Positions 1 through 64,000 of a stretch of 64,000 nucleotides of DNA are shown in pieces. The stretch lies in contig NC_057751.1 in NCBI RefSeq assembly GCF_004010195.1, positions 2,685,984-2,749,983 of the forward strand, read 5' to 3'. The notes beneath the pieces are model-generated. The model saw only the letters and a program-made list of their open reading frames with translations. It searched no databases and was not told the DNA's origin. Made by a program: the position numbers and the translations under genes. Origin of the DNA: Chiloscyllium plagiosum (lineage: Eukaryota). Each line of letters begins with the position of its first letter. Position 1 is the first letter of the stretch.

Positions 1-585
1 GTGGCTGTACAGGACATTGGTTAGGCCACTGTTGGAATATTGTGTGCAATTCTGGTCTCCTTCCTATCGGAAAGATGTTGTGAAACTTGAAAGGGTTCAG
101 AAAAAATTTACAAGAATGTTGCCAATGTTGGAGGATTTGAGCTACAGGGAGAGGCTGAACAGGCTGGGGCTGTTTTCCCTGGAGCGTCGGAGGCTGAGAG
201 GTGACCTTATAGAGGTTTACAAAATTATGAGGGGCATGGATAGGGTAAATAGACAAAGTCTTTTCCCTTGGGTCAGGGAGTCCAGACCGAGAGGGCATAG
301 GTTTAGGGTGAGAGGGGAAAGATATAAAAGAGACCTAAGGGGCAACCTTTTCTCTCAGAGGGTGATACATGTATGGAATGATCTGCCAGAGGAAGTGGTG
401 GAGGCTGGTACAATTGCAACATTTAAGAGGCATTTGGATGTGTATATGAATAGGAAGGGTTTGGAGGGATATGGGCTGGGTGCTGGCAGGTGGGACTAGA
501 TTGGGTTGGGATATCTGGTCGGCATGGACAGGTTGGACCGAAGGGTCTGTTTCCATGCTATACATCTCTATGACTTTATAACTCT
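1..585 (+). mobile_element. CR1-clade (HER1-like) LINE 3' end: RT C-terminus, 3' UTR and (ctctatga)n-type tail
   Basis: ORF 17-499 has CR1 ORF2 C-terminal motifs (LVRPLLEYCVQFWSP, LERVQ, RRLRGDLIEVYKI, FSQRV..WN.LP) and is followed by the 3' tail ggaccgaagggtctgtttcc...ctctatgact. Confidence 0.95.
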
Positions 586-587
586 TG

Positions 588-845
588 TGTGAAAACATTG
601 ACCCTGAGGTCCGTTTTAAATCTTTCTCCTCTCACCTTAAAACTGTGCCGTCTAGTTTTGAACTCTCGAAGCCTTGGGAAATGACCTTTGCTATTCACTT
701 ATCTGTGCTCGAAATGATTTTATAAACCTCTCAACCTCCTACACTCCAGTGAAAACTGTCCCAGCTTATTCAGCTGTCCTTATAACTTAAACCCTCCAGT
801 CCCGCTAACGTCCTTGTAAATCCTTTCTGCACCCTCTGCAATTTT
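588..845 (-). mobile_element. Degenerate CR1 3'-region fragment
   Basis: Reverse-complement similarity to the CR1 copy at 1-400 (aaatctttctcctctcacc, gattttataaacctc). Confidence 0.75.
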
Positions 846-1059
846 CAGAGAGTGGGTTCAGTCAAAACCTTCCCACTTCTGGTGGAAATCAAATCCAAAG
901 GTTATATATTCAGGAAAACCCTCTTTACTCAGAGAGTGACAACATAATAGAACACAGACCAACAAGGAGTGGTTGAGGTAAATTTTATTCTTCCTCATCA
1001 ATTCCTTGCCCAAGTAGTGGAGTTTATATGCCAACACGGACCAGCTGTGCTCCTGCTTT

Positions 1060-1375
1060 TGATTTGATTCCCTACAGTGTGGAAACAGGCCCTTCAGTCC
1101 AACAAGTCCACACTGACCCTCTGAAGAGCAACCCACCCAGACCCATTCCCCTATATTTACCCCTCTCTAGTGCACCTAACACTATGGGCAATTTAGCGTG
1201 GCCAATTCACCTAACCTGCACATGGGAACTGTGGGAGGAAACCGGAGCACCCGGAAGAAACCCACGCAGACACGGAGAGAATGTGCAAACTCCACACAGA
1301 CAGTTGCCCGAGACGGGAATTGAACCTGGGTCCCTGGTGCTGTGAGGCTGCAGTGCTAACCACTGTGCCACCGTG
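1060..1375 (-). mobile_element. HE1-like tRNA-derived V-SINE
   Basis: Minus strand has a tRNA head with A box (ggtggcacagtggttagc) and B box (ggttcaattcc), the V-domain (gtgtggagtttgcacattctc) and a CR1-like 3' tail. Confidence 0.93.
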
Positions 1376-1543
1376 ACGATATGTGTCAGTATTACAGATC
1401 CATACACCAAAAAGATCTGTATGGGTAGCACAAGCTGAACCAGGCCTGACAGGCACACACAAAATCAGAAACTGCTGGAGAGAAAACAGAATTAACATCT
1501 CGAATCCAGTGAACTGAAAACAAAAAATGCTGGAGATCACAGC

Positions 1544-1686
1544 ATGTTGCCAGGAATGGAGAATAGGTCGTACGAGGATAGCTTGAGAGTGCTAGGCCTT
1601 TTCTCATTGGAATGGAGAAGGATGAGGGGTGACTTGATAGAGGTTTATAAGATGATCAGAGGATGATAGAGTAGACAGTCAGAGAC
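1544..1686 (+). mobile_element. CR1 RT fragment running into an assembly gap
   Basis: atgttgccaggaatggag...aggggtgacttgatagaggtttataagatg encodes MLPGME...RGDLIEVYKM. Confidence 0.85.
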
Positions 1687-1886
1687 NNNNNNNNNNNNNN
1701 NNNNNNNNNNNNNNNNNNNNNNNNNNNNNNNNNNNNNNNNNNNNNNNNNNNNNNNNNNNNNNNNNNNNNNNNNNNNNNNNNNNNNNNNNNNNNNNNNNNN
1801 NNNNNCGCCCGGGGGGGGGGGGGGGGGTGGGGGGGGGGGGGGGGGGGGGGGGCGGGCGGGCGGGGGGGGGGGGGGGGGGGGGGGGG
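1687..1886. other. Assembly gap (N 1687-1805) followed by a poly-G run
   Basis: An N run, then about 80 nt of almost pure G. The poly-Pro/poly-Gly ORFs here are not genes. Confidence 0.9.
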
Positions 1887-1989
1887 AGAGATGGTGATAG
1901 AGAATGTAACAAACACGGCGAAAAGAAAAGGAAGGAATGGGTTCACAATTTGATGGTGTTGACCTCAAACGCATTTAGGGGCAATGGTA

Positions 1990-2200
1990 ATCATGCATCT
2001 TCCAAAGAGTTCAGACAAGCAAAGAGTGAAGATGAGATGTTGCTCATCGGGTTTGTGTTGTGATTTGCTGCAGCATTGCAGCATACCAAGGGCAGACAAG
2101 CAAGATGCTGTGCTAAAATGACCGGCTATTGGAAAGCCTGGGTTATGTTTGCGCATGAACCCGGAGGTGTTCTGCAAGTCCAGTGACCCTTCTTCTGAAT
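1990..2200 (-). mobile_element. Old Penelope-like GIY-YIG C-terminal fragment
   Basis: ORF 1965-2177 (PIAGHFS...LGMLQC...EQHLIFTL) aligns by eye with HFNSPSH...LGLLH...EERLILRL in the Penelope at 33172-33663. Confidence 0.7.
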
Positions 2201-2469
2201 GGTTCGGCTGAATGGTTGATTTCTGTGCTGTCTTGCTCGATCTAACCCAATGTTAACGGATTCTAAGCGATCTGGAGAGATGAAGATTAAGACATGCACA
2301 CCTTTTCTGTTGTGGAGGGAGTTGATTGCTTTGCTCCATCTCACTTATTCCATCATCAGTGCTTCCTTAATATGTGCTCTGGCAATTTATAGCCACCACC
2401 TTTTATTTTTAAGCCTGAAATAAAGACATTAACAAATGTAATAATTTGATTAACAAGGCATCAACATTC

Positions 2470-2690
2470 AATATAAGGACAAGGGGCTGTGTCCAAGTGT
2501 TCTGCCAAGATTTATTTTCTCATTAGTATCACTGAAACCAACGACCTGGTCATGATCTCAGTGCTGCTTCTGGGAATTAACTGTTAAGAACCAAAATCTG
2601 TGTTTCTTAAATTGTGTAAGTGTCTCTGGTTCAAAAAACGTATTTTCATGCAATTGTGAAAGGCACAATATAAATGTGTCTTTTGTTTGA
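2470..2690 (+). mobile_element. Degenerate Deu-domain SINE 3' part
   Basis: Resembles the other Deu-SINE copies here and ends gtgaaaggcacaatataaatg. Confidence 0.5.
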
Positions 2691-3429
2691 GATGTTTGCA
2701 AAGGTTCTAGTAATTGGTATGAACTTGTAAACTAAAAGACCAAAGGCAGTATTTATAAGGTTAGCACTAAAAGCCTTGTCAGCAGCATATAAAATTAGCA
2801 TTGGGAAAACACTGCTGCACTTATTAATTTTAATCAGGGCAGGAAATCCCTTGAGAAAATGTGAAATATGAACCAACTAGGTCCCTTTATCTCGCATTGA
2901 TTTAATGTTATAAATGGACTGGCAGTCACGGGTCTTCGTACTTTTATGAGTGTCACTATATTAGACTGATAAAAATTGTAACTGTATGAGAGAACACAAT
3001 AGACAAAGAGTGGGTCAATGGATCTTTTGCAGACAGTTAGAATAGTGTGAAACATTGGTTGGGATAGTTGGAATGGTCATTGTCATTCTCTGACAAACTT
3101 ATGATGGATTTGATTTAACTGACTGTTAAAGGGTTTTCATTCTTGTGTATTTTATGACTCTGCCCTGCATTTCAATGACAAGGCAAGTGTGGAAGTCGTG
3201 CTCTGATGCCTGAGGATTCCTTAACCCAATTGAACAGTTTAGGGAACCAACCCATTCTCTTCACTCAGCCATTTGACAAATGTTTCACCCAATTCAAACA
3301 TAGAAGCGCAGAGGAGTGAATCAGCCAAACTCGACTTCGCCTCTTGTGGTCTTTCGAAGTCACTGCCGAGGTCCCTCTGTCTTTGTGCGTCAACATCAAA
3401 AATGTTCTCTCAGGCCATCTTTTTCTCCA

Positions 3430-3610
3430 GACTTTAGATAGAAAATGTAATAAGCAAAGTGGATAAGGGGTTCTGATAAATGTAGTGTATCTGTACTTCC
3501 ATAAGGTAATTGATTAAATGCCACACAAAACGTGAATATGCACGGTAAGATTATTCACGTTTTGGGTAATATATTAGCTTTGATACAGCATTGGTTAACC
3601 AACAGAAAGG
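3430..3610 (+). mobile_element. CR1 RT fragment (degenerate VYLDF.KAFDKV.H region)
   Basis: gtagtgtatctgtacttccataagg...cattggttaaccaacagaaag encodes VVYLYFHK...HWLTNRK; matches the copy at 53160-53300. Confidence 0.75.
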
Positions 3611-3611
3611 T

Positions 3612-3726
3612 TACCTCAGGTGGCTGGTTTTTGATACAGAGTAAAGCTAACAGTGTGAGTTCAATTCCTTCACATGCTGAGGTTATCATAAAAACCTTTC
3701 TTTCTCAAGCTCTCTCCTCACCTGAG
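3612..3726 (+). mobile_element. 5' half of a tRNA-derived SINE interrupted by CR1 sequence
   Basis: B-box-like gtgagttcaattcc; ends ctcacctgag and resumes at 6593 with (g)atatggtgaccctcaggttaaa. Confidence 0.6.
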
Positions 3727-4420
3727 TCATAGAGCACGCGGACAGACCCTTCAGCCCAAACTGGTCCATCCACACTCACACCATTTCCCTGCACTTGGTT
3801 CATACCTTTTTAAACCTTTTGTGTACATGTATTTGGCCAAATGCCTTTTAAATGTTTATGTACCTGGCTGAACCACTTCAACTGGCAGCTCATTCCATAT
3901 GTGCACCACCCTCTGTGTAAAAAACGTTCCCCCTCTGTTTCCCTTTCATTCTTCCACCTCTAACCTTAAATTGATGCCCGCTCATCCTCGATTCCGCAAT
4001 CCTGGGAAAAAGACTGAGTGTATTCACCCTACCAATGCCTCTCATGATTTGAAATACTTCTGTCAGGTCCCACCCCCGCTCCAGTCTCTATACTCTGAAG
4101 AAAAAAGTCCTTGCTTTTCCAACCGCTCCCTATAACTTAGACCCTTGAGTCCTGGCAACATTCTTGTAAATTTCTCCTGCACTCCTTCCAGATTACTAAC
4201 AAACTTTCTATAGTAAGGTGGCCAAAACTGAACACAATACTCCAAGTGCAACCTCACCAATGTCCTGTACAACTGCAAAGTAAGTTCCCAACTCATATCC
4301 TCAATGCCCAAACTGATGAAAGCTGGTGTGCCAAAAGCCTTCTTCGCTGCCCTGTTGACCTGTGTCTCCACTTTCAGAGAACTGTCAACCTGAACTCCAA
4401 AGGCCACCATATTCACCTGT
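3727..4420 (-). mobile_element. CR1 LINE 3' end
   Basis: ORF 4063-4425 (LVRLHLEYCVQFW..., LEGVQEKFTRMLPG) with the 3' tail at 3727. Confidence 0.93.
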
Positions 4421-4429
4421 GCCACTGAC

Positions 4430-6420
4430 TCCCTTAAATCTTTGGGATATAACTCATGTCTTCCACCATGAAGACTGACACGAAGAATTTGTTCAGTTCA
4501 TCTACCACTTTGTTGTTCCCATTACTACTTTTCCAGCAGCCCAATGTCCACTTTTGAATCTCTTTTGCCCTTTATATATCTAAAGAAACTCTTGCAATCT
4601 TCCTTTATATTACTGGGCAGCTTACCCTCACATTTAATCTTCTCCCTCCTTATTTCTTTTTTAGTTGTCCTCTGTTGGTCTTTGTTGGCTTCCCACTGCC
4701 CTTTGTCGCATTACATGCTTTCTCTTTTGCTCTTATGCTGTCCCTGACTTCCCTCGTTAGCCATGGTTGCCTTGTCCTCATTTTATTCAGCTTCTTCTTT
4801 TTTTGCCATGTATCCTGAATTATTCCTAGAAACCCCTGCCATTGCTATTCCACTGTCTTTCCTGCTAGGCTCCTCTTCCAGTCAATTCTACCCAGCTCCT
4901 CCCTTATGCCTCTGTAGTTCTCTTTATTCAACTGTAATACCATTACATCTGATTCCAGCTTCTCCCTCTCAAATTGCAGAGTAAATTCAATCATATTATG
5001 GTGAGTGCCTCCTAAGGGTTCTTTCACCTTCAGCTTCCTTATCAAATCTGCCTCATTACACATCACGGAATTCAGAATTGCCTATCCCCCAATGGGCTCC
5101 ACCACAAGCTGCTCCAAAAAGCCATCTCGTCGACATTCCACAAATTCCTTTTCTTGCGATCCACTACCAACCTGATTTTCCCAGTCCTCCAGTTTATTGA
5201 AATCCCCCATGATCACTGTAACCTCGCTTTTCTTGCATGGCTTTTCTGTCTCCTGGTGTATCTTGTGCCCCACACCCTGACTACTGTTTGAAGGCCTGTA
5301 CCTAACTCCCATTATATTTTTTTTCACCTTTAGAGTTCCTCAACTGTACCCATTCAGATTCTACATCATCTCACCCTACATCGTTTCTTGCTATCAATTT
5401 AATTCCATTTCCTGCTAATAAGGCAACCCAAACCACCCTGCCTACCTGCCTGTCTTTTCAGTAGGATGTATATTCTTGGATATTTAACTCCCAGTTCTGA
5501 TCACCTTGTAGCCACGTCTCCATGATGCCCATCATGTCATACCTGACAATTTCAATCTCTGCCACATATTGCATGCATTCAGATAAACACCTTCAGTCCT
5601 GTATTTCCTGTCCCTTTTCTCATTGTCATCGCTTTATCCGATGTGCTTGAAGTTAGATTCCTAACCGTTTCCAAACACTCTTGTCCTATTTTGTTTTCTG
5701 GAGACTTTAATAACCTCTCCTGAGTTCTCCTTTCTTTGCATTTTTTAAATACTTCTCCATGCAGTTGAATCCACCTCCCCACGTGCTAACCTGCTGCTTT
5801 GTTTCCCCTTACCATTATACTTCTTGGACTTTTACCCTTCCCTTCCCCCACACTTTCTTGTTTAAATTCTTGTTGACCACCCTATTTACCATTTTTGTGA
5901 GAACATTGGTCCCAGCTCAGTTCAGGTGGCTATTGTCCTAACAGTAAGATCCCTCCTGTTCCAAAACTGATGCCAGTGTTGAAATGGAATGGAACCCCTC
6001 TTTCCTGCACCACTCCTTTAGCCATATGTTTGCTTCCATTATTCTTGCATTCCTATGCCAATTTGCATGGGCGTCAGATAATAATCCGGAGATTATCATC
6101 CTTGAGTTCCTGTTCTTTAATTTAGTTCCTCGTTCCTGATAATTACCAAACAGGTTCTCTTTCCTCGTCTTGCCTACGCTGTTTGTCCCAAAATGGACCA
6201 CAACAACTGGATTCTGCCCACCCCCCAAATATATTTTCAAGCCAGCCAGAGTTGTCCCTCGTCCTGGCACTGGGCAGGCAATGTACCATGCAGGACTCTC
6301 AATCCTGTTGCCAAAGAATACCATCTATTGCCTTAATTATAGAATCCCATACAACTACCATTTGTCTTTTTACTTCCCCCTCTTGAATGGCCTCATGTAC
6401 CACAGTGCCATGTCCCTCTC
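4430..6420 (-). mobile_element. CR1 5' portion: ORF1 SGNH-esterase domain plus ORF2 apurinic-type endonuclease (degenerate)
   Basis: ORF 5938-6324 has PVVVVHFGTN...IISGLL...N.WLKEWCRKEGF (CR1 ORF1 esterase). ORF 5082-5327 has GV.YRP...VIMGDFN...FLEQLV.EP. ORF 4845-5066 has EPLG...HNMIEF. Confidence 0.9.
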
Positions 6421-6444
6421 CATAACTATATTTTAAAATTAATA

Positions 6445-6592
6445 CAACTATGGTCACTGGCCCCAAAGTGATCCATCACTGTCACCCCCATCATCTGTCC
6501 TGCCCTATTTCCCAAGAGTAGGTCGAGTTTTGCCCCTTCCCGAGTAAGATCCTCTAAACAGCTTGAGGAAACTTTCCTGAATGTACTTAACA
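6445..6592 (-). mobile_element. CR1 endonuclease fragment
   Basis: Reverse strand reads approximately IQESFLK...TREGAKLDLLLGNRAGQ...DHFGASDHS. Confidence 0.75.
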
Positions 6593-6690
6593 GGATATGG
6601 TGACCCTCAGGTTAAAGTACCACTGGTCACCTCTTTCTTATGAGAGAGAAACCTGGTTCTGCAGGACTATGCTAACTTTCTCGCTTTACT
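6593..6690 (+). mobile_element. 3' half of the SINE split at 3726
   Basis: tggtgaccctcaggttaaa...gagagag...ggactatgctaactttc, which continues the recalled family consensus. Confidence 0.6.
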
Positions 6691-7063
6691 GGTCATCTCA
6701 CCCTCTCCCCATGCAGTGAGTTGCACATTGTCAGCACTCTGGGTAAAGAAAGTTCTCCTGAATTTCTGATTGGTTTGATTGATCTCTGTCTTATACTTAT
6801 GACCCTGAAGCTGCACAAACAAGACAACAAAGTATTTGACCATGTCCAAGAGATCACATTCTTCCTTGGAGTTCATGTGGACAGAGCCAGCAAAGAGCCA
6901 TATTCATTCCACTGAAATCTCAGCTAAACCTCTTCTTGCTCATTCCTGACTTCAAGGAATCTTCAAAACATCACAGAAATAAATTTCACAGACATCAGAT
7001 CTGCAGAGAAATGACAAGTAAATTAACAGTTTGACTGCTGCATAGAATGAGATGCATCGATTA

Positions 7064-7355
7064 TATTAGATTAGAACAGCGTGGAAACAGGCCCTTCAGC
7101 CCAACAAGTCCACACTGACCCTCCGAAGAGCAACCCACCCAGACCCATTCCCCTCCACCTAACACTATGGGCAATTTAGCGTGGCCAATTCACCTAGCCT
7201 GCACATCTTTGGACTGTGGGAGGAAACCGGAGCAAACCCACGCAGACACGGGGAGAATATGCAAACTCCACACAGACAGTCACCTCAGGCTGGAATCGAA
7301 CCTGGGACCCTGGTGCTGTGAGGCAGCAGTGCTAACCACTGAGCCACCGTGCCAC
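7064..7355 (-). mobile_element. HE1-like SINE
   Basis: Head, V-domain and (aatct)n tail, as in the copy at 1060-1375. Confidence 0.93.
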
Positions 7356-7611
7356 CCCAATGACCCCTGCACAGGAAAAGGTCATTTGGCCCAACAGGTC
7401 CATACCAGAGATTATACAGTGCATGAGCATGAGTCACCTCCTATCCCTCCTTATCATACTTCCGTCAGTAAATTCTTCTGTATCCTTTTTTTCTCATTTG
7501 TCTCTCTGCCTTACCTTGAAAGCAGTTTAAGTTCACTTCAAAAACTCTCTGTGGGATTGAGCTTCTCACATCTCTCTGAGTCATTTTTCCTGAATTCTCT
7601 GTTATACTTTA

Positions 7612-7950
7612 GGGGCTGCGCAGTGGCTCAGTGGTTAGCATTGCTGCCTCACAGCATCAGGGACCCAGGTTTGATTCTACCCTCCGGGGACTGGCTGTGT
7701 GGAGTTTGCACATTCTCCCCGAGTCTGTGTGGATTTCCTCCAGATGCTCCAGTTTCCTCTCACAATCCAAACGTACATGGGTTAGGTGGACTGGCCATGC
7801 TGTAGTGTCCAGGGATGTGTAGGTTACATGAATTAGTCAGAGGTAAATATAGGATAACAGGGTAGGGGAGTGGGTCTGGGTGGGATGCTTTTCAGAGGCT
7901 CAGTGTGGACTCAATGGGCCGAATGGCCTGCTTCCACACAAGAGGATTCC
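7612..7950 (+). mobile_element. HE1-like SINE
   Basis: gtggctcagtggttagcattgctgcctcacagc...gtgtggagtttgcacattctcc...gggccgaatggcctgcttccacac. Confidence 0.93.
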
Positions 7951-9009
7951 ACAATTCATCAGTGACTATCTCCCATTTAGGGCCTTAATTTTGCACTTGC
8001 TCACAAGTATCGGCACTACACAGGAAAGGAAACTTGCCTCAAGGACACAATGCAGAACAAAGAGCTCTGGGCTTTGTATGTTCTGTTGGAAACAGAATAA
8101 AAACACTATTTCAGAATAAACATGTTAAATGTCTGTTCCAAACCCCAAGAATACCAATTTCTCTTTCCTTCAACTAGCTCAGTTCTTGCCTGATAGGTTC
8201 CTCAATGGTCTTTTTGCCATGGCTTCTTTAATTGATATATTTTCTTCTTCTCCTTGTGGAACTATATCTGCCTTGAAAATGCTGGATTAATTTCTTTCTA
8301 CTTGAGTTAAATGGATTGAAACAGTTACATTTCAAGGATTCAGATCAAATTGATCCTGCAGTGATTGTAACAAGGTCAGCAAGATGGATCTCAGAGAATC
8401 TGAGTTCCCTTTTGAGGCTGTTAATCTGGGACCGTGGATGGCAGATAGAAACAGGCGTGTTTGAGAGTCTACTGGGTCAGTGTCATGTGTATTGCACATG
8501 TAAAGTAATGGTGACTTGGTGAAGGGATACATGGAGTTATTTCTGCAAACAAATAGTTTGATTTGGACCTGTGGTTTCCTGGGATCATGGGACATTTTGG
8601 GCAAGTTGGGGAGGAGAACTTTTGAGGAATGAATAGTAATAAATATTGGCCATCCTTTACCGATATCTGCAACACCAGGGATGCAGGCTAGCGAAAGCTC
8701 CTTCAAATGGTAACCACCTGAGCTCACCTCCAATCTACAGTGGTAAGGTTACTCATGAACACCAAATCTAGTCAATATGGGGCAATTCAAAGAGCTCACT
8801 ATGTCCTGGAATTGTCTCTTAGATATGCAGAGTCAGACCTAAAGGCTGCTGCAATAAAAGCAGACAATGCTGGAACTGTTCAGCAAGTCAGGCTGCATCA
8901 TGACAGGAAACTAACATCATAAACATGTTTAATGGAAGACTCGAAACGTTAATTCTCGGGACCAGGAGCAGAATGTCTCAGCTGACACCTTGGGGAGGGA
9001 TTGTGGTAT

Positions 9010-9340
9010 TATCAAAGGACCATTTCAGCTCAGATATTAAACTGAGGACCTATTGGCTATCCTTGGGAAGACACAGTATATCCCCAGATACATTTGTGGA
9101 GAAGAATAAGCAGGTTCTCCCCAGTGTCATTGCCAGTATTTATCATTGAACAACAACACTAAAAGAAAATCAACATTGCTTTACCATTATCAGCAAGGGC
9201 ACCTCGCTGTGCACAAACTGGTTGTTATGTTTCATGTGCTATGATAGTAACCATGTTTCCAAAAGTACCATATTGGCTGCAAAGCACTTGGGATGTCCTG
9301 ACATCATGAAAGACATTATATAAACGGAAATATTCATTTT
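9010..9340 (+). mobile_element. Deu-domain SINE (SacSINE1/AmnSINE1-like)
   Basis: agatattaaactgagg...gaagaataagcaggttctccccagtgtc...gctgtgcacaaactgg...aaagcacttgggatgtcctga...tatataaa. Confidence 0.7.
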
Positions 9341-9605
9341 CAGTCACATCACCCCGTGTAAGACATGCTGGAAGTTAAAAGTAAAATGTTTTGATGCTGG
9401 ACCATAACTTAGTGGCATATTTCAGAACTTTGGATTATTGAACATAATGACAGTGTCACTAGACTGTTAGGCAATCTGCAATATTTTTGGATGTCGACAA
9501 CACTTTTAATTATTTCCATCATGTGGCATTAATGAGTTTGAAATGAGTACTCAATAAATGTACAGCAGCTGTGAAGGAGTGAGAAGTAAGTTGTGCTTTT
9601 TATAG

Positions 9606-9998
9606 GCTTTGTTTGCTGGATTGTTGGAATGGATGTCCAGGAGCATCTGTCATTTCTACAAAAGAAGACAAAGCAAGGAAAAAATACAACTGGAGGACAA
9701 AAGAAGAATATCGGATGGGAAAGAAGAGGGCACAGTGACCAGAAGACATGTGGAGAGGATACAGAAGGATAGCGAGGAGCTTGTTGAAGTTAAAGGAGCG
9801 AATGATACACTAAAACTGTCGGTCGGTGATTTAAAAAAAAAGCAGAAATGTTGCATGAATAATCTGGAGCTCGTAACTAAAAGAAAAGGGCTAACGGTGA
9901 ACGCAGAAAAGAATGTTGTGGAAGGAATTAAGAGCCAAGTTTACTGTCCAAAGACATCAGAGAGTTGTGTTCATGATATGAAGATCCTTCGTGTTTAA
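9606..9998 (+). CDS. Candidate terminal coding exon (130 aa, Lys/Glu-rich), product unknown
   Basis: The open frame starts right after a pyrimidine tract + AG (gctttttatag|GCT) and stops at 9996-9998. It is non-repetitive, keeps several CpGs, and has an AATAAA near 10276. No homology recognised. Confidence 0.3.
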   Translation, partial: ALFAGLLEWMSRSICHFYKRRQSKEKIQLEDKRRISDGKEEGTVTRRHVERIQKDSEELVEVKGANDTLKLSVGDLKKKQKCCMNNLELVTKRKGLTVNAEKNVVEGIKSQVYCPKTSESCVHDMKILRV

Positions 9999-11769
9999 TA
10001 TTTTTTGGAAGACCTCGTGTAAAGGGTTGTCAAAAATGTGTCTTACTTAAAATTTTGTGGAGTGTTTTTTTTTAAAGAGGTTATTCAAAGATTATTATGG
10101 ACATTGAAAATATACTTTAACAAGACTTTCTAGCGGCTGGTGATAATTACTTGTTTTGCTGTTCACCTCTGCAGGGTCTTTTTGAACAATGACTGGCTTA
10201 GAGTTTTTTCTGGTTCAATTGGGGAACTCAGTACCTTCCAGAAGAAATGTCACAGTTGATCGCTTCCATTCTGAAAATAAAAGCATTTTGTTGAGTTCAA
10301 CCTTTTGGGAACTTATTTGTTTTTCTGAGAAAGTGCGTGAAAGAACATCTTAAGATTGCATTCCCATTCAAGGTGTGTCTGCAAAGGTTCCAGAGACAAC
10401 CATGTGTGATTGGTGATGTGACTACTTGTGCCAGATTATCAGGGTTACAGCTTTTATAACTTCTCATGTTGTATCCTTGTGCCTTCAGAAATAACCCATT
10501 GGCCAATGTGTTGCTTTCAAAAAGCCAATCCCTGCAGAGAAATCTTCTTTTCTCTTTTCCTTAAGACTGTGTTTCTATTTGGGAGATATTTAAAACCAAC
10601 ATATTATGTTCAGTTTTGACATGTCCATAGCCACAGTACAATTGTGGGTTCTGGCTACTAGATGCGCTGTCAAGTAAGTTCTGACGTGTTTCCAACACCA
10701 TCACCATCCAACCCCAAAACCTCATTAAATACCTGTACATGATCAAGGTCAGAAACAATTTGTTAGTTGTATGGAAAATGTATGATTTCAGCTGAGAGAC
10801 AAATGTGACAATAAGTTTTGTGAAGAGAAGCCATTTGTGCAATACTTTCAATAATATCAAGATTAAGATGAGATTGGTAAAGATGCTCTTTCACTGAGAT
10901 TGTTGTGTGTCTTGACAGTTAGAAATGCATTCGGGTATCTTCTGAGACTTTGCATTTGAAAGCCAAGTGCAGCTTGGATTCCCCAATTACAGAATCAGAT
11001 ATTTCTGGCTCTTGAATTAAATGCGAACAGCTAAGGTATCAAATTCGACAACTGAAAACATCCACTTCAAATGCAGGTAGCACAGGGTCTAAATGTTATG
11101 TCGTGATCGTTTGAATGCCACTTCTGCTCTGATACATTTTGATACACAGCAGCACCATTGAATAGCTCATGAAAGTCATGGTAAATTGGACATTCTCACG
11201 AGATTTAGAATAAGGGACCCATTTTCGAACTAGTGAAATGCAAATTTGTGACAGATTCCTGAAATTGATTAACACTTGAATGGACAGTTGAATCAGATAA
11301 ATAAGGCCAAATCCCTGAAGTGGTTCGGTTCATTTCGTGGTCATGCATCCAGGTCAGTAATTCAGAGAACTTGTAGTTTAAGCTCAGCATTTTGATATTT
11401 GAGTTCAGCTGGTACCAGGGTAAATGACCAGGAAGCTGCTGAACCGATTTTGAAGCCAAGTCAAGAATGACGTTTCAGGAAGGAAATTTGCCTCCTTATC
11501 CAGCCAAGTCCACGTATGCAATCACTGTCAAACTATTGGGTCAGACTGAACAACTGCCCTCGAAAATGACCTAACACACCATTTAATTTCATCAGCAAAG
11601 TTTTGGATAAACTAGGAGTGAACAGAAAACCCACTTCACTGGCACGCCATCCACCACCTTTATACATATCCTCCAGCATTCACATACAGTGCCAGCAGTG
11701 GGTATAGCATATGATGCACTGTAACAACTCACCAGGGAACCTTCAACAGCACCTTTGAAGCTTGCAACC

Positions 11770-12369
11770 TGTTATGGACCAGGCCAGATCCCCTCAAAAC
11801 ATTTCAAGAAGGAAGCCCAGACTCTAACTTTTCCAGTTGTTTTAAGCAGGAATAAAGTGAATATTCCAGCAGCTTGGTCAAAACCCCTCGGTTTCAAACA
11901 AAACACAAATTATTTGCAGAGTACCAAATGAAACACAAAGGAAAACAGGATACAGGATGACTTAACCTATGTGAAAACCCAACAGACTATCCCAACTTAA
12001 TGAAACTGTTCCAAATGACTGCATAAACACCCTCTTGGCAAAAAAGTTAAAACAGACACGTTCTTACAGGAGAGAGAGATGGCAGAGAGATTGAGCATGG
12101 AACCTCCCTCCACTGTTGCTGTTTCCTTGGATTTCCCAGCTTAACCTGACCAGCAGCTCTGAACAGCCAGACTGCGAAAACCAAACCAAACCAGAGGAAA
12201 GCTGAGCTGGGAGAACTGGCCACTCCCTTTTCATTGGACAAGGGGTTTTTATTTAAAACTTCAAAACTTCTTCAAGTAGGTAAACCCAGACATCTCGAAA
12301 CCCATGACTTTATGATCATTCTGAAAAAAAATGATAACATAATCTTGTTAAAAGAGCAGCATCACCACA
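11770..12369. mobile_element. Solo LTR (probably Gypsy/ERV-type) inserted in a LINE 3' fragment
   Basis: TGTTATG...CACCACA termini. Flanks caacc/aaacc suggest a 5-bp TSD with 1 mismatch. The host LINE reads through the site (cagcacctttgaagcttgcaacc|tctact). Confidence 0.65.
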
Positions 12370-12554
12370 AAACCTCTACTCAGTGCTGGTGAGAGAAATC
12401 CTGTGTCTCAGTGCCTCTTCTTCAGTGCTGTTTCTGGGCCCTTTATCTCACCTTCCTTTTTTTTAATGTTTCTTCCTCAATCATACATAGTATTTTCTCT
12501 CTTTGAGGATTCACCAGTCACTTCACCAAAGAATGGCTGAATTAGGGAGGCAAT

Positions 12555-13165
12555 AACCTTGTGATATTATCACTGGATTATTAATCCAGAGAACTAGGTA
12601 ATATCCTCGGGACCCGATTCAAACCTCGCTATGACAGATGATGATGGAATTCAAATTCACTAAAAATCTGGAATTAGGAGTCTAATGATGAGGAAGAATC
12701 CATTGCCACTTGTCAGGAAAGCACATCTGGTTCACTCATGTCCTTTAAGGAAGGAAATTGCTGTCCTTGCCTGGTCAGGTTTACATGTAACCTCAGACCT
12801 AAAGCAATCCCAATGCCATCGACTTGGGATGGCATGGTGGCTCAGTGGTTAGCACTGCTGCCTCACAGTGCCAGGCACCCAGGTTTGATTCCAGTGTCAG
12901 ACAACTGTCTGTGTGGAGTTTGCACATTCTCCCCGTGTCTGCCTGGGTTTCTTCTAACAATCAAGAGGTGCAGGTCAGGTGAAGCGTTAGGTGCATTAGT
13001 CAGAGGAAAATGGTTTTGGGTGGGTTACTCTTCTGAGGGTTAGTGTGGACTTGTTGGGCCAAAAGGCCTGTTTCCACACTGTAGGGTATCTAAGTTATTC
13101 TTTGAGATGGGCAATAAATGCTGGCCTCCACAGCATCGCCCTCACTCTGTGAATGAACTTGTTTT
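12555..13165 (+). mobile_element. Second tRNA-SINE family (same as 44880-45230), interrupted by an HE1 copy
   Basis: Shared blocks attatcact..ttaatccag, ggaattaggagtctaatgatga and gatgggcaataaatgctggcct. Confidence 0.7.
12826..13095 (+). mobile_element. HE1-like SINE (nested)
   Basis: ggcatggtggctcagtggttagcactgctgcctcacag...ggcctgtttccacactgtaggg. Confidence 0.92.
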
Positions 13166-13767
13166 TTAAAAAAATCACAAAAGGTTGTTAATAAATTTTA
13201 AAAGCAGGCATTATTTAAAAATTATTTAACATATCTGCAGCATTTGACATTAATGCTATAATTTGTGTTTTCAGACTATACAACTACCTGTACATTGGAG
13301 TAGAAGTCTTGGGTATCCTTAGTTATGGGTCTCACATATACACTATTTGGGAACACACTGGTTCCTTATCCCTAGAGCTCTTCAACTTCCTATGTCTTGT
13401 AAAAACTCCTTTATTTATATTGTTACATAGCAAGTTATCAAATACAACTCTCTCCAGTGTAGTGCAAAAGAGCTCTCTCTTCACATGTACACTCCAGGCT
13501 TGTGTCTTTTCTCTTATTAATGTCAGTCATTTGACCAGTTACATCACCATTATTTGCATGTATCCCACAATTCTAACACAATTAACATAAAGAACTACAA
13601 CGATATTATGCAGTTTCAGTTCGTGTGTGCCTTAATATGATCATTATACAAACCAGAATCTATAAATTTCACTTTAATGTTATTGTTCAATGTTGTCAAT
13701 TTAACTAAAAAATTAGTATTGTCGGAAAAACATTCATTTTATCAAATCCATGAAAGTCTCAAGTATT

Positions 13768-15000
13768 GAAGTCATAAAGTCATGGAGGATGTACAGCACA
13801 GAAACAGACCCTTCGGCCCAACTCATCCATGCCGACCAGATATCTGAACCTAATGTAGTCCTGTTTGCCAGCACTTGGTCCATATCCCTCTTAAACCCTT
13901 CCTATTCATATACCCATTCAAATGCCTTTTAAATACTGTAATTGTACCAGCCTCCACCACTTCCTCTGGCAGCTCATTCCATACACACACTACCCTCTGC
14001 ATGGAAAAGTTGCCCCTTGCGTCCCTTTTATATCTTTCCCCTCTCACCCTTAACCTATGCCCTCTCGGTCTGGACTCACCCACCCCAGGAAAAAGACCTT
14101 GTCTATTTCGCTTATCCATGCCCTTCATGATTTTATAAACCCCTATGAGGTCACCCCTCAGCCTCTGACTCTCAAGAGAAAACAGCCCCAGCCTGTTCAG
14201 CATCTCCCAATAGCTCAAATCCTCCAACACAGGCAACATCCTTGTAGATCTTTTCTGAACCCTTTCAAGTTTCACAACATTTTTACTATAGGAAGGAGAC
14301 CAGAATTGCATGCAATATCCGAAACATGGCCTAACCAATGTCTTGTTCAGCCGCAACATGACCTCCCAACTCTTGTACTCAGTGCTCTGACCAATAAAAG
14401 AAAGCATACGAAATGCCTTCTTCACTATCCTATCTACCTGTAATTCCACTTTCAAGGAGCTATGAACCTGCACTCCAAGGTCTCTTCGTTCAGCAACACT
14501 CCTGAGGACCTTACCATGAAGTGTATAACTCTTGCTAAAATTTGCTTTCCCAAAATGCAGCACCTTGCATTTATCTGAATTCAACTCCATCTGCCACTTC
14601 TCAGCCCATTGGCCCATCTGGTCAAGATCCCCTTGTAATCTGAGGTATCCTTCTTCACTGTCCACTACACCTCCAATTTTGGTGTCATCTGCAAACTTAT
14701 TAAGTATACCTCCTATGTTCATATCCAAATCATTTATACAAATGATGAAAAGTAGAGGACCCAGCACCGATCCATGTGGCACTCCACTGGTCACAGGCCT
14801 CCAGTCTGAAAAATATCTCTCCACCACCACCCTCTGTCTTCTGCCTTTGAGCCAGTTCTGTATCCAAATGGCTAGTTCTCCCTATATTCCATGTGATCTA
14901 ACCTTGCTAATCAGTTTCCCATGGGGAACCTTGTTGAACATCTTACTGAAGTCGATTTAGATCCTGTCCAACTCTCTGCTCTCATCAATCCTCTTTGTTC
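13768..15000 (-). mobile_element. 5'-truncated CR1 LINE with a 326-codon open RT segment
   Basis: ORF 13850-14830: VTSGVPHGSVLGPLLF, FADDTK, KCKVLHFG, RDLGVQV. Confidence 0.96.
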
Positions 15001-16389
15001 AAATGTTGAATATTTATAAAATACATGTTCACTCTGATCACAGTAATGGAATGGTTTAAATTCAAAAGATATTTTTTAGGTATAATGGTATTTAATTTGT
15101 GGTACTAAACCTTTGAGGTCCTCCAATGAAACCATCTCTCTCCAAGCCACACTCCATCCTGACTTGGAAGTATGTTACCATTCCTTCAGTGTCACTGGGT
15201 CTAATCCTGGAACTCCTTTGTTAGCAGCATTGTGGCACTACTGACACCCTCAGAACTGTAGCCATTATTCGGTGATTATATTGGTTTCCTTCGTTCAGAG
15301 ACCAAGAATCACAATCAACACATTTTTACACCAAATCCATCACACTTATTGAGAATTCTAAACAAATGCTTTTAATTGAAAGACACAGTTTCTCCACAGA
15401 TTGTCAACTTCAAATGACTGGATGAATTGTGGGATGGAGTTATGTGTGGACTAGAGTTGGCAGATCTTCCTCTCTATTTTTCTTGTGCTGTTTCACAAAT
15501 TAGCACGGATATTGACTTCAGTTTGATGACTTGTTGTGACTCTATGTGCACACTCGACCACCAGTTTGTTTGTCCAGCATTAGAACTACAAAACTCGGAG
15601 ATCTGACTCCATTCACTAATGTACAATGACTCAAGGAGAAGGCAACATGCACAGTTATTGTGAGAGACTCTGTGCCATTGTCAAACTTGCTCCTATGACT
15701 GTACTTGTACTGTATGCTTGTGACTGTACTTGATAATCACTTTCGCATCAAAATCAAGCGTGATATCAGAAAAATAAGTGGTAATTTTTCCAGAGGTGTA
15801 ATGTGAGCAAGTAACAACAAAAATGAGCTTTACTCGGCTCATCATGGCATCTATTGGAGACAATCTCAAGATTGCATCTCCCTTGAAAGTCTCATCTGCT
15901 AAAGTGGAGACCAGTTTCACCACCAGCTGCTGAATCTCCAATACTCCTGTGTTACTCTCATCTGATTTGCAACGAATGAACATTGGCCATGGGTCTCTGT
16001 GGCTGATGCAATTTACATGAGTTCTGTGAGCTCAGTATATTTCTCAGAGTCCTGGGACACCTGGGCAGAAAGGACAGCAGTAAATAAGTACTGCAGCTCA
16101 CAGTCAAACTCTGAAAATTTTACACAACTGGCCAAATTTTACTCCTCCTGTGGGTATGACAGTAAATTCTTCTTCCTGAACAACAGGCTCTGTGAAAGAT
16201 GCTGGCATGTGAACATTCTGCTTGGAATTTCAATCCCTTTCAAGCCACACTGAGAAACACAATTATTCTCTCGACAGTGAGGCGTGTGTTCTCGAAAGTT
16301 GTTAAATTGAGTCTGTCTACTAGTAAGTATTGTATTCAGTGAGATTGTGGCACATCCATAGTTTTACATGATACATTAAAAATGAATGA

Positions 16390-17450
16390 ACGTAAATGAT
16401 TGTACATTTCTGAACTTGAGTGCAAGTTTTTAGTCTGAAATCTCAACATGTTTTTGACACAACATTTGGTCAGGAACCATTGTTGGCCTTCACTGTCAAG
16501 CCTCAGTTCACTCTGCCGTCTCAGCAGAGTCAGGTGGTCACCATCCACATGTACAACTCTGGATTCTTGTGGGTTATGTGTTCATATTCCTTGCTGCATA
16601 CATTAAGTCAGTTACAAACAGCACAGAAGTGAGGGAGCCATTTGGCATCTGGTTGAACTAACAGCCACTCAGGGTGATGTTGAAAGTGGATGTTAATGGA
16701 AGCATACTCCACCCTCCTTTCAGATATGCCATTGGAGGAAACCAAGGCTAACTGGTGAATGAAGGGCAGCATAGAGTGTGCTGCGCCTATGATAAAACTG
16801 GACAGATAGCCATCAATTGCTGGACAACTTTCTGTCAGAACTGCAAGCTGAAGAGCCTGCAAACAGGTGCAAGTTATGCAAATAGTGTGGGGAGGTTAGC
16901 CACCAATACAAGGCCTCTCCCCTGTGCATGTGATCAAAATAGGAAATACAAGCAGAGCTGGCTCTAAGAAGATTCACACTCACACAGCCCACAACCAATA
17001 TGACTGTCCGAGCCATAATAAGAACATTTCAGAATTTTAAAACCCCTACCTCCTGCAGAGAAAAGCTGAGCCGATGGAAGAAGAGGCAGCAGCAGAAGAA
17101 GAGAGGGAGTGGCAAACAGTGAGAAGAAGGAAATACAAGCAGAGCTGGCTCTAAGAAGATTCACACTCACACAGCCCACAACCAATATGACTGTCCGAGC
17201 CATAATAAGAACATTTCAGAATTTTAAAACCCCTACCTCCTGCAGAGAAAAGCTGAGCCGATGGAAGAAGAGGCCGCAGCAGAAGAAGAGAGGAGTGGCA
17301 AACAGTGAGAAGAATAAACTTAGAAGGAAAACACAAAATAAGAATAAATGTACAATCCAAGCAAACATGGAGAGGCTACAGATGCCTTAATGAGACACCA
17401 GCAAATGCTCCTCCTTGAATGAGGAGGGTCAGGAAAGCTGCAGCCAGCAA
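16390..17450 (+). mobile_element. Degenerate L1-Tx1 clade ORF1 (zinc-knuckle gag-like, ZCCHC3-related)
   Basis: Across frames: VVTIHMYN, EVREPFGIW, and GQHRVCCAYDKTGQIAINC...CQNCK (decayed CCHC knuckles), then a basic low-complexity tail. Confidence 0.65.
16941..17313 (+). repeat. Tandem duplication of 187/186 bp
   Basis: 16941-17127 and 17128-17313 differ by one substitution and one 1-bp indel. Confidence 0.95.
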
Positions 17451-17469
17451 AATAAGGAAATTAGGAATT

Positions 17470-17710
17470 TGTTGTCTTTCAGGATAGTGAATCTGTGGAA
17501 TTCTTTTCCAGAGAGGGCTGTAGAAGTTGAGTCATTATGTATATTCAACGCAGAAACAGACAGATTTTTAATCACTAATGGAATCAAGGGGTGTATTAAA
17601 AGCCAAGAAGGAGGTGTTGAGGATGATGAAATCAGCCTTGATCCCAATGATGAAATCAGCCTTGATACCTGAGCAGACTCAAAAGGCCAAAGGGCCGACT
17701 TGTGTTCCAC
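17470..17710 (+). mobile_element. Old CR1 3' end with an internal 20-bp direct repeat
   Basis: RIVNLWNSFP.RAVE...FNAETDRFL; atgatgaaatcagccttgat occurs at 17623 and 17647. Confidence 0.75.
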
Positions 17711-18349
17711 ACTTGATGGTGAAACTAGATGCCATGTGGTCAATGGTGCACAATGTAACTGCACCTGATTGAGGCCTGTCTGTTCCAGGTTGAATTCTTG
17801 CCGTATCCCAAGAATTCACAATCAGATTCATTGACATCAAATTGGTACTCTTTCCTAAATATTCCCTCCTACTAGCAAAATACCACCTACAGGAAGTAAA
17901 GGGCAGGGGAACATGGAAGCTGAAGGTGAAACTATTGACTGCAGAAAACATCAAGAATCTCAAGAGATTGCATAGAAGTGTCATACCCCTATTTGAGTAT
18001 TCCAGAATACTGTTGGAAATCTTCATTCTTGAAAGCATGAGAGAGATAGGTAGAAATGTCCCAACTCAAGAAAAACAGCATTCGCTCCTGCTTTAAGTGA
18101 TGGGGGGGTTCATGTCAAGGAGAATCTCTCGGAGGTAAGGCACCAACAAGCCTCGCTCTTTGTCTCAGAAAGCTACAAGGTAACCTTTCAGTTTGGGATC
18201 TGCTTATTGAACCAGGATGAGATGTGCTTGTGTTTCACCTTTCTGATCTTCCCCATGAGTTTTTATATTATTCAACTATTTTGCAGAATGGATCACAGTC
18301 CTTGAATTATCGAGTCTGAACAAACAACAAAGAGATGGAATGGAAGGAG

Positions 18350-18617
18350 AAGCACACTAGCATTTGAGTCTGAAAGTTGTCAGCTCATAATCACATTTGG
18401 AGACATTAGCACCAAAACTTAGATTGACACTTGAGCACAGAGGGTGTGCTGCATTGGAGATAGAATCTTTCAGATGATGAGTTAAATCAAAGCTCCATTT
18501 GCTCTGTTAGGTAACAGATCACATGGCACTGTTTTCAAGGAAAAGAGGGGGTATTCTCAATAGTGGCCTTGTCAATATTACTCCTGTAACTAATATCTGA
18601 AACAAATTATTCCATCA
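18350..18617 (+). mobile_element. Deu-domain SINE
   Basis: tctttcagatgatgagttaaatcaaagc...gatcacatggcactgtttt...aagagggggtattctc (Deu core). Confidence 0.7.
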
Positions 18618-18619
18618 AT

Positions 18620-18717
18620 GCCAAAAACAGAAATTGCTGGAAAATCTCAGCAGGTCTGGCAGCACCTGTGGAGAGAAATCAGAGTGAATGTTTTGGATTC
18701 AGTGACCCTGCTTCAGG
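18620..18717 (-). mobile_element. Penelope pLTR fragment, family D
   Basis: caaaaacagaaattgctggaaaatctcagcaggtctggcagcacctgtggagagaaatcagag...gtgaccc; related copies near 1465, 42410, 46215, 52155 and 63835. Confidence 0.75.
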
Positions 18718-19239
18718 ATGAGAGTTTTATTCAATCAACGCTGTTTGTACAGGTTTGCTTACCACAAGTTGGATGCTGCGATTCCAACAGACGTAATTCC
18801 ACTTGGAAACTATTCTTCGACTGAATGGCTTGAAACTCGAAAATATACTTCACTGGGGTCTACAAAATCCATAACAGAAATTTTATTTTACACTAATGAA
18901 TATATAGTTGAGTACACCAGGATATTTCTGTATATCATTTCATGAATGCTTCCTGAATGAAACATTTCACCAGGCAGCATGGGACTCTTCAGTTGCCTTC
19001 TTCAGTTGCTATTTATTCAGCATTGCATCAAATCAGTGTGTGAGGGGATAATTCTTGCAAACATAACTGAGAAAGAGATGGGGTCATGTGGTGCAGTGCT
19101 GGAAGATTGAAGATGAAGCCTGACCTTGCACAGAGATGTGCTGTGACATTTCAGAACTTGATTTTAAAAAGACACTGAGACAGGGTGCAAACTGTCAAAG
19201 AAGGTTGATTCGATTAATACTTGGGTGAACAGATCGCCT

Positions 19240-19650
19240 TATGAGCAAAGACTAGATGAGCAAGGCCAGTATCCTCTGGAGTTTAGAAAAGTCAGAGGTG
19301 ACTTTGTTGAAAGATGTAAGAACATGAGAGAATTTGATCAGGTTGGGTATTTCCTCTTGTGGGAGAACCTAGAACTTGTATTCATAGTTTAAAAATAAGG
19401 GGTCATCCATTTCAGTCAGAGCAGGAAAAATATCTCTCTTGCGTGCATTTGGAATTTTCTTCCTCAAAAGGCATTGGATGCAGAATCTTGAAATCATTTT
19501 AAGGCTGAGGTAAATAGATTCCTGATTGCCAAGGTGGTGAAAAAATTATCAGGTACGTGCAAAACTATAGATTTGAAATTAAAAGCAATTTATTCATGAT
19601 CTTAATGAATGGTGTATCAGGCTCAAAGGACCAACTGACCTAATCCTGTT
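19240..19650 (+). mobile_element. Old CR1 3' end
   Basis: cttatgagcaaagactag...tctggagtttagaaaagtcagaggtgac...tttggaattttcttcctcaaaaggc. Confidence 0.75.
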
Positions 19651-20149
19651 CTTTGGCCTTGAATGTGTAATGTGAATCCCAGTTCTTTAACACCCTCAAC
19701 AACACTGAACTGAACTTGCAAAAATATGGGAGTATTTTTCATAAGATTAAGTATCCATGAAATTTTAATTATGTGCAAGAAGCTGTCGCTGCAAATGGGT
19801 GAAAGTTTTCCTGCATACATCTGGATGTGCTGGTTTCTCTTCCATCCGTTTTATTTTGGGAGAGATCCTGTTATCTCTTGCTGATAAGGATTTGCATGCT
19901 GTGCATTCAGCTGTTTACTGCACACTGAGATTTTGAAAGATGACAGAGTCGGAGAAGATGTTGTGAGAGGAATATGGAATTGAATTGATATTGTGTCAAA
20001 CACACTGTCACTCAAAAGTGCTTTTTATTTTCTTTACAAACTGCTAGATTGATTCTGCTTCCTTGATGTTCGTCAGTGAACCACCAAGAAAAACCCTCTG
20101 CGAGATCAGTTGTCGATACACTGGCTGTGAAGGCAAGTGTCAGCAGTGT

Positions 20150-20410
20150 GCTGAAAAGTTGCTGAGGGAGGCAAGGGAGGAGATATCAGGTGCCCTGGCA
20201 GCAATTTTCAAATCCTGTCTGGCCACAGGTGAGGTGCCAGAGGATTGGAGGACTGCTTACGCTGTTCCATTATTAAAAAAGAGGAGAACAGATAGACTAG
20301 GAAATTCAAAGCCAATCAGTCTACCTTGTGTGGTGGGGAATATCTCTGCACTTAGAGAGGCAAGGATAATCAGCATGGATTTGTGAAAGGTAGATTTTGT
20401 TCAATAAAGT
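20150..20410 (+). mobile_element. CR1 ORF2 fragment
   Basis: LLREAREEI.GAL..IF...LATGEVPEDWRTA..VPL.KK. Confidence 0.85.
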
Positions 20411-20574
20411 TGACCTATTTGGTTGGCAGATTACATGAAGTCTGTGTCCTCTTGCTCTCAGTTTCCTGTTTCTGCTGTTGGACATGTGGTTCACCATCTT
20501 ACTTTGTTGGCCCTTAGTTCTGGTCTGCCTGAATTGGTGTTTACATTAACCAGTCATTTTGAAGTGTTCTTTAT

Positions 20575-21610
20575 ATTCATTGGTTGGTCTAGCAGGTACT
20601 GCCCACTTCTAATGAGCCTTGAAAGAGTGGTGGTGAGCTGCCTTGTTTAATTTCTGTGGTTCATGCACTGTTATGGAGGGAATTCCAGGTTGTTAATCCA
20701 GCAACAATGAAGGAACGACAATATATTTCCAAGTCAGGATGGTGAGTCGCTTTGACAGGAACCTGCAGATGATATATCTGCTGTCATTGTCCTTCAAGAT
20801 GGAAGTGGTCATGAGCTGGGAAGTGCAGTCTCAGGAGCCTTGGTGAATTTCTGCATCACCTCTTGTAGGTGGTATACACAAACTACTACTGAGTATCAGT
20901 AATGAAAGGAGTAGGTATTTGTGGATGTGGTGCCAGTCAAGTGGGCTGCTCTGTCTCCTATGATGTCAAACTTCGGAGTGTCATTAGAACTGCATTCATC
21001 CAGACAAGTGGAGCCTTTTCCATGACACACCTGGTGTGCCTTTCAGATGGTGGACAGGCTTTTAGGAGTTAGGAGGTGAGTGGCTCGCTGCAGTATTCCC
21101 AGCCTCTGACCTGCTCTTGTAGCCACTGTGTTTATATTGTGAATCCAATTGAGTTTTGGACCATCGTAACACCTGGGATGTTGACAGTGGGGGATTCAGT
21201 GATTGTAACACCACTGAATATCCAGGGGTGATTGTTGGATTGTCTCTCATTGGATATGGCCATTGCTTGGCATCTGCATGGTACAAATTTTACTTGCCAC
21301 TTGTCAGCCCAAGCCTGGATTTTGTCCAAGTTTTGCTGCATTTGGACATGAACTGCTTCAACATCTGAGGAGTCACAAATGATGCTGAACATTGTGTAAT
21401 TCTTGGTGGACATCCCCACTTCTGACCTTAAGATGGAGGGTAGGTCATTGCTGAAGCAGCTGAAGATGGTTGGGCCTAGGGCTCTACCCTGAGGAACACC
21501 TGCAGAGATGTCCTGGAGCTGAGGTGACTGACCTCCAACCACCACAACTGTTTTCTTTGTGCTTGGTACAACTCCAACAAGTGGACAGTTTTCCCATTGA
21601 CTCTAGTTTT
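20575..21610 (-). mobile_element. CR1-group LINE (second family), RT and 3' end
   Basis: ORF 21132-21545: ISAGVPQG..LGPTIFSCF.NDLP...IQAWADKWQV.F. Confidence 0.88.
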
Positions 21611-21634
21611 GCTTAAGCTGCTTGAAGTCACACT

Positions 21635-21860
21635 TAGAGTGATAGAGTTATACAGCACAGAAACAGGCTGTTCGGCCCAACCTGCCCAGGTTTCCTGAAC
21701 TGATGCTCCCATATGTTTGTGTTTGGCCCATTACCCTCTAAACCTTTCCTATCCATGTACCTGTCCAAATGTCTTTTAAATGTTGTGATTGTAATCACCT
21801 TTACCACGTCCCCTGGCAGACTGTTTCACATACTCATCACTCCCTGTGTGAAAAAGTTGA
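21635..21860 (-). mobile_element. CR1 3' tail fragment
   Basis: gatagagttatacagcacagaaacaggc...aaacctttcctatccatgtacctgtccaaatg. Confidence 0.85.
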
Positions 21861-23519
21861 TCAAATGCTGCCTTCATGTTAGGGCGGTCGCTCTGACCTC
21901 ACCTTTGGAATTCAGTACTTTTGTTTATATTTTAGAACCAATGAGGTATCATGCTCCTTTTGAAGCACCTTGTGCCATTTTACATTGAGAAAGGTGAGGT
22001 CTAAATGCAAGTTGTCGTTGTTACTTTCCAGTTGACAATGTGGTCCCAGGTAATGCGATTGGTTTGCTGCCCAATGATTTATAATTGACTCTCCCGAAGC
22101 TTGGAGCTAACCCGTTTTTCAGGACTAGATTCAAATCCTGGTCCCAAACGTGAATTGTCTCTGTTCAGCCGTGATGCAAAAGATCTGCTATAAAGACACT
22201 TTCCAGTGAAGCAGCAATTGCACAAACAGGATTAACCAATTTGAACATGGTTCATACTCCAACATCAGCAGTAATACAAATAAGCATGCATGCAGAAACA
22301 ACTTAAATTGACACATAACTCCCAAGTAAAGTCCCAAGTGTCAGAAGGTATTGTGTTTTACACAGCAGTGGGACATACTTGAAGAAATAGAATCTTCCAG
22401 AGGCTGGAATGGAAGCAACATCATTTTCTCTGAAAGTGGCATATGGTCTTTGCAATGAATCAGACAGGGGAACTGAGGTCAAACAGACAGTGTTGAAAGT
22501 CAAGCCCTGAATTCTGCTATCCTCTGTGACCAGTGAAAGGAAGTTGTCAAACAGATCAGAGCACAATGTTTGTATGTTTGATCATTGGAGTCCAGCTGCC
22601 ACGTTCTGTCTTGATAGACTGGCACAGGCTATTTCTTCAAGGACCTCTCCAGTTTTCATTTGAGATTTGTCACTGTCTCTGATTCCATCACTTCCATAGG
22701 CAACAAATTCCAGGTCATTACCAATCACTGTGTAAAATGTCACTCTTCTTCATGTCCCTTGTCTGTCTCCTGCCACAAACCTCAATCTCTGTCCTCTCAC
22801 ACTGTACTCCCAAATGAAAAGGAGCAGCTTGACATGGTTTGGTGACTGCTTTTGATCTTTTTTGGTGGTAACAGACTTCCTCATAGAGACACCAGAAGAG
22901 GAACAGCTTCCCTCACTATCTGGCTCATGCTGTAGAGTAGCATTTCATGATCAGCAACAGGCCAACCATTCACCAGATGTGTGGTCTGTAAGTTAATATA
23001 CAATATGCTCCCATAACAACACATCTGGTTTAACTAACTGCACCATTGTTAGATGCACAGTAACATTGTGATTGTAAGCAACATAACCAATCTGGGAATG
23101 ATTCTTCCTGGCTCTTGTAACTCCAGATGGGCCTCTGGGTGAATGCCAGATTTGACTAAAGTCCATAAAACCCATTCCAGAACACACACAGGCTGTTGTG
23201 CAAGTGGTGTCACCTGAGATACTGTGGAGGGAATAGGAAACCCAAATGTCTGCAAAACAACTATATTCATGAAACTCAGATATGCTTTCGACAAACAAGG
23301 AACAGGAATGAATATTTATCTTGACTCCACTCTGTGCAAACTTTGTAAACTTATATCAATGTGCAGTTATAATCATTTTATGTGCAAATGTGAGCATGTA
23401 CATTCCATACACTGTTCCTCAGACTGAAAGCTATTAACTGCACTAAACTCTGCTGAAGATGCATGTATTTTTGATAAATAAATAGACCTATTTCTTCTTC
23501 CTCCTCTCTGTCAGCCTGA

Positions 23520-23730
23520 GGCTGTCAAAATTCTGCTGCTTGTGTCCCAATTCCTATTTCCAAGTTTAGTTCACCCATCACCCCTGTGCTCAGTGACCTC
23601 CATTGACTCTTTAGTTGGAAAAATGTCAATGTTAAAAATTGCCATCTTTGTTTTAAGATCCCTTTCTGAGCTCACCCTTCTGTAATCTCTGCCAATCCTC
23701 TGAGAACCCTGTGTTTCTCCAATCCAATGA
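23520..23730 (+). mobile_element. L2 LINE fragment
   Basis: caaaattctgctgc...cacccatcacccctgtgctcagtgacctccattgactc encodes QNSAA...PITPVL.DLH.L. Confidence 0.65.
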
Positions 23731-25669
23731 GTTTAAGCCAGTCGAATATTCATTCTGTTCTTTTAAAACAATTGTAAAAAACAGCGAGTGTGTCCGGAGC
23801 AGGCGTCTTAACAAAAGAAAAACTATGAAGTCAATGAAGCTGACCATGAAATCTGAGTAAAGTTGAATTAAAATATAATTTCTGGGGATCACAATGCACC
23901 CTAGCCCATGTGAGCCACTGGCCATGAAAGTCCTGTAGTGTGCTGGTCAGCTCCACTAGCTCCCTCACCTGGACACCTGAATGCAGATGGCACATGCAAG
24001 TGAACAGACAGACCAATAATCATCAGTCCTTCTTGGCCAAATGCCTTGATATAATGGTGGCAATCCTGATCATGACAACTCACTTGGTAAATAAAAATTC
24101 TCTTCTTCTCCTTTCGAGTTTTGTGATCTTAAGTCTGGTTCTCCAGTTACTGACTGAGACATTCCAATTAACTTTAATATTTCTGTAGATATATGAATGT
24201 ATGTATGTTATATCCACATGTGTGGCTATCTTTCTATTCTGATTACAAATGCTAACAGGAGCATTTATAATGAAAATAGCTCAAATAAAAGTGACACATT
24301 GTGATTGTACACCCTTCTCTGCAGGGCAGGGTGTAGTTTATTCTTGGGGTCAAGATGAGAGTGGCTATGTATAATTACAAGATGACAAGGGCACACAATG
24401 AGTCTCCTTAATATGTGTGGGCAGAACAATTTCAAAGTATAAATGGAGTTACAAGGAATCAATCTGTGAATTAGATCTTTGGCAGGAACAGTTTCTACTT
24501 GGTGAGGAATCTGCAATCTCTGCTCAAATTGCACCCCAGAATATGGCCTTTGTCAGAGCTGTCTTTTGTCCTTGTGTTTCCACTCAAATTTGCCTATCAA
24601 CACAATCAGGCACCATTTTAAATGTCATCCTTCTTCAAAAGTCTTCCTTTTAAAAAGCATTGCTTGATATGTTTAAGAGTGGTAGCTATAGAGTAAACGA
24701 AATAATACTTTCATCAATTATGACTTCAATCATTTTCAACAATAATTGCAGAGTCAGCTGACAATCATTGATCTTGCTTAAGCCATAAAGCTGTGCTGGT
24801 TACGTTGAAATTAACACTCTTGGAAGATAGAAAGGGTTACACAGAGTTTGTACAGATTCTTCATTTGTGTTGCAGCCTGGGAAGAGAGTTGGATCATGGT
24901 CATGATAATCGATGGATATTTGTTCTGTGAAATAGATGCAAGTGAGAACAACATGCCAGTTTTTAAAAGTGTTTCTTCAAAATAACAAATCCATAAATGC
25001 TGTGAACCATACTTGTGCTTTGTATCACTTGCTATGCAGCTGTGGTTCCAACAGAGCACTTTTAACTGCAACTCTCTATGGGAATATTATTTCCAAACAC
25101 AATTCTGCAATGTTGATCGAAGATATTTAATACCACTCTCTGGATTTATACTCATAATTTAAATTAATCTCCAGAGCACAGTGACACCACAAAACCTTTG
25201 AGAGCAATATCCCCACACCTGTAGAGCATTCAACCCCCAATTATTTGTTGCATATTCGTGTAAATATGCATTAAGAAAGGAATTGACATCTGCTCATTCT
25301 TCCAGCAAGTTTAGGCTTCCTCAAAACCTATTCCATGTGACATTGTTCCCCGCAGCCACAAGATAGGAAAAGATCTAATCTCTTGTTTTTTCAGGAAACT
25401 TTGTTGAAGAATAGCCATCTGAAATAGAGAGGGAGGAGAAAGCTTAGGATTGCCAAGAAGGCAATGCTATTGAAATGAAGAGGTCAACATAGAGTTAACA
25501 TGTCAAACCCATTGATTGAAGTGATTTGATCATTTTGCGTTTGGAGCTCCATTTTTGTGACCAGGTTATGGATGACTTCTAAGTCTGTGATCTTCAAATA
25601 TTAATTAATCCAATTTCTTGATAAGTTTAAAGCCATGATTGAGTGCAACAATGTAAATCATAACCAGAA

Positions 25670-26080
25670 ACCTCCACTCAACACCTTTCTGCTGGCTTGT
25701 GTCCTCACAGCTATCAATCCCCCACATCTGCTGACTGAAGAAAACCCACAAGCTGATCAAAACAATCAGTGCTATACCTCACTTAGTCCTCCATGATGAC
25801 CCATTCAATCAACCTACGACCCAACCATATGGAACAAACTTCCTGAGCAAGATGTACCAGCAGACATCCTTTGGATCAGGGAATTGGAAACTCCTTGTGA
25901 CAAAATCCATCTGTTGACTAGTTGGCTTGCAGAGCCAGCCTCCATCTATCGGCCACAGCACAAACCACATACTGTGCTTATGCAGAGAAAAAACAATGCA
26001 GCATATTACCAGGGAGAGTCCACTCCATAGTGAGGACTCATCATTGCCAACACAGAAAATGAAGAGACAATCACTTGCAT
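25670..26080 (+). mobile_element. Probable RTE-X LINE C-terminal fragment
   Basis: Frame pieces WL.VLTAINPPHL, PTTQPYG and CLCREKTMQHITRESPL resemble the RTE-X motifs WLPVL..IAPP and C.CG..QTM.HI..ECP. Confidence 0.45.
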
Positions 26081-26299
26081 TCATAAAACAAAATCATACT
26101 TCTGATAGTGTGAAAGAGTCAGCTGATATTTAAAAATTCCTACACTGCTCAAAGATTAATTGGCTCACCGCTGGTGATTTTTTAAATATCTATTCTGACA
26201 ACTCATGTTTTGCAGTTTATTGCAGGTCATTCTGATTGATCTGAAAGCAATGTTTGTCTGAACAATGTTGGACTGCCTATCTTGACACTATCGTCTGAT

Positions 26300-26425
26300 T
26301 GGGAGAAAGTGAGGACTGCAGATGCTGGAGATCAGAGTCGAGAGTGTGGCACTGGAAAAGTGCATCAGGTCAGGCAGCATCTGAGGAGCAGGAGAGTCAA
26401 CGTTCAGGCATAAGCCCTTCATCAC
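26300..26425 (-). mobile_element. Penelope pLTR, family A (solo)
   Basis: ggagaaagtgaggactgcagatgctggagatcagag...gcataagcccttcatca, nearly identical to the terminus at 32917-33045. Confidence 0.85.
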
Positions 26426-26748
26426 AAATGCAGGGGGAGCCCAAGGTGCTCATCAACATTTCAACTCAAGAGTGCATCAGTCCCACAGTCAGTTCACCGA
26501 GAGTCTTGTGAACCTCTTTCAGGATTTCAAGGTCAGACTTTTCTGGACAGATAACAGGTCAGTTTGATGAACTCTTGCACCACCTTCCATTGAGTAACAT
26601 TTGCTGGACTTGATACTGTTGACGAGTGATTTTGAGGTTGCAAGGTTATGAGTTTCTTAAAGCTATTAGTAATAGATCTATAAATAATCCATTCTGCTGG
26701 AAAGGAGCTCAAGTGTATGAGTGCAATTGTGAGATTTCCTTCCTGATC

Positions 26749-27401
26749 AAAGTTTGTGAGAAGATTTGTAGCTCGGGTGCTCGTTGCTGTGGTTCTGTTC
26801 GCCGAGCTGGAAGTTTTTGTTGCAAATGTTTCGTCCCCTGTCTAGGTGACATCCTCAGTGCTTGGGAGCCTCCTGTGAAGCGCTTCTGTGGTGTTTCCTC
26901 CGGCATTTATAGTGGCCTGTCCTTGCCGCTTCCGGTTGTCAGTTTCAGCTGTCCGCTGTAGTGACTGCACAAAACACTATATAGGACAAACAGGAAGACA
27001 GCTAACGATCCGCATCCACGAACATCAACTAGCCACGAAACGACACGACCAGCTATCCCTAGTAGCCACACACGCAGATGACAAGCAACATGAATTTGAC
27101 TGGGACAACACTACCATTATAGGGCAAGCGAAACAAGAACAGCCAGGGAATTCCTAGAAGCTTGGCACTCATCCACAAACTCCATCAACAAACACATAGA
27201 CCTGGACCCAATATACCGGCCACTACAGCGGACAGCTGAAACTGACAACCGGAAGCAGCAGGGACAGGCCACTATAAATGCCGGAGGAAACACCATAGAA
27301 GCGCTTCACAGGAGGCTCCCAAGCACTGAGGATGTCACCTCAACAGGGGACGAAACGTTTGCAACAAAAACTTCCAGCTCGGCGAACAGAACCACAGCAG
27401 C
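26749..27401. mobile_element. Penelope-like element, family C: inverted pLTRs around a + strand GIY-YIG fragment, 13-bp TSD
   Basis: CSDCTKHYIGQTGRQLTIRIHEHQ. Inverted arms of about 180 bp. TSD ttccttcctgatc at 26736-26748 and 27402-27414. Confidence 0.93.
27323..27362 (+). ncRNA. Minimal type-I hammerhead ribozyme motif (family C pLTR)
   Basis: gca-CTGAGGA-t-GTCaCCT[caac]AGGgGAC-GAAA-cg-TT-tgc: stem I gca/tgc, stem II 6 bp with one mismatch, GUU triplet. Confidence 0.7.
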
Positions 27402-27628
27402 TTCCTTCCTGATCGTTATCGATGAAAATTTCTTGCATTGAAGCATTTGCTATTGGTTCTGGTTGAGCTATTTGCGCAAGTATTGTGATCGCGGCAGTTT
27501 TCTCAAAGAAGCAAAAGGAAAGCCACAAAGAATAGAATTCGTCCAGCAAAATGGATTGAAGTTTCCCACACAAACTTCAGTTTTTAAAAAGAGAAATGAA
27601 TCTGTGAGAAAAATATACTGCTGTTGAT

Positions 27629-28776
27629 TGTTATGACTCACTGGGGTAGTACACTTGAAATCAAGGCCTGCCATTCCCCAATTGGTCACAAATGTTAAAG
27701 ATTTTATTAAAGTGCACACTGTCCTCAGTCTGCCTGGTTGACAGCACAGACCAGGTTTCTGTACTTAACCAGAATTACTGTTCATTACAAATAAATTGAT
27801 TCTACCTACAGTAAAAAGCTATGAAACTGTTAACACATATCTTCACTGTTAAAACCCAAATCCCTTATCAGCCTCACCTTACACATACATACAAAGTCAG
27901 ACAGATAAAAATAAATAATGGAGGGAAAATAAACTAGGACAGATGTTCAATGGCCCTGGTCCACAGGGTTCACAAGCCTTTTGCTTGCCAAGACTTGCTA
28001 TTCTTCAATCTCTTTGCCCAGATACTTGTCACTTATTTGCAGGAGGCACAGAATGACTAGTTCACAAATTATAAAGCCCCTGACTTATTCACTAGATTAG
28101 GGAGGTCCAAAACTAAAGGGCATAGGTTTAAGGTGAGAGGGCAAAGATGTACAAGGGACCTAAGGGGCAACCTTTTCACGCAGAGGGTGATGTGTGTATG
28201 GAATGAGCTGCCAGAGGAAGTGGTGGAGGCTGGTACAATTGCAACATTTAAAAGGCATCTGGATGGGTATATGAATAGGAAGGGTTTGGAGGGATATGGG
28301 CCGGGTGCTGGCAAGTGGGACCAGATTTATTTCGGATATGTGGTCGGCAGAGACAAGTTGAACCAAAGGGTCTGTTTCCATGCTGTATAGCTCTGACTCT
28401 GTAAGAGACTGTTTCTATCTGCTCTGTTTCACTTCTTCAGAATAAGTTTCCCTTTCACCACCTGCATTGAACCATAGATTAATCTTTATGTTCTTATGCA
28501 GTTGCCCTGGTCTCAGATGGGAAATGTATTGGCTAATTTAAAAGTTGGAGCATTGGCTAACACAAGGCATAACTGAAAGCCAGGGTAGCAATGATATTCC
28601 AAGGCTTTCAGCCTTGTGGTTAAAACTGGCATTAGCAAAATATCATTCAATTAGCACTCCATTCTTCATGGCCAGCCAGCTGTTGTGCGATACACATTTA
28701 ACCAAATTTAATTTCACATCCAATGTGACTTTAACAGCAACATGCTGAACCTTGAACACACCAGGTTGTCATGAAA
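27629..28776. mobile_element. Possible old solo LTR interrupted by CR1
   Basis: Starts tgttatgac and ends gtcatgaaa (imperfect terminal inverted repeat); no TSD seen. Confidence 0.3.
28095..28400 (+). mobile_element. CR1 3' end
   Basis: Nearly identical to 275-580 (DLRGNLFTQRV..VWNELPEEVVEAG). Confidence 0.93.
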
Positions 28777-28964
28777 TATCTTTTTTTCTGACACTTCCGC
28801 AGGTGCCAATACTGACTCTCAGATGCTCGAGAAACAGATTTGTTCTCTGTGTCAGTGAGACACTTATACAGGATTTCACAATCTCATGTCTCGAATATCT
28901 CCTCAGTCAAATTCTCCAGTTCGCTCCTGACTAACCTCCTGTCAGCTGCCCCTCCTTGCTGGTA

Positions 28965-29360
28965 CTCATGCCTCTGAATCAGAAGACTCACTTCAAGGCT
29001 TGAGCACAAAAGGTAAAGATGGCACTTCAGGATAGGACTGAAGGAATTCTCTGTCACAGGTCATAGGTGCTGTACTTTGGTTGCAAATTTCAACCAGGTC
29101 CCAAGTGGGTGCAAAAAATCCCCAGTACAATTTTGGAGAAGGGCTAAAGAATTCTGTCCAGCATCTAAACCAAAATTTATCCATCAATGAACATCACAAA
29201 AATAAATTATCTGAGTCATACTGCTGTTTGAAGGAGTTTGCAGTGCAAATAGTAGCTGTGCATTCCTACAGTGATGACACATCAAAAAGTGCTTTTTTGT
29301 TGTAAAGCTCTGTGAGATATATAGTGGTTATGAAAAATGCTGCATTCATCTAAGTTTTTT
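28965..29360 (+). mobile_element. Degenerate Deu-domain SINE
   Basis: tactcatgcctctgaatcagaag head; aaatcccagtac...gaagggc...aaaatttatccatcaa...attatctg...tgtaaagc. Confidence 0.6.
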
Positions 29361-30249
29361 CACAATCTTTAAAATTTAGCACGTCTGAAACTCCGTCGCC
29401 CTTATTCTAACTCACACCAAATCCAATTCAGAGCTGTGCTTACAACCTTGACTCATGTGTGGCAAAAACCTTGTATTTAAAGTTTTCTTCTCCTGCTTCA
29501 CATCTCCTCATTTCCTTAACCTATCATAGTTTCTACCAGATCTTCAGGTAGAAACTTCGCAGGCACAAAATGACATGGGCACTGGGGAGAAAGTTGGGGA
29601 AAATCATGTGAGATTGGCAGCAAGGAGATTCCTGACATGGAAAGCAAGAATGCCCATTTTCCAACCAAGTGTTTAGTGACAAGTTGAGATTCTCACTCAT
29701 GAGTGGTGAGGCCTCTTAGCATGCTTTAACATCTTAATTATTACATCACCTTGCCTATTGGGATGCAATTTCCCATTCTCCCGACTACAAATAGATGGCA
29801 GCAGTTTCCAACTGGAAAATCAGAGCAGTAACATGGTGACTCCCAACTTGCCCATTGATCCTCTGCTGCTCAATCTTGGACACCTGGCACCAACATCTCA
29901 GAGTATGCAACCTGGGCAGGGACCTTTATGAGGTGTCAGTTCCCCTTTATCCAACATATCTGCGATTGAAAGGAATCACACAAGGTAGCTGCAGACTGTC
30001 AGCACTTGACTGAGTGCAAGGCTAAACGCGAAACTTGGCATTGGCACCAGTAATCCTGAGAAGTCTTGGCAGTGACCAGGATTTGTCCCTGTGAAAATAC
30101 GAGAAGCAGGGTAGGAGTGTGGTATATTGGGGATGAGGTGAGTTTGAAAAAATCATATGAGAAATCTGCAACATCACATGAAGAGAAATTCAGCATGGGA
30201 CTCAATACAATTAATACTTGGCTGATTTCTGGTAAAATTTAGCACTTTG

Positions 30250-30870
30250 GACTCCTCCAATTCAGACTTCTTCTGGATCCCCACTTTTAATCACCACTCA
30301 ATTGACAGCCTGCCTTCGGCTGCATGGGCCATACCTCCTTTTGCTGGCAACTTAGCTGGTCACCAGCTCCGTGCCCTCCAACATAATGTGTGTGGACAGT
30401 TCCTCAGGGAACAGCAGGCACACAGCAGTCGAGGTCTCCAGGTGATGCTGCACTTTTACAATGTGCCAGGCAGGCAGCCTCGCCAGTGATGTGCTTGAAA
30501 ATATCACTGACAAGCAAGTTCCTGATGCTCATGGCTCCAGAGTAAATGTGGGTGTCAGTTTTGTAAATGTAGATGGAGTAACTCTCCTGCACAGACTTGC
30601 TCCAATTCTGGCTGGTCTTCAAGGACAGCTTATTCAGGACATTCTTGATGCCCTTCTTCAGAATTCCCTCCTGAAACCTCTTGATTCCCTGTTTCTCCTC
30701 CATCAAGTGTATCCTTAAAATCTTACTTTTTGACCAAGCTTTTGGTCACTTGTCAGAATGTCTGCTTCTGCTCGTCAATGTTATATGTTACTCCTGATAA
30801 TGTTCCAGTGAGGCACCTTGAGATGATTGACTGCACTGGAGGCTTTATATAAATACAATCTGTTGTTGTT
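30250..30870 (+). mobile_element. L2 3' end split by the H2B insertion (L2 at 30250-30338 and 30659-30870)
   Basis: ctcctccaattc...gccttcggctgcatgggcc | gaattccctcc...tttgaccaagcttttggtcac...tatataaata is contiguous in the L2 copies at 43140-43575 and 63080-63325. Confidence 0.7.
30339..30660 (-). pseudogene. H2B: Histone H2B pseudogene
   Basis: KKG.K...[31 protein letters not shown], then after frameshifts [32 protein letters not shown] (canonical [33 protein letters not shown]). Has an internal deletion, frameshifts and a stop. Confidence 0.9.
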
Positions 30871-32269
30871 TTAATGCCATCTGTAAACTGAACAAGGGAA
30901 ATATTTTGGCAGGTTGATATGATGAAGAGACTTGGAAACAGCCAAGCAGAGGATCAGGAATCATCGTCCTGCACTGCTGTTTGTGAAGCTGTGACAGTAA
31001 CCTGCAATTTGATAGGATTACAACCCATTTCCTGTTGTGCGCCTGTGGAAAGCTCAAAAAGGAATTGAACTGAAATCGTTTTTCAAATTGGCTCAATTTG
31101 AATAATGACCATCCATCTTCTATGTTAAAAACTCTGGTGGGGGGAATGACATATTGCACTCTTCATATCCTGATGAACGATGTACATACACTGCCACACC
31201 ATTGCCAATTTTTCTGTTTGTCTTTCAGGTGACCAATGTCCACAATATTTTTGCTTTTAACATCAGTATCCAGCAGACTTCCGTGAGAAAATATTTTGAA
31301 ATATTCCCAATATTTTGAATGTTAATTTTCTATTTTGGAAGGGTTACTGTTAAGGTCAGTTATCTTCTAAATAGAGAGTTGAGTTAATATTACAATTCCG
31401 ATTTATGACTTAACTCTCACCTAAACATTTTTATATAAGCACCCATCATCACACGAATAGCCCATGCTTTGAAAGTAACCGTTACCATGGAGATGACTTT
31501 TCTATTGCATTGACTACTGTTGACATTCATAATGAGTTTGTCAAGGAGTAAAAAAGATTTCAGTCTCAGCACAGATGAGTAAAAATTTGCCAGAATAAGC
31601 AATTCTGCTGCAGTGCATTTTAGAAAAGCACTAATTTAATGGAGGCTTCGAATAGTATTGTACAGAATGATAATGCTCAACACATTGACGAAGATGGTTT
31701 GACAAGTGTTGGGTATTCAATTATTCTTCATTAGCAGTAGTCTCCTCAGCATGCAGTGACCTCATCCTTAGCATTCAAAAGCAATGGTTACTTGTTATAT
31801 GAGTTGTTAATTTATACATAAGGTCCTGGTTTGCCTTTGGACTGCAATTATTAGCAAAGTAAGGATAGTTAATAAATTATATCCATCCGGAAATTGCTGC
31901 TGGCAACTCTGGAAGACTGATGATGAACATGTTTCAATAACATTGCTGTTACCTGCCATTTTAATGTAAACATTTCAGAATTAATTTTATCCGATGCAAA
32001 CAGTTACAAGATCTCACATGAATTATTCATACTGCCTTCACACAGTTTTCTTCTGGGTCAGGAGCAGCAAAGTGCTTCTCCAGAAAATGGCAATCTCCCA
32101 ACCCTTATAGGGAAGAGGTTGGACCCAATGCTGTGTGCATTGGACCCGGTTTGCACAATTGCAGCACTGAGTTAAAATCCACACCTTTGTTCCCAATATC
32201 TGGAAAGCTCTGAGCAGCTGTGGCCACCACACTTCAGGAAGAAAATCTCGATCTTGGAGCCAATGCATT

Positions 32270-32720
32270 GTCAATTAACCAGGTGGATATCTGGAGCCTG
32301 GGTTATATCAAAGGGCAAGTTGAACAAATGAGGAATATTACCTGGAATTTAGAAGATTGAGATAATTTCATGAAAGTTTTTGAGTTATTAAGGGGAACAG
32401 ATAGGGGAGATAAAGGAAAATGATTTCATGATTCTTGGGGAATATTGGACTAGAGGACATTTTCCAAAAACTGAGCCAGATCTTTCAGGACACAGAAACT
32501 GTTCTTTACTGAAAAGGTGAGAAAAGATTTGAGCTACCTTCTGAAGCCAACAATTGACATAAATTCAAATGATAATTTTATGTTTGACGTAGGTAGATTT
32601 TTGTGAACTAACAGTAGCGAGAGATGTGAGGGTAGGACAGAGAGATCACTGATCAGTCATGATTTCATTGAATTGCACCAAAATAGGCTTGAGGGAATGC
32701 AATGATATCCTACTCCAAAG
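32270..32720 (+). mobile_element. Highly degenerate CR1 3' end
   Basis: cctggaatttagaagattgaga...ggactagaggacat...gtagatttttg. Confidence 0.55.
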
Positions 32721-32912
32721 CGTTTCAGGGAATCTGAATTTCTATAGCAACGTAAATGCCTTTTCATGTCTAAAGCTGTTGAAACTGATTGTGGAAGCTC
32801 CTGTGTTCTCTCCAGCACATGACTAACCAGAAATCTATCCCACTCTTAGTACTTGGCCTTGGCCTGTGTTCAAAGAATTTGCCAGATGATAGTTAACTTG
32901 CATGACAATCCT

Positions 32913-35119
32913 TTGAAGAGAAAGTGAGGACTGCAGATGCTGGAGATCAGAGTCTGGAGTGTGGTGCTGGAAAAGCACACCCGTTCAGATAGCATCCGAA
33001 CAGCAGGAAAATCAATGTTTCGAGCAAAAGCCTTTCATCAGGAATGAAGCGCGTGGGCTGTGTGGGAGTGGGGAGGGGGGGGCGGGTTGGGCTGCTGAGA
33101 GATAAGAGGGTGTTGGGGGAAGAAAACTGAGAATGTGATAGGTAGATGGAGGTGGGGGAGAAAATTATAGGTCAGAAAGGAGGGTGGAGCGGATAAATGG
33201 GAAAGGTGATGCATAGTTCATGAGGGCGGTGTCGACTTAGAGGCTTGGGCCTGGGATAATGTGGGGGAGGGGAAATTAGGAAAATGGTGAAATGCACATT
33301 TATCCCTTGTGGTTGCAGGGTCCCAAGGCGGAGTATGAGGCGTTCCTCCTTCAGGTGTCGGGTGGTAACAGTTTGGCGGTGAAGGAGGCCCAGGACCTGC
33401 ATGTCCTCGGCAGAGTGGGAGGGGGAGTTGAAGTGTTCAGCCTTGGGGCAGTGGGGTTGGTTGGTGCGGGTGTCACAGGGATGTTCGCTGAAATGATCCG
33501 CAAGTTGACGTCCTGTCTCCCCAATGTAGAGAAGACCACATTGAATACAACGGATGCAGTAGATGACATTGGTGGAGGTACAGGTAGAAATCTGTTGGAT
33601 GTGGAAGAATCCTTTGGGTCCTTGGACGGAGGTGATGGGGGAGTGTGGGCACAGATTTTGCACTTCCGGTGGTGGTAGGGGAAGACATCAGGAATGGGGT
33701 GTGAGCTGGTGGTGGCCATGGATCTGATAAAGGAGTCACGGAGGGAATGGACTCTCCGGAACGCTGATAGGGTGGGGAGGGAAATATGTCCCTTGTGAGG
33801 GGGTCTGTGGTGCAGTAAGTGGAGGAGATGCACTAGAGGGTACCGTCAACCACGTGGAAGGGGTAATTGCAATCTTTGAAGAAGGAGGCCATCTAGGATT
33901 TTCTAAGGTGGAATAGGTCATCCTGGGAACAGATGCAGCAGAGGCAAAGGAATTGGGAATAAGGGATGGCATTTCTACAGGAGGTAGGATGGGAGGAGGT
34001 GTAGTCTAGATAGCTGTGAGGGTTGGTGGGTTTGTAGTAGATGTCCGTGGTTAGTCGGTCACCTGAAGGAGAGATGGACAGGTCCAGGAAGGGGATGGAG
34101 GTGTCCAAGATGGTCCAGGTGAATTTGAGGTCAGGGTGAAAGGTGTTAATGAAGTTGATGAACTGTTCAACCTCCTCTTGGGAGCACAAGGTAGCACCGA
34201 TACAGTCATCGATGTAGCAGAGGAAAAAGTGGGAAGGTGCTGGCGTGACCGCGGAAGATGGATTTTTCCAGGTACCCAACAAAGAGACAGGCATAGCTGG
34301 GGCCCATGCCAGTGCCCATGGCTACCCCTTTGGTCTGGAGAAAGTGGGACAATGGGAAAGAGAAGGTGTTAAGATTGAGGACCAGTTCAGCCAGGTGGAT
34401 GAGGATGTCGGTGGAAGGGGACTGGTTGGGGCGGTGTGAGAGGAAGATACAGAGGGCTTAGAGGTCTTTGTCGTGGTGGAAGGATGTGTACAGGGACTGG
34501 ATATCCATGGTGAAGATGAGGCTTTGGGGGCCGGGCAAACAAAAGTCTTGGAGGAGGTGAAGGACATGGGTGGTGTCCCGAACGTAGTTGGGGAGTTCCT
34601 GGACTAAGGGGGACAAGACGGTGTCAAGCTATGTGGAGATGAGTTCAAAGAGACACGAGCAGGCTAAGGCAATGAGTTGACCGGAGAAGCCAAGTTTGTG
34701 AATCCTTGTTAGGAGGTAGAATTGGGCAGTGCGGGGTTCACGGACAATGAGGTTGGAAGCTGTGGATGGGAGATCCCCTGAGGTGATGAGGTTATGGATG
34801 GTCTGGGAGATGATAGTTGGTGATGGGAGGTGAGATCATAGCCGAGGAGGCAGGAGGAGGAGCTGTCTGCGAGTTGGCGCCTGGCTTCAACAGTGTAGAG
34901 GTCAGTGCGCCAATCGACCATTGTGCCCCTCCTCCCCCCTCCTCGTCTGAAGGTATGATGGTGAGGTTGGGGTTGGAGTGGAGGGAGTGGAGGACTGCAA
35001 GTTGCAAGAGTGGGAGGTTGGATAGTTACTGATTAAGGGCTTATGCCCAAAATGTTAATTTCCTGCTCCTCGGATGCTGCCTGACCTGCTGTGCTTTTCC
35101 AGCACTACATTTTCAACTC
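32913..35119 (-). mobile_element. 5'-truncated Penelope-like retroelement (family A): RT + GIY-YIG, 3' pLTR, inverted pLTR at the 5' end, 10-bp TSD
   Basis: RT motifs CYIDDCIG, LKFTW, PFLDL, YYKPT; GIY-YIG NVIYCIRC..C.LLYIGETGR. pLTRs at 32917-33045 (-) and 35030-35122 (+). TSD tgacaatcct at 32903-32912 and 35120-35129. Frameshifted. Confidence 0.95.
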
Positions 35120-36396
35120 TGACAATCCTGTTAACACACCTACTTTGGTCATTAAGTGCTGGAGTGTGACTCCAACTCAGAACTTCTGGCGTTGAGGGAG
35201 GATTGCTACTCTCTGTGCAACAAGATCTTCAAATTATGAAGAGTGGACATGTTTTAATAACATTGCTGAAAGAAATAAGGGAGAATAGAATTTCATTTTA
35301 TGAAGAGGCATAGAATGGCTTCCATTAAATAGTGGTGAAAGAACAGTCCGGGATAACTCTTAGACGGGAGAGTGAAACCTCAGGAACTTTCCCATTCCCA
35401 GGCACCATTGCTGATCTGCTACTTTCTCACCTGATCCCCATATTCCTTGATATCCTGGGAGATCAATGCAGATTTCAGTCTTGAATAAAGTCAACAACCA
35501 ATAGTTCACAACTGTCTTGTGTAGAGAATAAATATTTGTAAAATCAGACAGAAGGAAATAGATAATATGCAGACTCAGCAGATATTGTTTTCAGCAAGTT
35601 GTCACAGGCTCGATGGGTTATATTGCTGTCTCCTGCTCTTTAAGCTGATTCTAATTGCTCCTGTTCATGTTGGTGCAGTTCCATTTCATTAGGTTTGGCA
35701 ATCATAATTTAACATTTGAACTTTTTAATGTGTTAATTAATGCCCAATGCTATTTGATTAGGTGAGGATCTGATGCACAATACAAGCTAACTGATATTGT
35801 TGTTCACTCAACCTGAAGCCAGATGGTAAAATAGGAAACAAGTATTCAATCTAAGTTCACAATTTTCTTTTGGAAAATGCAGCATTATGTGAAGTCGGTC
35901 TCAACAGTTTTTCCTCATGTCTTCAATTAATGCCCTTCAGCTGTCCTTAACTTTGATAAAGTAACTCATGTAACATCGACAGTTGTTACCATAGGAGGAA
36001 CTAAGAGTTCTCGTTATTCTAAGCCAGTTAAGCACAAACCCAGGGTGTGACCATACAAAGTCACTTCAAACATACACATGCATTTTTGAAATGAGGGCTA
36101 CAGTGGCCAACGTGGTGTCCTGTGAATGAAGTGTCAATTTATTTTTACCCACTCACTTGCTTTATGTGATCATGTGCTCTGAAGGACCTGTGCATATTTT
36201 ATTATTGCATTTAAAGGGCAATATAAATGCAGGTGGGCTGCTGTTGGACAGAGGACACATAAGCAACTTGGTCATAATACTTTTGTCAGTGTAAAGTCCA
36301 TTTCAGGGTGAGTGCTCTTTCTCTCACTGTCAGTTTCGTACATTCACCAATTGACCATTAAATTTTGAAATCAGCAGGGAGAGGACTTGATTAAGT

Positions 36397-36600
36397 CATG
36401 ATTTGGAGATGTCGGTGTTGGACTGGGGTGTACAAAGTTAAAAATCACACAACACCAGGTTATAGTCCAACAGGTTTAATTGGAAGCACTAGCTTTCGGA
36501 GTGCTGCTCCCTCATCAGGTGAAGGAGCGACACTCCGAAAGCTAGTGTGCTTCCAATTAAACCTGTTGGACTATAACCTGGTGTTGTATGATTTTTAACT
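36397..36600. mobile_element. Palindromic pLTR-only Penelope derivative (family B), 10-bp TSD
   Basis: Inverted arms aagttaaaaatcacacaacaccaggttatagtccaacagg... / ...cctgttggactataacctggtgttgtatgatttttaact. TSD ttgattaagt at 36387-36396 and 36601-36610. Confidence 0.9.
36487..36521 (-). ncRNA. Minimal hammerhead motif (family B pLTR)
   Basis: Minus strand: cac-CTGATGA-g-GGAG[cagca]CTCC-GAAA-gc-TA-gtg. Confidence 0.65.
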
Positions 36601-39600
36601 TTGATTAAGTTAAGTTGATGGCATTGTAAATTGTGAGAGCGAAGCTGAAATAATTTATGAGTTGCTTCCACAAGGGAAAGATTGAATGTCTGGCTTGGAC
36701 TTGTCAGATAAGAGTTTTGCATCATAGTTTTAAAGTTATTTTTGAGTGGAGATGAAAGCCAAAATATTAAAGGATGCAAACACAAAGGGCAGTTTACAGT
36801 TGTTACAATTGTTTGTAGTTCAAACATATGATGTGTTTTTTTGGATGTATGTTACAAATGACATGAGATTGATTTACTAACTTACAGAAATATAAACAGG
36901 TTGCATTTCTGTATTTCATTGTAATTTAACTTGAAAAATTCTCAAGGCCTTTCTCAGGAGAGTTTATCAAAGACCCTTGACCCACCGAGGAGATATTTTG
37001 AGACATGACAAAATGTATGGTCAAAGAAATGAGTTCCCTGTCTTAAAGGAGGAGAAAGAGAAAAGGAAGTGTGGAACAGGAATGTCAGATCTATGTGCTC
37101 AAGCAGCCTGTTACATGACCACCAATGATGGAGTGATTCTAATCAGGGATGATCAAAAGGCCAGAATTACAGATGGTAGAACAAGTGTTGAGTGTTTGCC
37201 CGAGCTCATTGACTGTCACATCCAAGAAGCAGGAAAGATCTGCACCTTAATTGAATGGCGGAGTGGACTCGATGGGCCGAATGGCCTTACTTCCACTCCT
37301 ATGTCTTATGGTCTTATGGTCTTATGGTCTTAAGTCTTCACCATCAATCCTGTCTATCCCTCGAAGTATTTGGAAAATTTAATGAGATCACTTTTCATTC
37401 TTCACAATTTTGGAGAACAAAGGCCCAGTTTTGCCCAGTTTCTCATCAAAGGATAGTCTTGCCATCCAAGGAAAGAGTTTTAGCTCAAAATGGGTGCCAT
37501 TTAAAAAGAAAAATTAAGTTAAGTTTTAAACGTTCATTGAGGTAGAACTGACCATTTTGTCGTCAGTGCAGGAAGGTGATCCTTGTATTATTGTTATAAT
37601 TGTCATATAATCCCATCAAAAATCTAGACTTATCCAACACTTTACACATTGACTTTAGGCTTGTCCAAATGCTTCAAATCCAATAAAGTATGATCATAGA
37701 TGTAGCCACTGTTATATTGAAAGAAATGTGACAGGCAATTTAACACAGCAGTTTTCCAAATTTACCGATGATATGACACCAATATAAACTGTTAATTGTG
37801 ATGTTAGTTGAGGGAAAAATATTGATTCTGATATTATTGGAAATTAATGAATGTCGACACATACACAAATGGAGCAGACATCTTTTGCACAGCAAGGTGC
37901 CATGAAATGAATGAATGGCTAATCACAGTGAATCAGCTACATGAGTGATCTCAATCAGACAAGTTGAGTTGGAAGGGTCAGAGAAATGTGCAATGAAATT
38001 CATTTCATTTCTAAGATTGGACAATTTACAATCCCTCACCTCCCGTTGCCTTCATTGGATGAATAACCAGCTGGTCATCCATTGGCGCCTCTTTGGTTAG
38101 TACTCTTGAAGGAGTTTTTGTGTGCCGGAATGTTTCTCAGTGTGAGACGCTTCTGCAGCATCATTAGACTCACTTTCTCCCACTCTAAGTGTTCAATTTA
38201 AAGAGGAGTTCACATTAGGAGGTAGTTAATTGAATTTGAACGGCAAGGTGCCAGGAGGTACAAATTTCTCAATGAGTTCCACATTTGCACAAAGCTATGT
38301 TTAACTGTACAGCCTGCTAATAATATCAGGATACAAGAGTTCTGGGAGAAGGTGCCCTGAGCCACTCTGTACAATGCCTTGATTATTGCTTTGTGTTTTT
38401 TTATCATCTCAGAATGGAGCTTGAATAATGCAGCAATCTGGTTTGAACACAGAATATATCAGTGTTGTGTCTGAAGTGCTGAGTTGGGGCATCACAGCTA
38501 CAACTGAAGGAAACTAAATCAAAGTGACTGAATAAATGCAATCTCTGTTAGAATTGGGGAGATACAGGACAACATTCTTTTTGTGGACTGTCGAGTTAAA
38601 CATAAATGATATGAGCTGCCAGGCAAAACGTGTACTTAACGAGTGCTTCAACTTCAATAAATCGCCCAAAATGCTCACAGAAACCCAATAAAACAAGATT
38701 TCACACTGAGTCCCAAAAGGTCAAGGATAGATGTTCAAAATTTTGATCAAAAAGATGGGGCAAGTTGAAGGATGAGAGGGAGGAAGAGGTTTGTTAAGAT
38801 CCGAAGCAGCCATCTTGTCACATATAAAGCCTGGAAACCATTTTGAATCTCATATTAGTGCCTGCTTGCTCAGCTTGTACATTCCCAGCGTCAGTGATGT
38901 GGTTGACCTTGCAGCTGTCCTGATACCTGATAGTGAACTCTTTCCCAGCATGGGAATGCTTTTCTTTTACAAGAATCTCTTGTATTCTCATACTTGCTTA
39001 TCAGCTCCAAACCAACACTATCCAGACAATACTCATTATCCTACAATTAACAATTTGCTAATTGTTAAATCATTGTCACCTATATAATCACACAACTCTC
39101 TGTATCTCATAGGAGTGACTTGTGACCATTTGGTCAACTTGTCTCTCCTCTTGAGCTCACCAATAAACAGTCAATAACTCAAGGTTGTGCGGCATGATTT
39201 ATTGTTCCTCTAAATTGGACTGCTACAAGTGAATCACTCACTGCATAATGTATCCACTCCCAACATTTAAGGATGGAATTGGGAGTGATTCCTCATTATT
39301 AAATATATCCAATCTGTGTCAGTGACCTCATTGACTGCTGTGGTTCATCTCCTGACTGAAGAGTCCAAAGCAGGATCAACGCTGATGTTTTTGTTGTTCA
39401 GGCTAATGTCTGCATCCATGCCATCTTTGGCCTTCCTCTGTGGACATACATCTTGCGCATTTGTCAGTCATTAGACAGTCATCGAAACACACTGAACCAA
39501 ATTTTAGAGCTCACCTCCACTTCAGCCAAACAGCTACAGTTCTTTCCCTTGTATTGATGTACTCACCACCTTGGTCATGTTTGACCCGAGATAGTTCCTC

Positions 39601-39721
39601 AGCAAAAATCTATTTGAGAATTCTGAAGTCATCCATACAGGAGATGCAACCTGCCCATCTATTTGGACTTTTCTGCAGAGTAGTCTCCAAGCTGTTGAGA
39701 GCAGTACAATGGAGGACCTTG

Positions 39722-40331
39722 TTTAAAATCACATGACGCCAGGCTATAGTCCAACAGGTTTACAGACACTCATAACCCCCCACCCCAACACCCCATACAC
39801 CCACACCCACATGCACACACACATATAAATTTGCGGTGTGAATTTGTACTTGCAGAATTACATTTTACTTTGCTCAAAAACTGCATGAATCCATGTAAGA
39901 TTCTGTAAATCTGTTTTTTAGATTAGAATCAGTCTGACCATTGTGGCACAGACACAACCTCACATGGAGCTAACACCTTCAATACATTATCTGGGCTGAC
40001 GTGATACCAATTGTTAAAGTACACTTGAGAATGTAACTTTTAAAAAAAAGCTTGTGATTTACATATAAAAGAACTGAAACCAACACGATCATTCTAAAAG
40101 ATGAGAGACTTAACAAACAAGCCAGGTTTTTTTCAATATATAATTTCAGTTACATCATACTGTAAACTTTTGCTATAAATTCTGTGTGTTATGATCTTAT
40201 TCTCCACAACCACCTGATGAAGGAGCAGGCTCCGAAAGCGAGTGCTTCCAATTAAATCTGTTGGACTATAACCTGGTGTTGTGTGATTTTTAACTTTGTA
40301 CACCCCAGTCCAACACCCGTGTCTCCAAATC
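39722..40331 (+). mobile_element. Penelope family B 3' region with pLTR and a short inverted pLTR at the left end
   Basis: 39722-39761 is the inverted arm. 40211-40331 reads cacctgatgaaggagcaggctccgaaag...ccagtccaacacc...tctccaaatc. Confidence 0.8.
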
Positions 40332-40645
40332 CTGATTTTGTGTGATTTTGTCAACCATTGAATTCTCATGATGGGTCTTGTGCTTTTCGTGGAAGCTTTA
40401 ATGTGGCACCAAGAGCAGGCTGAGCAATTTGTATCACTGAGAAAGGTGGTCAAGACCATGCTCTGGTCAAGTTTGACTCTAATTTTCAGCGTAGTGCCAC
40501 TCTGCATCCACACATGATTCAAGGGAGAAATTGCTTTCTGAATATATACACTGATAGCTTCATCGGTAGTTACTTTCTGAAAAGGCATATCACCAAAGGA
40601 TGAGAACAATTTCACAACCTTGTAATCAGAGTCATCAACAATTGT

Positions 40646-41147
40646 ATAAAACAAAGAATTGCAGATGCTGCAGATGTGAAATAAGAACAGGAATTGCTGG
40701 CAAAACTCGGCAGGTCTGGCAGCATCTGTGAGGAGAAATTGTAGAATCCAGACAGTTCAACCTATTGAGTCTGCAGCAACACTCCAAAAACCATTCCACC
40801 AGCCCTCACCCCAATTCCCATAACCGTGCATTAATGATGGCTAATTCACCTGGATACTGTGGGCAATTTAGCATGACCACCTAACCTGCACACCGTTGGC
40901 CTGTGGGAGGAAACTGCAGCTTCTGGCAGAAACAGGAAGAATGCAAGCTCCATATAGGCGGTCAACCGTGGGTGGAATTTAGCCCAGATCCCTGACACTC
41001 TGAGGCAACACTGCTAATCACTGAGCTACCATGCTGCCTTTCAGAGCGGTTCTGATGACGGGTCACTGGGCTGAAAACATGACTCTGCTTTCTTCCCGCA
41101 GAAAATGCCAGTCATGCTAGGTTTCACCAGCAATTTCTGATTTTGTT
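40646..41147. mobile_element. Family D inverted pLTR pair with an HE1 SINE (40742-41038, -) nested between the arms
   Basis: Arms 40650-40740 (-) and 41045-41147 (+). Flanking tcatcaaca at 40632-40640 and 41148-41156. Confidence 0.75.
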
Positions 41148-42993
41148 TCATCAACAGCTATGCCTGGTGTTTATTCATGTGTGGCTTGGTGCAGGCTATA
41201 ACATTGCCCTAGTTATGGAAACACTGATTTGGATAGCACTGTCTTCAGCAACATGGAGAAATTGCCTGCCAGTCTAGATTTCTTTCTTGTGTTGGGCAGC
41301 TAGCACACAATTACCTGCATACAAATATACTCAGTCTGAACAGGTTGAAGACCTTTCATTGAACAGAACCTAACGTTATTGCTGACAAGAATATCTCTGG
41401 TATCTTCTGTCAGCATTCAATTGAAAATATTGAAGAGTCCAGGAGCTACAATGCACCCTTGTGATCTGGTGAATGACAACGCATTGGACATCTCACAATA
41501 AGCACAACCATCTCTAACCATGTCATTTGTACTGGAAACGTGGTTTTGACAGACCTGTTAGAATATTCTAGCTTGGACAGCAATGGCCATAGACCATGTT
41601 GACTTACATTGTTTAAATCCTATGCAGGGTCTACGAACAGCATACGTAGATTCATTGGGAGAGGAAGGGATAGATCTTAGGGCTGAGTTATTTGCAGGTT
41701 TGGCCATCACCGGTGGAACGGTCAACATCAGGGACATTCAGGAGGCTAGGATTGGAACAACATCAATATTTTGGAGGGCTGTAGTGGCAGAGGCAGTGAT
41801 GGAGGGTAAAGGCTGTGGAGAGATTTTCAAGTCAAAGAATTTACTGTCATACTGCAGTTGCAGTGTTTGTAATATTGGTATGCAAAATGGTTTGTATCTT
41901 AAGGAGACTGGTTCGGGCTTTTTAAATATCAGTCATGAGTATCTCCAGCAGGACTGTGTGGGAGACAGCAATGATTGCAAACAAGAGAGAATGATCTCAC
42001 AGTGAGATCTGTGTGTTAGTTACAAGATGAGACAACTTTGAACTTATTAGTCCAGAATGTGTTCCAACATGGGTGGATAAATAGCTGCAAAATCTAATTA
42101 AATATCTGAACAAAAGAGTAATTCTTTTCTCAAAAGAGTATTTAAGCAACTTTGTAATAACATGCTGTGGATAACATTGAATATTATTTTTTAATATGTT
42201 TGAATATTGCTGTTCAAAATGTTTCAACTCAAATCTTAATAACAACACACTACACAACCAGCAAGAGCAGACAGATGATTCGTAATTATCTATTTACACT
42301 TTGCTCAATGAAACACAACAAAAACAGCTTCATGTACAGTTGGTTTTGAGGAAGGGGGTCTTAGGTTTTGGACAATAGTTCATTGTCCATCCCTAAAGAC
42401 CCTTGGGAAAGAAAAACAGAAAGTGCTGAAGAAGCTCAGCAGATCTCAGCATCTGTGAAGAGAGAAAAAGAGTTGTTGCTTCAAATGATTCTTCTTTCAA
42501 AGCCATGTTCTGAGTAGATACATAATGTTAAACCAGTTTCTCTCTCAACAGTTCCCATCCTGCTTTAGTGCACAATTTGGATCTGAACAGTTGTTCATTT
42601 TGATTTTACAAAAGGATGTGGAAAGCAGCACAACTCAAATTAGAAATGAACACTATTTCTTTTTGTCTGTTAGACAGTCATCCCATCCCAGATATCCTGA
42701 TGGATAATTAAGAAGACAGGCAATGAAGGCATCAGGTTAATTATTCTCACTGCTTTCAGTCATCAAATGGTACCAAACTATTGATCCATCTTCATACCTG
42801 TACTACTTAATTCTGCACTTCTGTCATTCAAGCAACAGCTTGGCAGCAGCCTTCAGCATAGGACCGAGTCACAATTTAATCTTGTCTCTATAGATTCACA
42901 GACTTCATTGATTTAACCTTGCTAATTTTGTTGGGAGTCTGGAGTACACATTTATTCATTGCTCTGTCGGGAGAAACAAGCACTCTAGAAAGT

Positions 42994-43033
42994 GAGTTCT
43001 GAGGAAGGATCACTGAACTTGAAATGTTAACTC
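42994..43033 (+). ncRNA. Minimal hammerhead motif (family D pLTR; element about 42993-43098), partly decayed
   Basis: gagtt-CTGAGGA-a-ggatcactgaactt-GAAA-tg-TT-aactc with a perfect 5-bp stem I. Flanks cactctagaaag/cactctgtaaag suggest a diverged TSD. Confidence 0.55.
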
Positions 43034-43139
43034 TGCTTTCTCTCCATACATGCTGCTAGACTTGCTGAGCTTCTCCAGCAATTTCTGTTTTCGTTTCACT
43101 CTGTAAAGCTACAGCCTTGCCTGAAACTTGCTAACTTAC

Positions 43140-43575
43140 ATTGACTGCTGGTTCAATAACATTTCCATTTTAAAATTCTCATCCTCATTTTCAAATTCCC
43201 TTTCTGATCTCTCCCTTCCCTCTCTCTGGTATCTCTAAACCCCCTCCCCTTGCCACCCCACACGGGATTGTGGCATTCCCCTAATTCTGACCACTTGCAC
43301 ATCGCAAATTTTAATTGCTCCCCTATTGGCAATCATGTGTTCAGTTGCTTGGGCCCTTCATCATAGAATTCCCTTCTTAAACTCATATGTTGCCCTCCTG
43401 CTTCTTTAAGAAGTTTACTATAGCATCCCTCGTTCTTTGAGATTTTGGTCACCTGCAATTGTATTATTCTGATGTGGTCAGAGTGAAACATTTTATTTGA
43501 TAATCCTGTTATGAAATGACTTGGGATCTCTTATTACTCTAAGCATGTTGTATAAACGTAATTGCTTGTTGTTCA
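43140..43575 (+). mobile_element. L2 LINE 3' end
   Basis: tttaaaattctcatcctcattttcaaattccc...gaattcccttc...ttttggtcacctg...tataaacgtaattgcttgttg. Confidence 0.7.
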
Positions 43576-44069
43576 GTTGAGGAATTAGAAGCATTAGAAT
43601 TTGACCTGCCCTCTTTGACCACATTAGCTTGACTGTAGAAAGTGAGTTCCTGAAAAATTTACAAGCACTTGCTGCTGAAAGTGGAGGCAGAGTCCAGGCG
43701 CTGCAAGCAGTCTCTTAACTTCCTGCCTGAAGTTTAGATTATTTCTGGCTGTGGAGTGTTAATCCAGTGCCAAGGGAGTTGTTGAATTATAAAACTGAAC
43801 ACTTGTATTGACAATGGGTTTTTTATTGCAGAATGCAGCACGACATGTGTCTGTTTCCAAACAATCTCAGCAGTATTGTTTTATGAATGCTCCATGTAAT
43901 TAAAATGACCTTCATTCCTGTATCCTAAAAAATAAAAGTTTAAAAATCATTAACACAAAGAATTCATCAATTCTGAAATGCAAACAAAGTTTTTTTTTAA
44001 ATCTCGACAGGAGCGTGTTTGGAGGTTTTACAAAGGCACGAATGAAGATTTCAGCAGCAGCTGAGCTGA

Positions 44070-44403
44070 GTCATAGAGTCATAGAGATGTACAGCATGGA
44101 AACAGACCCTTCAGTCCAACTCATCCATGCCGACCAGATATCCCAACCCGACCTAGTCCCACCTGCCAGCACCCGGCCCATATCCCTCCAAACCCTTCCT
44201 ATTCAGATACCCATTCAGATGCCTCTTAAATGTTGCAATTGTACCAGCCTCCACCACATCCTCTGGCAGCTCATTCCATACACGTACCACCCTCTGCATG
44301 AAAAAGTTGCCCCTTAGGTCACTGTTTGTTAATTTTCCCAGATGCACTCCGATGTCCAGCGATACACGAAATCAAACAGCAAAGGCGGTAACCGTGCAGG
44401 TTT

Positions 44404-44439
<36 letters not shown>

Positions 44440-44460
44440 CTGCACTGTCCTCACCATGTG
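44070..44460 (-). mobile_element. CR1 3' end (44070-44320) fused to a CT-microsatellite segment, inserted in an L2 fragment
   Basis: Young CR1 tail tcatagagtcatagagatgtacagc. The host L2 reads through (cagcagctgagctgag|caggggtgaag). Confidence 0.8.
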
Positions 44461-44879
44461 CAGGGGTGAAGTTACTGAAGTGAACTAAGTTGCCTTCGTG
44501 ATAACACAAATATGAGGTTAGAAACACACTTCAAGATCAAAATTGATAACAGACGAAGGGATAAAAGTTTGATTGATAGTTCAGAATCACCGAATTGGAT
44601 TGTAAAAGAATATGTTTGCTCTCTGGTTGTTGGAAAGTAGTGTGTGGTCTGGAGAGTCATTTCAGATACCCACTACAGGGTAACTGTGAGGCCTGGACAT
44701 TTAGAGACAGGAGGCTCATGAGACAATGACTCCACGGATATGTCTGAGCAGAGTGATCAGCCCTAATTCTCAGACTGGTGTACAACTGTGGCTGTGAGTA
44801 CTTCAATATAAGCTTCTAATTCACTCACAGAGAATGGTAACAGAAGGGAGTCATTTATCCCATTCTGTCTATTCCATTG

Positions 44880-45230
44880 GGAGGTGGTATTATCACTCAA
44901 CTGTTAATCCAGCAACCTGTGGAATGTTCTGGGGACCCAATTTCACATCATGCCAGGCAGATGGGAGAATTTGAATTTAATTAAAACACCATGGAATTAA
45001 GAGTCAAATGATGACCAGCAGACCACTGTCAATTGTTAGACAAACCCATGTTGCTCACACATGCTCTTTAAACCAAAGAAATTTGCCATCCTTACCACGT
45101 CTGGCCTACACGTGACTCCAGACACACAGCAATGTGGTTGACTCTTAACTGCTCCCTTGGTAATTAGGGATGGGCAATAAATGGTGGCCTTGCCAGCAAT
45201 ATGACATCCCATGAATAAGTTTTTAAAAAC
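44880..45230 (+). mobile_element. tRNA-derived SINE, second family
   Basis: Colinear with 12555-13165 once the nested HE1 is removed. Confidence 0.7.
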
Positions 45231-46332
45231 TGTGCAAGGACAACTTCACCCACTCACCCACTTTCTCCCCATATCCTGTAAGTTATTAAAATTCAGACAA
45301 CAATAATACAATTCAGAATTATCTTTCCAAATCGCTAATTGAATCACACCACCACACACACTCAGGCTGTGCATTCCAAATCTTAACCACTTCTGGCTCA
45401 CAAACAGTTTCCTCATGTTGCTGTTGGCTCAGACCTGATCTTAAGACACCAAGAGGCTCTTTAGTACGTGAATGAGCTTCCCAAGGAGCAGTGACGGCAG
45501 TGTTCTCAAATATTTTGAAGGCTGAGTTAAATTGATTCTTGATTCACAAGAGAATCACTGGGTTATGGTGAACAGACATGCAATAGACATGAACAACCAT
45601 GCTCTTGTCAAAGGGAGGAGTCGGTTCAAGGGATTAACTTGCAGATCCCTGTTCCTGGATATAATTGACATTCTGGAAAGCTGTCCTGGCAACATTAAAT
45701 GAGAAATTGAGGATAAAAACAGAAGAAGAATCAGATGTGTGGATGATATTGTGAAGTAGAGAGAGGAAAGTTAGAAGAAAGCTAAAGCAGAAGACCGTAT
45801 CAATGGCCCCTCTCAGGCTATCATGTAAGTGAATGAATGATGGAAATTACACCTCATTCGGCCGATCACACCTTTTCCTTGGATCGGATCCTATTTGTCC
45901 ATTTTATATTCCTATCCTTTTGCATTCTTTGCTTCCTGTTTTGCCCTTGTCTTTGAGTCTTGTGGTAGGGATTCAAGCCCTATTTCGGATATTTGAACGC
46001 ATCATATAGACTGCCACTTCCAGAGTGCTAACTTGCTGAAATGTGCTGCCTTCCATAGGAAATATTAAACTGAGGGACCACATGGCTGTCTTTTGGGTCT
46101 CAAGGAACTTGTGGTATCATGTTGAGGAGAGCTCAGTGATTCTTCCCAGATCACTAGCCAGGATTTTAACCATCAAGAAAAAAAACAAAAGAACTAAAAA
46201 TACTAGAAGTATGAAGCAAAAGTAGAGATTGCTGGAAAATCTCAGCAGGTCTGGCAACATCTGTGGAGAGAAATTAGAGTTAACATTTTGGATCCAATGA
46301 CCTGGGTCCACTTCTGAAGAAAGGTTGTAGCA

Positions 46333-47680
46333 TCATAGAGTCATAGTGATGGACAGCACAGAAACAAACCCTTTGGTCCAACTCATCCACGTCGACCAGA
46401 TATCCCAAACTAATCCAATCCTATTTGCCAGCAGTTGGCCCATACCCTTCTAAGCTCTTCCGATTCATTTACCCATCCAGATGACTTTTAAATGTTAAAT
46501 GTACCAGCCTCCACCATTTCCTCTGGCATCTCATTCCATACATGCACCACCCTCTGCGCGAAAAAGTTACCCCTTACGTCCCTTTTAAATCTTTCCCCTC
46601 TCACCCTAAATCTGTGCCCTCTACTTCTGGACTTCCCCCAGCCCAGGGAAAAAAACCTTGCCCGTTTACCCTATTCATGCCCATTCTTATTTTATAAACC
46701 TGTACAAGGTCACCCCTCAGGGAAAACAGCCCCAGCCTATTCAGCCTCTCCCTATAGCTCAAATCCTCCAACCCTGGCAACATCCTTGTAAATCTTTTCT
46801 GAACCCTTTCAAGTTTCACAACATCTTTCTGATAGGAAGGAGACCAGAATTGCACACAGTATTTTAAGAGTAGCCAAACCATTGTCATGTACAGCTGCAA
46901 CATGACCTCCCAACTCCTATACTCAATGTTCTGTCCAATAAAGGAAAGCATACTAAACGTCTTCTTCACTATCCACTCTACCTGCAACTCCACTTTCAAG
47001 GAACTATGAACCTGTACTCCAAGGTCTCTTTGACACGCCCCAGGACCTTACCATTAAGTGTATAAGTCCTGCACTGATTTGCCTTTCCAAAATGCAGCAC
47101 CTCACTTGAATCTAAATTAAACTCCATCTGCTACTCCTCAGCCCATTGGCCCATCTGATCAAGATCCCCGTTGTACCCTGAGGTAGTCTTCCTCGCTGCC
47201 CACTAGACATCCAATTTTGGTGTCATCCGCAAACTTACTGACTGTACTTCCTATGGTCACATCCAAATCATTTGTATAAATGACAAAAAAGCAGTGGATC
47301 CAGCACTGGTCACTGTGGCACACCCCTGATCACAGGCCTGCAGTCTGAAAAGCATCACCACACTCGGTCTTCTACTACCAAGCCAATTTTGTACCTAATT
47401 GACAAGCTCTCCCTGAATTCCATGTGATCTAACTTCAATAATTAGTCTCCCATGTGGAACCTTGTCTAAAGTCCATGTAGACAACATCTATCTACCATTC
47501 TGCCCTCATCAGTCTTTTTGGTTGCTTCTTCAAAAAAAACTTCATCAAATTTGTGAACCACAATTTTTCTACGCACAAAGCCATGATTACTATCCTTTAT
47601 CAGTGTACATGCCTCTCCAAATGTATGTAAGTCCTATGTTTCAGAATCCCTTCCAACAATTTATCCACTATTAATGTTCG
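46333..47680 (-). mobile_element. 5'-truncated CR1 LINE (RT)
   Basis: ORF 46601-46999 has CR1 motifs; similar to 13768-15000. Confidence 0.94.
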
Positions 47681-49199
47681 ACTCTCCAGACTGTTTTCTG
47701 CTCATGACCATGTTGTTATTTTTGGGACCTGCTTTGTGATGGTTAACTGACCCATTCTCTTGGTTACAACTGTGAATTATACTTCAAAAGCTCTTCATAG
47801 ACTGCGAAGCAGTTTGGGATGCATGAAGGTCATGAAAGGTGTTAATGAGATTTTGCTGACCTTCATTCTCCATCAGGTTCTGATCTTTTTATCCTTCAGT
47901 ATCCCCTGCATTCTTTGCATAAGTCCATCTCATTTCAGCAGTTCTGAGTTTGGTTAAAGAAAACTATTAGCCCATGAGTAACTGCAGACAGATTTTTTTG
48001 CATGAAAATGAAAACAAAGCAGCTAGACCACGAGGAAATGAGCTGTGCCCCTACACATTTCACTAATGACACTTGAAGTATAAAGCATTCTGTCTTCACA
48101 TAAAGTCGGTCTTGAAATGCTGTGTAATGGAAAGCACTTTGACAAGTGCAAGCTAAACTCAATACTTTATTACTAGATTAATTTACATCACTCCGGTGCA
48201 CATAAATGTGATTCCATTGATTACAAATGTATTTTTCCATCATTTTTTGCAGTTGAAGCTGTTTTATCTTTTAATTTGATGCATAATTAATCTTTTGAGA
48301 TCTCTTAAACTTTGCATTAATTTTCAAATTTTTCCAATATTTTATCATTAGTTTTAAATGATTTTCATTTCAAACCAACACTTGTTAAGATTACCAAAAT
48401 CAAATTGCCTCCTCATTCTAATGAAGGAAATAACACCGATAATACAATGACATATTAAAATTCTATCACGCAAGTTGGAAAAGAGAGGGTTTTTCCTTCT
48501 CCTAAATAGGTGAGCAGGAGATTAATTAACTCCAGGGTGCCTTTGATTCTGAGATTTTCTGTCAATGGTAGATATATAATTGGAAGCAAAGGGATGTGTA
48601 TTTTAAAGCAGAGAGTTTGACCCAATCTGCCAGGAGTAGGACCACTCAGGCAAGAGCAATTTGGGGAATAAATTATTTCTTGCAGCTAAATATTTACGTG
48701 TCAGGTCCAAGTCTTGATGCTTGAATTAAAAGCTTCTTCTTAAAAATTGATGTGTTTCACTGTTCATATCTGTTGGATATTTGATTTGCCTCAAAGCATT
48801 ATAAGAAGGTGACATCAGGTTTCTCAGTCTGTAGAAGCTTTATTTTCAGAATTGTACCCAAAGCTTTAAAATGTCAACACTGTGCTTCAGTTTTTCACAT
48901 CCCTCTGTCTGTTTACTTATCTCAGACTCAACACCCTGGCTTAAGCAGTCAACCACAATGAGCATAGACTCTAAAACACAGTGCAGTTCAATATGACAAT
49001 GGTAACTTGGTGGGAAATTGCATCCATTCATGAGCTCTCCAGGCTCAATAATGAGCAAGAAAGAATTCCTGATATAACTTGTCTGAACGTTTGTTCCTGG
49101 TGAGCCTTCAGTGACTGCTGCTGGAGGTATGTAAATGTAGACTAAATGAAGGCAAATGTGATTTTAACTTCAGTGATCTGACAGAGAAATGGGTATGAA

Positions 49200-49722
49200 A
49201 CATGGTTCACTGGGCAGCAGTCTGTTCTCCAAATTAGAAGGCTATGGGTTTGAGTTGCAATCCACAGATCTGACTAATCAGAGTTCTTACGACAAGAGTG
49301 CTACCAAAGGAGAGGCAAACTACCAGAGAGGCCACCTTTGGGGGGAAATTTTAAATTGAGACCCTATCTTCCTTCTGAAGTGGTTGGAAAAGATTTAGCA
49401 GCACCACTTTGTATAAGAGCGGGGGCCAAGAGCTGATATGTAAGATGATGTTTGTCCCCAGTCAACTAAAATAGATTATCTGCCCATTATCATATTGCTG
49501 TCTGGGGAGCTCGCTGTGCAAAAATAGGCTGCAGCATGTCCTCCATTTCAGAANNNNNNNNCTGACCTGCTGTGCTGTTCCAGCAATAAAGTTTCAACTT
49601 TGATCTCCAGCATCTGCAGACCTCACTTTCTCCTCTAAAATAGATTATCTGCCCATTATCATATTGCTGTCTGGGGAGCTCACTGTGCAAAAATAGGCTG
49701 CAGCATGTCCTCCATTTCAGAA
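49200..49722 (+). mobile_element. Deu-SINE containing a family A pLTR end (49562-49634) flanked by an 88-bp duplication
   Basis: 49466-49553 and 49635-49722 differ at one base; N gap at 49554-49561. Confidence 0.8.
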
Positions 49723-50029
49723 GGGGAGGAGCTGGTGTTGCACTGGGGTGAACAAATCTGCCTTACTGTCTTATTTTGACACTATCAACTTGATAAGTTG
49801 TTCTGATTTCTCTATGTCGGATAGTTTGGACAATTATTTGTTACTTTGGCTCAATCCTCAGTAAGTTACTCTTAAACCTGCTATGTTATTCCATCCATTT
49901 GGTTTGTCTCCATCACCATCCTGTCTTTAATTTTTTGTCACTGTCTATCTGCCTCAATTAATCGAATGAAAGGTCATCCCTTCACTTACTAGTCAGCAGT
50001 TGACACTTTACTCACACCCTCTGTGCTGT

Positions 50030-50335
50030 TGATCACCTGCAGAGACTTATTTTTCAGCCTGCTGACACTCCGCTCACACCATTCGTATGATGGTTTGATG
50101 TCTCTGCTGTTAAATTCTGTGTCTGTTGTCTTCACTTCACCTGATGAAAGAGCAATGCTCTGAAAGGTTGTGATTTCACATAAACCTAGTTAAAAATCAC
50201 ACAGCACCAGGTCATAGCCCAACAAGTTTAATTGAAAGCATGAGCTGTTCCTTCATTAGGTGCTTACCGGCATCTCCAAATCATCACATATATACCTGCT
50301 GGACTATAATTCGGTGTCATGTGACTTCTGACTCA
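50030..50335. mobile_element. Family B-like pLTR with a second family B piece inserted into it
   Basis: cacctgatgaaagagcaatgctctgaaag...cacataaaccta | inverted arm + terminus | cacatatatacctgctggactataa. Confidence 0.65.
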
Positions 50336-50724
50336 TTTCAGATGTGATGACATTTTAAAGGTAATCAATTGGCTGAAAACCACTCGGATGTCCATTGGTC
50401 TTCAAAATTGCAATATAAATGCATCTCTCTCTTTGACAATCAGTTTTTGACTCCTACTGCAGAAAGACTGACTGAGTGAGAGAGATAGTATAATCAAGAA
50501 TTTATAATCCCAAAGTACAGCACTAGATGGTCCAACAGCCACATCATAAGAAGAACTGACTGGGTGGGCACACTGACCTGCGCAGAGTGGACAATTTAAG
50601 GAATAATAGCCCCAAGACTTCAAAAGTGTAGCTGTGAGAAAAGATTGGATAGTCTCACATTGTCTTTCTGAGAACAACGAGGTTTGTTGGTGTGACTTAA
50701 CTGAGGTGTACAAAATGAGAGTCA

Positions 50725-50960
50725 GGAGGTGAGTTACTCATTACGGTATTCCTTGCCTCCAACCATCTCTTGTTGCTACAATATGTTCATGGTGAGACCA
50801 GTTCAATGTCTGGTCAATGGTACCCCGGGACTTGGAGAGTGGGGATTCGGTGATTGTAACACCATTGAATGTCAAGGATGGTGGCTAGATTCTCTCTTAT
50901 TAGAGATAGTCATGACCTGGCATTTGTGAAGTGCAGATATAACTTGCTGCTTTTCAGTCC
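50725..50960 (-). mobile_element. CR1-group LINE fragment (same family as 20575-21610)
   Basis: gtggggattcggtgattgtaacaccattgaatgtcaagg matches 21187-21226. Confidence 0.75.
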
Positions 50961-51669
50961 AGTTTATTCAGTTTTGGTGGTGAGGTGAGATCGAAACATA
51001 GAAGCATAGAAAATAGAAGCACGAGTCGCTCATTCGGCCCTTTCACTCTTCTCTGTCATTCAACATGATTATGGCAGATCATCCAGGTCAGTACACTGTT
51101 CCTGCTTTGTCCCAATATTCTTTGATCCTTTTAACATGAAGAACTGTATCTCGCTCCCTCTTGAAAATATTCAATGTTTTGGCCTTACGGCAGAAATCAA
51201 TTGCAATTTAGTTATGAAATTACTTAGGTGGGTTTTAAGTCTGAATGTTGCAAATCAGACAATATGATTTCCGGAAAGAAACTCATTTGTTTGAATATTT
51301 TCAACTTGTAGCTCAACTGTGCAACAATTCTCTCAGATTTGAGGAAGTAGTTGAAATATTCATGCCTTTCTCTCGTCCACCCTTTTACCGACCTCTTTCC
51401 TCTGCTTGGGCATTTTGTGATATCACTTTCAGACAACTTGCAATAAGCAACATTCCATTACAACTTAACTCGCTCTTTAAGCTACACCTCACAAAAATTT
51501 ATTTCACATCATTACAGACAAATATTTGCAGGTTTATTAATTGCTAAGAATTATTTTGAAAACATATTAACCATGCAATTAGTTAATCACCCTTGAGCAA
51601 ATCCTGGCAAGGCACTCCAGTTTACATAAACACTTAAATGTTTGAGTTGATTATTGAATTCTGAGCTCT

Positions 51670-52030
51670 CAACCTCAGTACATCCCAAAGTGCTTGAGGT
51701 GATTTTGAAATTGTTTTCACTGTCATACTGGAGGAAGCTCAGCATTCAATTTTCAGGCAATGAGATCCCACACACAATCCTGGAAAATTGATGAGGTACT
51801 CTGAATGAGATGCTGATGTCAGAATAAATATTGGACATGACACCAAGTTCTCCCTGTTCTCCGATCGTGGCTTGGTGATTTCTTTAATACCGACCTGCAG
51901 ATGGAGGGCTCCTTTAATGTTCCATCAAGAAGAAAACACCTCTGTCAGCGTCATGCTCCCTCACAACTCATTGTCCAGAATGAGTTCAGGAACCAACAGG
52001 CTTCTGTCTCAGAGGCAGGAATGCCAGCTT
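51670..52030 (-). mobile_element. Degenerate Deu-SINE
   Basis: acatcccaaagtgctt...aataaatattggacatgacacc...tttaatgttccatcaaga...cttctgtctcagagg. Confidence 0.55.
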
Positions 52031-53059
52031 TTGTGATGGGGGGGTCATTTTGAAGGGGTTAATGTTCATGTTCCATTGGCTCCATCCATTCTACTGATAT
52101 CATACACAGTCTGTGTGTGGAAATATGGCATTTTACCCCAGCTTTCAAAAGGAATTCTGATAGAGTCACCAGACTCAAAACTTTCTCCCCACAGATGCTG
52201 ACAGACCTGCTGAATTTCACTGGCAATTTCTGTTTTTGTTTCAGAAGCAAGAGATGTATCTGGTTTAATTCCCAAAGGTCTTCATAATTCTGCATGATAA
52301 GATGTAACTGCATTGACTGCCATTCTTGTTATCTCTGCAAAGGGTGTGTTCTGCAGATACTTAACAGTGGTGTATCCTCTTCCACTGATGGTTAAATAGA
52401 TCCAAGACAAAGCAGAGATAAAGGAGGATAAAGCCTCACACCGTATCACATAGTGGCAGAGGTAGCAAATATCACAAGTGTCAAGGCTGGTTATCTGGGA
52501 AAGTGCCACATTACCACTGAGCCATGGGTATTAAAAACAATTATCCTCTAATAGCAGTTAATGGCAAGAATTCAGGAAACAAAAAAAAACTGGCATCGAG
52601 AAAATGGTGATAACTGCAGTTTGGACAGCACATGAAACAAACTCAAACTGCCCACCCTCTTCTTGCATACTTTGACACCTTCTGTTTTAAGAAATATATC
52701 TTTGGCCTCATCAAGGTCAGGAATAATTGTTTTGAGGAATGGATTCTCTGTCAGCATTAAGAATTCCCATGACAAGTGAAAGTAAGAGCAGGTTCTTCAG
52801 CACAAGAACATACAACGATAGAGATTAGACTCTTTTCTTATCTTGCACTCCTTTCATTCTCATCATTTGAGGATTACAGAGCTTTAGTATGTGTGATTGC
52901 TGAGCACATCATGATGATTCCCAACCAGCTGAAAGCACTGTTTCCAAGCAAGAGAAGCTAGACCAAATGTTGGAGCTTTGAAGTGTTGATCGATAGTTTT
53001 GTTTGATTTGGGAAGAGGAACTTTGTCCATGTGTTTCCTCAGGAGATCAAGCAGCTTTG

Positions 53060-54320
53060 GAAAGCAGTAAAAGAATCGGTTCTCGTCAACATGGACGCAC
53101 TAAAGAGATATCACGCTTGACAAATCATCTGGAATTTTTTGAGGATGTGACCAATGCAATGGTGAAACTTGTGTATCTAGACTGCCAAAAGGCTTTTGAC
53201 AAAGTTTCACACAACAGATTAGTAAGGAAAATTAAAGCTCATGGTATCAGAGATAATGTATTGTCATGGATACAGAACTGGTTGGCAGACAGGAAGCAGA
53301 GAACTGGAATAAATGGGGTCTGTTCAGAGTGGCAGGTAGTGACGAATGGGATGCCACAGGGTTCAATGCTGGGACCTCAGCTGTTCACAATATACATGAG
53401 TGATTCCGACAAAGGAATTGAGTGCATTATCTCCAAATTTGCAAATGACAGTAAACTGGGTGGCAGTGTATGCTGTGAGGAGGATGCTAAGAGTCTGCAG
53501 TGATTTGGACAGACCGGATGAGTGGGCAGGTTGTTGGCAAATGCAGTATAATGTGGCTAAATGTGAGGTCATCCACTTTGGTGGCAAAAACAGGAAGGCA
53601 GATCATTATCTGAATGATGCAGTTTCGGACAAGGTGAGGTGCAACGAGACCATGGTGGAATAGTCACTGAAGGTTGGCATGCAGGTACAGCAGGCAGTGA
53701 GGAAAGTTAATATGATGGTCTCTTTCACAGTGAGAGGATTTGAGTATCAGAGTAAGGATGTCTTGCTGCAGCTATACATGGTCTTGGTGAGGCCACATGT
53801 TGAGTCTTGTGTGAAGTTTTGGCCTCCTAATCTGAGGAAGGATGTTCTTGCTAATGAGAGAGTCCAGCAAAGGTTCAGCATACTGATTCCTGGGATGGCA
53901 GGACTGACATATGAAGAAAGATTGGATTGACTGGGCTTTGTACTTCAGGCGGATCTCATAGAAACATATAAAATCCTGATGGGACTAGACAGACTTGATG
54001 TGAGTAGAATATTCCTGATGTTAGGAAAGTCCAAAACTCAGGGTCACAGTCTAAGAACACGGGGTAAGTCATTCAGGACTGGATGAAGAAGAATTTCTTC
54101 ACTCAGGGAGTTGTGAACCTGTGGAATTCTCTCCCACAGGAAGCAGTTGGGGCTGGTTCATTGGATATATTCAATAGGGAGTTGGATGTGGTCCATGCAG
54201 CTAAAGGAATCAAGGGGTATGGGGAGAAAGCAGGGGTGGGATACTCAGATTGCATGATCAGCCATGCAATCAAATTCAATGGTGGTGCAGGTTAGAAGGG
54301 CTGAATGGCCTACTCCTAAC
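53060..54320 (+). mobile_element. CR1 LINE RT and 3' end (decayed)
   Basis: LTNHLEFFEDVT, VYLDCQKAFDKVSH, GMPQGSMLGPQLF, FANDSK, LVRPHVE.CV.FW. Confidence 0.95.
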
Positions 54321-54503
54321 ACTGTCAGAAGAAGGTCAACATTCCACTCCACCAGCGTAAGTGCCACCATTTTGTCTCCAATACCTCACACTCACTATTT
54401 CTGCTACAATAATCACATTCCACTGAGACACATGCACTACCACTCTCATTTTTGCATTCAATATCTTCCCTCACTCACTGCCACTTATCACAACCTGAAA
54501 TAC

Positions 54504-56010
54504 TGTTATGAAGTTGAACGTGTGTACTGACCCTTGAAGAGAGAGAGAGAATGCTGTTCTGAACTGAGAGCTTGCAAGTATCTGTGTATATGACGAGATG
54601 GCAGTCCCAGAGTATCCTGAAAAATTGAAAATATGTAACATTTGGTTGTAAAATGGATACCTAAGTTTTGATTGCTGTTTTGGCACCAATTCAAATTTAA
54701 CCAATCAGTTTAAATTTGGTCGGCACAACATTGTGGGCTGAAGGGCCTGTTCTGTGCTGTACTGTTCTATGTTCTAAAATTATGCTCCAGGATACTAAAT
54801 CCCAATCGAGTTTGAATTTAATGTTTTACCAACATTGAACCAACGAGATGATCTGCTGTTAGGGGTATAAAAATGCAGACGTTTCGAAAATTGGTCACAG
54901 AGAAATTGCCATAGAGAGAAACTCCCAGAGAGCTAATTGCCCATCCAACATTTTGCTCTCAAAGAAATTAGAATCATAGAATCCCTACAGTGAGGAAGCA
55001 AGCCATTTGTCCCAACATGTCCACATTAACCATCCAAAGAGTAACCCACACAGACCCATTCCCTATTGCTTTACATTTCCCGTGACTAATGCACCAAACT
55101 TCATATCCCTGAATGCTGAGGGCGGCTCAGTGGTTAGCACTGCAGCCTCACAGCACCTGGGTCCCAGGTTCAACCCCAGTCTTGGGTGACTGTCTGTGTA
55201 GAGTTTGCACCTTCTCCCCGTGTCTGTGCAGGTTTGCTCCGGTTTCCTCCCACAGTCCAAAGATGTGCAGGTCAGGGTGAATTGGCCACGCTAAATTGCC
55301 TGTAGTGTTAGGTGCAATAGTCAGAGGGAAATGGGTCTGGATGTGTTACTCTTCGGAGGGTAGGTGTGGACCAGTTGGGCCGAAGGGCCTGTTTCCATGC
55401 TGTCTGGAATCTAATCTAATCTAAATTCGCTTGGCCAATTCACCTAACCTGCACAGCTTTGGATTGTGGGAGGAAACCGGAGCAAACCTGCACAGACACG
55501 GGGAGAAGGTGCAAACTCTACACAGACAGTCACCCAAGGCTGGAATCAAACCCAGGTCTCTGGCACTACGAGGCAGTAGTGCTAGCCACTGAGCCAAGTT
55601 AGAAAACCTTCACCGTCCATGGTACCTTTTCATGTGAAACACACTCACAGTAAAAAGAAAGAAGACGACCCAGGGAGATCCGTAGCTGGAAGAGTGAAGA
55701 CATAGAAGAAGACAGAGACTATGTGCTTTTGAAATTAAGTTGATGTAATTTTAAGAAGTGTTGAATTGGAACAGCATATTGTTACAGAGTTGGAGGCAGA
55801 TAGTAAGCAGTGAAGAGAAAGGGAGGCTTAGAGTTGTGAATAATTTTTCTTTAGTGATTGCTTTTAGAATCAAAAAATAAATTGATGTTGTTTTCTTTAA
55901 ATGCTGGAATTTGGGAGTTCTGTCACTCATATGTTAACAGATTATGAGACGAGGCAAGCTTTTCTAGGTGTTTGGTTTAATTAACAGAAGGGTTCACCTC
56001 AGTGTCAACA
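54504..56010 (+). mobile_element. Solo LTR with nested CR1 tail (about 54715-54776) and nested HE1 SINEs
   Basis: TGTTATGA...TGTCAACA termini, TATA-like ggggtataaaa near 54862, aataaa near 55876. No clear TSD. Confidence 0.6.
54970..55597. mobile_element. HE1 SINE (+, 55121-55423) nested in the opposite orientation inside an HE1 SINE (-)
   Basis: The host's tail lies at 54970-55120 and its head at 55424-55597. Confidence 0.9.
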
Positions 56011-56256
56011 CTAATAATCCTTAATGCTCTCTGCACTGCCTACTCATTCTGTCAGGAGACCTCCCCACCTGCACTAACAGTAGTAACTGGGCCACCCACT
56101 TTCAGCTCCCATAATACCTGCCTCTCTTTCTCATTTATGAGGTAAGCAGATCCCAACAGTGCAAAAATCATCAAGATGGGTGGTCGGCTTTCCCATATTC
56201 GATTCGTCAAACCTTATGTGGAGAGTATCTGATTGATTGATGACTGTTTCACAAGC

Positions 56257-56490
56257 TGAAAATGTGTTGCTGGAAAAGCGCAGCAGGTCAGGCAGCATCC
56301 AGGGAACAGGAGAATCGACGTTTCGGGCATAAGCCCTTCTTCAGGAAACGGGAAGCCCTTCTTCAGGAATCCTTATGCCCGAAACGTCGATTCTCCTGTT
56401 CCCTGGATGCTGCCTGACCTGCTGCGCTTTTCCAGCAACACATTTTCAGCTCTGATCTCCAGAATCTGCAGACCTCACTTTCTCCTCAAA
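56257..56490. mobile_element. Young palindromic pLTR-only Penelope derivative (family A), 15-bp TSD
   Basis: Perfect 80-bp inverted arms at 56254-56333 and 56372-56451. TSD gactgtttcacaagc at 56242-56256 and 56491-56505. Confidence 0.93.
56311..56347 (-). ncRNA. Minimal hammerhead motif (family A pLTR)
   Basis: Minus strand: ttc-CTGAAGA-a-GGGC[ttat]GCCC-GAAA-cg-TC-gatt, with a GUC triplet and a weak stem I. Confidence 0.6.
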
Positions 56491-57292
56491 GACTGTTTCA
56501 CAAGCCCCAGACCAGGTATCAGAGACTGACCTTGGCTCACTGTGCAGGGACCCTTAAGGGGTGACTGTCCTGGTTAACTGAGGCCTGCTGACAACTGAGA
56601 CAGGTTTCTTGCCTTTGTGTCTGTACTAAGTGAAGTAGCGAGAGAGAAGTAATATGAGCCTGGTATCACTGGCTGAGGGAATCAAAGCCGCCAAAGGCAA
56701 GGCAAAGGGTTACTAAATGAAGATAAAAAAAAGATGTGGAGAGGCTTTGGGAGGGAATTTAGGCAGATGAAGCCTAGGCAACCAAGAGATGGGAGTGTGG
56801 AATTTGAAAACAAACACATCAACCGTGATGTTTTTGGATGGTGGGACAGGCTTAAAGGGCTGAATGGCCTATTTCTACTCCTAATTTCTTTACTGAGAGC
56901 AATCGCAGAGCAAAGTAAGTGTCATCTCATTTGAAGTATGATTCATGGATTCATAGAAGAAAGACTGACTAGGGAAATTGTGCAAGGCACAAAGTTATGG
57001 AAAAGGAGCTGGGTAAGAAAGGGTGGCGAATCAAGGCTCAATGAATTGAACATCGGGTGGCAAATTAGCAGACCAGACCCCCAGGGCCAATTGGCCAAGC
57101 TCTACTTCTCCATTCCAACATCACTGTATCGTGACGGAGAAAAAAAGGATTGGGTGTTCTCAGTTCAGTCTGAGGAACCTAGAGAGGGGGTTGAAATTAC
57201 TATTCAGTTCCCATGCCATTTAACATACACAGGTAGCTAGGGGAGAAGGTTGGTGTAGGGCAGTAACTTCATTGTGCTGATTCTTGACAGAT

Positions 57293-57645
57293 CATTGAAT
57301 CCCTACAGTGTGGAATTAGGTCATTTGTCCCGTTAAGTCGACACTGACCTTTTGAACAACTTCCCACCCAGATGTCCACCCCACGCCCAACCCCCAGCCT
57401 ATCCCTGTAACCCTGTATTTCCCATGGCTAATCAACTTTGTCTGTAGGTCCCTGGATACTATTAGCAATTTAGCATAGCCAATCCACCCTAACCTGTGGG
57501 AGGAAACTGGAGCACCCAGAGGAATCCTTCGCAGACAAAGGGAGAACGTGCAGACTCCACATAGATAGTCACCCGAGGCTGGAAATGAGCCTGGGGCCCT
57601 GACACTGACAGGCAGCAGTGCTAATCACTGAACCACCGTGCAATC
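57293..57645 (-). mobile_element. HE1-like SINE
   Basis: gaatccctacagtgtggaa...ggcagcagtgctaatcactgaaccaccgtg. Confidence 0.88.
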
Positions 57646-59194
57646 CTTAAGACAGTAGTGTCTCTGAAAGATGCTGCAGCAATTTCCAAAGAATACAAAA
57701 GAACAGAGGCTAGATTCCCAATTACTTCACAATGGGTTTGATATGAAATTTCCAACAAATAATAGAACTGGAACAACACAAACAGACTTGAACCTCATGA
57801 CTCAGCTTGATTAGAGGTCTAGAGTGGCAACAGGAGTGAATATCTGAAGGGTTTGATTGTGTTGCAGAGAACAGTGAAGAAGAGCTTTTTGCATGAACAA
57901 CACATATCAAAAGAAACCTTTGCTTTCGCGCAGACTCCTGCAGTGCAGTGTGAAGGAAATGGAAATTTCAAACTTTGGAATTCTTTTAAATGTAGTGACC
58001 CACATAGGGGAGTTTGAGAAGAAAAATGACATGTTGCGTTTGCACTTAATACACTGCAGTACCCACTCAATTCTCAAAATCTCTCTGTTCCCATTAATAT
58101 TTATTATAATGCTCGTACAACAACTTGCATTCATGTAGCCTTGAACGCAGTAAATCCTTTGAAGAAACCTAAATGAGAGGAATGTTATCTATCAAAACTT
58201 GGAATTGAGCCACAGAAGAAATATTAGGACAAGTGGCCAATGGCAAAGTGGAAAACAATGTTAGTTCTTCTAGAAGAGGAGAAAGATTCCTCGAGGTTTA
58301 AGGAATGATTTGGAAATGTTCATCCTCACCCGAGTTAATGATGATATGCTGCAAACAGCGAGTCCACTGCCCAGACTGTGATCTCCCATTTCGTTCAAAG
58401 CATATTGGACCGGCCTCTTCTGACACCTGACTTGTCTAAGTCCAAGTCAGAACTGAATGTTGCCTTCACACAGAGCCAGAGTCAGAGGCATTGTGGACAG
58501 TGAGGGGGCCAGTTCAATGAGTAGCCTGAACAGGGATTGTGGATTCTGCCAAAGGTTAGTTGCAGGCTAAATGTCATTGTGTTACACAGGTAGAATGTGT
58601 AGACATTAAGCTGACAATTGCACACAGAGTTCAGTGAATCTTAACCATTAGTTATGAGGCAAATTTCAGTGTTCTCTATTTTTTTCCTAAATAACATGAC
58701 AATTTTGGTGAGTTTCATTAGTGGTGGAAGAAAAGTTCCTCTACATCCTGGTTTCCACCCCAGCAAATCCTCCTCACCTTCAGGCTTTCTGTGAATCATT
58801 GTCCCATGCTTAATATTCCCCCACCTTTCACATGAAAAATTTCCCAGTTTGGGTTTCTCCTCTTCCCTTCTCTCCATATCCAACCCTCTCTTTCTCTCGT
58901 CCTCTCTGGACCCCTCCTGGGTTTTGAAACTTCTCACATAGCAGTTGAAGTTGAGAACTTGCAAACAGATGCTTGACTTCAAAGGGCTTGACCTGGCAGT
59001 AACATTCACGGACATAAATAGTGAAGTTCCAGGAGTACATTCAACTGCATTTAGAAATATAAATATTAGGATCCATTTCACCAGTTCAGTTGTTCTCACA
59101 TCAAATATGTAATTCTAATAACTGATGTAGGCTCACTGCACTTAATTGGTTATGCCGAGGTATAAACTCAGAGCAAAATAAACAACGCATGAAG

Positions 59195-59500
59195 TAAGGT
59201 GGTTCACTGCAGCCTCACAGTGCCAGGGACCTGGGTTTCATTCCCACCTCGGGTGACTGTCTGTGTGGAGTTTGCATGTTCTCCCCAAGTCTGCATGGGT
59301 TTCCTCCGGATGCTCCACTTTCCTTGCACAATCCAAATGTGAATTGGCCATGCTAAAATTGCACATAGTGTTAGGTGCATTAGTCAGGGGTAAATATACC
59401 GTAGGGGCGTGGGTCTGGGTCGGTTACTCTTCGGCGGGTCGGTGTGGACTTGTTGGGCTGAAGGGCCTGTTTCCATACTGTAGATAATCTAATCTAATCA
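59195..59500 (+). mobile_element. HE1-like SINE
   Basis: cactgcagcctcacagtgccagggacc...ggcctgtttccatactgtagataatctaatctaatc. Confidence 0.9.
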
Positions 59501-59529
59501 AACCTAGTGGGAAAATAAGTATTAGAGCA

Positions 59530-59935
59530 GATATCTTATATTTTGATTTATTGTCACGTGTACCTCAGTACAGTGAAAAGCTTTGTTTGCAAGAAATATA
59601 GGCAGATCATAGCAAATAAAGACATACAGTTAATAGGGTGCTCAGACAGAGTGAGGCATACAGGTTACACTGCACAGGACATATACAAAGTCAGATCAAC
59701 ATCAGTAAGATCAACATTATTTGAAATTGGAGAGTCTAATAACAGAAGGGAAGAAAGAGTTCTTGTAGTTGCTGGTGCATGTATTCAAGCTTCTGTATTT
59801 TCTGCCTAACAGAAGAGGCTGTGGGAGAGCGTTATTGGGGTGGGAAAGATCTTTGATGATGTTGAGACCCTTTCCGTCGCAGCAAAAAGTGTAAATGGAG
59901 ACTATAGATGGAAGGTTGGTTTCTGTGCTGGTCTG
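59530..59935 (-). mobile_element. Rex1/Babar LINE 3' end
   Basis: IIKDLSHPNNAL.QPL..GRKYRSL.T.T...KNSFFPSVIRL.N is the typical Rex1 C-terminus. Confidence 0.8.
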
Positions 59936-59944
59936 GGTTCCCCT

Positions 59945-60290
59945 GTCCTTACCCCTATCCCACACGTCAGGCCTTGTTGTCTCATTGTCTGTTATTATAC
60001 ACAACCCATTGTTAGTGTGTAACAGTACCCACCAATAGCTATTCACCCTCCTAGAATAATTGTTATCCACTCCTTTGCCTATCCAACTGCTCTCCTCTCT
60101 CTTGGGGCTCTATCCCCACCTATTGTTACTCAGTATCCCCTACACCCCCACCCAATGCTCTGCATGAAAACCAACATTTTCCTCACCACTGTCATTTTTG
60201 AGGACGGGTCACTCGAAACGTTAACTTTAATTTCTCTCCACAGATAATACCTAACCTGCGGAGCTTTTCCAGCAATTTCTGTTTTTTTTA
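59945..60290 (+). mobile_element. Penelope family D 3' region with pLTR
   Basis: Ends ttgaggacgggtcactcgaaacgttaact...tttccagcaatttctgttttt. Confidence 0.7.
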
Positions 60291-62359
60291 TTGTCATTGC
60301 TATATTGCTTTGAGGTAAATCAAATCTCAAAAAATAGACTACAAATGTAACAAAAAATATATGGCAAATGCACAAAAGTCAGCAGGGAGAGGGGCCTGTC
60401 CAAAACAATGCAACACTCCCTCACTGAAATATCAGCATTGATTTCATTCTTACATTCTGGAGTCAGACACAAATTGACAACTTTCTGCCTTAGAGCTAAG
60501 GATGATTGAAGCTGATTTCAATGATTCATTGGTTTGAGCATTAAAATTTGGAGACAGTCACTTACCATGAGGAAGTGCAGCATTCCATTCTCAATTACAA
60601 AACTAACTGGAGACAGAGTGGGGTCTTTGAGGAAGTCTGCAAGAGGAACTTTGTATGTTTGTGGTGAGACATTGATGCCTGCCTTGTGTGACGTTGGATT
60701 TTAAGCAGAATAAATCCATTTCCTCTCTCATTTCATTCTTTATCAGTTTCATGACAATGGACAATCAGTTAAAGAATGGAAATGCAAAGATGATGTCCCC
60801 AAACTGTCCAACAGTCCCAAGTTTCAGCGTGGACTCTCTAATCCAGTAAACCACATGCATTCTCTCAGGTGCAGTGCAGAATTGTCGTCCTGTAAATTGC
60901 AATGTGGAAGACAAAAACATAAAAGCTAATACATTCTCTGAAGTTCAGTTACCAAAGAACATCTAGGTTAGGATAAGGATTCAAATTTTCATGGAAAACC
61001 GATTTGACAATTGAGTTTGGAAACATTTTTAAGGTTGGATATTCACTGGCATTGTTCATTCACCCATTGATTGGGAATAAATTCAAACCTCTCTCTTGCT
61101 CCCTCAAGGTGGCCTTGGAGTTGAGTGCAATCGACTACCACATGATCCAGGACATTCCTTCCTCTATTTTGACTGAATGCTTGCCTCTGACTTCATATCA
61201 GGTACAACATCCTCAGAAAACCTTTGATTTGAACTGGTGTTTGTGATTTGTTCTTGTGGAGCACACATGCCGAGTGTTCACTGACAAAGCTGAATGTTGG
61301 ACCTCAGTATTTTTGAAATGTTTCCATCAGTCAGCCTGAATGATAATGTCATAAACTTGATTGCTTCGAGAGAATTGCTTTCATGTTTGCCAGTTAATTA
61401 GTTGTACATGGTTTAAGCTTATGCATAATAGAACACATGATGGGCACATATGATACTTCTGTGATACACTGGAGAGATAAGTGCAAGATGAACTGTTTTC
61501 AATGACTGAAGGGTCAGTAAACATAGATTAAGATTCTTGGCACAAGCCAGGGATTGAGCTGAGGTAGATTTGGTTTTATTAAAGCAGAGAGTATGTGTGC
61601 TTTAGTTTGCCAATTTACAAAAAGAGAGTTGGTTCTTTTCTTCAAAAGGAACAATTTGTAGGGAATTGATGAAAAGGAGTGAGCAGGACTGTGAGATTGC
61701 TGTTTCACGCTCCATCCAGGCACGATGAACTGAATGGCTGTGTGATTCTGGACTCACATTGCAGTCTTCAGTTTACATACCCAAGCGTTGTTTTATTCAC
61801 CTCTTATTGATACTTGCCAGCTTTCATGTGAAAGATTTCATGTCTGCATTCTTTGTAATTGCTGCACAGCTTCTTTTTAACACAGGTTACAATGAAAGTC
61901 ACTGTCCTGGAGTTTCATTTCTCCCATTTGCATATGTTATTTGGGAACAATGTGACAGGAAAGATTTTAAACCAGAAAGCATCAAATGCAACTTTGAATT
62001 CCACAATCTATCACAGAAAGAGTTGCTCTGGGCGTGATGAATGACTTTTCTGATTCAATACATGGACTGGAAACACAACAGAACCATAATGTAACAATTC
62101 TAAAAATATATAAAGATGTTTGTCATCGAAGAAGCGGACACCTTTTAAAGTGTTTCCAGTCTGGAGTATGACTGACCAATACGGGTCGTGATGTTACAGC
62201 CTACACCCCTTGGATTGAGGAAATTCACACCAAGTCCCATGTTGATGCTTCTCAACCTTGATGAAGTTTTGAAAGCCAAATGGAATTCAGAAGAAATCAC
62301 AAGCACACAATGTGTCAAAGATCTGACACAGCTTCCATTTTTCTTCAAAGCTCATAGGA

Positions 62360-62692
62360 ACAGCATGGTGGCTCAATGGTTAGCACTGCTGCCTCAGAAT
62401 ACCTGGGTCCCGGGATGGATTTCAGCCTTGGGCTATGTCTGGGTGGGTTTTCGCCGGGTGATCTGGTTTCCTCCCACAGTCCAAAGATATGTAGGTTAGG
62501 TGGACTGGCCGTGCTAAATTGTCCTGCAGTGTCCAGGCATGTGCAGCTTCAGTAGATTTCGCCATGGTAAATGTGGGGCTACATGGGATATGGTGGCGGG
62601 GTGGGGTGGGTCTGAGTGGGATGCTGTTTGGGCAGTCGGTCCAGACTCGATGGGTCAAATGGCGTCTATCCACACTGTAGCGATTCTATGAT
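62360..62692 (+). mobile_element. HE1-like SINE (internally deleted)
   Basis: gcatggtggctcaatggttagcactgctgcctcag...ccacactgtagcgattctatga. Confidence 0.88.
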
Positions 62693-63079
62693 TTTCTTCT
62701 ATGATAAGCAACCTTGAATCTCATCTGCACAAACCTGGCTGATGACAGGAAATGGCAATCCCTAAATACTTGAATGTAAAATTATAATTGGTGACTATAG
62801 TAAACTATAATTGAAAAGTGTCTCCTGAAAGAAAGAGGAACCGCACTTCTGCTCATATCGCTGATGACATCAATCAACACACACTGTGTGAAAAGGAAGA
62901 GAGCTGATTGAACAAGATTTCACACTGAGGTTCGATTACATAGCAAATGAAAGGCAGTTAAGGACAGAAAGGTTTGTTCATCTCTCCTGATTCTGCTTGT
63001 GGTCTGCCACTTCTTTCATCCCAGTTCCCTGACTTCTTTCTGAACTGGTTGATATTGTCACTTTTCAAAGTACTGCCAG

Positions 63080-63325
63080 GCTTCAAACTTAATTAGACTT
63101 GGCCGATTGATGAGGCTCTGGAATGCCATTCCAATCGGCCTTTCAGCCTGATTTTTCACACTGAAGACACTTCTTAAAAGTTCACCTCTCTCTCCAATTT
63201 TCTGGTCATTTAATCTGGGAGTTCCCTATGTGCCTCAATGTCATACTTGGTTTTATAATGTCCCTGTGAAGTGTTTTGGGATTTCCTGACACTGAAATCC
63301 CAACATAAATGTAAGCATTGTGTCA
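63080..63325 (+). mobile_element. L2 3' end
   Basis: gctctggaatgccattcc...aagacacttcttaaaa...cctgtgaagtgttttggg...taaatgtaag. Confidence 0.6.
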
Positions 63326-63649
63326 AGTAACATTTAGTGCAAAACTTGCTGTGTTCCAACAACCTTTTTGAACAATGCTAAAAAGAGAGACAAGGTTGGA
63401 AATTTCTGTCTTGAACTCATTAGGGACTGCTTTCATCACCCGGAAGATGCAAAGTTTTCACTTTGTGGTCTATCTTCAGCAGTGTTAAAAAAAAATCACA
63501 CCACACAGAAATTATGCTTTTGTTATTCAGGGACTCGAAGGAGTAGGTTGGCAGAGAATTGACAGAAGGAGGGATCATCTTAAATAGAACTGGTTGTAGT
63601 TAATGACAAAAATGATCATTTACTTTCAGGAAAAATTGGCAATGCTGAT

Positions 63650-63730
63650 GAAAACCAGTTGGACTATAACCTGATCTTGTGTGATTTTTGACTTTGTCCA
63701 TCCCAGTCCAACATCAGTCTCTCCACATTC
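63650..63730 (+). mobile_element. Family B pLTR terminus fragment
   Basis: gttggactataacctgatcttgtgtgatttttgactttgtccatcccagtccaacatc. Confidence 0.75.
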
Positions 63731-64000
63731 AGCAGTGTTGAAATACCGTGCTGACAAGCAATTATTTGTCAAACCCTTCTACAGAAAAAAATCTTCTCGT
63801 CTTCTTCTTTAGATGCTTCTTGCACCAGCCCCAAAATAAAAGTGGAAAGCATTAGAAATATTCAGCAGATCTGGCAGCATGCGAAACAGAGTGAACATTT
63901 CAGATCTGTGACTTCCCATTAAACGTGCAAAGGTCTTGAGAAAGTGAAACGGGGAATGGAGGGTGAGAGGAAAGATCAGAAAGCCCTTAGCTGATGCCTG

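What the first reader, a model, noticed from the sequence alone, without database searches (positions are those of the whole stretch)
26749..60290. Four unrelated pLTR families share one minimal hammerhead-ribozyme architecture
Seen in sequence: families A (56311-56347, -), B (36487-36521, -; 40211-40243, +), C (27323-27362, +) and D (42994-43033, +; about 41050; about 60200) differ in primary sequence. All read stemI-CUGANGA-N-stemII-GAAA-xy-UH-stemI'. Stem II sequences differ but still pair (GGGC/GCCC, GGAGC/GCUCC, GUCaCCU/AGGgGAC), and stem I pairs in B, C and D (cac/gug, gca/ugc, gaguu/aacuc). Stem III is reduced to a self-complementary tetramer (ACGU or AGCU) in the least decayed copies, and every family has one extra nucleotide after CUGANGA. 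Established: Penelope-like elements carry minimal hammerheads in their pLTRs, proposed to cleave as dimers. Inference: this genome carries many dispersed ribozyme cassettes, and the least decayed may still cleave host transcripts.
Basis: partly seen in the sequence, partly recalled or inferred. Interest (0 to 1): 0.7.

Follow-up and report, generated by a model that had tools for sequence, protein, structure and literature searches.

The report
Penelope hammerheads at likely transcript start
These are the known miniature hammerhead ribozyme motifs of Penelope-type jumping genes, present here in roughly 280,000 intact-looking copies; most short copies begin just before the motif rather than at its predicted cut site, so they are likely dead copies of the uncut start of the element's RNA rather than cutters of host RNA.

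Summary
The motifs are real (94 hits in 1.2 Mb sampled, about 280,000 genome-wide; none in shuffles) and each family lies behind a Penelope-like GIY-YIG endonuclease. The architecture, extra nucleotide and palindrome included, is published (PMC4209133). A and D are sister families, not unrelated (E 2e-12); the cited D copies and B 40211 are decayed. Stems covary between sister families. Beyond the finding: in A, B and D the 5' ends of short copies pile up at the ribozyme's front edge (61 of 96 A copies), about 30 nt behind a TATA-like motif, and rarely at the cut site (3,477 versus 108 copies). They are likely cDNAs of the uncut RNA start. Family B also has a poly(A) site 27-30 nt behind the cut site, used in RNA reads that run through the ribozyme. 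Host-RNA cleavage is unsupported. Earlier AI notes of this scan reached the same start-site reading on other DNA; none found mentioned the poly(A) site.

The parts
56311..56347 (-). Family A (Neptune-type) minimal hammerhead, intact core, GUC triplet, 2-pair stem I; the copy begins 31 nt before the predicted cut site
56254..56491 (.). Head-to-head inverted pair of two family A stubs; the + arm carries the tail; predicted to fold as one long hairpin
32911..35122 (-). Older family A element: RT fragments (33893-34321), GIY-YIG endonuclease (33172-33687), pLTR with decayed hammerhead (core at 33041), inverted stub at 35026-35122
36487..36521 (-). Family B (Neptune-type) minimal hammerhead, intact core, CUA triplet, AGCU palindrome; one arm of an inverted pair at 36393-36603
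40211..40244 (+). Family B hammerhead in a long copy; U16.1 is lost, so the core is broken
40174..40180 (+). TATAAAT box of the family B pLTR, 32 nt before the A at 40206 where the farthest-reaching short B copies begin (predicted transcription start)
40251..40271 (+). Family B poly(A) signal (ATTAAA here, AATAAA in other copies) and the site where RNA reads of the family carry A-tails (40268-40271), followed by a GU-rich stretch
27323..27362 (+). Family C (Poseidon-type) minimal hammerhead, intact core, GUU triplet; A9, the extra U and G10.1 spell AUG
26822..26861 (-).
26749..27399 (.). Family C insertion: inverted arms (97% alike) around a GIY-YIG endonuclease fragment (26942-27236, +); the - arm carries the tail
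42994..43098 (+). Family D stub (older sister of A); decayed hammerhead at 42994-43033; begins 34 nt before the predicted cut site
41047..41150 (+). Family D stub, decayed hammerhead
60190..60289 (+). Family D copy with native upstream sequence, hammerhead broken (C3 lost, deletion in stem II)
50138..50172 (+).

Best explanation
The motifs are minimal hammerhead sequences in the pseudo-LTRs of three lineages of Penelope-like retroelements, and most short copies of families A, B and D begin a few bases before the motif, which likely marks the start of the element's RNA, so the scattered cassettes are likely dead cDNA stubs of uncut RNA rather than ribozymes that act on host transcripts. Steps: (shown) each family follows a PLE endonuclease; copies end at two 3' sites 35-40 nt apart; 5' ends pile up 29-40 nt before the predicted cut site; a TATA or TATA-like motif lies 29-32 nt upstream of the pile-up. 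(Inferred) the pLTR is a Pol II promoter that starts the RNA at the ribozyme's first helix; the element's RT primes inside the RNA 50-100 nt behind the cut site, as shown for the anole Poseidon element, and runs off the 5' end, leaving 90-135 bp stubs, often joined head to head. (Inferred) the ribozyme serves the element: it lies between the cap and the ORF, so a protein-assisted cut would remove the cap and leader and likely shut off translation; most RNAs that were copied had not been cut. In family B the same pLTR carries a poly(A) signal behind the ribozyme that is used in RNA (shown), so it likely works like the promoter-R part of an LTR.
For: 5' ends per nt, window plus 120 ten-kb stretches: A, 61 of 96 copies that reach -29 end in -40..-29 (0.053 per nt) against 4 of 35 in -60..-41 and 7 of 152 in -4..+4 (about 0.005); B, 17 of 41 against 1 of 51; D, 17 of 21 against 5 of 45. 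Non-inverted A copies alone: 28 of 61. Young A picked by a downstream-only pattern: 16 of 20. Genome-wide in young A: 16,417 junctions in -34..-21 against 1,253 in -5..+8; 3,477 starts at -32, 108 at the cut site, 47 at +1. In RNA run X19 the largest upstream loose-end group on an A copy (96 reads) falls on the -32 base. Five A subfamilies each have both long and short copies. Spacing: motif at -58..-64 in 12 of 13 long A copies, -65..-69 in 11 of 13 B, -63/-64 in 2 of 2 D. The -32/-34 base is the A of TCATTC (A) and TCAGTT (D), Inr-like (motif recalled). Two 3' termini in A, B, C. B ORF starts behind the tail in L261. A-tails at 40268 (335 reads) and 40271 (549 reads), depth running on through the cut site; ATTAAA or AATAAA in 124 of 141 B copies. 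PMC11167929: internal initiation, uncut RNA is the main substrate, cleavage needs the protein.
Against: No direct 5'-end data: and one search list no place where many molecules begin. Family C shows no pile-up (0 of 8, n = 9) although it has TATAAAT at -87. The A motif (TTTATCT) is not a standard TATA box. The peak is broad: by eye, -31 (22 of the first 100) exceeds -32 (11), and ends trail on to -17 (36 of 132). B's ends spread from -41 to -25 and many are inversion joints. D copies are old and alignments fade (14 of 59 ends in +5..+12). The cap-derived G is unsettled: G precedes the start in 63 of the first 100 rows, but 61 rows may owe their letters to the inverted partner, and among solo copies held it is 5 of 17. 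A small excess at the cut site (108 against 47) leaves room for some cut templates. No complete A, C or D element was recovered (assembly gaps). The poly(A) reads come from one sample, an unknown number of loci and copies mostly 85-95% like the reference; cut 3' pieces would be too short to be seen.
Confidence: 0.62

Rival explanations
1. The pile-up is a structural stop: RT stalls, or the cDNA folds back, at the hammerhead on a longer RNA, so the position reports the fold and not a transcription start.
For: Many ends are inversion joints with microhomology to stem sequences (65 of 163 A copies have an inverted partner; recurrent joints through the stem I letters). Ends trail through the 5' half of the ribozyme. 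Family C has a TATA box but no pile-up.
Against: A stall is expected at the side that RT meets first, the 3' side (general knowledge), where ends are rare (13 of 145 in -16..-5). The monomers fold weakly. C has the longest stem II and no stop. The pile-up keeps 29-32 nt from the upstream motif in three families, and in B its far edge lies 5 nt outside stem I.
Confidence: 0.18
2. One reading: the best-kept cassettes cleave the host transcripts that carry them, as dimers or with help from a protein, at a level that matters.
For: About 280,000 cassettes pass the descriptor, about 110,000 with palindrome and a 3-pair stem I (37 of 94). A and B sequences occur in cellular RNA. A, C and D share the ACGU palindrome and could pair across families. 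The anole ribozyme cleaves when the element protein is present. Starts at the cut site are about twice those at +1.
Against: 8 of 94 have a same-strand neighbour within 1 kb; 20 of 94 have a nearby antisense core; the window's pairs are buried in long hairpins. Published monomers showed no activity and dimers little. No begin or end pile-up at the cut site in X19, and polyadenylated B RNAs run through it. Variation inside families is mostly one-sided CpG decay.
Confidence: 0.1
3. The stubs are non-autonomous SINE-like elements that multiply from short master copies with an internal promoter, using the PLE protein in trans.
For: Stubs outnumber long copies (31 of 163 A copies reach beyond -60) and hold the region where RT primes. 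D. virilis Penelope has an internal promoter (PMC2377424); non-autonomous PLE derivatives are known.
Against: Short and long copies share the same diagnostic sequence in five A subfamilies, so the short form arose again in each. 5' ends are ragged and often inverted, and the conserved upstream motif is missing from stubs.
Confidence: 0.1

Closest known systems
Minimal hammerheads (min-HHR) in pLTRs of metazoan PLEs, Cervera and de la Pena 2014 (PMC4209133; parts 1-2 of 4 read: results, discussion, start of methods)
   Same: Type-I core without helix III, palindromic 15.2-16.2, one nucleotide between 9 and 10.1, G10.1-C11.1, several consensus families per genome, mostly single dispersed copies, pairs on opposite strands.
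   Different: About 280,000 here against about 4,000 (coelacanth) and 9,000 (Xenopus) there, with a different descriptor; stems are shorter (stem I 2-4 pairs, stem II 4-7). The parts read do not map 5' ends of copies or place a start site at the ribozyme.
PAc, Poseidon of Anolis carolinensis, Frangieh et al. 2024 (PMC11167929; parts 1-2 of 4 read; 3 supplementary files searched without a hit)
   Same: Two RT start sites giving the tail; ORF start inside the ribozyme at stem II (family C has AUG there); uncut RNA as the main template; no RNA ends at the cut site.
   Different: That work is biochemical and does not, in the parts read, describe stubs that begin at the ribozyme's front edge. A, B and D are Neptune-type, and B's ORF starts behind the tail.
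Insertion units of EN+ PLEs (Penelope/Poseidon, Neptune): pLTR, inverted 5'-truncated partner, 30-40 bp tail (Craig et al. 2021, PMC8557442, passages; Arkhipova et al. 2013, PMC3846280, passages)
   Same: All three features are seen; TATA and Inr-like motifs in a pLTR were noted in Adineta; the transcription start lies in the pLTR in Penelope and Chlamys.
   Different: There 5' truncation is described as variable; here it is concentrated about tenfold in 12 nt. A used poly(A) site just behind the ribozyme was not found in the passages or searches.
Non-LTR retrozymes of animals (bioRxiv 10.64898/2026.07.22.740005; part 1 of 5 and passages read)
   Same: Non-coding, PLE-derived, type-I hammerhead; reported in one chondrichthyan.
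   Different: Retrozymes are head-to-tail tandem units; these cassettes are mostly single or head-to-head.

Membership tests
PLE minimal hammerhead (min-HHR) | CUGANGA and GAAA boxes with NUH, type-I order | tested here: met
   Intact in 116 of 150 A, 51 of 80 B, 72 of 82 C, 25 of 42 D copies held (sets include search-selected loci)
PLE minimal hammerhead (min-HHR) | One unpaired nucleotide between 9 and 10.1; G10.1-C11.1 | tested here: met
   A in A, B, D; U in C; 94 hits with one extra nt against 1 with two
PLE minimal hammerhead (min-HHR) | Palindromic 15.2-16.2 in place of helix III | tested here: met
   CG in A and C, GC in B; 67 of 94 sampled hits, most others CpG-decayed; in D only 7 of 42 still read CGTT
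PLE minimal hammerhead (min-HHR) | Compensatory changes in stems I and II | tested here: met
   A/D/E: 5 of 9 pairs with two-sided changes, 92% paired; C/F: 2 of 10; 11 and 6 hand-picked related sequences, so the shuffle counts are not probabilities
PLE minimal hammerhead (min-HHR) | Self-cleavage as a dimer or with protein help | not testable with these tools
   Indirect only: no end pile-up; 108 against 47 genomic starts
EN+ Penelope-like element | [quoted passage not shown] | tested here: met
   A: RVT_1 E 5e-8 and GIY-YIG E 3e-4 (just under Pfam's cut-off) in L254; B: RVT_1 E 1e-7 in L261 with YIGET motif; C: GIY-YIG E 0.008, RT not recovered; D: RT and EN pieces by tblastn
EN+ Penelope-like element | pLTR, inverted 5'-truncated partner, optional 30-40 bp tail | tested here: met
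   direct pLTR-ORF-pLTR seen for B in L261
Neptune/Nematis clades (A, B, D) | CX2-5CxxC linker between RT and EN | tested here: met
   Present in A and B proteins; D assigned through homology with A; no RT tree was built, so Neptune against Nematis is not resolved
Penelope/Poseidon clade (C) | No zinc-finger linker; ORF start inside the ribozyme as in PAc | tested here: inconclusive
   No linker in the 94 aa held; AUG at A9-U-G10.1; no complete element
Non-LTR retrozyme | Head-to-tail tandem units each with a hammerhead | tested here: not met
   8 of 94 intact cassettes have a same-strand neighbour within 1 kb

The most novel reading that the evidence does not exclude
Neptune-type PLEs replicate with a retrovirus-like step. 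The pLTR acts as promoter plus R region: the RNA starts at the hammerhead and, in family B, is polyadenylated 27-30 nt behind the cut site of the 3' copy, upstream of both genomic 3' termini (about +50 and +90). RT must therefore prime near the 5' end, make a short strong-stop cDNA, and jump to the repeated ribozyme segment at the 3' end to copy the rest. The hundreds of thousands of stubs are failed jumps, and the ribozyme is the shared repeat and a protein-triggered decapping switch.
Probability: 0.3. Interest if true: 0.72.

Novelty: new member of a known kind. Interest (0 to 1): 0.4.

Why it matters
As reported, the finding repeats a 2014 result in one more genome. What may matter is the geometry. 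PMC8557442 calls the role of the hammerhead in endonuclease-bearing PLEs unclear, and PMC2377424 sees no obvious mechanism for regenerating the pLTR. If the RNA starts at the ribozyme, is copied uncut and (family B) ends just behind the 3' ribozyme, the idea that the ribozyme frees the element from a longer transcript does not fit these families, and a strong-stop-and-jump model becomes testable with one CAGE library and one RT assay. The copy number also makes this genome a good place to ask whether minimal hammerheads ever cut host RNA.

Tried and rejected
Rfam scan of the window to E 10: no hammerhead family. DNA search of G000 with family A: empty because common words are skipped; exact patterns worked. 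Pfam GIY-YIG search of G000: one weak hit. Search for complete elements: 20 long-frame loci were mostly assembly gaps or tandem artefacts; only B gave pLTR-ORF-pLTR. Sequencing runs: no RNA holder listed among indexed runs; run X20 laid no reads, so it is no test. The loose-end group at 40202 (406 reads) is a subfamily difference and was not used as start-site evidence. The G before AGTT in many D loci was set aside as query bias. Cap-derived G: inconclusive. Cut-site footprint: among 30 loci checked by script 3 start at the cut site, with 1-4 at each neighbouring position, 38 of the first 100 rows (by eye) look like joints to an inverted partner and 6 rows are one tandem array; treated as at most a minor class. 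Poly(A) hexamers behind A, C, D: absent (35 of 353, 5 of 87, 1 of 123 within 60 nt). Monomer folding gave no support. No covariance model was built: variation inside families is decay after insertion. Lunse et al. 2016 (PMC5785218) is not held; I saw only its citation and the summary in PMC6765202, and it may describe such families. Literature searches for start-site, poly(A), strong-stop or cap-G reports on PLEs found none, in a library that lacks most subscription journals; Repbase and Dfam could not be checked; bioRxiv supplements were closed.
Full report
Setting. The window lies in a 3.56-Gb assembly with many gaps. It looks like a shark's from its repeats; that is my recall and the wording of earlier AI notes, not a test. 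Positions below count from the predicted cut site (0 = first base after NUH).

Observation. All cited cores exist. A descriptor for the minimal hammerhead finds 5 cassettes in the window and 53 in 80 ten-kb stretches, against none in 10 and 3 Markov shuffles. Over 120 stretches (1.2 Mb, taken at round coordinates on the large contigs) it finds 94, which scales to about 280,000 (222,000-335,000); 37 of the 94 also have the palindrome and a 3-pair stem I. One exact 35-mer of family A occurs 29,004 times and a downstream 41-mer 57,181 times. Only three of the seven cited copies pass the descriptor; B 40214 and the three D copies are decayed. Rfam does not detect the motif and single copies fold no better than shuffles, as expected for ribozymes without helix III.

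What the families are. A, C and D lie at fixed distances behind PLE endonuclease sequence, B behind an RT-EN frame of 597 aa. A and B have the CX2-5CxxC linker that PMC8557442 gives for Neptune and Nematis; the 94 aa held of C lack it. A and D share pLTR sequence (33 nt, 94%, E 2e-12) and protein homology, so there are three lineages. Two more families turned up, E (sister of D) and F (sister of C). Inverted partners and two 3' termini 35-40 nt apart are seen in A, B and C. Between sister families stems change on both sides: 5 of 9 pairs in 11 A/D/E sequences and 2 of 10 in 6 C/F sequences (hand-picked and related). Inside families the changes are mostly one-sided CpG decay.

What is known. 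Cervera and de la Pena describe this motif in PLE pLTRs, with the nucleotide between 9 and 10.1, the palindrome, several families per genome, inactive monomers and weak dimers. The shared architecture is an inherited PLE trait.

Where copies begin. I collected copies by sequence downstream of the cut site only and mapped how far each matches a long copy. Kept were copies in the window and the 120 stretches with at least 45 bits, no gap at the junction and not at a stretch edge: 163 A, 66 D, 53 B, 9 C (one search found 425, 182, 161 and 99 in all loci held, search-selected ones included). In A, 61 of 96 copies that reach -29 end in -40..-29, about ten times the rate per base upstream (4 of 35 in -60..-41) or around the cut site (7 of 152). 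B gives 17 of 41 against 1 of 51, D 17 of 21 against 5 of 45, C none of 8. Genome-wide counts in young A agree: 16,417 junctions in -34..-21 against 1,253 in -5..+8 (different anchors, so a rough ratio), and 3,477 starts at -32 against 108 at 0 and 47 at +1 (filters pass about 0.42, 0.28 and 0.28). RNA reads of run X19 give an independent view: 1,190 of 12.96 million reads lie on an A copy, in both directions, and the largest upstream loose-end group (96 reads) is at -32. Long and short copies coexist in five A subfamilies.

Why a start site. The pile-up base is the A of TCATTC (A) or TCAGTT (D), the first base of stem I, and a conserved AT-rich motif lies 29-32 nt upstream in long copies of A, B and D while the sequence between varies. 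B's is a standard TATAAAT. In the anole Poseidon element RT starts inside the RNA at the two tail sites, uses uncut RNA, and the ribozyme cuts only with the protein present. Priming at those sites in the 5' copy and running off the RNA would give these stubs. Against this: C has a TATA box and no pile-up, A's motif is atypical, the peak is ragged (-31 above -32 by eye), the cap G is unsettled, and no direct 5'-end data exist.

Family B poly(A) site. On the copy at 40100-40340, 3,137 X19 reads were laid; 335 and 549 carry A-runs behind 40268 and 40271, where the element has no A-run, 12-15 nt behind an ATTAAA/AATAAA hexamer and before a GU-rich stretch. One or the other hexamer is present in 124 of 141 B copies. 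Depth runs on through the cut site (1,307, 1,206, 1,023 in successive bins), so uncut polyadenylated RNAs exist; the cut fraction cannot be seen, the reads come from one sample and from an unknown number of mostly diverged loci. The site (+27 to +30) lies upstream of both genomic 3' termini (about +50 and +90), so an RNA ending there cannot template them from its 3' end. In L261 the B ORF starts behind the tail, which puts the ribozyme in the 5' leader. A, C and D lack such a hexamer.

Host cleavage. Dimers need two same-strand motifs: 8 of 94 intact cassettes have one within 1 kb, 28 within the 10-kb stretch; 20 have an antisense copy of their core nearby, and the window's A and B pairs fold into hairpins of -174 to -177 and -131 to -139 kcal/mol. 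No begin or end pile-up is listed at the cut site in X19, but these libraries are a weak test. The twofold excess of genomic starts at the cut site is confounded by partner joints. I rate meaningful host cleavage at about 0.1.

Earlier notes. I had recorded the start-site reading before looking. Several unchecked notes of this scan report the same on other DNA, two in this genome; they are not independent support. Two gave leads that I tested: a large cut-site class (not seen here) and an extra G (inconclusive).

Verdict. The mapping of 5' ends and the used poly(A) site in B bear on how PLEs replicate and were not found in print in six searches. Interest 0.4.

Noticed in passing
window 56254-56451 and 36433-36603: Head-to-head PLE stubs form near-perfect 85-100 bp hairpins that score as miRNA-like in Rfam below threshold; with about 40% of A copies inverted, the genome holds very many potential dsRNA hairpins. 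X19 reads over an A copy show several A>G and T>C differences, which may be subfamily variation or editing.
   Followed up: partly
window 43029-43100; family D consensus: Behind the D ribozyme the sequence reads like a 3' splice site (pyrimidine run then CAG) directly before an ATG shared with family A; further CAG acceptors follow in A and D.
   Followed up: no
G000:C16:42817618-42817929: Six matches about 47 nt apart that each begin at family A's predicted cut site: a small tandem array.
   Followed up: no
listing, e.g. G000:C1:98823921-98823955: A recurrent joint (7 of the first 100 rows, by eye) in the A subfamily with a 4-pair stem I links a partner that starts at -32 to the cut-site side through the stem I letters; fold-back of the cDNA on stem I would give it without cleavage.
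   Followed up: partly
L133:1537-1578, L295; L179, L276, L290, L303: Two further hammerhead families in this genome, E (sister of D) and F (sister of C, 7-pair stem II).
   Followed up: partly
L251:4762-7740: A family A ORF interrupted by a long tandem array of a 70-nt unit that keeps frames open for over 800 codons; an expansion or an assembly artefact.
   Followed up: no
window 13850-14881, 46601-47047, 4063-4497; 7173-7346, 55423-55596: CR1-type LINE RT fragments (RVT_1 E 5e-13 for the first) and a dispersed SINE-like repeat family; names recalled.
   Followed up: no
window 39700-39840; L053: Family B's 3' UTR holds a long CA-rich microsatellite between the endonuclease and the pLTR.
   Followed up: no
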